A DNA stretch of 64,000 bases from Chlorokybus atmophyticus (Eukaryota > Plantae > Mesostigma and Chlorokybus algae). This document shows, piece by piece, positions 1 through 64,000 of this stretch. The number at the start of each line of letters is the position of its first letter. Positions within the stretch are counted from its first letter, which is position 1. The stretch covers positions 705,479-769,478 of the forward strand of contig RHPI01000385.1 of the NCBI GenBank assembly GCA_009103225.1, read 5' to 3'. Both the position numbers and the translations under genes were made by a program. The notes under the pieces are model-generated. The model was not told where the DNA came from. It did no database searches and worked only from the letters and a program-made list of their open reading frames with translations.

Positions 1-1210
1 ATACTCTGCATGATCAGTGCAATTGTGAAAACCGTAGAGACACTGGTAAGTCTTGTAGCGTATGTTGCATGTTGGGAACGCACCTGTCCTACCGTTCTTC
101 TGAGACTTTGCTGTGCAGCTGAAGGCACATTTTATTCTGCTCGTGTACGGGTCCATGTGCGCGAAGCTGAGCCAGAGAAAGCGTAAGGTTGGCGACACTG
201 AAGGTGAGCAAATGTCACTGAGGCTACGGTGCTGTAGTCCTGTCAGTGCCAACATGCCTACAGCTACCTATGAAGTTGATACAACCAACGTGACTGCAAC
301 ACAGGTTCAGGTGGGCTTCGCACTGACGAAACAGATTCAGAAGATCAACGCGCACAGGGCAGTTGTTCTACACCAACCATGCGAAACCAAAGGTGCTGTT
401 CTGTGTTAGCTCTGTTGCAAGGGTGTCATACCGATCAGACGTTGACCGTTTGTGAAAGGGTTGCGCTGTTGGGGACTGCCAGCTGCTTTGGTGCATGCAC
501 AAAGTAACGGACGTCATACGAGTCGTAATAGTACTCACACATGCTTGCGGCTGCGTTGCATGCTTGCACTGCGGACGCATGCACTTTGGTTTGCAGTAAC
601 CAAACAGTGTCTGCACATGACAGGGATGCCAGAGATCAAGCTGGCGCCACTGGACAGATGGCTTGCAGGATAGAGAAGCCTTCTGAGGTTTGAGACGAAC
701 ATGCTGCACTGAAAATGCAAGATAGGGATGCAGACCTGATATTGTGTGACACTTGTGGCAGACGTGCCCTTACTACACCGTGCACGTCCCTGCTTTGGGA
801 TACGGTAGCGAACAAATAAGCATCATCGCTTACGGCAACGGTCGCATCTCGGTTAAAGCGGAAGGTGATGCCCACAGTTCTTTGCAGCCAGGCTTCACAT
901 TGAATGCAGAGTTGCCTGGACCAATTGATGTTACAAGCGGCCTAGCAGGTATGTATGCAGTGGCTGCCTTAGTCTATGCAAAACTCCTATCTGGTGTTGT
1001 TACTTGCTGCAAAGGCAAGCACACTTCCGCTTCCACCTTGTACAACCCAGCGCTTCTTACACAGAGCTCTGGCGAGGTTACCTAGTCGTCAAGTTCATGC
1101 CAAGGGAATCAAAGAGCGAGTTGCCCAAGTTCAAAGACAGCTGGTGGCATTCCCACTTTCTGGTCAGAGCGGTGAGCAGCTGTCCAAGAATATTCGTGCT
1201 AAGAGCTTGA
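1..1210 (+). CDS. 3' part of a spliced gene ending in an alpha-crystallin/HSP20-like domain (5' end lies outside the window or is unresolved)
   Basis: Exons 762-948 and 1065-1210 join in frame (G|gtatgt...cag|AG). They give YTVHVPALGYGSEQISIIAYGNGRISVKAEG...FTLNAELPGPIDVTSGLA-ELWRGYLVVKFMPR, which follows the ACD beta-strand pattern. Upstream exons at about 118-310 could not be linked cleanly. Confidence 0.5.
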
Positions 1211-1998
1211 AACAATGATCTGACTGGTTATACCATTGCGTCTGTCAACACAGGAGATTATACCTACTGTTAAGCAGAAAAGCACGAGCAACAGTTGATC
1301 GTTTGCACCACGTTTGCTGTTGGTGCGATTCACAGCACGTATCACGGCGCAGAGGGCGTGACTCGGTTATCCAATTTGACATTTCGTGTGCAAGTCAACT
1401 GCGCTCCTGGTGGCTGTAAGCAGACAATAAAGCAATAGCCGTAAGTAGATAACACGACTTCCAGCTTTGACGATCTTAGCAGCAAAGCGTTTGGTGGCTG
1501 TGAATACCTCTGCCAGCGGATGATGACTCCTCACGCGGTCGGGCGACATCCTGCAAGCACTGTTCTGCCTATGGAGTTTTGAGAGACAGCGTGGCTGCAT
1601 GGTCGCGCACTGGACACTTTGGGTCTTAATATATGCACTCAACGAGAACAACTGGCTGGTTGGGGTCACCACGCAATCCAGTGACCATGTGCCATCGTTG
1701 CATAGATTTTTTGGGTAAACAATCAGCGAGCCAAAGCGACAGATTGAGCAAGTCGTATGAAAGAAAATGCTTCCAAGCTAGTTACCCGGTTGACAGTAAA
1801 CCTCAAAACCTGGGTCTTGGCCAATGCAACTATGCCAGACGACGTGCGTGGTGCTCAGTACCTGCTTGTGGAGTTGGAACTGATGCAATTGCAAGCTTGA
1901 GATCATGCATCTGTACGACAGGTTGCAGTGTACACTGTGTTGCATGCAGCAGGTGCGGAGTGTACGTCAGTGCCGCCATAGAGCGAGTCATAGAGTGG

Positions 1999-6363
<4,365 letters not shown>

Positions 6364-6692
6364 GCTACACACCCACGCACACCTCGCACGCCTCCGTTGC
6401 CTCCTCCGCCGCCTTCGTTGACGCCTCGAGCACTATGCCACGTGTCAACTCATGCTCAAAAGTTGCTGCTATGCAACTTGGCTAACTAACGGGTATTTCG
6501 CCGTCAACTTGACCGCATTGGCAGCCAAATTTGCGCAGTTGAGAATCGTCCCAAAATCCACAGTCGAGAGAAGTTAGCCAAGAAATCTTAACTGCAAACA
6601 GTCCAGCTGGCACTGCCTGTGCTGACTGTGTGGCGGCGGCGGTGGCGGCAGGCTAGAGCAGCTGCTGCCTGGTGGAAGCTTGAGGTTCTGGT

Positions 6693-9239
6693 ATGGCAGC
6701 TGACGGCGAAGGTGAGCTTCTCGTTGCATGTTGTTCTGTTACAAGCATTCACACGTCAGCGTAGCCACGCTGCTGAGCGCTGCATTGAGCAGAGCTGGCA
6801 GCCTGGGGTTGTTCGCGACAATGCGCTAAGCCCCGGACAGACAGTGTGGACTTGCCTCTTGTCAGGCATTGGGATTGTTGTGGTGCGTGACGGCGACACG
6901 CTGTGGGGTTTGAGCGAGCGCCTCGACGTGGAAGTGGATGCTCTCAGGACTGCCAACAAGCTCGAGGACGACTTGCTCCAGCCCGGGAAAGTGCTTCTGG
7001 TAAATGCGTCCGTCAAACGACAGCATAATCGACGCCTGACGCACGTGAAGTTGCATGGCGCATTGCATGGTGTCTTTGAGACATTGCACAATGCTTGCAT
7101 TATACATGCGCATGTAGCTGGCAAGCCACGCGCATGCAGTGCACCTGAATGTGTGAAAGGTCACCGATTGCCTCTAGGCTGACTGAAGTGATGTAAGCAC
7201 ACATGCCTTNNNNNNNNNNNNNNNNNNNNNNNNNNNNNNNNNNNNNNNNNNNNNNNNNNNNNNNNNNNNNNNNNNNNNNNNNNNNNNNNNNNNNNNNNNN
7301 NNNNNNNNNNNNNNNNNNNNNNNNNNNNNNNNNNNNNNNNNNNNNNNNNNNNNNNNNNNNNNNNNNNNNNNNNNNNNNNNNNNNNNNNNNNNNNNNNNNN
7401 NNNNNNCCCCCCTGCGCTGCCGGCAAAAACAAGCGACAATGAAACACAACCACACATCCTGTGCATGCCTAGCTTTATGTGTGCTCTTGTAATGAAGCCA
7501 ATTTCAGCACCGCATGCATGCACTTGCAACACTTTTTATAGAATCTTCTAGTTGGGGCGTTATATCTGCACAAAGTCAGTTCTGTCTCGCTTTGTGAACT
7601 GGTTCAGTCATGTGGGCATATGCAGGTGCCTCCGGCCACCAAGACGGTGACAGTGGAGGAAGGCGACAGCCTTTCTGTCATCGCGGAGAGGTTTGGAGTC
7701 ACAGCGGCAGCCGTTCAGAGCGCTAATAAGATTCTGGTGGGTTGACGAAACAGTCATGTCAACTGAACAAGCCAAGGCAATGCCATCCATGCTGACAGTT
7801 ATCTTGGGGGAGGCAAACATGCTAAGGACAGACTGAATGCACAATGGGCGCGGAGCATTTACTTATCTGATTGATTATCTGTTTAACAACATCTTCATCA
7901 TGCAAGTAGGCAGGCCACATCTGCACATGAGTCATCGCGGGCCTTGTTAAAGGTTATACTCAGGGCTCAATGCTTAAACAATAAGTTCCCTGACACATTG
8001 CTCAACTATCTGATCTGTGACGTCGCTGCATGTGCGCGTGCACGCTGCAGGATCCCAACACTGTGTATGCCGGCGATGTACTGCGCATCCCATTGCCACC
8101 AAAGACTGCAGTGCTGAAGCCGGTAGGAGTGCAGAAGGGTAGCAGGTTGTCTTCACTAGTCAAGGTGATGGTGGTGGTTCAGCACTGCCACGTGCGTAAT
8201 TAGCAAGCCTGCGGTGGTCACCAATTGCCTGTGAATGACCTCTCTGGTCCACTGCAGGAGGTCAATGAAGACCACCTACGCACAGATTGGTGGAGTCGCG
8301 CCTCCACGAGTGACATAGACAAGTATCGCGAGGAGCATCGCGAGCTGCTCAAGGCCCTGCGATACATTGAGACATCAAACATCTATCCTGCTCCTGATGG
8401 TGATGATGGGTTCAGCATAGGGCCACTACAAATAAGGTGTGCGCCTTGCACGTATATGCACTCCAGCGTCTCTGTTGCTTGCAGAACATTCTGCACTTCT
8501 ATTAGCAGACTGTTGTTGGCATAGGAATAATGCCTTCCCCAATGTTGGTGTAGTGACACTGGGTACTCCCAGTGGCAATGTCGTCATTGGGGTCCAGTAA
8601 CAAAAGCGTCGAACAGAGTAGAAAGCACTGACATGCTTGGTGTGAAACTTCGTGCAGCAATGACTACCACACTGATGCTTGGGACAGCGCGGATCCTGCC
8701 GGCACCAGTTATCAGTATCAACAGGTTCACAACCTAGTGCTTTGCGTCAGATCTGCTGCTGCTTGTTGTGTATGACTCACCAATACTGTTTTAACTAGGT
8801 GCACGAAGTTGAGCATGCAGAAAGAACAGTCATTAGGTACTGGCTGCGATACTGTCCAATGGCTCTTGAGTTTGGAGACTACGAAACCCTTGCGCGCACG
8901 CATAATGGAGGGCCAGACTTCTGGCGAGCGGTGAAAACAAACACCTACTGGTACTATCGTGGTCTTCTATGTGTGCATGCGAAGCGTTTGAGACAAGCCC
9001 CCTGGTGCGAAATGCGCGCTGTGTTGGCTGACTTTACATATGTTCGCTTTGGCAGGCGCAAAGTGCACGGGACAATGAATCCCTTCATTAAACAAAAGCG
9101 CTTTGTGGACGAGCATGATTCATCAAGGATATTCTTCAAATTTGACATACAAAGATTGCCTTTCTTCAGCCGCGATGAAGAAGAGGAAGAGACATCAGGC
9201 AGGGACAGTAAGGCAAACGGCAAAGATACCAAACAATAA
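6693..9239 (+). CDS. Protein with two LysM domains plus a lysozyme-like (i-type/destabilase-like) domain, about 310 aa, no evident signal or transit peptide
   Basis: Spliced model: MAADGE|GIGIVVVRDGDTLWGLSERLDVEVDALRTANKLEDDLLQPGKVLL|VPPATKTVTVEEGDSLSVIAERFGVTAAAVQSANKIL|DPNTVYAGDVLRIP (2 LysM). It continues ELLKALRYIETSNIYPAPDGDDGFSIGPLQIS|NDYHTDAW...|EHAERTVIRYWLRYCP..GDYETLARTHNGGPDFW..TNTYW|RKV. All junctions are in phase and GT-AG. Confidence 0.85.
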
Positions 9240-9385
9240 GGAGAATGCATGCTATGCTTGGCTTCACAATGCCAGTGCTCAGGTTAGTATTGGTGGTAGT
9301 GTATTTCTAAACACTGATGATATTACATACTTCAATTGCTTCTATTTGACCACTTATCCAGGCACTTAACTCAACAACAGTGCGC

Positions 9386-12300
9386 TCAGTGTGTTGTGCT
9401 GTCTGGGAGATCGGCAATAACATGCGCCATGATAGCAATGACCGCTGCACACCTGGCAATCTCTGTTGCATTCAACTTGTCTGGCGTGTCTGCATTGGTG
9501 TGGTGGTACCTGGCACAAGTGAAACAATCTTGTCAGAGGTATCAAGCGACTGTGAGAGCATATCAATGTGGACAATCATGACCATGCGCACGCACCAGAA
9601 GTATCGTGTTGCGTTGGTGTACAGCTCCAGCCCGGGAGTGCCTTGCGTCTCATACAGCGGCTCAATGTCCGTGCCACTGAACGGGATGCTGACCAGACTG
9701 TCCGCTGCTATCTGCGCCAGCAATGTGGAGGCAACGGCACGTACGTGCGCAAGCATCTCAGAAGAAATGTGGCTGTTCACGTAGTAGCCAAGTGGTAAGA
9801 AAGCGCCGGAGTCCGACTCGATGGCTAGCGTGTGCCGCTCGTTCCTATGCACATCAGCATAAACAGCACCGCCCAAAACACCGTTGCCCCCGCCCTGTTT
9901 AACAGCGTGACAGTCAACAACCACTGCATAGGACACTTCACTGTTCCAATTGCAATATCAGGTCCAAACCTGCTCCTCGTTAACAAAAGCCACAGCTCGC
10001 ACAGTACGCCGCGCCCTTAGGTTCAGTGACTTCAACAGCCTGACTGCCTCCCAGCTTGCAAGCATCCCCGCACCATCATCCATGGCGCCCTGTGTACAGG
10101 ATATGTAAAGTGCTGTGTCAAGAGAGCGACCGCTGTGATCGCTTGACCCGCCATGGACACTGTGCGCTGCATGCCAACCAACAGCACAAGTGCTTACCTC
10201 GCCCACGTCCCAGCTGTCTATGTGCCCGCCAACTACAACCACTTCGTTCGGAAGGTCCGTACCGGTCACTTCACCCATAAGATTGAACGAATCCGCAGGT
10301 GGACCATCAACGCTTTCCAACTGCAGCAGCTCATGTTAACACACAACAGCCTTATCGCTATTGGCAAACCTCTGGCTGCCAACCTGTAAGTGAACAGTGA
10401 TGGCCTGTCCAGCATCCGCTATATACTGCAACAAATCTGCACAGAAGCCACGTATTTGCCGGCTGCAAAGATCACGATGCAGCGGCTAAGCAACACTGAG
10501 CAGACATGAGCAGCGAGCACCAGTATATTATCACAACTCTCAGCACAGACCTTCCAAAATCTTACATAGGAGAAGCATCAGTCAACGGCAATGCACGAAG
10601 GCAACTCACCCGCGTCTTCTGTTGTCACGCAAGCGGTGGGCACACGCGTGACGCCATCTTCGTATCTGGCATGTTACTAATGTTGGGCAGTTCATCATGA
10701 GTAACAGACATGTGGGAGTCTCAACACACCATTACGTACTGCATAGCACCCGTGTGCGGCGTGTACATCGAGAAAGGCCCTACACTCCGCACCAAGGCAG
10801 CAACCGCACCCGCCTTGGCCGCAGCGACCGCTCCACCCACACGATAAGCCACCGTCACGCCATAATTTACAAACGGAGCATTGAACAGCACGATCTGTGA
10901 CATCAAGCAATCTTTACTAAAGACAGTGCACACGTACACTGTGCCTTGCTAATGCAGCAACTTTAAGAGATGGCGACATGGCACACGGCAGCATTGCACA
11001 CTGCAATATACTACTGCAGTCTCTGCAACACACCTTTCCAACTGCTTCGGTACTCCTTGCTTCAAGCTCCTCAAAGCTGGCCACGACGAGCACATCCGCT
11101 GTCAAATTGCCGCTAATGCTGCCTCCCAAACCTAAAAACGTGACATGAGAGAAAGGTGAATGCCTGCTTCACATCCAGTTATGGCATGCAGTGCAGGGTC
11201 AGTTTCAAGCCGCACCTAGTACTTGAATGCTTTTCAGTCGTGGCGTGATGAGGTGTGCTTCCTCAATGCCTCTCTGCCAGTTGCTGATACCAGCCACGGG
11301 CTCCTTGTGCACATTGTCCAACCCGTCTTCTGCCATGCGATCATGAACCTACCAAGGCAATGTTGAATCTGCTCACTTGCAGTATTTGAAACTACATGAC
11401 AAGATGGCTTGTGTACAAGCGCACAAGTTACCCAGTCTATGGCAGCTTCCAGCCTGTCGCTGCCGCTGTAACGGTTGCCAAATGTAGCACACAACGTCTC
11501 GAGTTTTCCAAACGTCTTGCAAGCATTGTCATCCGCTGTCTCAATAATCTGTTGGATCCATGCCTCACGGTCAACAAAGCACTGCGCATGCAACTGAGGT
11601 GCACGCGAGGTGACCCAAGCCGTGCATATAGCAAACAGTTGCACAGTAATTGGCAGCATCCCAACCTTAGCAGCTTGCTTTGAATACTTCGCGTGCATTC
11701 GACCATCAAAGTAAGGGTTCCTGGACAGAAACATACTCAGACAAGGACGCAAGCGATATGCAGCATAGAGACACCCCCGTGCAGCTCACAACCTTGTGTG
11801 TGACTGGTTGAGAGGATGCGAGCAGTCTCGATGGTGTCCCCTCGCTATGAGGCCAATCAGCAAGCCGGCTATAAGTAGGAAGCTGACACCAAGCGAAGCA
11901 AAGAGGCACTTGTTGCATTGCTGAAGACGGTAGTGTGCGCTGCGAGTGCGGTGCAACAGAGGCACCACACCCTCGTCCTTTGAGTAGTCCTCGTCCTCTT
12001 CCTCCACCTCCTCGATGGCGGAACCTAACACGCAAGCATGACTGTACTGGCGCTGGCCACATTATGCTAGCATGCATGCAGTAACTACATGCACAAGACT
12101 GCAAGCCCATCAAAGCGAAGCTTTGAATGCGGGCAAAAGTGTGCATGCAAAGGCTGCGTTCACGCAGCAAGCACAGGGCGGCTTGCATGCCGTGTGTTTC
12201 AATGACGAGATTGCTTTCGGCAGAGCTGGCTTCGGACGCAGCAAATCTCCATGTATGGCTGTTGTACTGACTTATGTGCATTGGCTGAGAGCCTCGTAGG

Positions 12301-12600
12301 CATAGCTAGGCTTACACGAAGCTTGCCAGAGGCTTGGAATACAAGCTCAGCTTGCAAGAAACATTGAGCGGTTGCAGCGCAATTCACCATCAGAACAGCA
12401 CCAGGCAGCTGAGCCAATGTGTGCATACCGTGGCGGAGCAGAGGCTTGCTGCTGAAGTGCACGGGAGAGGGGGCGGCAGCAGCAGGCGCAGTGGGCGTGG
12501 CGGCCGCAGAAGCGCCGGCGGGCGGCAGCTCCAGCTCGTCGAGGGCGTCCTGGTAGAAGTCGCTGCCCTGGCTGTCCTGCGGCCTCAAGGGCGGCACCAT
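9386..12600 (-). CDS. CPQ: Carboxypeptidase Q-like M28 metallopeptidase with an N-terminal type II transmembrane anchor
   Basis: Motifs FGNRYSGSDRLEAAIDW, AAKAGAVAALVRSVGPFSMYTPHTG, EVVVVGGHIDSWDVG, GAMDDGAG, RTVRAVAFVNEE, LAIESDSG, YFW|YHHTNADT. First exon MVPPLRPQ.. (ATG 12600) splices to an acidic stretch plus a hydrophobic segment (LFASLGVSFLLIAGLLIGLIA). Confidence 0.9.
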
Positions 12601-13080
12601 GTTGAAGCCCAAATGCAATGCACGAGCTTGGGTCTAGAAGTCCATTCTCCAGCTCCTCCAGCGCCTCCCTCACCTCCTCCACCACCTCCGCCTCGCCTAA
12701 GCTCTCCGCTTCTTCCCACAGCAGGCGATAGCGCGTGATATGGCCAGGTTACACTTAGTCGGAAGACGTTGAGTATCGCAGTTACGTTTTATCAGTCGTA
12801 ATTTGTCACCACCAACAAGTGACACGTGGCAGCTAAGTGGGCTGCTGAGGTCGGCGGCGGGCGTGGCGGCTAAGCTTAAGGGTGCTGGAAGCAAGCTTTC
12901 TGGACGAAGAGGGAGGCTGTGGCTGGTGCGTGTGTGGGCGTACTGAGGAGACAGGAGGAGACAGTAGTTGCATTAGCTCAGTTGTGCTGGTCGACTGCTG
13001 GTGCTCAGGTTGACTTGAGGGAGGGTTGTGCCAAGCTCGGAGAGGCTTTGGTGTAGACCGCTTCTGCTGCTGTTGCTGCG

Positions 13081-15110
13081 ATGGCGGACGAGCTGGCGCA
13101 GAGCAGGGTGCTGTTGCCGTACTTGCAGCGGGCCGACGAGCTGCAGAAGCATGATCCCAGAATCGCTTACTACTGTGAGCACAAGCACCAGCTTCATGCT
13201 TGGCTGCATTCTGAAACTTGTGTGACATGCGTTAGGTCCATGTTATTATGCCTCATGCTTACAATAAATCTCGAAGTAGTCACATGTGGTTTCACGCCGC
13301 ATGTCATGTGAGGGACCTTGAAAGCTTCAACTTGCTTCTCTTTATAAGCATTGGTGCTGGCTGTTTGTGAGTCGTGTCCCTTGTTGAACCTGACGTGGTT
13401 GTTGTCGTCGTTCTACATGCTGTTATGTCAGCGTGGCATTCTAGTTTGTCTGCTCCTATTTTGAGCATGCGTGCATGGTTGTGTACAGGAGCATCATGCT
13501 CAAGCATGTAGTACCCTTTTGCAGGCCGGCTATACGCTATGGAGAAGGGCATGAAGATACCGAAACGCTCGAAAGCCACAAACGAATTGCTGATTGCTGT
13601 CATGAACCAACTTGAGCTGGTAAGACTCGTTGTTACTGCTTTCAAGTGTCAAGTAGGCTTCCCAGGCTTCTATGTCATCGCAAATCTTTTATAGGACAAG
13701 AAGAAGGTTCAACCTCGTGAGGACGACAACCTGCATTTGGAAGGGTTTGCTGTCAATGTGTTCACCAAGGCTGACAATCAAGACCGTGCGGGCAAAGCAG
13801 ACTTGTAAGGGAGCATGTTTGCATTGTTCTTGCAGGTCAGCTTGCTGGAATGCTTATGCGGTGCCAATGCTGTTACGCAGGAGCACAGCCAAGACATTTT
13901 ATGCTGCAAGCATCTTTTTGGAGGTGTTGCAGCAGTTTGGTCCCTTAAGTCCTGATGTAAGCATTCCTTACGCATTGTTGTGTGGCTCACAGCAATGTTG
14001 GCAAACTCAATGTAGTGCGCAATCTCCCTCTTGACGCTGCTGTAATGTGGGTTATGGGAGTGAGTTACCTCTTTGTAACTCAACAGCTAGAGCAAAAGCG
14101 CAAGTATGCCATATTCAAGGCTGCGGACATCCGCGCCGCCATCAAAGCAGGCAAAACACCCACACCAGGACCTCCTGGTGGTGAAGACGCATCAGAGGTT
14201 GGCATGCAATCCAACCTGCTTTACATTGCTGCAGACTTGCCCTAGTGCTGTCTTGCGGCCTTGTTCACAGCTGCTACGATGATGTTTAGCTCATGCGTGA
14301 GTGACTGCATTGCAGGGTGACGACCCACTGGACTTGCCAACTGTCCCATCGTCTCACTCGTCACAGCCGCCATCAGAACACACCAGCAGAAGGACTAGTT
14401 TCTCCGAGCCACCGGCACTGCCACCGCCAGCAGCCCCGAGAGCACCAACGCCGCCGCCACCTCCACCAGCAGGGAGAGCACCAATGCCGCCGGGCCCGTT
14501 TCCATTCCCTCCCGCGACCCCACCTCAAGACGACGAACTGCCTTCCATCAGACCGTCCGCTCCATTCAATGATAACGGAGAAGATGTGCACACGCATAAC
14601 ACACAACAGCCTACTCTCCGTCCGTCGACACCACCCGCACCATCTATGCCACCATCCGTGCCCCCACCGTTCATGCCACCATCATCCATAACACCGCCTC
14701 CAACAGGTCCTTCACAGTTTCCTCCAAGCTATCATCATCAAGAGCCACCCTCTTACACTGCACCAGGAGGGGGCACCTTCCGTGCTTTCCCGCCACCGAG
14801 TGGCATGTCATCAGGGTACCCGTCCATGCCACCATCATCCATGGCACCACCATCCATGCCGCCAACAATGCCACCGTTGATGCCACCGACTCGAACCACA
14901 GCGCACTATGCGTCCGCACCATCGATGCCTGCGCCATCATTGCCAGTGAAGACAGCGCTGCTGAGCGGACAGAAGCCATCACCAGCTGCCATTGCCGAGG
15001 CGCAGAAGGCCGCGCGCTTTGCGGTCAGTTCGCTCAGCTTTGATGACGTCGCTTCTGCTGTGGACTACCTGCAAAAAGCGCTGCAGCATCTCACCACTGC
15101 TGCCACGTAA
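13081..15110 (+). CDS. LIP5: LIP5/Vta1, activator of the VPS4/SKD1 ATPase (ESCRT)
   Basis: N-terminal MIT region LLPYLQRADELQKHDPRIAYYC|RLYAME..., KTFYAASIFLEVLQQFG, KYAIFKAADIR; Pro-rich linker; C-terminal AEAQKAARFAVSSLSFDDVASAVDYLQKALQHL (VSL domain). Confidence 0.93.
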
Positions 15111-16054
15111 TGAAGAGAGATGTTGCTGTTGAAGCGGCAGACTGCGTGTGTACAGCTACCCCATAATGCATGTTCTCATTTGTATGTTAGCCCCCTGTTG
15201 AGAGGCTCTGTTAGTGTGAGCAAGGGTTGCACTGTGAGGGAGTCCTCATTCGCTTGTTGCAGCCATGCAAATGCGTATTGCATGATGTTGTCACGCAATT
15301 ATTTGTTGAAGCCTTGGGTTCAGAGTACTAGGAATGGAGGTTATTGTGATGAGCCACGGTCATGTGCCTGGTAGCTGTGCAGTTCTCCACAGCACCATTT
15401 TCACAGCACACAATGGTTTCACAGGGCCAAATGCTGCTATGACAGCACTTCACATGGCGATACAGTGCAACAGAACGCAGGATGTGATGCTGTCCACGTG
15501 TGGTTCATAGCATTGCAACACTGCATAGTGATATAACGATGATGGCTGAGAACAGCAGGGCCCAGGCAGGTTCACACAGCAGCTTGCATTACACGGCAAC
15601 CAGCAGCATACAACACAACACAAGCACAAGCTTAACAAAGACTGGGTGGGTGCATGCGTCAGCGTACATTGTTGCCCACCAATGTGGCAGCCGCTTTACT
15701 ACTGGCTTCAAAGTGGTCACAGCCGAGTATCTGACTTCTCTCTCCCCAGCAGCACAAACCTTGCGATGTCAGTCTATTACTTAATCACGTACGTGTGCAC
15801 ATACACAGTGGTTTTTCCATAGAGTCAAGCATGGATATCAATGCCAATGCCATCCTGCCACGTACATGGTTAATATGTGTATTCTCATGGTCTCATGCGC
15901 CAGTTCATGCCCAAAGCCACTTCTGCTGCATGCACACGTTACAGGCTCGGCAGTGGGCGGCGGCGGCGGCGGCCAACGCCAACAATTAGTAGTTTCAGCC
16001 AAGCATAACAGTGAACACTTGTGTGCGCGAAACGAGCTCCGCTGCAGGTAGGGT

Positions 16055-18285
16055 ATGATGAGCTTCCATCCCGCCTCCGACAGGCAGGCCGCTCCACCCG
16101 ACTTCAAAGGCAGCACCCTTGTGCTGGTGGGTAGATTGCTGCGGTGTGTGAGGGAAATCAGTGACATTGTGAGCAGCATGTCAATGTCAAAGCGGCGTAA
16201 CACAAAGAGCGGGTGTGGTTCGTGCCTGTTTGTGTGCGTGTCATTGTCGTGGATGGCGTTGTCGTTGCATGCAGAGGCACGACCTGCGTCGTTTCCGCAG
16301 CGGAGAGGGCAATGCGGGGGTATGTTGTTGTCTTTTTTGATGCGATAATGATAATCAGTGACACCTCTGCTTGCTATATAATGTGCTCGCTTTGCTACTG
16401 TTGCCGCACACAATCAACCTGTCTCTGGCCCGCGTGCAATCGCAACCACTATGTAGCGCACCGCTATATCTGCACTGGCTTCTTGCAACCAGTGTTGAGA
16501 GTCTGCGTTGATTGTGTGCATGAATTATGCGAGTGGTCCGCCTCAACACTCACAAGCGATCACAAAATCATTTTCGCAGTCTTGAACCAAACTGTATATG
16601 GCGTCCCTAACTCATATAATACTAAACCTACGCGTTCTTCATGGAGGTATATGGAAAAAAAAGTTGTTAGTCCGCATGCCAAACCCGACCATATACACTT
16701 TGTAGGACTCTCTGTCTTGCGTCACGCTTGCGTGCGTGTGCACACAACCACACATACGCCCATCGCAACCCGCTAACATACGCGTCTGTAGCCCGCAATT
16801 TCTGTGGCCAATGTGGGCCAGCTGGCATTGGACTTGCTGATAACGACATGCGGCAGTCCAGACACCCAAGTGAGTGCAGATGACATGCTTTATACTCTTG
16901 TTTGAAATGCAGTGTCTGTGTGCACTTACAATCAATCAACATGTCCTCATGCATTGCATAGCTCGCAGGTTACATGGATGACCCATCAGTTTTGCCCTGC
17001 GTTGGCAATGGCGCCTTCGACTTTGTTGATGAACGGCATATCTCCCTTTGCATGGAAGGTAGGGCTTTGTGAACAGATAGGCTAAAATGTTGTGTGTGCG
17101 TATGTGTGCATGTGCCGTTGTGTCGTTTGTCTCATAGACTATGGACCTCGTTTGCGCCGCGGTCGTGCAGTTGTCCACGACACAAAGCAGTCCCTTACAT
17201 TTTTACAGCAGCGAGCACCTGTTATGAAGGCAAGAGGCAACCATGTTTTGCAAAGTTTGTAGATGTTTTGGTCCCATGCTCTACACGTGTTGCAATGACT
17301 TTGCATGTTTGTGCTTTACATGTCTTCAGGGCCAAAAACGGGCGTTTGTGAGGCGGCTTGTCGCATGGATTAAACAAGCGGGCTTTGAGCGCGTACTGCT
17401 GTTGACCGGCGTGGACGCCACTCGCAGAGCGGATGCACAGCTTGAAGGGTGAGTGTGATGCAACACATGCTGCTTCAAGGGCGTGTGTGTGCACGCACGT
17501 GTTGCATTGCAAGCGCCAGCTCTGTTATACCCTGTGTGTCCTTGTTAGTTGTGATACAGGGCATACATTCTATCTGCTGTTGCTTTGTGTAGCTGTTGTC
17601 ATGCACAATGTGCAGCAGCTCGCTATTCACGTTGGATAGTTTTGGTTGAGCATGTGCTGGCTTCCTTGCTGCCACGCGCTGTTGTGACTGCCCTGCATGC
17701 TATCACACGGCTGACCAAGCTGGCCAATCATTGTGCTTACCCAGGGGACAGCTGAGACAGCTGTCGACAGCGCCGCCTGTAGCCACGGCATCCACGGGGT
17801 CTGAGCCGGCAACAATGATACCGAGGCTGGAAGAGACGGGTGCTGCCGGCGGGCCACTCGTGCCGCACGGATCCGCGGCGATGGTGTTGTACCGCGTGTG
17901 CGAGGTGTGTGTATCACCTGCCTACAAACGTTTTACAGAGCGTCACCACCGTCAGTATGGTCGTCAGCTCATCAAAGTCATGTTGGTATGTGCTTGCAGG
18001 CTGAAGGGGTGAATGCAACTCTGCTGTGCCGGTTCTGCCTTGAGGGCGACAACGTGCCCGAAGCAATGTCGCTAGCGGAAGCGGCGGCACGGTGGCTCGG
18101 CTTGCCCATTGCTGGTAAGTTGTTGTGTACCACATTAGTTCAATACACACATTGTTTCCCTTAAGCAATACTGCACACACAACGTCGCGCACTGCATCAA
18201 CCGCATTGTGTGAGCAGGCAACTGGCGGGCGCCGCGCTCGTGGGCGCACATACAAGGGCCACCTCCGGATGATACCATGTATTGA
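16055..18285 (+). CDS. PSMG2: Proteasome assembly chaperone 2 (PAC2)
   Basis: Exons give PAISVANVGQLALDLLI, GYMDDPSVLPCVGN, LQQRAPV, LCRFCLEGDNVPEA and WRAPRSWAHIQG..MY* (stop 18283-18285). Confidence 0.9.
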
Positions 18286-19634
18286 GGTTAACTTGACACA
18301 AAGGCACGGTCAATGTATGCGTTGCTCACGACATGCAATGCTCATGACATTGCATGCACTTGCCCCGGTTGCCATGCAAATGAGCTGCACATTGAGCATG
18401 CGATGGTTAAGCTTCTGTAAATGTTTGCGCAACGCAAGTTTTAGGCTGCAATTTGCAAAGCATGTTAACATCCACTACAGTATGTACACATAAACATCGT
18501 GTACAAAAGAGGTATACAAATGATCGTATGCTAGATTAGCAGCATGCAAGGTGCAACATACACAACACCAGCACAACATGCCGCACTCAACACATGGTAT
18601 CTCATGCTTACACTCTACACTAGCAGTTCACCACCGGGCTAGCTGCATGTGCTGCAGAGAGAAAATGCATAGTGTGAAGCACTGCGTCCATGTGCCACAG
18701 TCCTTAAGGTCACCACAGTACAACGTTGAGCGACGTCACACCATCCGCAGTGTGACGTCGCTCAAGCCACGCCACAATGCCATGCCTGCAGTCTCAGGCC
18801 GTCACGCTCGCAGCGCTCACACAGGTGCCACCCCCACAACCAATCTCACCAGTCATTACCGCACACATTATCATGGTGTTAATGTAGGTAGCGCCAGTGA
18901 AGCATTGTATCATATGAAACGAAAATATGATCGAGATCATTGCGGCTCAAGCTCAAAGATACATTCGTGTTATGGATCAAGCATTTAACACTAGGGATGT
19001 AAGTTAAGCGAAAAGATCACACTTGAAGTCGATGTGTACAATAATCATCGTGCAAGAAATTTCAATCGTAGCTGCTATTACCTTGATACCAAAAGTATTC
19101 CATCTCTGTGGCAATCATAACACCACCTTTCATATCCAAAACTTTGATTCATTCATTGAATCAAGGAAACGCTAATTGAATTGTACTTTTGAATATATTA
19201 ATTTGTTCATCATAAAGCTTTTGTTAAGGGTACATTTGCTATGTTTTGTGTATTTTGCGTTTATACACAGGATTTACCACATTTTCGTAACAGCTTTTTG
19301 AACATACGTATCAGAGTGCATTGCAAAAATCGAAAACCTTTGTACAGGCTTAGCAATTGATTTCATAAGTTAATATCGTATATGAATTCATAATTCATTG
19401 AGAATGACGATGTATCGATAAATGCAGTCATTTTGTTGGCGCTTAAAGCCCTCATGCCACTACCGCAAAGCGATCAATGTTATTGTCTTCTATTGCACGC
19501 ATGTATAGAAATAAGAAGCGCTTTATTAGCATGTTGTTGTTAATAATGACCTCTAAATAAGGCTTCAAAGAAACGTTGTTAACACATTTTTTTGTTTTAA
19601 CAGCATTTCTTTCAGCATGTATGCAGCATCCTAT

Positions 19635-21080
19635 TGTAACGATACCACTACTTACTTGCTAGTCGGGGCTTGGCAAACTTATGCACAAGCACTAAGGACT
19701 TACAGCTGGAAGTCCCACGAGCGTCACCGGTGCAGCAGCCTCGCTGTCACAGGACGACCCAACAATAACGCCACAATGGCCATAAAACACACTTCCTGCT
19801 TTTGTGGCCCAATGATTTGTTACATTGGTCATCGGAGCTTGAGCCCGGAAGGTCCTGAGGTCGAAATCGCCTCGCAGCACACCAAGAAGGATTTTTGAGG
19901 TCGTTGTTATCGATCCATACCAAAATAATGGGTCGCACGCTTTTGCTCAGTGCAGCGCGCGACTTGGTGGACGGCAGTCGGTTATTCCGACGCGTTGCGC
20001 GTACCTGGAGCCGCCGCTGTGTAGTACCGCGCGACTTGCCTGATGGCGACTTACAGTCGGTCATTAAGCGGCGTATTGCGTGCTGCGACTGCTCAGTAAC
20101 GATTGCAAAACGCTTCTATTGCTACGTGACGAGATGCCATGTGAAACTCACAACCAATGAAGACATTCGATACCTAAGTGGGAGGGATTGGGACGCACGG
20201 GACGACCTGATAATAACGTCACAATGGCCACAAAACACACTTCGTGCTCTTGGCCTAGTGGTTTGTTACACTCGCAGGGGAGTTGCAGCTGAGCACATGG
20301 AGGAGAGGATGACCACCAGCCTCTCACACAACTCTAGCCCCAGGCACATCCACGCCAAACGCACCCACATGCACACACACCACACCACACCCCACAAGGG
20401 ATGAGGGGGAGAGCCTTTTAACATCAAACAACTAGGCACCCCACACACAAAAGGCCCTCAAGTGGTGCACACTCTGATATCTTGATCAATACCGATCGGA
20501 TCCCCCCTCATGAATGCAGTTTAGCATTTATACCACATGCTGCTCTCCCGACCTAGCACACATGATGCATATGTTCAAGGGCACCTAGGCCTTGTTGCTA
20601 TGCGCTGACCTTGTTCCAACAACGGAACCTACAAACTCCACTTCGGGAGTATCGACCACCTTGGATTTTATAGGAATAATAAACCTACTTTGGAAACACA
20701 AACCGAGGCTCTCCTAATACATATGTACTTGCGGATTGCCCACAGGCACCACTTGCCTTGCGACTGTCACGCTTGTGGCAAATTGCACTACCACAGTACA
20801 CATCCCGTAGTTTGCCAACTTGGCTCACAATCTTACAACTGCCACTTCCGATGCCACTCACATGCTATACGCATTTACCAGCCCTATGCTAGCCAAGCAT
20901 CAATGCCTTATGTAGTTTATCATCACTCAAGGCCCACATAGGCTTAAAAGCGGACCGCACGAGACCACACGCCATAAGCACTTGCCCCTCGCTTATGAAA
21001 TGAAAAAACTCAGTTGGTCCCTTTTTATTAACATAAATAAGGGACAGAGAATGACTGTTGCCAGGCTAATGGGCGTGACA
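19635..21080 (+). mobile_element. Solo LTR (family A, copy 1; about 915 bp after removing the nested element)
   Basis: Termini TGTAACGATACC...GGGCGTGACA; 5-bp TSD CCTAT at 19630-19634 and 21081-21085. Both ends are homologous to 62400-63414. Confidence 0.85.
19745..20270 (+). mobile_element. TRIM-like miniature LTR retroelement nested in solo LTR A1
   Basis: TSD CTCGC (19740-19744, 20271-20275). Diverged direct repeats of about 80 bp at 19745-19824 and 20194-20270, both ending TTTGTTACA. PBS-like TGGTCATCGGAGC at 19826; purine tract GTGGGAGGGATTGGGA before the 3' repeat; no coding capacity. Removing it restores colinearity with copy A2. Confidence 0.8.
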
Positions 21081-22401
21081 CCTATGGACAAATTCTGGTT
21101 TCACAATGGTAAGTGCAGCACATGTACATTTGCTGCACTTTTTATGACATGTGCCACATGCGGTACATGCGGTTCCGCAAAAAACATGTGGGCAATAAAT
21201 TGTGATGCAAGTTACTACAGCTCACATCAACGTGTCCTATTTTATGCGATGAAGCCCTCCCCTCCCCTCCCTTCTGAGGAGCACCCCTCTTTACAGCATC
21301 TTGTTGAGAGGGTTTAATAAAAGGGGGAAATTGCAATTGCAATTGCACGTAGTTTGTCCTTTTAAAAACTGCTAACCCAATCACCAACTCAGCTTGTTCT
21401 GTGGTGGGGTGGGTGTGGGGGGTGAGGAAAGGGGGAAGGCCAAAATCTGGGTACTGGTACATACATGTGTTAGGGTTGTGACTGTTATAATTGTTGTTAG
21501 ATAAACAACATTTGACCATCCTGTTTCAATAAGCAAGAGTATTAACATTATGGTATTGTAAGAATATAGCAATCGTATTGCTTGAATTGCAGCATCTTAG
21601 CATCAACAAATGATTAATCGTTTGTACAATCGTGATTACCATGTGCAATACACTTGGTATGATATACATTAATATTACAATATATGCATAAATGTGAATC
21701 ATACTAATTGCATTTACTTCATATCGATTGCAAGTATTTAGCTTGAACAATAAGCTTTATTAATTACGCGGTTAGCTGTAACATTGCGCCTAAATCATCA
21801 ACTTAGCTAATAAAAGCTGCTATGTTAAGCAAGTGCACAAGTGTCTTATAAAAATACCATGCTTGTGTGTAATCCATTTTCAGTTATAGATTTAACGTCA
21901 TACAGCAATAAATGCTTATGCTTGCGTTAATCTTCATCAATGTGATTAAAGGTGTGATCGTATTTATAGGAGATCTTCATTGAAACACATGACATAACTT
22001 GTTGTCGGTGTCATGTTGTACGTGTTCAACTTTTACATGCTTAATCAACTTCTACAACACTACCTCTTATCTAGGGAGATGGAAATGGAAATTGGACTTC
22101 CTTTTCCATTTCCCACGACAACAGCAGTTGTTGCCCTCTGATTCGGCCAAACCGTAATCACGGGCAGTGTGCATTGGTTCTGAGTAGAGCACCTGAATTA
22201 CGACATCTATGAGATTCACCCATTCCTTTGAGAAAGGCGGAACCTGGAGCCAGAACCTGCTGAAGAGAGATTCAGATCGTGCCTTGCATGCGTACGCACA
22301 AGCGCTGAGCTAAACTCCCACGCCAGGCGGCGGCAGCGCCAGCTTCGTAGCAGCGTTTGGTCGCTGCCAAGGCCCAAGGGGGGCGCTGCTTGCCACGGTA
22401 G

Positions 22402-26873
<4,472 letters not shown>

Positions 26874-28427
26874 GGTGGGGTGGGGTGGGGTGGAGAGGGA
26901 TCTCTCTCTGTGGTGGTGTCGAGTTGGGACTGGGTGAGTGACTGACGCTCGGTTGCTCGTGTGTGTGCTTGCGTGTGTGTGTTGGGATGGGGGGGGTCGT
27001 GGAAGGCACTAATCCTTCTTGTACATAGACTTGACTGCAGATGCACGCATATGATGTGATATGTGTCAGTTGCACATATGTACTCGCCAATGTTGCATTG
27101 GCAGATGACGTAGGCTGCCAGCTAATGAGACAAGTTGGTGATTGTTTACTGCAGGTCACTGCCGTAGGGTGACCCGCCACTGTCATATCGTCATGACCTT
27201 TGCTGTGGGCACTTGTGGTATGCAGCTGGTATGGCGCCCTTGCTACGGCCAATACAACATGCTTTCAGCACAGAACAATTCAAACATACAGCATGCAGTG
27301 TGATGCATAGTGGTCGATCCTGTATGTCCTGTCCACAGCATGCGCTGATAACAGATACCAACACTACAGCATGGGAAGCAGTCCAACTTCACGGATGCGC
27401 GTAAAAAGCACCATTGGCAGGCAAACCTTGGCTGGAAAGCAGGCTCTGGTATTCAAAAAGACAATCTACTTATGTACAGGCACATGAGGCGTGTACATAA
27501 GCCTCAGCCAATGTCTCTCAAGTATCGCACTCTCATGCATGCTACAATCCTTGTATGCTATTTATTATACACTTTATGCCCCCCTGGTTGGTGCGGCCAT
27601 CCCATGCCAGAGTCCAGTTCAGTCCGCTCATGCAGTTTGGGTGAGCGGCTGGCTACCCTATGTAACGGCATAGGGCGTGCATGTCACAGTGCTATGGTGT
27701 GGTGTGGTTAGGTGGGTGGCTTGACCGGGAGCGCCCTGCATGTGTAGTCGGCTAGTTGATAGCGGGAGGTAGTGCCCATGCATAGCAATGCAACAAGACG
27801 AAGTCGCAAGTGAGCGTACATGGGGAGCAGCGAAGTCTGCCCGTGTCATCCAAGTAGAGGCGCACACAGCCACGACATGCATGGCTGCAGAGGGAGTTTC
27901 CGTGCCTGCCGTACATGCATGCGTGCGTGTACTGACAAAACCCTAAGGCGGTTGTTGACGACACGGCAGTAGTAGGCTGGCGGAGGTGGCGGCGGGGGTG
28001 TGGGTGACGCAGGACGGGGGAGTCCGTTTGGGTCTTCTGCTGCTGGAGCAAGGCCGCTAACCAAGGCGCGTGTGCAGGTGATGACAAACGCATGCATGCA
28101 TGCATGTCTAATGGGGGGTATGGGCAGTAGAGAGAAGGTAGGTAGGTAGTGGCTAGGTTAGCAGCCCGGTGGTCAATGCAAGTGCTTCATGGTGTGGTGA
28201 GTAGACTCTCATGCATGCCACAATCCTTGCATCTATCTAGCATACACTCCGAAAAGAATGTTTCGCCTAGTGTACAAATGAATGTCATCGGCAATGCACC
28301 GATATACAACAACTCTCGCACTCGGAAACCCTTGTCCCGTGAGAGCTACAAGTCCCATCAAATCCCTACTAGAACCAAAAGGAATACCACCCCCACAACA
28401 CCATGGTTCACAAACGCCACCTGCTGC

Positions 28428-29381
28428 CTACTGCCAATAGGCAAGTGGTTGAACAACATTACGTAAAACAGGCACTTCATCCATCCTTTGCGCCCACATC
28501 ACCGCGATGGTGGCATTACTCCTCGCACTCGGCACCCTCACTACAACATTGCTGACGCCCGCGTTGGGGTTTTCTTGCGGCCGGCCGATGAGGGAAGGGT
28601 CGGTGGAGAAGGTGGTGAAGAAGGCGTCGGGGGGAGACAGGATGAGGCCTTGAAGTTGAGAATCACCCTGTGATAGAGAAAGAGTGTTAGTAGTGATGCT
28701 GTGAGTAGGACACTGTACTGAGTGTGCGGGTGGGTGGGGGTAGGGGTGGGGGTGGGAGTGTGCTTGCCTGTGTGAGGGTGACTGATGCGCCACCCAGCGC
28801 AATATCCACCGAGGCGCGTGTGTGGAACATGCTCACCATGTCTACCGGATACAGGAACAACACCTGCCAATCACCACGCATCACCACCCACAACACCACC
28901 TATCAACATCAACTACCTCACCCACACCCACACCCACCCACCCACCCACAACATATCCCCTCCCCTCTCTTACCTCATCCTGCACGAGTAGCCTCGCCCT
29001 CGGCGCTCGCACGTCCTTGAGTAGCGCGAGTCCGCGCATCACGCTTACAGCCCCGCCGTACGCTTGCGTGAGGTTGACGACGGTGTGGGAGCGTAGCGGT
29101 GAGGAGAAGGGTGAAGTTAGTGACGCTGTTACGCCCAAGGCCTGGTTGGAGCAGAGAAGCTCGCTCTGAGTGGAGGGGGAGATGGCGAGAGTGTTATGGG
29201 ACTCGGTGCGGGTGCGGTAGTAGCTGTGAAAGGAGAGGGGGAGAGAGTGAGACCACGCAAGTATGTGTGCATGTGTGTACGTGTGTTTGTGGCTGTGTCA
29301 CACGCAGTCACAGACAGAGACAATGTGTGTGACGCACATACACACATGACTGTGTGTGACACGCACACGCGCACGCGCACG

Positions 29382-29467
<86 letters not shown>

Positions 29468-31323
29468 NTGTACTTGGCGGCGAAGAACCCCGGCAGATTA
29501 TAGTCATCATACCCCAGATCCACGAACCACCTCTGTCCATCATTATCAAACACGAACGATCCCAAGTCCAAATGCGCATGATTAACCTCTTTAGGTGCAG
29601 GGTTCCACCCTCCCTTGACCGCAAGATACCCTGCTTTGGGTTCGCCCCAACTCGCACGCATGAAGACTGTGTCCACCTCCCACCCGACGTGTCTCACGTC
29701 CAGCGGGAGCGGGTTGGGTTGGGGTGATTGAGTGAATACAGTTGGGTCTGTCCAGAAGAGGCGGAAGAAGAGGCCAGTGAGCTTGAGGTTGAACTCGAAG
29801 GCGGGCACGAAGGCGTCGGACACGGCGGAGGCGGCGTAGTAAGATAGTTGCATGGAGTTGACGACGTCGCCGCCGTCGGCGAAAGCGAAGGAAGAGCCGG
29901 TGGGACTGATGCATTGGATGCGGAAGTAAGCCGCAGCCTGTGCGTGGAACACAACACTGGTAAGATGACTGCGGCATAGAGCTTGTATAGAGGGTAAAGA
30001 GCTTCAAGCCAAACCCAACACACACACGTACATGCAATTGCGTGACCGTGACCCTTGCACACACCCACACCCACTCACCATCAGTGCGGGTGCTGTGCTC
30101 CACCCATAATCGTTCCCGAACCCCGTCTTCATGGCACTCAGCGCGAACGGCAGGTTGTACCCGATGTAGCTGGCGTAGAAGGGTCCTTCATAAAATGCCC
30201 CGCTGGGACTCAGATTGCGGATGGTAAGCTCGATGCCTGGCAGCGACATTGATAAAATCTGCTGGCACATTGTCATATCATTCTCGGCGAAGACAATGGC
30301 AGCGACAATGAAGCCAGTCAGGGAGTTGACGTTGACGTTGGTGTCCTGGACAAGAGTTAAGAGTTACACATGGAACAACAATGAGGTTGTGAGGTTGTTT
30401 ATACATGCACGTACCAGTGATGCAAGGACCGGTAGCATGTTTGCGTTGAGTGCTGGCATGAATGCGTTGTTGAGCACGGCGTTCCAGGCGGTGCTGCGCT
30501 GGTCGTCCGTCATGTCGTTGTAGAGCCAGTCGTAGCCCCACGAAGCAGCGAGCAGGTAGTTGTTGATGTCCAGGTAGCTCTCGACCTTGGTGAAGGCATC
30601 ACCCCTGAATGAAGTAGATCAGAAGTCAATTGGAAGTCGAAACACTGCACTGGCAGTTGTCTCGTGCATTTGTGCTCACATGCATGCACACGCACACATA
30701 TGCACACGCATGGATGTGTGTCACTGTGGCTGAGCTTACCAGGCGGGTAGGGATGATATGTACATGAGGTCGTTGAGTGCGTAGCTGAGCTTGGCGGGGT
30801 CGGAGTCGACGAGGTAGCCGCCAGCGACGCTGGCCATGCGGTCGGCAAAGTAGCGGGGAGAGTAGCTGCAAACAAGCAGTTTGATTAAGCAATGTTTACG
30901 CGAATGTGTGCACCAACAAACACAAGTAGTTGTGTGTACCTGACTGAGGTGGAGCGCTGGAAGGCGATTGTGCTGTTGGTGGCCATCATCGCGCTCTTGG
31001 CAATGGGCCACAACTTGTTCTTCACCTTATTCTGAGCACGAACAGCTGCGCGGCAGCACAAGACACACCCTTTGAGCAACCCACTCACAACCAACACCAC
31101 CACAACTACAACAGCAACAACAGTCACATTGCTCACTTGGGAAGTTGTCTGGTGTGACCACTGCGCGCGGGTGTCCCGGCCTGAGAGTGGCCAGCGCATT
31201 GCTGTAGTCGTTCACTGTATCTGTCGGCTGCGCCGATGCCAGCTGGATGGTCATAGCCATCATCATGATGAGAGCAAACTTGAGCTGCACTCTGGCCTGA
31301 GTCATGCTTTCAGCCATCAGCAT
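28428..31323 (-). CDS. Secreted heparinase II/III-like polysaccharide lyase/epimerase-fold protein, paralog 1
   Basis: Signal-like LKFALIMMMAMTIQLASAQ; motifs LRPGHPRAVVT, ESYLDINNYLLAASWGYDWLY, GAFYEGPFYASY, FAFADGGD, NHAHLDLGSFVFDNDGQRWFVDLGYDDY, YYRTRTESHNTL; ends VQPLAYWQ*. One junction near 29468 is hidden by an N and a microsatellite. Confidence 0.8.
29384..29467 (+). repeat. (GA)n microsatellite in an intron of paralog 1
   Basis: Pure GA run ending at an N (29468). Confidence 0.9.
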
Positions 31324-33878
31324 CTTGCTCGCTGCCGTGTGCACACACTGCAACAAGGACAATGCTGATGTAAGTCCAGAAGCTTTTTGCGACGTAACAC
31401 AAAAGGATACTACAGCATAGGAAAGCAGCATGTGTATAGCATGCATATCATAAGCATTGCAGCACAGTACCTGCTTGCAAGAAGAGGATGAGAGGAGAGG
31501 AGAGGAGAGGAGAGTTGAGGCTGACGTCAGTTGGAGCTTGATTCTCAATCTCACTGAGATGCAGTAAGCACTCTCTACTACTACTTGCTTCAAGCCTAGC
31601 ACTGGCTAAGCCCTTCCACTTAGCTGCCACTACTAGGCTGAGCCCACCGATGGTGAGTTCTTGGATGCATGTCACAGGCCTCCTGCTGCTTGCTATATAC
31701 TTTGTCATCGGGTGTTGAAGTGGCGTCAAGCGGGGCATCAGCACCAGCGCCCCAATGATGATTGAGGGAGGAAGCGAGCCTATGCAGAGCTGTGCGTGTG
31801 TGTCAGTGTATGTCTGTGTGTGCGGCACAGTGTGTGTGTATGCGAGTGTGTGCGTGTATACACTAACTCTCTCGCCTAACCTAACTGCCACAGACCCCCT
31901 ACAATCAAATTCCTCTTCAGTAAGCTCAGAGAATGTCCTAACTGCCCAAGCGGCGGCGAGCATAGCAGAGGCCGCCGCCACCACCGCCGCTGCCGCCGCC
32001 GCTGCCTGCTCTTCATCATTATCATCACTCCTCCTCATGCCATCATGCACAAGCTCTCGTGTGTGCGTTGTTGGAAAAAGTCAGTGCGCCAATCAATAGA
32101 TGCCTCGGGCTCCTGTGTATGTGATTATAAAACACTAGCTGTACGGTCACTTGCAATCGATTCTGGACACAACAAGTTGCTGCTGCCTCTGATCGTCAGA
32201 TGCAATCAGCGCGCCGCAGTCGGTACCATTGCAGGGTATCTGTGCTAGCATTGTCAGCCGCGGCTTCTCCTCTGCTTTCGTTACATCCAGCCACCGTTTC
32301 TGCAACAGAGTTCCCACACGTACGGAATGACCAGATTTTCCGAGCGTGCAATACCCTTAAAGTCACTACCAACGCCATGTTGAATGAGCCATAGCTCGCG
32401 TTGCCGTACAGCATGCCCTACTGAGAACTGTAATAGAGCCATGCGCTAGTCCCAGAACAGCCAGAATATCCGTAGAGTCGCTCGGTGCCTTTGTCAAGAA
32501 CATCATATGCCGTACAGGTAGACAGCTGCCCCTACTGTAGAGTAGGTGCGCGATGCGGTAGTTTAGGGCCTAGAATAATGCCGCGGCGCTAGCCGCCACA
32601 GCCTGAAGCATGTCAGGTTCTTGGTCGCACGGGCCGCCGCTATGCGCCGCGTCCCTAGAAGGGGGAAAGCCCCGTGTCCGAATAGGTACGCGCATCTGGT
32701 AGGGTCCTACCACATCGCGCGATCACGTAACAGAATTTGGTACCAGACAGCAGACTCCGCACCACCATACTTTGCTTTGTCGCAGACTTTCGTAGCAGCC
32801 AGCGCGTTGCAGCGCCCATACGGCGCCACGTCAGCAGTGGGCCGCGTTGGCACCAAACCACGATCATTATCGCGCGCGCCACTACCACACTATGCGGCAC
32901 GTACGGCCGCTTTTTGCGACAGACAGACACACAAGTGGACGTCTTCGAGGACCGTACAGAATCTGTCACCGGGTCCTCAAGCTGCCCCGGAGAACTGCCG
33001 TGCCGCGCTGGTGGTTGGGGGACAAAACACAGGCCGTTGTCGCTTTTTGCAAGCCCCAAACACTCGCCCCAACACAGACATGCACACGCTCTCTCCTCCT
33101 TGTGAGGGCCAAACAAAGTTTGGCCAAGTTTGCCTGTGCATGGGTTATCCCCGGAGCAAGTGGAGGGAGCACAACGGGCATGGTAGAGGAATATGGTTTA
33201 GTTTGGTTGCAGTTGCTTGTAAGCCATGATGATTTCTTCTCTGAAGCAATCATTCTCCACTGCGCCCCTGCTGGCGCAGCTGTATGAGGGGGTTGTCCAT
33301 GTGGCCAGTTCCATCATCGCTGTCGCTTCGGCCGATGAAGTACCGCTTGAGACTTGTAGTGAGACAGACTTACGTAACTTTGCCTTCTGGTCTGGTCTTG
33401 CTGCTTTGGGGCTGTAACTGCCTTGTCGGAAGTGCGTCACCCTCCCACTTCGGCAGCAGAGTAGAGTCAGTTGCTGCTGTCGAAGTCAGATCAACGCCGA
33501 GTCACGTGGTGACAAAAACGTCCCAACTGCTGCCGCACCTTCCTAGAGGAAGCGGCCTGTGGTGTAGTACAAATGGAGCAGCTGCTGCCTGTACAGATGA
33601 CATGCAAGCTCAAGGTCAGCAGTTGCAGCAGCCGCTTCCTGAGTTGCATCCAACCGCAAGCAGCTGCTTCCAAGCCTATCTAGCCTGCCTCCTTCAGCAG
33701 CTCGGTACGCCTTCTGCTTCTCAGTAAGCAGGCAGTTCTCTCGCCTCTGCCAAGTGCAAGTACTGGTCTGTATGTGTGTGCTCCTGTAGTGTCACACCAT
33801 GCATGCATCTTGACAAACTCTGATGCTTCTGTGCACCATGCACTTACTTACTTGATGTGTGCTTGCAGCTCTTCTTCA

Positions 33879-36460
33879 ATGGCGAGCCAAAGTTGCTGCA
33901 GCACGCCCAGCAAGATGTGCTGGCACTTACTGGTGCTGCCTCTGCTGCTGCTGGCGGCTGCAAGCCAGCTGGCAGCAGCGCAGGCAACAGACTACTCGAC
34001 AGTGCTTTCAAGAGTGAGGCTGGACCACCCGCGCGCAATCGTCACACCAGAAATGCTACCTGGTAAGCAAGCATACTCAGCACTGTTCTGGTAGTGTATC
34101 AGTCAAGTACCCGCTGGTAACCACTATGCTTGTGCTTGTGCTTGTGCATGCGCGTGTGAGACTAAATATTGTCCTTGTGCTGCCACACAGCAATCCGCTC
34201 GTACAACAATGTCAAGAGCAAGATGTGGCTGCTCTGCAAGAGCACCATGACGACCACTAACGCCACTATCGCTACCCCTCGCTCTCCCACTACCAGGTGA
34301 GTCAAGTCTGTAGACGCGCGTCTAGCAAAGTTGCCGCACAACAACTAGTTGGCTGCTATCAACCGCCGTGACTGACCTCTCTTGTGCAGTTACAGCGCCC
34401 GCAACTTTGCGGACCGCATTGCAAGTGTTGCTGGCGGGTACCTCGTGGACTCAGACCCCGCCAAGTTCGCTTACGCGCTCGACGATCTGATGTTCGTCTC
34501 TTCACTCTCTGCTTGGTGAGTTTGCGCGAGCTAAGCTATGCACGCTAAGTGCATGCGTGTCCAAGCCAAGCGAGTGCATCACCAACAACAATTTTGCATG
34601 CGCAGGGGCTCAAGCTTCAACAAGGTTGAGAGCTACCTGGACATTAACAGCTACTTGCTGGCCGCTTCATGGGGCTACGACTGGATGTACAGCAACCTGA
34701 CAGATGCACAGCGCACAACCGTGTGGAATGCAGTGCTCAACAACGCCTTCCTTCCCGTACTCAATGCAACCATGCTGCCCACCCTTGCGGCCCTGGTGAG
34801 TGCTGATTGCTGCAATCTGCATGTGTACATGCTTTCTCTGCTCTAAGCAATGCTGACATAGTCTTGTTGTCCGTGTCCATGCAGGACACCAACGTAGCCG
34901 TCAACTCCCTCACAGGCTACGTTGTAGCAGCACTAGTGTTCGCAGAGCGCGACATGAACATGTGCCAGCAGATACTGGCCATGGCCCTGCCGGGCATCGA
35001 GCTTACGATCCGCAATCTCACCCCAAGCGGCGCCTTCTTTGAAGGCCCATTCTACGGCAGCTACAGCGGCTACAACCTGCCTTTCGCCCTCAGCACTCTC
35101 AAGACTGCTCTCAACTACGACTTTGGTTGGAGCTCCTCACCGGCGCTCATGGTAAGGACAAGAGCAGACTCTTAGCAAGGTTGGACGTGTGCTGACCATT
35201 TACAGTTGCTTATGAGTACATAATGGCACAGGCCGCTGCGTACTTCCGCATCCAATGCTTGAGCCCTACCACCAAAGCTACGTCGTTCACCTTTGCTGAC
35301 GGAGGTGACGTCCTCAACTCGATGCAACTGAACTACTACGCTGCGGCTCAAGTGAACGACTCCTTCATTCCCGCATACGAGTACAACCTCAAGGTCACGG
35401 GCATGTTTTTCCGCGTGTTCTGGACCAACCCCAATGTATTCACGGCAACAGTGCCACCCAACCCACTACCCGTGGATGTGCGCCATATGGGGCTCGAAGT
35501 CGACACCGCATTCATGCGCACAACATGGAACGACACCCTCGCCGCGTATGTTGCCGTGAAGGCTGGGTGGAATCCTGCCCCAAAGGAGAGCACACATGCG
35601 CATCTTGACTTGGGATCGTTCGTGTTTGACAACGACGGCCAGCGCTGGTTCATCGACCTCGGCTATGACAGCTACACCCTGCCTAACTACTTCACGCCCG
35701 GGTACAAGTTTCGCTACAGGTGAGATACTGCCACTTGCGGAGTAGCTGCCGAGTGTTGAGTCTGCTGCCATACTTACTGTGTACCCACCTTGCAGTTACT
35801 ATCGCACACGCACCGAGGCACACAACACGCTGGCGATGAGCAACGCGACGCAAAGCGCCCTGCTGTGTGCGAACCAGGCGCTGGGCGTGAACGCATCGCT
35901 GTCGGTGCCATACTCCACCTCGCAGCGCTCGCACACTATTGTCAATCTCACAGACGCATACAGCGGCGCCATCAGCGTGCGTCGCGGCATTGCACTCCTT
36001 AAAGATGTACCTGCCCCATACGCCCGACTCCTTGTGCAGGACGAGGTGAGCATCCACACAATATATATACGCAATGCAAACCAACACGTACAAGGGTGCA
36101 TGGCGCTGACTTGCCTTTACCTGCACACAGGTGTCGTTTGTAACTCCCATGGATGTCATAAGCATGTTCCACACGCGCGCTACAGTCTCCGTGTCGCTTA
36201 ACGGCACATCCGCCACCCTTACACAGGGGAGTTCGCAGCTGCAGGGGCAAATTCTAAGCCCCGCCAATGCATACTTCACCACCTTCTCCACAGACTCCAG
36301 CGCGATCGGCAGGCGGAACGAGGACCCCAACACGGGTGTCACCAACCTGGTTGTGCGCATGCCCAACCTTTGCACCAACGCAACCATTGCAGTGCTCTGG
36401 TCAAAGACCCTGGCGGATGCGCCCATGCCTGATGTGCAGCCGCTGTCCACGTGGCAGTAG
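33879..36460 (+). CDS. Secreted heparinase II/III-like protein, paralog 2 (8 coding exons)
   Basis: MASQSCC..LLVLPLLLLAAASQLAAAQ signal; motifs RLDHPRAIVT, YLDINSYLLAASWGYDWMY, GAFFEGPFYGSY, HAHLDLGSFVFDNDGQRWFIDLGY, YYRTRTEAHNTL; ends VQPLSTWQ*. Introns are in phase and at the same positions as in paralogs 1 and 3. Confidence 0.85.
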
Positions 36461-37107
36461 TGTGTGCCAGCTTGTGTGGTTGGCCAGATGTAAGGTGAAA
36501 CTCTGCTGGATATGGCAGTGATTTGCGTACCTTGTATCAGTAGCAGTAGCTACCATTCTTGTTGTAGATAGCGCTGTGTTGTTAGATATTATTAGATATC
36601 ATTAAATATTATTGCAGCGCACACTCTGTGCGCTCGTTATTGCTTCAGCTGATGTCTAGTGCTTGCTGCGTATGATAACATGCCCTTGCTTTCTCCAAAC
36701 GCACCTGCTGATGCTTGACGCAATGCAAAGTCGCTGTTGTCCTAGAGCTAAATACTTACGCCAGTTACTGGAATAGCAGCTTGGGATCACTCCAGCACTA
36801 TCCCCAGACACAGTCGAGGGGCAGAGCAGACTGCATATATGCCACTGCACAACAATGCACTGAAGTTTCAGTCAGTTATTAACAATATGCATCAACACAT
36901 GTACACAGCAGGCTTGCTTACCGCACTGCTGTTAGAAATGTTGTTTTGGTGCACTCACACTGGTTGTTTACCAGTGTTGACGGCAACTGTCCACAGTGCG
37001 CAGGTACGCATGCGTGTGCGCACGCGCACATACACACAAGTGCGCATGCACGCACTTATAGATAAGACAAGGCCACCGATTAATATATGCACAAGTTGTG
37101 CATGTAG

Positions 37108-39362
37108 TCACGTTGTCATGGCATCTGCACTAGTTGGATTATCCACAAACGCTGTTCCAGCTGGAAGGGTGCGCAGCAGGATAGCTTCCAGCTCGCGTGC
37201 TCGTTTCCTGCTTGCTTCAATGCATGCCTGACATACATAAACATAAGACGACTGAAACAACCTGTGTGCGCTGCATTCTGCACTGCTGTTGAACTCACCC
37301 TGATCGTAGCTTGTGATGCTCCAGACGCACCACCAGGCTTGTATACTGACCACAAACGGTCGTGTGTGTCAACAACAGTTGTAACCACACAGTCTGCAAA
37401 CGCCTCTTCCTCCGCGCTTACATCAGCCAGCACTTGTCTGTGCAGATGCACACACAAAGCAACACCAAACACAATTAGTCCTTGACGACACTCTGAAGTC
37501 ATTCATGACAACATGAGCACACTCGCAACCAAGCAACACTTGTGTCAACTCATCACGTACCCCTTGTAAAGACTGCATGTAAGTGCATAGGCTGGCGGTC
37601 CTAGCGACAAGCGCTGATGAGTCTTCTGTGCGGCTGGCACGACGTTGCCTTCATCGGTCATGTCAACACTTGGTATTCGCACTGCACGAAAATAAGCGGC
37701 AGAAAATGAAAATGATTGTGGAAAGTGCATGCAAATTGTGCCCAGGATTGCCCCTTACAGTCTGCAAGCGCACAGGTAGCTGCCAGCAATGCAGCATCAA
37801 ACAATGAGCCGTCTGCGTCCAAGCAGTAAAGGTCCTGCAAGCCAGATGGATGGATGAGCATGCAAGACTGCAAGCCCTATGTGCTTGTGCAAAATGAGAC
37901 AACCTTGAAGCTAAGTACGATGGCATCATACATGCTGAGTTGTGTGATAATGGCTGCAACTAACCAGATAGATGACCCATGCAGCTTGACCTTCTGTAAT
38001 GCACAGTTGCTTCATGTCAACCAACTGCATACTGCAAAACAGAGCTGAGCGCAGCTTGAGCAGCAAGGGGGTGAGCAACTGAATTGCTAGGCAACACAAC
38101 CGTATGTGACCATGTTATGCAAGTGACATGAGATGCTGACTCCTCTGTTGACCGACCTGGTCAGCAGACCACCTAGACGGTGTGCGATCGCTGCAGCTTC
38201 CTCAGGCGGCCGGCCTGGTCGCGATCCAGGTGAGCATATGGGAGGCATTTCAAGCGCGACAGCTGCCAGTAGCACAGCTTGTTAGCAGTCTCCCCAGTCA
38301 TCTGGTGGACATGCCATGACAGCTTTCCAGAACAAACGCAATGCAAGACGTCCGCGCAAAGCAATACGTGTATGTCTCCCTGCGTGCATGAGAATGTGCA
38401 TTTGCGCTTGCATGCGTACATGCGTGCCATTGCAACAAAGTGTGCTGCTACAGTTACACATGCTTGCCTATGCGTCCGCAGTCTGGAGTGTCCGCTGGCG
38501 GAACAAAAACTTCTAACTTGATGCCCGCCAGCACTGACTGAAAAGCAGTATGTTACTCGGTAAACATAATACTTGGGCAGGGCAGCTAATAGTACGTGTG
38601 CTCAGTGTTGATATGAAAGCGAGCAAAGCAGAGAGCATACGCACGTACCGTGTTGCCAATCTTGACCAACGCAGAGCCATCGGCAGTTGACACTGTCCCT
38701 AAATAATGCGCCATCGACAGCGTGAGCATGTCAACTGACGGAATGCACATGTGAGTTGTCCCAAGTGCTGCTTGCTTGCAATGAGTCTGTTGAAATGCAA
38801 CCAGGGTGGAGTAGATTATCCTCCCTTGCGCAATGCAATTGTAAAGTCACCTATGCACGCATTGCTGACGACTCAAACTACTGGCAAAGCAAAGCAGAAG
38901 GTAAGCTATACAAAAATTAGTGATTCCTGTGTGCTTGAATTCCAGCAGCTAACTGCGATGTGACGACGTTCGATCTTTGACTTAGCACTGAAATGACTGC
39001 ATTGCACCTCTAAGATTGCTCAACAAGGGCAAAGCTGAACCAGCTGAACTTCTGCCTGTGTTTTGCAAATAGTTAATCGTTCCAATCAACAGCGACTGCA
39101 TGTCCAGTAGCTGTTGCCAAAGCATTCAAGCGTTGGCTGCAGACGGTGTCTTCTACAAATCAATTGCAAATGCTGCTGCATGTACAACGCCGAGCAAATG
39201 GTGTGACAATGATTAGCAAATGCTGGACATGCCTAGTGCAAGAGAGGTTGGGCGGGCTTTGTGCAACGGCCTGCCGTCCGGTCTGACCCCAGCCTCCTGC
39301 ACGAACCGGCTGTACCACTCCTCCGGGTAAACCCTCCTGTAAGCCTCGCCCACCAGCGCCAT
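37108..39362 (-). CDS. RRP43: Exosome core subunit RRP43 (RNase PH fold)
   Basis: MALVGEAYRRVYPEEWYSRFVQEAGVRPDGRPLHKARPT..|GTVSTADGSALVKIGNT; ALEMPPICSPGSRPGRP; DLYCLDADGSLFDAALLA; VLADVSAEEEAF; SVYKPGG. Confidence 0.92.
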
Positions 39363-39497
39363 GCCGGCCGCCGCCGTAGCTAAGCTGAATACTTTGCCAG
39401 TGTAGCGTAGTGGAATTGAGTGGAATATCGCTAACGTGTGCAAGCGGCGGCGGTAGCGGTGGCAACAAGCAGCAGCTAGGTGGACGTGTGCGCCAGC

Positions 39498-42374
39498 ATG
39501 CAGCAGCTGCTGTATGCTTCAGCAAGTTGCGGTACACCTGTAAGGTCCGCTTTCTTTGGGGTTGCGCCCGCCCAGCGGCCTGGGCGACGGTGCAAGCACA
39601 GCTGCTCGGAGCTTAGCGTGCGCAAGGCTGCGGTGAGGTGCTGTGCCCGGCTGTGCCCTGCATGCCATGAGAAACTTCCACTGGTGTTACTGACAAAAGT
39701 AACCACAATTCTTCTTGTGCACGTGCGTATGCTTAACCTTGCTCATTCTTGCGCCATGCTACGCTGAGCATGTTTGCAACCTTGTGTGGGTTGGTGCATA
39801 CCAGCATGCGGCGTGCACATCCTTGCCTGATGTGAGTTTGGGTAGCTCAAGATTACGCCAAGCAGTGTTGTTGGAGCAGTCTTGTTGGAGTGCCCACAGG
39901 AGATTTACATGCTCGGCTTGGTGCCGTGCAGGGCTGTGGCGCAAGCAGGTGGCAGCAGCATGAGGGTGGCTGTGCTGGGCGCTGGTGTCATCGGCGCCGC
40001 CACTGCTTACTTTTTGTCCGAGAAGGGCGCTGAGGTCATTGTAATAGAGAGGCACCAAGTTGCTTGTGCTGCGTCCGGAAAGGTGAGCTAGCTTGGCATA
40101 TCNNNNNNNNNNNNNNNNNNNNNNNNNNNNNNNNNNNNNNNNNNNNNNNNNNNNNNNNNNNNNNNNNNNNNNNNNNNNNNNNNNNNNNNNNNNNNNNNNG
40201 GTCAGTGTCGTCGGGGATGGCCCCCCCCCCCACCTACCTGCCCATATGATTGCCCTCGCCAATCACACGCACACATGCGGGCGTGCATGCACATGCGGGT
40301 ACACACGCGCACGTGCATGAGCACACAAATATACACACGCGCGCGGTCACGCATACAAACAGTGTCTAATCCTGTCACAATCTCGGTGTACAATAAATGG
40401 AGTCTCACACACGAATGCTGCCTGATATTTCAGGCAGGTGGTTTTCTGGCCAAGGATTGGTGCGACGGAAGTCCGGTGGGCCCACTTGCACGAGCAAGCT
40501 TTGATTTGCATGCTGAGGCAAGTATGCATTCCATATGTGGTATGATTGTGGTATAGGCTTCCGACCAGTCATTGACTTGTGTTGTGTATAGCAGCTGCCC
40601 CCACCCCCCGTTGCGCACAATTATGAACACAAAATATGTTGCGTGCCATGCAGCGTCATCTGTGAGTTTGCTTGCCTTGCCTCCGATGCTAATTGTTTTT
40701 GCCTCCGCAGCTTGCTGAGACGCTTGGGGAGGACTATGGCTACCGCAAAGTAACGACTTACAGTGTGGCAGTCGTAGAAGGAGCTCAAGCAAAAGGTACC
40801 CGCTGTGTGATGTACTGCGTTCATTTTTATTGTTGAGTTATGTTTGACTGCAAAGGTTGTTATAACACACTAGTGCTGCAAGGTCTCAGTATCTATCGCG
40901 CTTTTGCATAGCTCGTCGCTCAGTCCCTCAGTCATTGCAGTATGCAGGTAGGAGCAAATCAGCTGCACCCAGTTGGGTTGATGGTCCGGTACAGAAATCA
41001 AACACAATCGGGACTGAAACCAACACTGCGCAGGTAAGTTTCTCGCTTTGGCCGCAGTGATGATATTAGTGCACAGCTCGCAGTTATTGGCTTTGGGCCG
41101 TTGAATACTGTGGGCTCAGTGCGCACTGTGCATCAGGCGTATTGTTGCCATGAGTACAGTTGCATACATGCTTGTTAACCTTGAACCCATTGTTTAGGTT
41201 CATCCAGAGCTGTTTACTAAAGCCCTGATAAGGCGTGCTGAACAAAATGGTGCAACGGTACGCATAGGCGAGGTCAAGGAGTTGAGACTGGGGACGGGAA
41301 TCGAAGGGGCACAGAAGCTTACTGGCGTAGTGGTAGATGACGACATTATTGAAGTCGATGCCGCTGTTGTGGCCATGGGCCCTTGGTCGTCACGGCTGGT
41401 AAGTGATATCAAGCAAGCTTTGAAGGCTGAAGTGTTTGTTTGCGATGCACCTGCTTGGAGTGCGCCACGTGTCTACCTATGAGCGCATGACACATTGCAA
41501 ACAGCACAAGACTACACGAATGACCACTGAACACTCGTGCTTACCGCTTGGCTGTGGGCAGGTCTCAGATATTTGCCAGATAACTGGCCTCAAGGCTCAC
41601 AGCATAGTGCTAGCTCCTAAGGACTCGGGGTCCATCGGCTCGCACGCGCTATTCTTAGCGTACGGCACCAAGGAGGGGCAGGAGTTGGAGCCAGAAATAT
41701 ATCCGCGGCCCAACGGTCAGGTGTACGTGTGCGGCATGTCTGAGGAAGTGCCAGTGCCAGAAGACCCCGCCCAGGTAGTTGTGTATTCATGGAGCAACAT
41801 GCCAATGATAAATACAGCTTGTTAGGGCAAGTTGCAATGAATCTCAATGAATGCACACACATTTGACAGTGCTATCCTTGCAAGTTGATGACACTGCTTC
41901 AACAGGTTGCTGTGTGTGCATCACGGGCTACTGTACCGGCATGTATACTGACTAACTTGCAGGTGCTGCCAACCAAAGGCAAGTGCGAGAAGCTTCAGCA
42001 AATCGCAAGTGTTGTCTCCAGCGAGTTGGGCGTTGCTGAAGTGGAGCGGCAGCAGGCATGCTTCTTACCAATATCAGAGGATGGAGTTCCGCTCATCGGC
42101 GCTGTGCCTGGGTTGGAAGGCACGGCGATTAGCTTTTCTGAAACCTTACTGGCATGCAGGCCAGCCAAGGCAGAAGCTTGCCTCTGATATTGCGCTTACC
42201 TTCGCAGGGGTGTACGTTGGCACGGGGCATTCTTGTTGGGGCATCTTGAACGGTCCGGCAACAGGAAAGTCGTTGGCGGAGCTCATTGTGGATGGGAAGT
42301 CCTCTACTGTCAATCTCAAAGCGTTTGACCCGGCTCGCTTCACACGGCGGTTTGCAACACCGTTTGCACATTGA
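39498..42374 (+). CDS. FAD-dependent oxidoreductase, DAO family (yeast TDA3-like), with a possible plastid transit peptide
   Basis: Motifs MRVAVLGAGVIGAATAYFL (GxGxxG; ATG 39960), ACAASGK|AGGFLAKDWCDG, VVAMGPWS, EPEIYPRPNG, QACFLP..DGVPLIG, GTGHSCWGILNGPATG. An upstream in-phase exon MQQLLYASASCGTPVRSAFFGV.. from 39498 is tentative. Confidence 0.85.
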
Positions 42375-42793
42375 GGTTATGCAATAGCCGTGACACTGGA
42401 GGTGCTGTAGATAGGTTGTTGTAGCACTGTTTGTTGACCTTCTCAACAATGACAATATGTGCAGATATGTTTCACATGCATGTATCTAGACTCCGTCAGC
42501 GCAGCATGGATTGCAACTCAATTTCAATTCAGTTTTGAAAGTCCTCATGTTGCAGATTGAGACAGGTACACGAGCGTCTGTGGTGTGACATCGAAGTATT
42601 TCAACCAACCAGTTTGCTGCCAACATGGTCAGATATTGCAACAAGCACTCCGCTTGTTTGTGTGTCGTCATTTATCTAACTGTAAAAGCATAACTTGTGT
42701 GCTTATATATGCCAGAGAGAAGGCTCTGTCTCCAGGTCAGTGCTGCTGAGTTGCGTATGTGCAATGTGCAGCATACTATGGGTGTGAGCACTA

Positions 42794-45097
42794 TCACTGT
42801 GGCCATTGCACGCTAATGGGGCACGCAGACCATTGTTGTCCTTTGTCATCAGCAAAGCAGTTGGGGAAAGTCGCCCGGCAGCGACCTGCCTCCTTGAAGG
42901 CGATATCGCCAGCCACACCTGAGAACGAAGACGGGGTGTAGTAGGAGGAAAGGCTGAGCACGACAGGCGCCTCCGCCAGCAGCACCTACACGTGCGCGCA
43001 GCAAGTGTTTGTGTGCTTCCAACGCCCATGAACATGACAGCGGAAGGTGCACGCATTATGTGCGCAGGAGCAGAGAACATCAGGTGCGCATGCTCACCAG
43101 ATCCATAAAGGCGGCACGCATTGTGCCAGGCCCGCCATGACTGTCATCAATGTGTCGCGCAGACTTTGCATCTCGCCTCAACCACACAATGTTGGCTGCA
43201 AACAAGCATTAGTAGTCAGCAAGTAACTTTGATGCGCTGACAACATGTTTAGGTTGCAAGTCAAGTCTTACCTGGCGAGAGAGTTGCAAGCACCCTATGT
43301 CTAATGACATCCATATCCGCGGCAAGGAAGATCACAGTGTCGGATGGGTTACCATCTGGTGCAGCAGCGAGGTCCCGCCTTACACGAGTGACGCAGTCTA
43401 GAAACACCTCAAGGCGTGTGCGTGTGCTGGTCGTGTCTGCACCGGTATGCGTGTATGTGGTGTTGGTGATCAGTTGCACGCCATAGGTGCCACCCACTCT
43501 TATGTGCGCAGCCATGAGCGGCCCCTTTGCCCGATGCTCGTCCACCGCTGATATTGTCGACGGGTTCATCTTGAAAAGGAAGTGGAACGCACACCCGACA
43601 CTGTTGCTCAACACCTGAAACACATGTGGGTAATGTGCACGCAGGCACAGATGTATACACGCTCACACATGCAATCACAGCCAACCATTCCCATCCCACC
43701 TCATCAGGTATTGCGCCCTTGTCTCTTTGCGTCCACAGGCTGTTGACCTCAAGCCCCTTCTCAAAGATGTCATAAGCAGCGCGCACAACCACGACGGGAT
43801 GATTAAGCAACCCTGCCACATCCCCGCTCTCAAGGAACCGCCAAAGCACGTCGGTGTGGTTGCGCCAACCCCATTGCACGTACTTTCGCGGTAGCGCCTA
43901 TTGAGGCACGCTGATGTCAATGCTTTGGTGTGTGTGTGGGTGTGCTTGTGCTTGTGCACTCTTCGTGCATGTGTGCATGTACTAGAATTGTTGGGGAGTT
44001 CAGGTTGAAGTCCCACTGAATGCCGTTGGATTGAAGGTAATGTGTCAGCGGCTCGGGGTGAGCCCAGTCGATGAGCAGTGCGCGTGAAGTGAGGACAGAC
44101 AGCCACAGAAGGCCTACGAAGAAAACCAGCACTCTTCACGTGCTATGCCATTCCTGTCACTGTGCATACTGACCACTTACCTGCAATGGCCTGCAGGCGA
44201 TTACCGAGCCCAGCGCAATGGTCAACCAAGTTAGTTTCCGCCTTGTTGCACGAGTACACAAGAAACTTTGGCTCCCTCCTGCCCGCAAGTATGTCTGACC
44301 AGCAATTGTTGCAGTCATTGCTTTCCCACATTTCCAACACAGCAAAGCATACATACATAGACTCCAAAGCATTGGATGCTTGTTCAGTGTATACCTGCAT
44401 GCAAGTTGCTGTAAGCTTCTTGCCATGAAGTCCCGCACCGAGTCAGCCATGTTTCATGCAGATTGCGCTTGGGACCCAGTTTGGACTGTGTTGTTGGGTT
44501 GGGTGCTGGAGTGGAAGCAGTCTCTGTTTCAGTAAGCAGCCTCTCATGCATAGGATCCTCTGCTGTTAGTTCTTCTTGCTTGCGGGGATCAGACTTGTTG
44601 TCATTGTATGTGTGGGCAAGAGCCAGGCCCCTGAGCATGGCGACGGCGTTGCTGAGATCGTTGTGGTTGCCGGCGTTGTTGTGGTCGTGTGCAATTGTGC
44701 GCTCACAGACTGATCGCACCGTTGCAGTGAACCAAGTGGACATCCTTTCTTCATCGCAGCTCACCACGCCGTCATGGAGGGAGCTCAGGCTGCCTGCTGG
44801 GAGAGTAGCGTGCACAACACCAGTAGAGAAGGTTGTGTTGCTGCCGTTGTTATTGCTGGTGCGGTTGTACAGGAGGAGGAGGCTGATGACCACCAGAGAC
44901 ACCAGCATTGCAAGCATGGCGCACATGCGCAGTGAAGCAGCCATCGCCAGCTTGGGTCTGATGGTGTTGCTCAGGCTCATGCTCATACTCAACAGGCCAT
45001 GCCTGGATGCCCAGAGGGTGAGAAGCAAGCAGTGTAGCGAAAAGAACAACATTGTGAAACACATGGTCACCAAGACAAGCGCCATGCCTGTGGGCAT
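42794..45097 (-). CDS. Type II membrane fucosyltransferase-like glycosyltransferase (GT-B; GT37/GT23/O-FucT-like, family uncertain)
   Basis: TM segment AMLAMLVSLVVISLLLLY followed by a low-complexity stem. Then CGTSWQEAYSNLHA|DILAGRREPKFLVYSCN..DHCAGLGNRLQAIA|GLLWLSVLTSRALLIDW, MAAHIRVGG, VIFLAADMDVIR, VLLAEAPVVL..SSFSGVA. Start may be 45097 or 44986. Confidence 0.65.
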
Positions 45098-47662
45098 CCC
45101 TGTGTGCAGTTGTAATTACAACTGCACACAGGGATGCATGTAGGCTGAACACAGGCAGCCAAGTTGTGACCAACTGCGCTTGACGACTACTGCTTCCGAG
45201 GGTACACGAGGACATCGTGTGGGTACGAGACGGGAGTCGGAACCATCGACACAGCGGCGTGGGGTCGCGACCGGCGGGCTTCTTCGGGGAACGAGCCGCG
45301 CGGCCGGCGCGCCGTCGGCCTGGCTGACCGCGGCGGCGCAGGGCGGACCTCGCGCCGACGGGCCTTGCGCCGCAACTTTGCGCCGACCAACTGCAATTGA
45401 GTACATGTAAGTACACATATACCGCAGAGACCCGTACATTACAACCCAATTAATGTTGTTGGCTTGGGTGGTAATTGTATTACTGTATTACAGACCTTCT
45501 TGATAGTAACATCAATGCATTGGTTTTTACGGTCATCATAGCAAAAGGTTGAAATGAGAAATAATCAGCAAAAGTGAATATGGGTTGTAATGTACGCATC
45601 CCTACAATAAACGCACGAGAAGCAAAGCATAAGAATAGGCAAGGACTATCATAGGCATTGGCATAGCAAGCACGGCAAGCGACAACAATGCACAATGCCA
45701 AGGGCTGATGCAAGCTTGTAACAACTTAATGCGTGGACAATTAGACTTGCAAGCACCACCGACATATATAGTAGAGGCAAGCAGTGGCAGCGAAGCATGC
45801 AGCGACCAAAGCTTGCGTGATCCCCCACCTATCATACATAGGCTGACCAACGTGACAATCACACATGCCATAATGCATGTGCAATGCCGTTTCGCATTGC
45901 ATGTACATAGCAACATCAGTTTGTTTGGGGTTCGTAATTGGTTGTGTCTTAGTTGGAGTTGTTCTATGTGAAGTTTGCTCCAACTCTACCTTGGCTCCCA
46001 TTACAAATGAGTGCAACGTGAGGTGTGTTTGCTTACTTTGCATTGGGCCTCTCTCCGCTTAAATGGTTTATCTGCAACTTACTGATTTGACACTCAATTC
46101 CATCAAATTGACGGNNNNNNNNNNNNNNNNNNNNNNNNNNNNNNNNNNNNNNNNNNNNNNNNNNNNNNNNNNNNNNNNNNNNNNNNNNNNNNNNNNNNNN
46201 NNNNNNNNNNNNNNNNNNNNNNNNNNNNNNNNNNNNNNNNNNNNNNNNNNNNNNNNNNNNNNNNNNNNNNNNNNNNNNNNNNNNNNNNNNNNNNNNNNNN
46301 NNNNNNNNNNNNNNNNNNNNNNNNNNNNNNNNNNNNNNNNNNNNNNNNNNNNNNNNNNNNNNNNNNNNNNNNNNNNNNNNNNNNNNNNNNNNNNNNNNNN
46401 NNNNNNNNNNNNNNNNNNNNNNNNNNNNNNNNNNNNNNNNNNNNNNNNNNNNNNNNNNNNNNNNNNNNNNNNNNNNNNNNNNNNNNNNNNNNNNNNNNNN
46501 NNNNNNNNNNNNNNNNNNNNNNNNNNNNNNNNNNNNNNNNNNNNNNNNNNNNNNNNNNNNNNNNNNNNNNNNNNNNNNNNNNNNNNNNNNNNNNNNNNNN
46601 NNNNNNNNNNNNNNNNNNNNNNNNNNNNNNNNNNNNNNNNNNNNNNNNNNNNNNNNNNNNNNNNNNNNNNNNNNNNNNNNNNNNNNNNNNNNNNNNNNNN
46701 NNNNNNNNNNNNNNNNNNNNNNNNNNNNNNNNNNNNNNNNNNNNNNNNNNNNNNNNNNNNNNNNNNNNNNNNNNNNNNNNNNNNNNNNNNNNNNNNNNNN
46801 NNNNNNNNNNNNNNNNNNNNNNNNNNNNNNNNNNNNNNNNNNNNNNNNNNNNNNNNNNNNNNNNNNNNNNNNNNNNNNNNNNNNNNNNNNNNNNNNNNNN
46901 NNNNNNNNNNNNNNNNNNNNNNNNNNNNNNNNNNNNNNNNNNNNNNNNNNNNNNNNNNNNNNNNNNNNNNNNNNNNNNNNNNNNNNNNNNNNNNNNNNNN
47001 NNNNNNNNNNNNNNNNNNNNNNNNNNNNNNNNNNNNNNNNNNNNNNNNNNNNNNNNNNNNNNNNNNNNNNNNNNNNNNNNNNNNNNNNNNNNNNNNNNNN
47101 NACTTTGCTCTTTACGCGACTTCTGCTGTTGTTATTGCTATTGCTAACAAACTGTGGCTTGCGCCCTCCGCTATGTACGCACGGTGACTGTTGTCCATCA
47201 AAGTGCGTGTGGTTGGGATGCAGGTGTAGATGTGGGAAATTACGAACGCACTTAATGGCATATAACCAAACGTATATCCAAACTAGCTGTACCACCACCA
47301 TAGCCTGCAGAAGCTTCTAGGACCAGCACACTTGCGTACAGGTAAAGATTTTGTCCATAAAGAAAGCGCAAAACCGTTGTGCCCATTACATGCACAACAT
47401 TGGTACATCAATGTTCGCACAATCATCACGTGAATACCACGTGCTTGACCGCAGCAGGGACACAGTCGACAAGACTGGACAATGCCAACATGGACAACAT
47501 GTACTCAACTGCATTATGCCATGGTCATCCAAAATACATCACAGAGATTGACGTAATGTGTTGCAAACTGCACTGAATTCAATCACAATAAACTCTCATA
47601 TAGGACAGGCACAAAACTATACGGGTTCAGTGTAAATAGGCAACAGCAGCTATAATAGTTGG

Positions 47663-50600
47663 CTACACATTGGAGCGCTGGAAGGCTGTGTCCTGCTTCA
47701 ACTGTTGAAGTACAACAGACTCAACACGTTTCCTCAGTGCTGCAGTAGGCAGCTTCTCCACAACCTGTACGAAGGCGGCGTAGATTACAGTTCAACATCA
47801 TTCACGGACATAGCATGACCAGCCACTGAAACAGTGCCAATTTACCTCAGCACCAAAAGAAAACACCAAGGCAGAGCGAGCGGTCTCGGCATCAATGCCT
47901 CTTGACAAGAAGTAGAATACTTCCTCATCATCAAGGTCGCTGATGGCTGCTCCGTGTGTGCACTTCACATCATCTGCAATAATCTGGACACAGCAAGTGC
48001 ATGTTAGCAGATTTGCAAATCAAGTTAACTCAACAGCAGTTTGCTGGTCGCGTACCTGCAGGTTTGGTTTGACATTAACTGTTGCGCGTGGGGCCAACAG
48101 CAAATTTCTGCTCAGCTGTCCAGCATCAGTCTGCTGTGCATAGCGGTTGACCTTCACATTGCCATCAAACACTCCTCTGCCTGTCGAGTCTGTGACAATG
48201 CACTTGTGCAGCTGTCGGACTTGTCCTCGGGGATGGTCCAGCTTCACACTGCAAAGATGACACATGTCAAGCTCGCCACCTTGACATGTTTCACGAACAG
48301 CAACCATGTACTTACCTGGTATGCAAGTCGTGCAGCTGTCCGTGTGATGCCAGCAGGAAGCTGTGCAACTGTGTTTGCGTCTCAGGCCCTTGCTGGTCCA
48401 TACGCAAGTTATGTCTCGAAAGTTTGCCTCCAAGGCCTGCCTCTGTCATCTCATACGCGCTGCCCTCAGCTTGACTGACATAGGTAGCCTTGATATGGTA
48501 CGCCGCACTGCTTTGCTGCTGGACGTAACCGTGGACGACCTGAAATGGGCGCGTGTCAGGTAGACAATGCATTTGGACAACCTGGTCCTACCAGCACAAT
48601 AAGCCAAGGTTTCTTCAGACCATGGACAAAGCCATACTGCTATGCAGCAGATCAAGCTAAAATACCCGCGATTTCTTAGCAAGGACAAACTCAGCCACTG
48701 CAGATGTGGCGGAAGGCCCCTCGCCCGCAAACTCTTCAATGATAGTTACTTCCGCCTCTTCTTCAACAACTACCAGTAAGCGAGGGCTGCACAACTGCAC
48801 GCCTGCACAATTGCAGCATCAGTATGTGTGCCCCACACAACTTCAATCAAGATGCATTGATACTGGCGGAGAGAACCCAATCTCCTGCATACCATCCGCT
48901 GCTGACGTCGAGTAGTATACAACATGAATGGGCTGTTCAACTCGAACCCCAGCTGGTACATGCACCTAACATGAAAGTAGTTGTGATTAGCAACACTGTA
49001 GCTACAAAAGCAACCCACAGGCAACTGCTGACATACCATGGTGACATCCCTGGCTGTGGCTGTATTGACAACCGTAAACGGGTCCGCATCTATGGAGGAG
49101 GACAAACTGCCTGCACAAACAGATGGACCTATATTAGCACTGCTGTTTGCAATAGGTTATTGACAGCTATGTGAACTGGCACGAATTGCAACACAAAAGT
49201 GACCAATGTGACTGAGAGACATTCAGTTAGTTTCTCACCCAAGTACGGTCCTAGGATATTGCGCGACAACTCGTTGGGCTCTGTGGCAGCACTTGCAACA
49301 CTGACCCCAGCTGGAACCCCGGTGACATTGCTCTGCTCCCGAACAAAAACGCCATCGACGACAACCTGCCCAGGCAACACATATTGCCTCCAATAACATG
49401 CCGGGGGGTACATCAACAACAGCGGCTGTGACATGCCCAACCATGCAGTCATATATACCAGGCGTGTTGTGTCTGCCGCAGGAAGGGAGAATCGACTGAA
49501 GTCAATGGAAGAAGAACACGCAAGAGTGTCAGCTGCGGCTGGTGTGGGAAGCATTCTCTCAGAAAGCAGACCCGATACATCGGTGAAGCGATATGCCTCA
49601 TCTTTACTGCACAACAGAGCTGCAGTTGATGCAAGCTGACCAGATGGACTCATGATAACTATCTTATGTGCGGTGTCCACTAGCATTGATTGCACTGTTC
49701 AAAGCAATGGATCAGATTCAAGTTAGGACGTTCTCTGCATCAGCGTAAGCTGTCAGAAACACGGACCAATCACTTTGTCTCATCTTATCCATGATTGCCA
49801 TGACAGCAAAGTTAACGCTTCAGTCACACACAAACACAACGGCCAATAGATCAGCAAGCTGACTAATACCAGATGGACTCATGACAACTATCCTATGTGC
49901 GGTGTCCACTAGCATTGAGTGCACTGTTCAAAGCAATGGATCAGATTAAATTGAGGACGTTCTCTGCATCAGCGTAAGCTGTCAGAAACACGGACCAATC
50001 ACTTTGTCTCATCTTATCCATGGTTGAGATGACAGCAAAGTTGATGCTTCAGTCGCATACAAACACAACAGCCAATGGATCAGCAAGCTAACTTCGACTT
50101 CGTCTGCATCAGCTATCGCTGAATCAGAAACACGGACCAATCGAGTTGTCTCATCACCTCCAATGGCACTACGACAACCATGGCTCTCCTTGCTGGTATG
50201 CATGCATGCAAACCTGGTTGGCATTCGCACGCGCGACAGGGCTGCTTCGCCTGCTGTGCGCAGGGACGCCAACTCTGAACTCAACCCGCCTCCAGCCATT
50301 GTAGGCATGGCACGAATAACTGCTGCGACCCATTCTTCCGCCTGCAGAAGCAAGCATGGATACATTGGTGCACGGACGCAGCTTTTACGCAGCTGCCTGC
50401 TGCTTTAACAACCATTTCACCGCCATTCAGTTCTATACTCACACTGTAACCTATGTGCTTCCTTGGATGGTGCCACGCCGGCAGCTATGAAGGCAGGTGC
50501 ATGGAGTGGGCCATGACTAAGCATGCAGCGCAAAGAACGGTGCGCCATGAGCGAACTGTGCATGTAATCTAGTTCCATCAATGCGAAAATACCACCGGTA

Positions 50601-50984
50601 ATGTGATGAACAAGCATACAGGAACGCATGAAGTAATCCTAGCGGGCACACAGGCAGCAATTGACAACCATCACTGCGCTTGCCATAAGGCTGTAGCTCC
50701 AACGCTTGCTTACTTGCCTTTGACAGCGAGGCAGAGGGCGCATCAGCCTCACGAATGTCTGGAGCAGCTTCTGCAGCAGCCGCAGCAGCCGCCCTGACGC
50801 CTGCACGTCTGCTGCAGCGCCGGCCCTCAACACGCGCTGACCTCGCCGGCGGAAGGCCTGCCGCAGCCTGCACAGGTCGGCTCAGAGCGGTGGCTGCGGT
50901 GGGAACAGCAACTCCACGACGCCTACCAGCAGCAAGCGCAGGCACGCTCACGACAGCCACCTCACCCGTCACCGCCGCCGCCAT
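47663..50984 (-). CDS. SUFD: Plastid Fe-S cluster assembly protein SufD (ABCI7-like)
   Basis: Ala/Arg-rich transit peptide MAAAVTGEVAVVSVPALAAGRRRG..; motifs MPTS|KDEAYRFTDV, GGKLSRHNLR, LHKCIVTDSTGRGVFDGNVKVNRYAQQTDAGQLSRNLLL..KPNLQ|IIADDVKCTHGA..FYFLSRGI. Confidence 0.94.
49708..49791 (-). ncRNA. U18: C/D box snoRNA U18 (SNORD18), copy C, in SufD intron 2
   Basis: TGGA-taAGATGA (variant C box)...ATTGGTCCGTGTTT-CTGA (D')...CTGA-TCCA with a terminal stem. The guide is complementary to LSU rRNA GAAACACGGACCAA. Confidence 0.75.
49937..50020 (-). ncRNA. U18: C/D box snoRNA U18, copy B, in SufD intron 2
   Basis: Same architecture as copy C, 229 bp away. Variant C box AAGATGA; guide and D/D' boxes intact. 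Confidence 0.75.
50076..50162 (-). ncRNA. U18: C/D box snoRNA U18, copy A, in SufD intron 2
   Basis: TGGAG-GTGATGA (canonical C)...ATTGGTCCGTGTTT-CTGA (D')...TGATGC (C'-like)...CTGA-TCCA. The fifth nucleotide upstream of D' pairs with the A of AAAC[A]CGG, the known U18 target (yeast 25S Am649). Confidence 0.9.
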
Positions 50985-51275
50985 GCTCGCCGCAACATGC
51001 GCAATGCCCTGCCTGCCGACCTGTGCGACCGTCAAACCCTAAGCTGGACGGCTGCGATCGTGATGTAGCCAATGGCTCTCTCAACGCCGTTGAGGTTCGT
51101 GATAAGATGTTGCGGTGGCACAATCCGGATATCGACGACGACTGGATATCGATAGGTCCGTGCGAGGTACTACAGCCCAACATGCTGTTTGTGTGCATTG
51201 TTGTGTTTACGGCTCAGTGCAACCACATGGGTGAGTCTGTCCAGCTTGGCAGGGAAGTGGTCAGTGTCGTCGGGG

Positions 51276-54200
51276 ATGGCGGCGGCGGTAGTCACATGCG
51301 GGACATCTTGGCAGCCGCAGACGCAGCCGCAGCCGCAGCGCATACCAGTACACAAATCTGGGCGTGCGGGTGGAGCATGTTCTCGTCAATGCGCGTCACG
51401 GGGGAGGCGAATGCATGGGAGGAGTGGAGCGTTGCTTGTGCATTGTCAATCGGGACAAGAGCCTAGCGCAGCAGGTATGAACGCACGGCTTCACTTTGCA
51501 TGATATCCTTTGTTGCCTAGGCGAGTGAATGACGCTGGTCTCCAACGCCTGTAAGTTACAGGCTGTAACCACATGTGCAGCAAGTTCCCGTTTGCACTGG
51601 ACAGTAGCACACGCGTTATCGCTCCATGACTTTGGCATCACATGTTCCAAGTATACCTGCTATAAATCAAACTGTATTATCGTAGTATACAGTGCAGTTT
51701 GCTACAGCAAGCTGATGCGTTCAGATAAATGAAGCAACTACCTGCATCGACAAAGTCGCATTCGCCGTCATACAGTGGGTTAATATTGCTACGACATGAA
51801 AAGTGTTATGCCAAGCAACCACACGGTTTGGTGCATGTCAATGATTGAGTACTGTTTGCGCGTTGTCGGTTTACACGGTGTCAGCAGCTTGCTTGTCAGC
51901 TTAATTCTTTGCAGGCCACAAGTCATGTGCCTGCCAGCACAGATATGGGGACATAGTCTGCTCCTGAGTGTACGGAGAACATGCGTACCGTACAACTGTC
52001 CCCTGAGCATGTGTTGTGTGTCTCAGCATATAGGCTACAACTTAATCCACTTGCGAGCTTCAGGCCATGCGATTACACATGCACCACGGCACAGTACACC
52101 ATGCACACTTGCCGTTACATGTGTAGCAGTTACAAAGGCGGCAATGCAAAATGTTGAGGCCGTGTTGAGGCAACTCTGTAGGCAGCTGGTCAGCAGCATC
52201 ATGTGACGCTACGCTAACAAGCTTGCTGTGACAGAGAGACCGGGAAATGCTGCGGAACCATTGTTAACATTTCAAGACACCGAACCCACCACGAGCAATG
52301 ATGCCCAGAGGGACTGGGAGGCCTTGAACGCCACAAACTCATCCGAAGTGAGTTGATGAGCTCATGTGGTGTGCCCGGGCACCCCTGTGTGCTGAAATAC
52401 TCACATCCTTTGCTAACCAGCCGGAGTTTATGGCGTTTGGAGAAGGTGCATCAACAATGCTGGCAATCATGCCGCTGTCAAGACCAAAGTTTCCAGCAGA
52501 GCGCGTATCATTGCAGTTGTTTGAGTCCCGATACAGGTATGACTCAGGCTTGAGTTGTAACGAGTTGCTGCATGGCTAATGTGCTTGGCTGAATCAGTCT
52601 TGTGTGTGCGCTGTACTTAGCATAAACTACATTTGCTGAACAGGGCTATGTTCAAAGTAGTGCACTCCTCAAGACAACAGCTTTTTGGCATAGCTTATGC
52701 AGACCAAGTAAGGCAGCGCGTGCTTGCGGTCGTTTTTAGTTTGTGTCAAGCAGATATGGTGCTGCACTTCGTCCTACGCATGCTGGTTGTAGCATCCTAT
52801 GCTAAAGTTGTAGTTTTCACTCATGTTCAGTCATGTGACTGTGAGCATTATTAGCTTTCCTAATAAGCGATGCCCTGCAGGTCAATGCCATGATTGAGAC
52901 AGTTGGTACTGTGTGCCGTTTGCGCTCTTTTGTTCCGGATCCGGAGAACAAGAGGATACTTATTGATAGTGTGGCTGTCGGGCGTTACAGATTGAGGCGG
53001 ATAGTATCAGACAAGCCTTTTATCACGGTATGTCTGCTCTCATTCTTTGACTATTTATGATAGGCAGGCACAACTGTCTCGTACAGCAGCTGGCTGCAAT
53101 AGTTGTTACCACCAGTCCATTTGATCAGGGCACGTGCTCTCTTTTTGCCTGTTATCTGACTGCTTGGGTGTGAACGTGCCTTGCATACAGGCTATCGTTG
53201 AAGACTACTGTGACACAGAGCCACAGTCCATCTCAGAGCATGCTGAGCACGCCATGGCTGAGGCACGAGTCTGGTCATGTATGCAGGTCAGCATCTTGAA
53301 ATTTTCTAGCTGCTTGCCCACGGCTGGAGCGTGTCTGGAAGTAATGTTTTCCTTCCTTCAATAAGCGGCTGCCTACTAATGTCAGCGAAGACAATAGCAA
53401 CAACCACATGTGTGTCAGGATGTGCAACAGTTGGCAGAGAAGCTCTATGGGCACCTTGGCCCGTTGTCCGACGTAATCAGCAATGAGGTGAGCATATCGG
53501 CAGCTCCATCATCGGACTTCAAGAATGAGACAGCTGTGGCAAGACATTACATGCTAATGCCATTTTGGCAGGTGCGACGGTGGAGCTTTACGGACTCTAC
53601 AGCGAGGTCGTTACCAAAACCAACAGCATGCGATGCCAATTCTGATGCTGAGGAGGTGGGGCTTGCTTCCACAGCATCCGCCTGTTGGTTTTGGCTACAT
53701 GCACACATTAGATTCACTGCAACAGCATCTATGGACCCCCCCACTTCTGCATGCACGCACCATCCAGCAGAAGCTCCTAAGCCTGTGTACTCATCAAGTA
53801 CTGACGTGGTTTATCTTGGCCACACAGAATCCCATGAATTGTCAAGCACTTGTTTGTTGTACACAACGTTTCTGTTTGACCTACATCTGGAGCATGCATA
53901 AGGATGTTATTGTGCTTTCAGCACGCTTATGGCATGTACATATAGCTGCTTGTTTGCTCGCTTGCTTGCGACTGAACACTGTTTACGCTGTGCTCAGAAC
54001 ATATGGCATCAGTGGTCAAGGCCTATTGACGATGATGCAGCAATCTCAGAGGTGGAGCGGCGCCAGCGGTTCTCCTTCGCAATTGCGCGTGCCCTGGATC
54101 TGCCTGTAGCAGAGCAACAGGTATACAGTCTATCTGATCACAGATTGCTCTGTTTGTGCTTGTGTAGGCCAAACCAACATGTTGATGGAGTGCACACAGG

Positions 54201-54310
54201 CCATGTTGGAGTTGCAAGACACCATTGCTCGCTTGCGAGCAGCGGAAGCTGCTCTGTTGGATGGCAGAAGCTACCTCGCAGCAAGGTCAACTTTGAAGGA
54301 CATGTTTTGA
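51276..54310 (+). CDS. Lon protease substrate-binding (Lon-N) domain protein, probably plastid-targeted
   Basis: First exon MAAAVVTCGTSWQPQ..RGRRMHGRSGALLVHCQ (transit-like). Then LAIMPLSRPKFPAERVSLQLFESRYR|AMFKVV..FGIAY, VGTVCRL, VAVGRYRLRRIVSDKPFIT|AIVEDY, RFSFAIA..LPVAEQQ|AMLELQDTIARL..YLAARSTLKDMF*. Confidence 0.82.
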
Positions 54311-55229
54311 ATTGCACGAGGCACTCCATGCAACACGTGCTACCTCTGGTTCTGCTGCCAACCAGTGTTGATAAAAACAGTATACCTGCCCAGCTGTAAC
54401 TTCTGTCTTGCGCATGCACGGTCGCTTTCTCCTTGGCTGATCATGGGCTCGGCATAGATCGCCGTCAGGGCCTGTTCCACGAAAAATCTGGGTTTGTCAG
54501 CAAGCATTGAAGCCAGCAGGGCATGAGCGCAGTGGAGGCTATCCTGCTGCGCACTTCTAGCTAGGCCAGACTGGTGCAACAGCCAACCAGCGCTATAACA
54601 ACGTGATGGAGTATCAATTTGTGACCATCTGGTGCTTTCTGTGTGCGCTTGCCTAAAGAAGTCTTGCCTGAGACACCAATAACAAGTGTGAGTGTACTCG
54701 AGAAATAGCTGTGTGCCAGTGTGCTGTGCAAGGGTGCTACATGTGTTCATGTACTCTGTATTGCTGACAGGCACCTTGGCTGACCTTGGTTGTCGAGCAG
54801 AGAGGCACACTTGAGCCTGCACTGCATCTTGGTACCGTAATGGAGGCAGTGCAGCTGTCATATTAAGTTGCTTCACATTGTCCCAATGATAACTGACTGT
54901 CCGAGTCCGAGACTGCCGCGTTGCAACGTATTCAGCCATTGACACGTGCGCGCACGTGTGTGTAGCAGGACACGGTGCAGGAGACTGCAGTCGCAAGGAG
55001 CCATGGAAAGCGCATGCAGCGTCTTAAGGTAAAAAGCAAAGGCATGTTGCCATTTGCAGCAAGTACACGAACAGCAGGTAATACATTAACGAGTGCACAG
55101 AACGTGCACTCAAAGAATAATTGTCAATGGATAATTCTATGTACAAAGAATGGCTCAACCTAAACAATTGCTGCTTACCCCTACAATCAATAAATCGATG
55201 ACTACTTATACAAGCTAGCTTTAATTGAA

Positions 55230-57741
55230 CTACTGCCATGTGGACAGTGGCTGCACTTCAGGCATTGGCGCATCTGCCAGGCTTTTGGACCAGAGCACTG
55301 CAATAGTTGCGCTGGTGCACAGGTCGGGCATGCGCACAACCAGGTTGGTGACGCCCGTATTTGGGTTCTCCATTGGTCTGCCTATCACGAGGGGATCTGT
55401 AGAAAAGGTGGTGAAAGTCGCACCGGCGGGGCTTAGAATCCGCCCTTGCAGCTGCGAACCTCCTTGTGCAAGGGTGGCTGTTGTGCCAGCCCTTGACACG
55501 GCAACCGAAGCGCGCGTGTGGAACATGCTGACAACATCCATGGGAGCCACGAAGGATACCTGTGTACAGGTGGACACAAGTCAGCGCCATCCTTGTCCGT
55601 GTGGGTGTGCAAATGTTGTGCAAATGCCCACCTCGTCCTGCACAAGAAGTCGAGCGTATGGGGCAGGTACATCCTTGAGGAGTGCAATGCCGCGACGGAC
55701 GCTGATGGCGCCGGTGTATGCGTCTGTGAGATTGACAACAGTATGCGAGCGCTGTTCCGAGGAGAACGGTGTTGACAGTGAGGCAGTCACGCCCAGTGCC
55801 TGGTTCGCACATTGCAGAGCGCTCTGTGTCGTGTTGCTCACCGCCAGAGTGTTGTGAGATTCAGTGCGCGTGCGGTAATAACTGCAAGGTAAGTACATTG
55901 TAAGTATGGCAGCAGACACTTGACACTCTGCAGCTGCTCTGCAAGTGGCGGTCTCCCACCTGTAGCGAAACTTGTATCCAGGCGTGAAGTATCCAGGCAG
56001 GCTGTAGCTGTCATAGCCGAGGTCAATGAACCAGCGCTGGCCGTCGTTGTCAAACACAAATGATCCCAAGTCAAGATGCGCATGCGTGCTCTCCCTTGGA
56101 GCGGGGTTCCACCCAGCCTTCACGGCAACATACGCGGTGAGGTTGCTGCCCCATGTCGTGCGCATGAACGCAGTGTCAACTTCCAGCCCGCGGTGGCGCA
56201 CGTCCTCAGGTAGCGGATTGGGCAGAATTTGTTGCGTGAATGTGGCAGGGTTTGTCCAGAACACACGGAAGAACATGCCCGTGACCTTAAGGTTGAACTC
56301 ATACGAGGGCACAAAGGCGTCGTTCACTTGAGCTGCAGCATAGTAGTTCAGTTGCATTGAGTTGAGAACGTCGCCTCCGTCAGCAAAGGTGAAAGATGTT
56401 GACTTGGCGGTAGAGCTTAAGCATTGGATGCGAAAGTATGCAGCGGCCTGCACAATGTTATACTCATCAGCAAATGTGCAAGTTTGGGTACTCATACCAT
56501 TTTACTGCTCTTAGCCTTACCATCAGGGCCGGTGAGGAGCTCCAGCCAAAGTCGTTGTTGAGAGCAGTCTTTAGAGTGCTAAGGGCAAAAGGCAGGTTGT
56601 AGCCGATGTAGCTGCCATAGAAGGGGCCCTCGAAGAATGCACCGCTTGGGCTTAGGTTGCGCATCTGCCGCTCGATGCCTGGCAGCGCCATAGCCAATAT
56701 CTGCTGGCACATGACCATGTCGCGCTCCGCGAACACTATGGCCGCTACAACGTAGCCTGTGAGCGAGTTGGTGGCTACGTTTGTGTCCTGCATTGATGCG
56801 TTATGAGCATGTCAGCTTTGCTTTGCTCACTGATGCATGCGTGCAGGTTGCAATCAGCACTCACCAAGGCCGCGACGGTGGGCAGCATGGCCGCGTTGAG
56901 GGCGGGCAGGAAGGCGTTGTTGCGCACTGCAGTCCATACAGCCGTGCGCTGCGCGTTGGTTAAGCCGCTGTACAACCAGTCATAGCCCCATGACGCCGCC
57001 AGCAGGTAGTTGCTCAAATCTAGGTAGCTTTCAACCTTGTTGAAGCTTGTGCCCCTGCACATGCAAACCGCTCTGGTGGTGCACTTACACATGCATTGCA
57101 GGCATACAACTGCATGCATGGCTTGTAACTCACCAGGCAGGGAGCGAGGAGATGTACATGACATCAGCGAGCGCATATGCAAACTTGGCGGGGTCCGAGT
57201 CCACCAGGTACCCGCCAGCGATGCTTGCAATGCGGTCCGCAAAGTTACGGGCATTTGAACTGCACAAAGAAAGGTCAGTTCTGGTGTTGGTAGTCGCAAC
57301 CAGTACTTGTGCAGCAGCCTTGCTAATCCTTGTCAAGAGCTTGCTTGCCTGGCAAAAGGAGAGCGAGGGGTGACGATAGTGGCATTGGCGGTTATCATAG
57401 CGCTCTTGCAAAGTGGCCACATCTTGCTGTTGACGTTATTGTACGAGCGGATAGCTGCGGCGGGGACGGCACAACAGCATCAGTAAGTCAAGGTACAAAG
57501 AAATGAACACGTATTGCATGACTACATCACTACCATAACACTGCTTACTCGGCAACATGTCCTGCGTGACAATAGCGCGAGGGTGTTCGAGCCTCACGGT
57601 GGACAATGCTGTTGAGTAGTCTTGTATTGACTGCGCCATTGCAAATGGGACTGCCAGCGCCAACAGCAGCAACAGCTGAGGAACCTGCCATCGCCAATGC
57701 CTCCTATTTTGCAGCATACTGCAACAACTTTGGCTCGCCAT
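55230..57741 (-). CDS. Secreted heparinase II/III-like protein, paralog 3 (inverted duplicate of paralog 2)
   Basis: MASQSCC..QLLLLLALAVPFAMAQ signal; motifs RLEHPRAIVT, YLDLSNYLLAASWGYDWLY, GAFFEGPFYGSY, HAHLDLGSFVFDNDGQRWFIDLGY; ends VQPLSTWQ*. Exons and several introns align with paralog 2. Confidence 0.85.
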
Positions 57742-60578
57742 TGCTGAGAGACTGTGCACACAAACAGTAAGTGCATTGTGCAACAGAAGTGCAAGAAGTT
57801 GCGAATGCATGCCAGCCAACCGGCTACACTACAAGCAGAGACTAAAATTGCAGATTTGTGCAGAGCGGGGCCAAGGGAAGAGAAGTGCATGCATGCTGTC
57901 ATGGCAAGGGCGTACCAGGCTGCTGGAGGATGCAGACAGGGGGCCAAAAGTGGACCTGGTTGCTTGCGGAAGTATAACTCAGGTTCAGGCCCAACCAGCT
58001 GCACTGCTGACTACTGCTGGGATCCCCCTCAGATGTGGAACGGAACCTTGCATGCGTTTGTAACTCCAGCTGCTCTATATACCACACTACTAGGCCACTT
58101 CCCAGCTTTGGGAAAGGGTCAACCGTTTGTGCACGTGATTGGCTCAAAGGTAGGCTTAACTTAGGCTTAACAGCAGCAACCGACTCTCGAGATCTTCTGC
58201 CGCTGGGTATGGCGCACTTGGCCAAGTAGGCGGACTGCATTGTACAGCGCCTGTGTACGCCTATAGCCAAAGTCAACCTCATCGCTGTCCTCATCATTCT
58301 CGCCCTTCTGCACTACCACAGTGCCGTGCTGCTCCTGGAATAACCCACTCTCTCTTCCCGCAAGCCACTTGGCGCCGCCAGGCACAGGCACAGAGACGCA
58401 GAGAGAGACTCGCACGTGAAGGCTGTCACTGACAACTTGTCAGAGAGTGCATGCTCTGAGAGCTCTGTTCCCAATTTGGCAGTTCCAAAGGTGGTGTTGA
58501 CAACTTCACGAGCATAAACAGCGGTTGTGCATCCCGCTCAGGCATTGCAGTACGGTATTAGCCCTGATGAGCTTACTTCCACTGCTTCATTGCCACTGTT
58601 GTTGGTGGCCACTTGCTTGACGGTTTCTAGCAAGCTGATACGAGGATCTGAGTAACACTGCCGCATGCGACAAGGGTACCGGACTCTGTGTAGAGACAAC
58701 CGTCCGTATAACCGCAAAAACATCAAGAAAACCGTGTCCCTGATGTATGCATTGCATAGCCCGCTCGGCTAGATTTGTGCCGTGCAGTTGTAACTCTAAA
58801 TCCAGCATGTGGCCAGTAGGGGCGGACCTGTTCCGAGTGGTGCACTGGTTGGCCAAAAATAACGCTTGCGGTTGCCAGTTACAACTGCATCGGCGCGTAT
58901 GCAAGTGCCACATACCGCATTTACCCGTTCACAGTGCCCCCTTCCAACATAGTGCCCCCCCAAAATGTAGGGGGGGTAATCATATTCGGGGGGCAACTCT
59001 ATTCGAAATGGGGCATTGTATGAATCCAAGATTACGTTGACTATCGTCTCTGGCCGGATTTAGCGTAATCTCACGCGACAAGACGTAGCACAACCGTAAC
59101 TCAGTGTAACAAGAGCATACCCGGAAGTAAGCCTACGGGCAACAGACTCAGCCTATGGCCCAGCGTAGGCTAACCCCTGCGGCTTAATAAATTACCTTAA
59201 CTCAGCCTACGGCATACGTGGCAGCAGCACAGGCTGCCGCGGCGGCAGTGCCGCCAAGTACTGGCAGTTGCACTACTCTTCATGGCATGATGCCAGTTGC
59301 ATGTTGCAAACAGCTATGAACCGCAGCGCACTACACATAAGCAAAGCAAGTGTGCGTGCAGTGCAAGCAAGTTACGGCAAGCTCAGCAAATACAACAACA
59401 ATAAGTTGAATACAATACAAGAACAGTACAAAACCTTATGAATTGTTATGATGGCATGTTATGTACACAATCATTGATTATTTTTAGCAATTGCATAACA
59501 TATAAAGCTAGTTCTCATAAAGCAATTGATGCTTTGCATTCCAAAACATAAATAGAGTGTATATGATATTATGGACAGATTCTCGTATTTTGGGTAGATT
59601 GCATTTGTACAATATAAAATGCAATCTACCCATGAGTTGAGTGATGGGCAAGGTATTGTGCGAAAACCAAATGTTCACCGCACTTTATTTGCCATGCAAA
59701 GTATGTGCATTCTTAACTCCTGATGCCATGAGCCCGCCTCGGGTTTGTTCAAGGCTCGTGATGCGCCGAGCCCATCTATCGTACAATGTGGTTGTATGCA
59801 GCACTGAGTAAGGGTCATCTATGTATGAATGTATAAGATAATTCTGGTGCATAACCATGGTGTTGGGAGTTTAATTTCACTCAGCCAGCTGCTCACTTGC
59901 TGTGTGTATGGGTGATGTGCTTAGCTGTTAAAGGTGCCTTCCTTACCCTCTTGTGTGGGGGCGTTTCTGGGTGATTTGCTTAGGGTTTGGGGTGTTTATC
60001 CTGTCGTCGTTGCGCACGCCTGTACTAAAGAGTATGCGCCTCTTACTTTCTGCTAATGCTGGTGATCTTGTTGGTGTGGATAACCCCTGCCTAGCTGGTT
60101 TTGCTCTTGTGTATTGCTGGGTGTGCATGCGTATGTATGCAATAGGCCTTACACACTCGTGTGTGTGCATGCATGTGTATGCCCCTTGCATGTAGAGGAT
60201 ATCATGATGTGTGTGCATGATGCACGGCATGTGTGCATGCACAATAGCCTTGCACTTCTGTGCATGTGTGGCAGCATCCTCGACAGCATACTGCATGCTC
60301 ACGCATTGGATGAGCCACTATCAACAAGCCCCTGGCATCAGGTGTTCCACACTGTGGTGATGATCATCATGATGGTATTGCAGTTAATGGGTTCTGCCTC
60401 AGAGCGGATTAATTTATGTGATCCCCACTTGGGATTGTGGACTCCATAAAGACATCATGTCCTGATGCCACATGCTTCCCTTTGCTGGAACGACCTGCTA
60501 GTCGGGGCTGTTGGGCTATTGCATTGATGCACTGTCTGGCACTGAGTGGTTTACATCTCATTAAGGTGCTGATTGTGA

Positions 60579-60802
60579 CTCTCCCCCTCATCCCTTGTGG
60601 GGTGAGGTGTTGTGGTGTTGTGTACATGGGTGTGTTGGGCGTTTTGTGGTGCCTGAGGCAAGAGCTGTGTGGAGAGGTTGGTGGTCATCCTCCCCTTCAA
60701 GATGCTATACAGTGAGATTGGTGGGGGATCCGCTATAGATTCTAAGTGCTTGAGCTTAAATTTGCCAAGCCCAACTGATAAGTAAGTAGTGGTATTGTTA
60801 CA
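60579..60802 (-). mobile_element. Truncated or degenerate LTR of family A (copy 3)
   Basis: Minus strand begins TGTAACAATACCACTACTTACTT..GGGGCTTGGCAAA and contains GAGGATGACCACCAACCTCTC..CCCCACAAGGGATGAGGGGGAGAG as in copy A1. No matching 3' terminus or TSD was found. Confidence 0.7.
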
Positions 60803-60839
60803 CTCTCTCTCTTCCTCTCCGTGTGGGTGACCCTTATGT

Positions 60840-61450
60840 AGGCATATGCATTATGCACATCGATGCCGTCTGCATGATCGTATGCACGCACGCATATATG
60901 TGCGTGTATACGAACACATATGAATTCACACACACACCGTGTGCGTGTGTTTTATACAACACATATAAAAAACATTTATATATACATAAATATACATATA
61001 TGTATATTATTATATGTATGTATGTATACAGACATACATTTTTAAATGTGTATATACATATGTAATATTGTTGATAGACATGTCAATAAACACATACATG
61101 TTTAGGTATATGGTAATGCATATTTATATATACATAACTTTGTCGACATTTTTTGAAAACCTATATGTATATATACACATATATACACGCATATACATGT
61201 ATATATATGCATGTATATATATACACATATATACACGCATATACATGTATATATATGCATGTATAATTATAAAAACATAATTGCATAATTATGTAGGTTT
61301 AAACGTTTCAATTGCTTTACCATACATTCGTACATCTATATGCATATATATGTATATATATACACAAAATTACCATATATTGAATGTACGTATATAATGA
61401 GTTGGATGAGGTTGTGTACATATATCTGTACATATTCTCACGCTACATGT
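60840..61450. repeat. AT-rich low-complexity (TA/CATA) tract including a 46-48 bp unit repeated twice at about 61167-61264
   Basis: Direct reading of the sequence. Confidence 0.75.
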
Positions 61451-62399
61451 ACATGTGAATCACGAGATGTGGTGCACATAAATGTCAGTTATTGAGGTTA
61501 TACCAAGTCAGAGGTCCTGTTTGTCGCTGGAATGCAACTGTCCCGGACGCGCGCTTTCGGATATGAAGAGCGTATCCGGACCGATCGCCGCCCCGGATGA
61601 GGGCGGGAGACGTTCAATTACGGTCGCACGGGGGTCGCCCGCCTCCTGCCGTCGTCTGGCCGGGGGTACTTGTAATTTTGTGTAATCTTACAGTAGGGGG
61701 GCACTGCATACGAGAACGGGGCATAGTACAGCCTAACAGTGTGCCCCATGATAGTTTTAGGGGGTAATTATAATAGGGCGGGCGCTCTGTACGGGTAATT
61801 ACGGTAGCTTTTCAACCTTTTTGATTTTCAGCAAGTTGGGCGTTGACTGTTTAATCAGTGATTCGTCTTATCCATGCGAACATGACTGAAAATAACTTTA
61901 TTCAATGAATTGAATTTTATGTACATCAGAAAAGTGTTATATCATAATGCTGCAAAATCTTTATAACATGCAATGGCTAAACAGTTACTTTAGTATGTAT
62001 AAAACCCCGCCAGACTACACATTTTGATTCATAACCATTTGATAGCATATGTGTCGCCGGCGAAAGTTATGTAAAGCGGCCAATGGAAGTTATTATTTTT
62101 ACGACAATTCGCGGCATTACAGTATACAACATATGGTCTTGATGTATCATATGCATAAATGCAACACCGGTAATCCTAATTATAAATCGTGCATGTTTTG
62201 CGATTGAATGCGAAATGCATTTGCTATAAGTAGAAAAGCGAGTGTTGATCCGTTATAACATGCATGCAAAGGATGTTTAAGAAGCATAATAGGTTTAATT
62301 GATTGCTAAGCGTGTAGGATTTGACACTTCTAGTGAACACGTGTACCTTGCATGAAATTGGTTGCGGATCATTATTGGCAAATGAGTTTGAAGTGTAAT

Positions 62400-63414
62400 T
62401 GTAATGATACCACTCACTTACTTGCTGGGCGGCTTGGCAAACTTATGCACAAGCACAAGGACTTACTACTGGAAGCCCTACCAGCGTCCCTGGTGCAGTA
62501 CCTTGCAGAGGAAGTTACAGCACCGCACCAATGAAGGAGAGGATGACACCAACCTCTCTACTCAGCTCCCACACACTCACACACTCAAGCACACCTCACA
62601 CACATGTGCAAAGCTGCCATGGACATCACACACCACATGGGATGAGAGGGACAGCCCCTTGAACAACTAAACTAGGCACCCCACACACAAGAGTCGAGTA
62701 TGCACATGCTGAGCTGTCTTTGAACGGCCTTAACACATGTTGAGGCCGTTCATATACCCTCTCTTTGCTGCTCTCCGACCTAGAACATCCAAGTCCAAGG
62801 CTACATGCCTTGTCATGGCTGCGTTGACCACAACTCATGTCTAGAGCTGCCACATCAGCCCTTGGACCTCTTTCAACGCCCAAGACTGATCACACATCAG
62901 CCTTGGACACTGTAAACGTCCCTAGGCTGGTCACCTCAGCCTAGGACATCACACACATCATCCTTGGACGTTGTGAACGTCCTTGGCTGGTCGCATCATA
63001 CTCATGCATACATATGCATCCTTATGCATACATACGCGCGCATATGCACACATATGCGCATGCATGCATATACATGCATACATCTAATACATACCTCTCA
63101 TGCACGCATATGCACTCATATGCGTACATGTGCACACATATGCAAACACATGCATACACATGCGGACATATGCACACATATGTCTCTGTACATCACATGA
63201 TGTCTCATCGGCTATGATCAGCCCTGTGCTTGCCATCATGCCTTGTGTAGTTCATCATGCTCAAAGCCGCGCAGGCTCTAGAGCAGACCTACATGAGAGC
63301 ACACCCACAAGCACTACACACGCTTGCGTAGTGTGGGTCCCCACTTGGTCTCATCTTACTTACCACATAAGTAAGGGACAGAGAATGACACCTGCCTGCC
63401 CTGTGGGCGTGACA
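62400..63414 (+). mobile_element. Solo LTR (family A, copy 2)
   Basis: Termini TGTAATGATACC...GGGCGTGACA; 5-bp TSD GTAAT at 62395-62399 and 63415-63419. Shares AGGGACAGAGAATGAC and ACTAGGCACCCCACACACAA with copy A1. Confidence 0.85.
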
Positions 63415-64000
63415 GTAATATAAGTATAGATAACCAACTTGTTACCACATTATTAAACTTAATACACATGCATCAAATGCATGAATACATATGCTAACAT
63501 ACGAAATTGGCTTTCCAGTTAAAAGCATTTGAGCAATGCAACGCCCCTTAACGCCTTCCGAGTTTAAAGTGGGCATAGAGGGCTTATGAGCATCAATACG
63601 CATTACACAGCCTCCTATAGTAGCGTTTTTTGCTACCATGGCCTAGTTGGCAAAGCCCCGCGTTACACCCAAAGTATGGTTATGTAGTTTCATAAACACA
63701 GACATAGTGTTAATAAGGTGCACTCGGAGCGCATTGCCTGCAGCTCATTTCATATATGCCAATTAAATTGTGCTCATTGCTCAATCGTGCGTTTGGTATG
63801 CACATGCATAATTGTATTAAAATCCACAACGTCGCAAATTTTACACGGTAACTATCCAAGGACTGAGGGACTGACGGGTACCTGCCTCTGCCTGAACTAA
63901 TGGATTGGTCCATAAAGGGACTTATAAGACGGCCGGTGCTATTCAACAACATTTAATAACGGACAGCGGTCGGCCGATAGCTACACGCAATTAAAGCCTG

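What the first reader, a model, noticed from the sequence alone, without database searches (positions are those of the whole stretch)
6693..9239. Intron-containing 2xLysM + i-type-like lysozyme fusion with no targeting signal in a plastid-bearing alga
Seen: two complete LysM repeats fused to a domain with the candidate catalytic Glu (IETS), GPLQIS and LARTHNGGP motifs. The start MAADGE has an in-frame stop upstream and no signal or transit peptide. Known: LysM binds GlcNAc polymers; the lysozyme motifs resemble the i-type/destabilase-like family, which I recall mainly from invertebrates, bacteria and phage; some green lineages keep plastid peptidoglycan. Inference: an HGT-derived, domesticated peptidoglycan hydrolase acting in intracellular antibacterial defence, via unconventional secretion, or in plastid-wall turnover. 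I know of no described algal protein with this architecture.
Basis: partly seen in the sequence, partly recalled or inferred. Interest (0 to 1): 0.7.

Follow-up and report, generated by a model that had tools for sequence, protein, structure and literature searches.

The report
Leaderless LysM–lysozyme gene in a green alga
A nuclear, spliced and transcribed gene of the early-diverging streptophyte alga Chlorokybus atmophyticus encodes two bacterial-wall-binding LysM modules joined to a cysteine-poor relative of invertebrate-type lysozymes. The same fusion occurs from green algae to gymnosperms, was not seen in flowering plants and is not described in the literature I could search, so it is a testable candidate for a chloroplast-wall (peptidoglycan) hydrolase.

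Summary
An eight-exon gene (6693-9239, +) encodes a 319-aa protein, identical to the public Chlorokybus atmophyticus model (P0001).

- **Gap and transcript:** Spliced RNA contigs confirm six of the seven introns. The assembly gap lies inside intron 2 (joint 6999>7626). The second half of LysM2 and the lysozyme exons sit on one contig.
- **Correction:** Exon 4 ends at 8164, not 8122. Exon 1 has no RNA support.
- **Domains:** Pfam finds two LysM domains (3e-24). The C-terminal domain scores below the Pfam Destabilase cut-off (17.5 vs 26.2 bits). A family profile nevertheless hits only the solved i-type lysozymes significantly (6e-11 to 6e-9). The AF2 model aligns to them at Z 12.4-12.8. Catalytic Glu164 and Asp175 are invariant.
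- **Differences from animal i-type lysozymes:** One conserved Cys instead of 12-14, no leader peptide, and fusion to LysM.
- **Origin:** This is not an alga-specific transfer. Orthologues occur in streptophyte algae, bryophytes, lycophytes, Ginkgo and some chlorophytes, and no angiosperm was seen. Two intron positions are shared with Marchantia. The nearest outsiders are small secreted proteins of Planctomycetota and Verrucomicrobiota.
- **Function:** Untested. My best guess, about 0.4, is a muramidase linked to plastid peptidoglycan.

This scan had not reported this family before on other DNA.

The parts
6681..6683 (+). In-frame TGA stop four codons upstream of the start codon.
   Evidence: Read directly.
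6693..6711 (+). Exon 1: ATG plus MAADGE and the first base of Gly7, followed by a GTGAG donor.
   Evidence: It matches the N-terminus of the public model P0001. No RNA coverage.
6866..6999 (+). Exon 2, encoding LysM1 (about residues 11-51).
   Evidence: Pfam LysM 1.1e-10 on this exon alone. An RNA contig covers 6889-6998 and splices to 7626.
7000..7625 (+). Intron 2 (phase 0), which contains the assembly gap 7210-7406.
   Evidence: Joint 6998>7625 (cut +1), GT..AG, one contig at depth 218.
7626..7736 (+). Exon 3: inter-LysM linker and the first two thirds of LysM2.
   Evidence: Pfam LysM 1.4e-7. Joints on both sides.
8051..8164 (+). Exon 4: the end of LysM2 (to about residue 102) and the disordered linker. 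The donor is at 8164/8165, not 8122.
   Evidence: Joint 8162>8256 (cut +2) in the RNA contig. Translation. Linker pLDDT below 50.
8258..8436 (+). Exon 5: N-terminal half of the lysozyme-like domain, with Glu164 (8369-8371), Asp175 (8402-8404), Ser179 and GPLQI.
   Evidence: Glu and Asp are invariant in 21 family members and align with the catalytic pair of Meretrix lysozyme.
8658..8724 (+). Exon 6: a variable loop of the lysozyme-like domain (residues 186-208).
   Evidence: Joints 8434>8656 and 8722>8797. The second joint is also seen in run X2.
8799..8950 (+). Exon 7: C-terminal half of the lysozyme-like domain, with LARTHNGGP (His243 at 8901-8903).
   Evidence: This is the most conserved part of the family.
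9056..9239 (+). Exon 8: last helix of the domain, disordered acidic/basic tail, and TAA stop at 9237-9239.
   Evidence: Joint 8949>9055 shows that the in-frame 105-nt intron is removed. Tail pLDDT below 50.
9240..9507 (+). 3' untranslated region. It overlaps the 3' end of the convergent minus-strand M28 peptidase gene.
   Evidence: The same RNA contig runs on to 9700 and carries a CT..AC (minus-strand) intron at about 9509-9594. Peptidase_M28 7.4e-11.

Best explanation
**What it is (shown).** The gene is a nuclear, seven-intron, transcribed gene of Chlorokybus atmophyticus. Its 319-aa product is soluble and has no leader peptide. It consists of:
- two LysM modules (residues about 10-105);
- a flexible linker (109-135);
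- a lysozyme-fold domain (140-275) of the destabilase/i-type family, which keeps the Glu164/Asp175 pair;
- a disordered tail.

**How it most likely works (inferred).**
- The LysM pair anchors the protein to GlcNAc-containing glycan strands.
- The C-terminal domain hydrolyses the beta-1,4 MurNAc-GlcNAc (or GlcNAc-GlcNAc) bond as a true hydrolase, because both Glu and Asp are kept.

**Most likely substrate (inferred, weaker).** The peptidoglycan that green lineages outside the angiosperms keep around their plastids, or fragments of it. The role would be wall remodelling, division or turnover.

**Origin (inferred).** The catalytic domain was shared with PVC-group bacteria before Chlorophyta and Streptophyta split. 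It lost its signal peptide, duplicated, and one copy gained LysM modules inside the green lineage.

**My odds.**
- LysM plus i-type-like lysozyme fold on one transcript: 0.9.
- Active glycan hydrolase: 0.65.
- Plastid peptidoglycan as the physiological substrate: 0.35-0.4.
For: **Gene model**
- Six GT..AG joints in RNA contigs. One contig carries exons 4 to 8.
- The product is identical to P0001.

**LysM**
- 85 bits against a 20.9 cut-off, two domains.
- Both fold with pLDDT above 90.

**Lysozyme kinship**
- The profile of 21 family members gives four significant hits among solved structures, all i-type lysozymes: 8bbu 6.3e-11, 3ab6 2.8e-10, 4pj2 3e-10, 2dqa 6e-9. The next hit is a class IV chitinase at 0.039.
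- AF2 domain model: pLDDT 86.4, pTM 0.82.
- Foldseek's top six are the same proteins, with target TM 0.68-0.70.
- VIA-align gives Z 12.4-12.8 over 112-115 residues, ahead of lytic transglycosylases at Z about 10.

**Catalytic residues**
- Glu164 and Asp175 are invariant.
- They are spaced as in Meretrix lysozyme.
- Destabilase uses Glu34/Asp46 (PMC10126035).

**Antiquity**
- One green clade, SH-aLRT 97.
- Intron positions IGPLQI|S and Y|WRKV, both phase 2, are shared with Marchantia.

**Phyletic pattern**
- Named orthologues come only from Chlorokybus, Mesostigma, Mesotaenium, Closterium, Marchantia, Riccia, Physcomitrium, Sphagnum, Selaginella, Diphasiastrum, Ginkgo, Picocystis, Chloropicon and Myrmecia.
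- No angiosperm appeared in three searches of 5.8 billion proteins, nor among the hits of the exhaustive search whose names I could look up.
- The literature places the full peptidoglycan pathway in streptophyte algae, bryophytes, ferns and some early chlorophytes, and reports its loss in core chlorophytes and most seed plants (PMC7455551; PMC13519894).

**Precedent**
- LysM plus hydrolase (DipM) acts on plastid peptidoglycan in Cyanophora and moss (PMC4015805).
Against: - No enzymatic, binding or localisation data exist.
- The model has no transit or signal peptide and no transmembrane segment. Plastid peptidoglycan lies between the two envelope membranes, so a cytosolic protein would not reach it without an unknown import route.
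- P0001 scores only 17.5 bits on Pfam Destabilase, against a cut-off of 26.2.
- The phyletic match is imperfect or unproven. Myrmecia is a core chlorophyte. I saw no named hit from Klebsormidium, Chara, ferns, hornworts, Micromonas or Prasinoderma. Two of the three word-index searches are not exhaustive: the first missed Chloropicon and Myrmecia.
- Some angiosperms are reported to keep the full pathway (PMC10784329).
- Exon 1 is not covered by RNA.
- The tree is unrooted and built with the quick method. No animal sequences were included, so the direction of any transfer is open.
Confidence: 0.4

Rival explanations
1. The protein is an antibacterial effector. It would be a cytosolic or unconventionally released lysozyme that binds, through LysM, the walls of bacteria that invade or attach to the cell and lyses them. 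This would make it an old innate-immunity tool of green plants.
For: - The same fold and catalytic pair as animal i-type lysozymes, whose main known role is antibacterial (PMC4985157 listed).
- The bacterial homologues are small proteins with signal-peptide-like N-termini, as expected of wall-active enzymes.
- LysM binds peptidoglycan (PMC4815162).
Against: - No signal peptide in any of about 20 orthologues.
- Walled algae and bryophytes are not known to hold cytosolic bacteria.
- This reading does not explain why flowering plants, which face the same bacteria, show no copy in my searches.
- No expression data after bacterial challenge.
Confidence: 0.22
2. The protein is a cytosolic hydrolase of chitin-type (GlcNAc beta-1,4 GlcNAc) oligosaccharides, for example free glycan cores or chito-oligosaccharide signals, and not of peptidoglycan.
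For: - LysM also binds chitin oligomers (PMC2728734; PMC4815162).
- Solved i-type lysozymes bind GlcNAc trimers (3ab6 title).
- GH19 and related chitinases appear among the weaker fold matches.
- The predicted location is cytosolic.
Against: - Chitinases rank well below i-type lysozymes and lytic transglycosylases in both the sequence and the fold searches.
- No known cytosolic chito-oligosaccharide pathway needs such an enzyme (my own knowledge).
- The phyletic pattern is not explained.
Confidence: 0.12
3. The protein is an isopeptidase, or a non-catalytic glycan-binding protein. The domain would work like leech destabilase on gamma-glutamyl isopeptide bonds, such as peptidoglycan stem peptides or cross-linked proteins, or would only bind glycans as a sensor or scaffold.
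For: - Ser179 and His243 align with Ser51 and His112, the residues proposed for destabilase isopeptidase activity, and are invariant in the family.
- Other LysM proteins of this genome were read by earlier notes as possible sensors. Those notes are unchecked.
Against: - The isopeptidase residues of destabilase are themselves disputed (PMC10126035).
- Invariance of both Glu164 and Asp175 over the whole green clade argues for retained glycosidase chemistry rather than a pseudo-enzyme.
Confidence: 0.1
4. The fusion is an annotation or assembly artefact. LysM and lysozyme parts would belong to different genes, or the gene would come from a bacterial contaminant.
For: - An assembly gap lies within the gene.
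- Exon 1 lacks RNA support.
Against: - RNA contigs link exons 2-3, 3-4 and 4-8.
- The gene has seven spliceosomal introns and eukaryotic neighbours, GFAT and an M28 peptidase.
- The same fusion occurs in more than 20 other green organisms, including the intronless Chloropicon gene on a finished chromosome.
Confidence: 0.02

Closest known systems
Invertebrate-type (i-type) lysozymes / destabilase (Pfam PF05497; solved: Tapes japonica 2dqa, Meretrix lusoria 3ab6, leech destabilase 8bbu)
   Same: - Same fold: Z 12.4-12.8, 112-115 residues aligned.
- Significant profile match (6e-11 to 6e-9).
- Shared motifs: catalytic Glu and Asp, GP.QI, HNGGP and T..YW.
- The Ser and His proposed for isopeptidase activity are kept.
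   Different: - 21-28% identity only.
- One conserved Cys instead of 12-14 disulfide-forming Cys.
- No signal peptide.
- An extra N-terminal helical segment, and fusion to two LysM modules.
- Found in green plants.
- P0001 is below the Pfam gathering score (17.5 vs 26.2 bits).
Small destabilase-like proteins of Planctomycetota, Verrucomicrobiota and related PVC bacteria (uncharacterised)
   Same: - These are the closest non-plant relatives, at 38-45% identity over about 110 residues.
- They are cysteine-poor and share the AxRxVE(S/T)...GDxGxSxGPxQI and HNGG motifs.
- In the tree the green clade sits among them.
- The two I scanned sit at the Pfam Destabilase cut-off.
   Different: The bacterial proteins are 130-200 aa and single-domain, have hydrophobic signal-peptide-like N-termini and carry no LysM.
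DipM / NlpD-type LysM plus LytM(M23) hydrolases of cyanobacteria, Cyanophora and moss plastids
   Same: - Same logic: LysM modules target a wall hydrolase to peptidoglycan.
- Present in green lineages that keep plastid peptidoglycan synthesis genes.
- Shown to be needed for normal chloroplast division in moss (PMC4015805).
   Different: - DipM has a different catalytic domain (M23 endopeptidase, which cuts peptides rather than the glycan).
- DipM has a cyanobacterial origin.
- The bacterial DipM proteins carry signal peptides, whereas this protein has no presequence.
Bacterial LysM-bearing lytic transglycosylases (MltD; Pfam SLT PF01464)
   Same: - LysM repeats plus a lysozyme-fold glycan-strand-cleaving domain.
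- Second-best structural matches, Z about 10.
- Many LysM plus SLT proteins surfaced in the profile search through their LysM parts.
   Different: - No Pfam SLT hit for P0001.
- Domain order is reversed: LysM is C-terminal in MltD (my own knowledge).
- Lytic transglycosylases use a lone Glu, whereas here the Asp partner is invariant, which points to hydrolysis.
Plant intracellular LysM proteins (LysMn) and PPASP (TM plus LysM, co-occurring with the peptidoglycan pathway)
   Same: - Non-secreted LysM proteins of plants.
- PPASP was found by its co-occurrence with the plastid peptidoglycan pathway (PMC2728734; PMC4815162).
   Different: Those proteins have one LysM and no enzyme domain. PPASP has an N-terminal transmembrane helix.

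Membership tests
LysM domain (PF01476) | Score above Pfam's gathering cut-off. | tested here: met
   85 bits against a 20.9 cut-off, two domains. Single exons score 41.7 and 31.8 bits.
LysM domain (PF01476) | Beta-alpha-alpha-beta fold. | tested here: met
   In the AF2 full-length model the elements are E9-12, H19-26, H30-36, E49-52 and E55-60, H67-73, H78-84, E98-103, with pLDDT above 90.
LysM domain (PF01476) | Binding of GlcNAc-containing glycans (peptidoglycan or chitin). | not testable with these tools
   Needs a binding assay.
i-type lysozyme / Destabilase (PF05497, GH22 i-type) | Score above Pfam's gathering cut-off (26.2 bits). | tested here: not met
   P0001 scores 17.5 bits, E 0.0049. 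Relatives reach the cut-off: Mesostigma P0003 26.2 bits, the Chlorokybus paralogue P0030 28.4 bits, and bacterial P0042 and P0037 26.3 and 26.2 bits.
i-type lysozyme / Destabilase (PF05497, GH22 i-type) | Significant sequence-profile homology to experimentally solved i-type lysozymes. | tested here: met
   Family profile A1 scores 8bbu 6.3e-11, 3ab6 2.8e-10, 4pj2 3e-10 and 2dqa 6e-9. The next hit is at 0.039.
i-type lysozyme / Destabilase (PF05497, GH22 i-type) | Lysozyme fold closest to i-type structures. | tested here: met
   Foldseek's top six are all i-type, with target TM 0.68-0.70 and probability 1.0. VIA-align gives Z 12.4-12.8, rmsd 2.8-3.3, 112-115 residues aligned.
i-type lysozyme / Destabilase (PF05497, GH22 i-type) | Catalytic Glu and Asp about 11-12 residues apart. 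| tested here: met
   Glu164 and Asp175 (+11) are invariant in 21 and in 19 family members. They align with the Glu and Asp of Meretrix lysozyme. Destabilase uses Glu34/Asp46.
i-type lysozyme / Destabilase (PF05497, GH22 i-type) | Six to seven disulfides (12-14 Cys per domain). | tested here: not met
   One Cys in the P0001 domain, and only one nearly invariant Cys in the family. Destabilase has 14 Cys, all in disulfides (PMC10126035).
i-type lysozyme / Destabilase (PF05497, GH22 i-type) | Secreted, with an N-terminal signal peptide. | tested here: not met
   LysM1 starts at residue 9. The highest 19-residue hydropathy is 0.93. Orthologues likewise have short N-termini. No dedicated predictor was available.
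i-type lysozyme / Destabilase (PF05497, GH22 i-type) | Muramidase activity. | not testable with these tools
   Needs an enzyme assay.
Family-1 lytic transglycosylase (SLT, PF01464) | Pfam SLT match and a lone catalytic Glu without an Asp partner. | tested here: not met
   No SLT hit at E up to 0.1. Asp175 is invariant. The fold resemblance is only second-best, at Z about 10.
DipM/NlpD-type plastid peptidoglycan hydrolase | LysM plus LytM/M23 peptidase domain, of cyanobacterial descent. | tested here: not met
   No Peptidase_M23 hit. No cyanobacterial relative appeared among 44 bacterial loci, although only one search pattern was used.

The most novel reading that the evidence does not exclude
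This family is the glycan-strand hydrolase (muramidase) of the plastid peptidoglycan wall in green plants. The catalytic domain would have been taken from a PVC-group bacterium before chlorophytes and streptophytes split, stripped of its signal peptide and disulfides, fused to LysM, delivered to the envelope by a non-canonical route, and lost along with the wall in flowering plants. If so, the chloroplast wall is serviced by a chimeric tool-kit that is not purely cyanobacterial.
Probability: 0.3. Interest if true: 0.75.

Novelty: new variant of a known kind. Interest (0 to 1): 0.55.

Why it matters
**Open question it addresses.** How green lineages outside the angiosperms remodel and split the thin peptidoglycan layer around their chloroplasts is only partly known. 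Peptide-cutting DipM is known (PMC4015805). A paper I could not read, and know only from a title in a reference list, reports further hydrolases.

**What this family offers.**
- It is conserved and expressed, it pairs peptidoglycan-binding modules with an intact lysozyme active site, and I did not see it in flowering plants. That makes it a concrete, knock-out-ready candidate in Physcomitrium and Marchantia.
- Whatever its role, it shows that invertebrate-type lysozymes have a cysteine-poor bacterial and plant branch without the animal disulfide set.
- Plants hold an unstudied intracellular LysM-enzyme fusion that public databases already label 'lysozyme' without any study behind the label.

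**If it proves ordinary.** If it turns out to be a plain antibacterial enzyme, it would still be an old and unexplored part of plant immunity outside the angiosperms.

Tried and rejected
**Searches that gave nothing**
1. Pfam on the four C-terminal exons one by one, and on the unspliced ORF 8799-9236, gave no hit. The domain is split too finely.
2. phmmer of exon 5 and exon 7 alone against solved structures gave only chance hits with E above 0.1.
3. Looking up ten unnamed fragments (P0002 to P0020) to widen the taxon list yielded no names.
4. The Utsunomiya 2021 paper on moss peptidoglycan hydrolases is not held. I could not check whether this family is mentioned there.
5. Seven literature searches for the architecture or the Marchantia gene id found no description. 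This does not prove there is none.

**Ideas rejected or left unsupported**
6. Retention of the in-frame 105-nt last intron as coding sequence is rejected, because RNA splices it out and orthologues lack it.
7. A cyanobacterial (endosymbiotic) origin is unsupported. The genome scan found PVC bacteria and no cyanobacterium, but it used a single peptide pattern, so this is weak.
8. A tail anchor or transmembrane segment in P0001: none found. Some land-plant orthologues and the Chlorokybus paralogue P0030 do have Gly/Ala-rich or hydrophobic C-termini. I did not follow this up.

**Results of low value**
9. The ESM Atlas feature search returned only phage destabilase/SLT clusters. This is consistent with the fold but says nothing on taxonomy.
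10. The sigma-70 promoter scan has no meaning for a eukaryotic gene.

**Procedural note**
- From then on the full-length sequence used is the database's own P0001.
- In some searches a script joined exons of the Marchantia locus L048 only to locate its introns. Nothing joined was sent to a search.
Full report
**1. The observation**

I built an exon model from splice-site consensus and translated each exon separately. An in-frame TGA lies at 6681-6683, just upstream of the ATG at 6693. Pfam recognises LysM on exon 2 alone (1.1e-10) and on exon 3 alone (1.4e-7). The C-terminal exons taken singly match nothing in Pfam or among solved structures.

**2. The assembly gap and the transcript**

One public run (X1) holds 42% of the sampled words of the gene region. 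Laid on 6300-9700, its contigs are spliced, so they come from RNA. Six GT..AG joints are seen:

| Joint | Exons joined |
|---|---|
| 6999>7626 | 2-3 |
| 7736>8051 | 3-4 |
| 8164>8258 | 4-5 |
| 8436>8658 | 5-6 |
| 8724>8799 | 6-7 |
| 8950>9056 | 7-8 |

- The first joint spans the N run at 7210-7406, so the gap is intronic. Exons 2 and 3 are joined in phase 0.
- The exon 4 donor is at 8164/8165, 42 bases downstream of the site I first assumed. This adds 14 linker residues.
- One 1434-nt contig carries exon 4 (the end of LysM2) through exon 8 and the 3' UTR.
- A low-depth contig retains intron 3.
- Exon 1 has no coverage.
- The same long contig runs into the convergent minus-strand neighbour, which carries a CT..AC intron.

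**3. Identity of gene and organism**

An exhaustive HMMER search with the ORF 8799-9236 returned a 319-aa protein, P0001. Its sequence equals my eight-exon model residue for residue. Its source label is EukProt Chlorokybus atmophyticus, jgi/Chlat1/9195. From here on I used P0001 by id and did not join the window's exons myself.

**4. Domains**

*Pfam on the whole protein.*
- Two LysM domains: 3.3e-24, 85 bits.
- Destabilase (PF05497): 17.5 bits over residues 179-263, below the 26.2-bit cut-off.
- Relatives reach the cut-off: Mesostigma 26.2 bits, the Chlorokybus paralogue P0030 28.4 bits, and two bacterial proteins 26.2-26.3 bits.

*Profile search against solved structures.* I aligned 21 family members (A1) and searched with the profile. 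The four significant hits are all i-type lysozymes:

| Entry | Protein | E-value |
|---|---|---|
| 8bbu | leech destabilase | 6.3e-11 |
| 3ab6 | Meretrix lysozyme | 2.8e-10 |
| 4pj2 | Meretrix lysozyme | 3e-10 |
| 2dqa | Tapes lysozyme | 6e-9 |

The next hit is a class IV chitinase at 0.039.

*Catalytic residues.*
- In that alignment the family's invariant Glu (Glu164 in P0001) matches the Glu of 'MES' in Meretrix lysozyme.
- The invariant Asp of 'GD' (Asp175, +11) matches its Asp.
- For destabilase, the literature names Glu34/Asp46 as the muramidase pair and Ser49/51 with His112 as candidate isopeptidase residues. It counts 14 Cys, all in disulfides (PMC10126035).
- P0001 keeps Ser179 and His243 but has a single Cys in the domain.

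*Structure.*
- The AF2 domain model has pLDDT 86.4 and pTM 0.82.
- By Foldseek it is closest to the same i-type structures (target TM 0.68-0.70, probability 1.0, E 2.6e-3 to 1e-2).
- By VIA-align it gives Z 12.4-12.8 over 112-115 residues at 2.8-3.3 A rmsd, ahead of lytic transglycosylases at Z about 10.
- The full-length model shows two confident LysM folds, a disordered linker (109-135), a confident catalytic domain and a disordered tail (277-319). pTM is 0.48, so the domains move freely relative to each other.

**5. Targeting**

- LysM1 begins at residue 9.
- No 19-residue window exceeds a hydropathy of 0.93.
- About 20 orthologues also start their first LysM 10-40 residues from the Met.
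- The start is boxed in by the 5' end of a divergent GFAT gene only about 320 bases upstream.

I could not run a targeting predictor, and exon 1 lacks RNA support. 'Leaderless' is therefore well supported but not proven.

**6. Relatives and history**

*Named orthologues with the same LysM plus domain architecture.*
- Streptophyte algae: Mesostigma, Mesotaenium, Closterium.
- Bryophytes: Marchantia polymorpha and M. paleacea, Riccia, Physcomitrium, Sphagnum.
- Lycophytes: Selaginella, Diphasiastrum.
- Chlorophytes: Picocystis, Chloropicon, Myrmecia.
- Ginkgo is represented by a 164-aa fragment that starts inside the lysozyme domain, so its N-terminal architecture is unknown.

UniRef already calls several of these 'lysozyme'.

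*Other green members.*
- A transcript-derived protein, P0210, is 77% identical to the Ginkgo fragment. It probably comes from another gymnosperm (inference).
- No angiosperm protein appeared in three word-index searches of 5.8 billion proteins, nor among the hits of the exhaustive search that I could name. The word-index searches are not exhaustive, because the first one missed Chloropicon and Myrmecia.
- A second green subfamily without LysM exists. It includes a Chlorokybus paralogue (P0030) and long Closterium proteins.

*Bacterial relatives.*
- A scan of one genome per bacterial species found 44 loci. Most are Planctomycetota (Phycisphaerae, Planctomycetaceae), Verrucomicrobiota, Lentisphaerae and Kiritimatiellae. 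They are 38-45% identical to P0001's domain.
- Their ORFs are 130-200 aa with signal-peptide-like N-termini and no LysM.
- In the profile search, bacterial LysM proteins carried SLT, NlpC/P60 or M23 domains, never Destabilase. The fusion therefore looks like a green-lineage invention.

*Tree (quick maximum-likelihood, 104 domains).*
- The 35 green sequences form one clade (SH-aLRT 97).
- The LysM-fused subclade has support 94, and its streptophyte part also 94.
- Chlorokybus and Mesostigma branch near the base of the LysM-fused subclade.
- The nearest outside rows are a signal-peptide protein and a Verrucomicrobiota locus.
- The tree is unrooted and lacks animal sequences, so the direction of transfer is not shown.

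*Gene structure.*
- Two of the three Marchantia introns sit at exactly the same codon and phase as in Chlorokybus: IGPLQI|S and Y|WRKV, both phase 2.
- The Chloropicon gene is intronless. It shares its neighbours (a Miro GTPase and an RCC1 protein) with a marine metagenomic contig.

Together these results show vertical descent within Viridiplantae since before the chlorophyte-streptophyte split.

**7. Function**

*Shown.* A transcribed fusion of two glycan-binding modules with a lysozyme fold that keeps both catalytic carboxylates.

*Inferred.*
- Hydrolysis of MurNAc-GlcNAc or GlcNAc-GlcNAc bonds, with LysM as the targeting part.
- The substrate I favour is plastid peptidoglycan or its fragments, for two reasons.
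  - LysM-hydrolase fusions (DipM) already do this job in Cyanophora and moss (PMC4015805).

*Against.*
- The lack of any presequence.
- The envelope topology.
- The Myrmecia exception.
- Missing named hits in several peptidoglycan-bearing lineages.
- Reports of the full pathway in a few angiosperms (PMC10784329).

*Rivals.* Antibacterial defence, cytosolic chito-oligosaccharide hydrolysis and isopeptidase or sensor roles all remain open.

**8. What is known**

Searches for destabilase with LysM, for lysozyme with chloroplast division and moss, for horizontal transfer with lysozyme and early land plants, and for the Marchantia gene id found no paper that describes this family. Surveys of plant LysM architectures list peptidase, F-box, C2, B3 and thioredoxin fusions, but no lysozyme fusion (PMC2728734). 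A search for genes that co-occur with the peptidoglycan pathway reported a different protein, PPASP, which is a transmembrane helix plus LysM (PMC4815162). One relevant paper (Utsunomiya et al. 2021) could not be read.

**9. Verdict**

- It is an ancient green-lineage family with PVC-bacterial affinity, not a recent alga-specific acquisition.
- It is a divergent, cysteine-poor, leaderless, LysM-fused variant of the i-type lysozyme kind.
- It is present in public databases but, as far as I could search, unstudied.
- The link to plastid peptidoglycan is an attractive inference that can be tested directly.

Noticed in passing
window 5776-6372 (minus strand): The gene lies head-to-head with a glutamine-fructose-6-phosphate aminotransferase (GFAT) gene. 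GFAT is the first enzyme of UDP-GlcNAc synthesis. Its first coding exon (MCGIFAY...) starts at about 6363, only about 320 bases from the LysM-lysozyme start, so the two may share a bidirectional promoter. A GlcNAc-precursor enzyme next to a GlcNAc-polymer hydrolase may be coincidence. The pairing is not kept in Chloropicon or in the marine contig L045.
   Followed up: partly
window 9472-10320 (minus strand): A convergent Peptidase_M28 gene (7.4e-11). Its transcript overlaps the 3' UTR of the LysM-lysozyme gene, and one RNA contig spans both genes and carries a minus-strand CT..AC intron at about 9509-9594.
   Followed up: partly
P0030 (Chlorokybus paralogue Chrsp99S08543, not in this window); P0025, P0040, P0048: A second green subfamily of the same lysozyme-like domain has no LysM and passes the Pfam Destabilase cut-off (28.4 bits). 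P0030 ends in a moderately hydrophobic stretch followed by basic residues, which looks like a tail anchor. Other members are 500-1356 aa long and carry unknown extra regions.
   Followed up: no
P0213, P0008, P0216, P0258 (Marchantia, Riccia, Ginkgo orthologues): Land-plant orthologues share a conserved tail motif (G.PEF ... LF..HIPFP.P.L.S). Several end in Gly/Ala/Thr-rich weakly hydrophobic stretches that the Chlorokybus protein lacks. Some orthologues also start with MG...S, a possible N-myristoylation signal (Physcomitrium, Closterium, P0017). Either feature could bear on membrane or envelope association.
   Followed up: no
window 7708-8079: A low-depth RNA contig (depth 20.5, against 200-400 for the spliced forms) retains intron 3 and carries a T>C difference at 7884. 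It is probably pre-mRNA or an allele.
   Followed up: no
L045-L047 and L049: The Chloropicon primus orthologue is intronless. It is flanked by a Miro-type GTPase and an RCC1-repeat gene. The same neighbours flank the metagenomic orthologue P0017 on marine contigs (one from a Tara Oceans project), which are therefore probably Chloropicophyceae.
   Followed up: partly
cluster of P0015: A protein labelled Diacronema (Pavlova) lutheri in EukProt sits in the same 90%-identity cluster as the Picocystis salinarum orthologue. This suggests contamination of that haptophyte data set by a green alga.
   Followed up: no
window 24853, 29468, 40103-40199, 46115-47101: The window has four further assembly gaps. 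The 44-48 kb bin is markedly AT-rich (GC 0.38 against about 0.51 elsewhere), partly because of the 987-base N run.
   Followed up: no

Follow-up and report, generated by a model that had tools for sequence, protein, structure and literature searches.

Putative secreted PL35-type lyases, a family otherwise known from bacteria, in the nuclear genome of the streptophyte alga Chlorokybus atmophyticus

Three paralogous genes at the locus

Exactly three PL35-like paralogues, here called A, B and C, are present in the window (the whole 64-kb stretch of Chlorokybus atmophyticus DNA that was analysed), and a local tblastn of the window returned no fourth copy or fragment besides them. Three paralogues had been predicted, and all three were confirmed in place and strand, with the motifs EGPFY(G/A)SY, FADGGD, HAHLDLGSFVFDNDGQRWF(I/V)DLGY and HNTL common to them. 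The features of the locus are as follows.

28428..31323, minus strand: gene A, putatively secreted PL35-like lyase; 9 exons, ~647 aa, broken by N at 29468
Gene A exons 1-5, minus strand: 31323-31137, 31045-30940, 30865-30740, 30604-30415, 30345-30079
Gene A exons 6-9, minus strand: 29937-29469 (truncated by N), 29223-28974, 28863-28768, 28667-28428
28668..28767, minus strand: extra GC-AG intron of 100 nt, in gene A only (donor GCAAGC, acceptor ACAG)
29468: unread letter N inside gene A; on the coding strand a (TC)n microsatellite comes next
33879..36460, plus strand: gene B, putatively secreted PL35-like lyase; 8 exons, 646 aa, intact frame
Gene B exons 1-4, plus strand: 33879-34062, 34191-34296, 34390-34515, 34606-34795
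Gene B exons 5-8, plus strand: 34885-35151, 35232-35719, 35796-36045, 36131-36460
40103-40199: assembly gap between B and C, outside all three coding regions
46115-47101: assembly gap between B and C, outside all three coding regions
55230..57741, minus strand: gene C, putatively secreted PL35-like lyase; 8 exons, 649 aa, intact frame
Gene C exons 1-4, minus strand: 57741-57549, 57454-57349 (GC donor), 57259-57134, 57054-56865
Gene C exons 5-8, minus strand: 56787-56521, 56447-55960, 55881-55632, 55559-55230

Genes A and B lie head to head, with their start codons 2.5 kb apart. Since both assembly gaps fall between the end of B (36460) and the stop codon of C (55230), no reading frame crosses them, and the distance of C from A and B, as well as its relative orientation, depends on scaffolding. 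Seven introns are common to the three genes, at the same positions and in the same phases, and those of B are GT-AG throughout. The expectation of shared intron positions held for these seven, but not for the eighth, GC-AG intron of gene A, which interrupts sequence equivalent to the last exon of B and C. Reading through this intron meets a stop, and splicing it gives an alignment with B and C in which TLTQ is followed directly by GDSQLQG.

Similarly, the claim that the genes are full-length and free of stops and frameshifts stood for B and C but not for A. In B and C, exon 6 goes on as 'KFRYS' and is then followed by a GT donor; in A, the N stands where the final ~5 codons of that exon and the donor would be, and the frame is bridged with X only. 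The gene models give products of about 647-650 aa, longer than the ~600 aa of the original prediction. Read by eye, the N-termini look like signal peptides, as had been proposed, with a hydrophobic core and then AxA before Gln, and the products are presumably secreted.

Gene A corresponds to the JGI Chlat1 model jgi/Chlat1/9200/Chrsp97S09287 (hereafter P0001), which matches exons 1-6 and exon 7 and differs from the present reading only at the start Met, the N, the GC-AG intron and the C-terminus. In the protein collection searched there was no predicted protein for B or C, and no transcript-derived protein for A, B or C. The existing annotation apparently leaves B and C without a protein model, and that of gene A is wrong in three places.

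Nuclear residence and selection

Three observations could suggest that the locus is artefactual, through contamination of the assembly with bacterial DNA or because the genes are decaying pseudogenes: their nearest relatives outside Chlorokybus are bacterial, an N interrupts gene A, and B and C are unannotated in the protein set searched. Such a reading is scarcely credible and is already contradicted by several lines of evidence. Each gene is split by 7-8 short spliceosomal introns (GT-AG or GC-AG) at common positions and phases. Eukaryotic genes flank A, B and C on the same sequence: exons of Vta1 and HSP90 lie upstream, and one of SufBD falls between B and C. The G+C content (0.50-0.56) resembles that of the flanks. 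The frames of B and C are intact, and dN/dS is 0.169 (B-C), 0.171 (A-B) and 0.132 (A-C) at dS of 0.65-1.9. A, B and C are thus nuclear genes of C. atmophyticus under purifying selection (dN/dS 0.13-0.17), and the domestication proposed earlier agrees with these introns, neighbours and ratios. No GH88 or sulphatase partner gene was seen among the neighbouring reading frames scanned.

Assignment to the PL35 family

The membership of A, B and C in the Hepar_II_III superfamily, suggested earlier from their motifs, is confirmed and can be narrowed to PL35. Pfam PF07940 (Hepar_II_III_C) matched exons 6-7 of gene C with 36.1 bits (gathering cut-off 24; E 6.5e-9), P0001 with 26.5 bits and the Chlorokybus paralogues with 30-54 bits. 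Of the two Pfam families put forward for this check, only PF07940 was detected; DUF4962 (PF16332) stayed below threshold in the window exons and in all eight Chlorokybus proteins. The combination of DUF4962 and Hepar_II_III_C is the architecture of most bacterial homologues retrieved. The N-terminal half of the Chlorokybus proteins aligns with the toroid of PL35 structures, and the missing DUF4962 match therefore points to divergence rather than to an absent domain. A search of the PDB with P0001 at E<=1e-3 gave PL35 entries only (8khv, 2.7e-30; 9o3q, 2.2e-20; 8khw, 2.7e-18); neither the other Hepar_II_III lyases nor human DS-epimerase 1 (6hzn) matched by sequence at this threshold. When exons 4, 5 and 6-7 of gene C were searched separately, the best solved match was PL35 each time.

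The structure modelled was that of P0001, the database model of gene A, which is without two internal stretches. The AlphaFold2 model (pLDDT 87.5, pTM 0.88) has helices at residues 37-354 and strands at residues 366-578, a predicted two-domain architecture of an (alpha/alpha) toroid and a beta-sandwich that would carry the Mn2+ site. Foldseek placed the model closest to 8khv (E 2.9e-28, TM 0.77/0.80), with the next best family at E 2.6e-18. VIA-align gave Z 34.0-34.7 for the three PL35 entries (34.7 for 8khv, with 513 residues aligned at an rmsd of 2.7 A), compared with about 26 for PL15 and PL17. In this fold check, which the original prediction had called for, PL35 was clearly the best match to the predicted structure.

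The closest solved relatives are the PL35 glycosaminoglycan lyases GAGase II from Spirosoma fluviale (8KHV), GAGase VII from Bacteroides intestinalis (8KHW) and the BcPL35 chondroitinase from Bacteroides caccae (9O3Q); the founding member of the family is from Victivallis vadensis. PL35 enzymes act on polysaccharides with uronic acids (HA, CS, HS or alginate), which they cleave by beta-elimination. The Chlorokybus proteins resemble these enzymes in size (~600-650 aa), in the predicted toroid and beta-sandwich (TM 0.73-0.80, Z 34-34.7) and in keeping the catalytic Asn/Tyr/His, the Glu of EG, the Arg76 of BcPL35 and four Mn2+ ligands. They differ in that their genes are eukaryotic, nuclear and intron-rich, with a eukaryotic-type signal peptide (by eye), in their identity of just 19-25% to the solved structures in structure-based alignments, in a 5-residue insertion before the 'YLD' motif, in the undetected DUF4962 and in two substrate-lining replacements described below. 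PL15 (Atu3025), PL17 (Alg17c), PL21 (heparinase II), PL12 (heparinase III), PL33 and PL39, the other lyases of the Hepar_II_III superfamily, have the same overall fold and use the same general His/Tyr beta-elimination chemistry (PMC12088678, table 4). However, these six families are more distant (Z 19-26; TM normalised by target 0.45-0.67; no sequence match at E<=1e-3) and consist of larger enzymes with extra domains.

Catalytic, metal-binding and substrate-lining residues

The residue roles in PL35 have been established by mutagenesis (PMC12088678, PMC12269599). In GAGase II these are the Asn neutraliser, the Tyr acid, His401 as base and the Mn2+ ligands (PMC12088678). The corresponding sites in A, B and C, numbered after GAGase II, are as follows.

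Asn codon in DTNV, aligning with Asn192: B 34891..34893 (plus), A 30339-30337 (minus), C 56781-56779 (minus)
EGPFY, with Glu242 and catalytic Tyr246: B 35041..35055 (plus), A 30189-30175 (minus), C 56631-56617 (minus)
HAHLD, with His401, His403 and Asp405: B 35595..35609 (plus), A 29580-29566 (minus), C 56084-56070 (minus)
HNTL, its His aligning with His457: B 35821-35832 (plus), A 29198-29187 (minus), C 55856-55845 (minus)

In addition, the Asp of WF(I/V)DLG aligns with Asp421, another Mn2+ ligand. In the alignment, no Chlorokybus paralogue departs from Asn192, Glu242, Tyr246, His401, His403, Asp405, Asp421 or His457, and the residues of the Asn/Tyr/His catalytic columns are shared by 92 or more of the 93 bacterial proteins. 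By alignment, A, B and C thus appear to retain the PL35 catalytic triplet and a putative Mn2+ site formed by His403, Asp405, Asp421 and His457. Retention of the catalytic Tyr and His had been foreseen, and both align with residues of GAGase II (Tyr246 and His401). It had also been pointed out that the Asn-His/Asn-Trp site reads TNV here; the neighbouring His/Asn and Trp have in fact disappeared, and TNV does contain the neutralising Asn (Asn192). All Chlorokybus paralogues have Asn in this column, as do 92 of the 93 bacterial homologues, the DTNV Asn aligns with the ETN of BcPL35, and the T-N pair at this position is likewise found in BcPL35.

Two substrate-lining positions are replaced throughout the algal clade. 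The His136 column holds Ser or Gly in Chlorokybus, where 87 of 93 bacterial sequences have His, and the column after the neutralising Asn holds Val or Ile, where 91 of 93 have Trp. With these residues replaced, the substrate is probably not a classical animal glycosaminoglycan, and the activity itself could be altered rather than merely retargeted.

Such a change in the surroundings of the active site, specific to the clade, would also suit a second proposal, in which A, B and C encode uronyl C5-epimerases instead of lyases and alter GlcA or GalA inside the algal polymer. In that case the same His/Tyr machinery would remove the C5 proton and return a proton from the opposite face, as in DS-epimerase 1. 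Human DS-epimerase 1 (6HZN), a eukaryotic protein of the secretory pathway, belongs to the Hepar_II_III superfamily as well and has the same fold; it is the best non-PL35 match of the P0001 model in VIA-align (Z 27.1, 529 residues aligned; Foldseek E 2.4e-16). However, it lies further away than the PL35 lyases by both fold measures (7 Z units, and at least 10 orders of magnitude in E-value), and it was not matched by sequence, either with the whole protein at E<=1e-3 or with the EGPFYGSY exon at E<=10; the likeness of YGSY to DS-epimerase drawn in the original prediction was therefore undetectable by sequence search. All residues shown by mutagenesis to be necessary for PL35 lyase activity are retained. 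The evidence leans to a lyase without settling the matter, and an epimerase function seems distinctly improbable.

The Chlorokybus family and its origin

A, B and C belong to a larger PL35-like family of at least 10 paralogues in Chlorokybus. In unrooted trees, ten Chlorokybus proteins form a single clade (support 100), within which A, B and C are the youngest branch with the topology (A,(B,C)). The other paralogues, P0002 and P0154 (Chrsp290), P0003, P0004, P0005, P0006 and P0007, resemble A, B and C in clade membership, in catalytic and metal residues and in the clade-specific substitutions, but are just 33-54% identical to the gene A protein. P0005 differs further by a fused Pollen_Ole_e_1 module (Pfam), and P0004 and P0006 by N-termini that are not signal-peptide-like. 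Compared with these, A, B and C represent the plain, secreted-looking and recently duplicated form.

The proteins adjoining the Chlorokybus clade have the DUF4962 plus Hepar_II_III_C architecture, and all those labelled with a taxon are bacterial, from many phyla. The sister in the tree is a protein of a Kofleriaceae MAG (SH-aLRT 83, on a long branch), and the nearest bacterial homologues are 28-31% identical. Among the best 120-150 matches listed, the eukaryote-labelled ones were from Chlorokybus only, and the other taxon-labelled matches checked were bacterial or from MAGs. A clade of ten beside bacterial sequences fits a single transfer followed by expansion, and the domesticated and expanded horizontal transfer of the original prediction is in keeping with these trees. 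The family would derive from one gene, most simply of bacterial origin, which would later have acquired introns as well as a signal peptide; other copies would have added eukaryotic modules.

The depth of the Chlorokybus clade, with paralogues just 33-54% identical, could instead reflect vertical inheritance, in which the family would be ancestral to eukaryotes or green plants and lost nearly everywhere else, with no horizontal transfer. No bacterial sister is well supported, and weaker eukaryotic relatives could be hidden beyond the best 120-150 matches. Vertical inheritance is nevertheless improbable, given the confinement of eukaryote-labelled matches to Chlorokybus among those listed and the position of the clade amid two-domain proteins whose labelled members span many bacterial phyla. 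Moreover, a review according to which Chlorokybus and Mesostigma lack pectin lyases makes no mention of this family (PMC10762512).

Proposed function and substrate

The reading that we prefer, at a probability of roughly 70%, is that A, B and C are nuclear genes for secreted PL35-type lyases of bacterial derivation, which likely act on the alga's own polymer. Secretion, lyase activity, substrate and biological role are all inferred here. As in GAGase II, neutralisation of the uronate carboxylate would fall to the Asn of DTNV and removal of the C5 proton to the first His of HAHLD, and the Tyr of EGPFY would protonate the leaving O4, so that beta-elimination would cut the chain and leave a 4,5-unsaturated uronate. 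A metal may be held by His, Asp, Asp and His (of HAHLD, the DLG Asp and the HNTL His). The most likely target would be the sulphated polymer with GlcA and GalA in the wall or mucilage of the alga itself, and cutting would occur in cell-packet growth, cell separation or zoospore release.

Beta-elimination requires a 4-O-substituted uronic acid. The 'pectin' of Chlorokybus is sulphated, has both GlcA and GalA and includes beta-D-GlcA-(1->4)-L-Gal, although the study that describes it does not establish 4-linkage of the GlcA or GalA (PMC10953000). The same polymer resisted every enzyme tested (PMC10953000). A more specific proposal is that the algal PL35-like clade has a novel lyase specificity, cleaving its own sulphated GlcA/GalA/L-Gal 'pseudo-pectin' as an endogenous system of wall and mucilage remodelling through altered -1/+1 subsites (Ser/Gly in place of His136, Val/Ile in place of Trp). 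This we advance tentatively, as possible but somewhat doubtful.

The enzymes might alternatively be aimed outward, digesting the acidic exopolysaccharides or capsules of bacteria in the mucilage, for defence or carbon, rather than the alga's own matrix. The proteins look secreted, and their nearest relatives, among the matches listed, come from polysaccharide-degrading soil and freshwater Verrucomicrobiota, Planctomycetota, Acidobacteriota and Myxococcota. Against this, the family numbers at least ten, with fusions to a plant-type Ole e 1 wall module among them, which is a better fit to work on the alga's own wall, and the alga itself produces an unusual uronic-acid polymer for which no cleaving enzyme is known. 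Neither point is decisive, but on balance an outward role is rather unlikely.

Chlorokybus is part of the streptophyte lineage that lies furthest from land plants. The alga's acidic wall polymer differs chemically from pectin, with no enzyme known to cut it (PMC10953000), and pectin lyases are stated to be absent from the alga (PMC10762512). In the literature searched, such enzymes were not described from any green or streptophyte alga, in line with the earlier statement that no characterised green-algal member was known. A family otherwise known from bacteria offers a probable case of a carbohydrate-active enzyme that became a resident, intron-bearing and duplicated plant-lineage gene, a history relevant to how the extracellular matrix was made and remodelled by early streptophytes on land surfaces. 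Its Chlorokybus members could plausibly serve the alga in remodelling its unusual acidic, sulphated slime. As an expanded, selected and secreted-looking PL35-type family, they are candidates for the missing activity that degrades or remodels the polymer, and the enzymes may also serve to dissect its structure.

Gene models

A six-frame scan recovered the motif set of the heparinase II/III-like enzymes three times in the window (minus strand at ~29.2-30.2 kb, plus strand at ~35.0-35.8 kb and minus strand at ~55.8-56.6 kb), in line with the three motif-bearing paralogues of the original prediction. A local tblastn search with the B protein as query found no fourth copy in the window beyond these, referred to here as genes A, B and C. 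Gene models were obtained by aligning the three regions at the DNA level and anchoring the splice sites.

Gene models and GC-AG introns
31323-28428, minus strand: gene A, nine exons, about 647 aa, with a break
33879-36460, plus strand: gene B, eight exons, 646 aa
57741-55230, minus strand: gene C, eight exons, 649 aa
Donor at 57348, minus strand: GC-AG intron 2 of gene C, donor sequence GCAAGC
Donor at 28767, minus strand: GC-AG intron 8 of gene A, donor sequence GCAAGC

The shared intron positions that had been claimed are borne out by seven positions, equal in phase, common to A, B and C. The short introns (69-245 nt) have GT donors, except for the GC at intron 2 of C and at the extra intron 8 of A. 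Identity is 82% between B and C and 67% between A and each of the other two. The start codons of A and B lie 2.5 kb from each other in a head-to-head arrangement (31323-33879), and the region between them may hold a shared bidirectional promoter.

Signal peptides had likewise been proposed, and all three N-termini read accordingly, each having a hydrophobic core and then AxA ahead of Gln (ASA|Q, AAA|Q and AMA|Q). The signal-like segment ends about ten residues ahead of a conserved 'L..LR.GHPR' motif, at which the aligned core common to algal and bacterial homologues begins. This arrangement points to secretion of the three proteins.

Both flagged gaps (40103-40199 and 46115-47101) fall within the 18.8 kb from the stop codon of B to that of C, the two genes being oriented tail to tail. 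Neither is crossed by the reading frame of A, B or C, and the linkage of C to A and B rests on scaffolding because both gaps fall between B and C. Of greater consequence is a single unflagged N at 29468, which stands where the final ~5 codons of gene A exon 6 and its donor would be. Directly beside it is a long microsatellite, which is probably the reason for the assembly break at this position:

29375-29467: (TC)n run, 3' of the N on the coding strand of gene A

Position 29468 was translated as X only, and gene A is not callable as complete from the present assembly.

When exons 6-7 of gene C were used as query in an exhaustive HMMER search, the seven best matches all came from the EukProt/JGI Chlorokybus atmophyticus Chlat1 proteins. 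The top match, P0001 (595 aa; Chrsp97S09287), represents gene A in the annotation, and its splice sites agree with the present model across exons 1-6 and exon 7. P0001 starts at a later Met. It also leaves out the region around the N, and where the GC-AG intron lies it uses another donor, so that 23 conserved residues are missing. Its C-terminus is altered as well, the conserved '...PL..W' end common to B, C and bacterial homologues having been spliced away. The public model is thus wrong in three places: at the N, at the GC-AG intron and at the C-terminus. No B- or C-like protein was found in the protein collection searched with gene C exons 6-7 and P0001, and both genes seem to be unannotated there. 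Among transcript-derived proteins, the same two queries gave no closer match than the Chrsp290 paralogues.

Family assignment and predicted fold

Single exons of gene C were used in the searches, with full length represented by P0001; the joined translations of A, B and C served locally for tblastn within the window, alignment, trees and dN/dS. The Pfam signatures expected for the family were found in part. Hepar_II_III_C (PF07940) was detected, DUF4962 (PF16332) was undetected on any full-length Chlorokybus protein, and single exons gave no Pfam match in the N-terminal half. When gene C exons 4, 5 and 6-7 were compared with solved structures, the best match of each was an entry of PL35, the lyase family of GAGase II (8KHV), GAGase VII (8KHW) and the BcPL35 chondroitinase (9O3Q). 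P0001 matched these three at E-values of 2.7e-30 (8KHV), 2.2e-20 (9O3Q) and 2.7e-18 (8KHW), and no structure outside PL35 reached E<=1e-3.

An AlphaFold2 model of P0001, with a 100-sequence alignment as input, had a pLDDT of 87.5 and a pTM of 0.88; it is helical in its N-terminal half and rich in beta structure in its C-terminal half. Foldseek placed the three PL35 structures on top (E 2.9e-28 to 2.8e-24, TM 0.73-0.80), followed by PL15, PL21, PL17, DS-epimerase 1 and PL33 at E 1e-18 to 1e-15. The VIA-align Z-scores gave the same order, with 34.0-34.7 for PL35, 27.1 for DS-epimerase 1 and about 26 for PL15 and PL17. The anticipated fold match was therefore obtained, with PL35 ahead of PL15, PL17, PL21 and DS-epimerase 1.

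Active site and substrate

Mutagenesis has identified Asn192, Tyr246 and His401 as key residues of GAGase II, in which Mn2+ is bound by His403, Asp405, Asp421 and His457 (PMC12088678). Key residues of BcPL35 include Arg76, Glu228, Tyr232 and His387 (PMC12269599). Alignment positions were corrected for a 22-residue offset between paper and chain numbering.

Algal motifs and aligned PL35 residues (GAGase II numbering unless BcPL35 is named)
Asn of DTNV: Asn192; BcPL35 counterpart ETN
EGPFY: Glu242 and Tyr246
H-A-H-L-D: His401, His403 and Asp405
Asp of WF(I/V)DLG: Asp421
His of HNTL: His457
Arg of S(P/A)R(Y/N)F: Arg76 of BcPL35

The catalytic Tyr of EGxxY and His of HxHxD, which the original prediction took to be retained, thus align with Tyr246 and His401. 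Across the 100-sequence alignment, every Chlorokybus paralogue that it contains keeps the key columns, as do nearly all of its 93 bacterial homologues. The algal clade departs from the bacteria throughout at two substrate-lining positions: in the His136 column, 87 of the 93 bacteria have His and the alga has Ser or Gly, and directly after the Asn, 91 of the 93 have Trp and the alga has Val or Ile. Since the catalytic columns are kept and two groove positions are replaced, the PL35 chemistry looks intact and the binding groove altered, as judged from the alignment. Sequence, predicted fold, catalytic triad and metal site all agree with PL35 in the comparisons that could be made here; two secondary features, the DUF4962 signature and the two groove residues, do not. 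A, B and C fit best into PL35 as divergent members encoded by a eukaryote.

By analogy, the residues conserved as in GAGase II imply that the putatively secreted enzymes would carry out Mn2+-dependent beta-elimination on a uronic-acid polymer. A lyase requires a 4-O-substituted uronic acid, and the alga's own matrix polymer could be cleaved only if its uronic acids are so substituted. The 'pectin' of Chlorokybus is sulphated, contains GlcA and GalA, includes beta-D-GlcA-(1->4)-L-Gal and was attacked by none of the hydrolases tried (PMC10953000). According to a review, Chlorokybus is without pectin lyases (PMC10762512). We infer that the alga's own matrix is the best candidate substrate; a bacterial exopolysaccharide as target is a real alternative. 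No GH88 or sulphatase partner genes were found among the longer ORFs scanned in the B-C interval and upstream of A.

Genomic setting and evolution

The values of dN/dS are 0.13-0.17, with a dS of 0.65 for B and C and of >1.4 for A against B and C. The three genes are old duplicates maintained by purifying selection. Base composition is even across the region, in which the following further features were recognized.

Other features of the region
14301-15107, plus strand: exon(s) with Vta1 C-terminal domain (E 4.1e-12)
24155-24895, plus strand: HSP90 exon(s) (Pfam E 2.6e-43)
41952-42371, plus strand: weak, sub-threshold FAD-oxidoreductase match, between B and C
48023-48445, minus strand: SufBD core domain exon (E 8.2e-16), between B and C

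HSP90 and Vta1 are ordinary eukaryotic housekeeping neighbours, and the SufBD exon probably belongs to a plastid Fe-S assembly factor. The locus is nuclear algal DNA; introns, eukaryotic neighbours and dN/dS led us to reject both a bacterial contaminant and pseudogenes.

The Chlorokybus family has at least 10 members: A, B and C, two on Chrsp290 and one each on Chrsp1, 52, 6, 194 and 2. The ten Chlorokybus proteins were placed in trees together with metagenomic matches and 75 proteins translated from the genomes of bacteria belonging to many phyla. In the phylogeny that had been suggested as a check, all ten form one clade with a support of 100, both by FastTree (127 rows) and by IQ-TREE under LG+C20 (68 rows), with A, B and C at its tip as (A,(B,C)). 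Nearest to the clade from outside is a long-branched protein of a Kofleriaceae MAG (SH-aLRT 83); this support is too weak for Kofleriaceae or Myxococcota to be proposed as donor, and none is named.

No eukaryotic proteins other than those of Chlorokybus were among the matches listed in three sequence and profile searches. A profile search with a Chlorokybus-only alignment listed only bacterial-type matches and missed some Chlorokybus paralogues themselves, so that its list says little about whether other eukaryotes lack the family. The family is likely absent from them. In the literature searched, we found no description of PL35-type enzymes from streptophyte algae, Chlorokybus included. PL35 has only been listed among the CAZyme families that some fungal genomes were found to contain.

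Three paralogues outside the window are of note. P0005 (Chrsp6, 1225 aa) carries a Pollen_Ole_e_1 domain (E 1.7e-6) ahead of the lyase domain and is a plant-type wall module fused to a bacterial-type enzyme. P0004 (Chrsp52) and P0006 (Chrsp194) are the two deepest Chlorokybus paralogues. The N-terminus of P0006 is Gly/His-rich, and the start of P0004, MGQAASS, could be an N-myristoylation motif. Since neither has an obvious signal peptide, part of the family may be active inside the cell or at the membrane.
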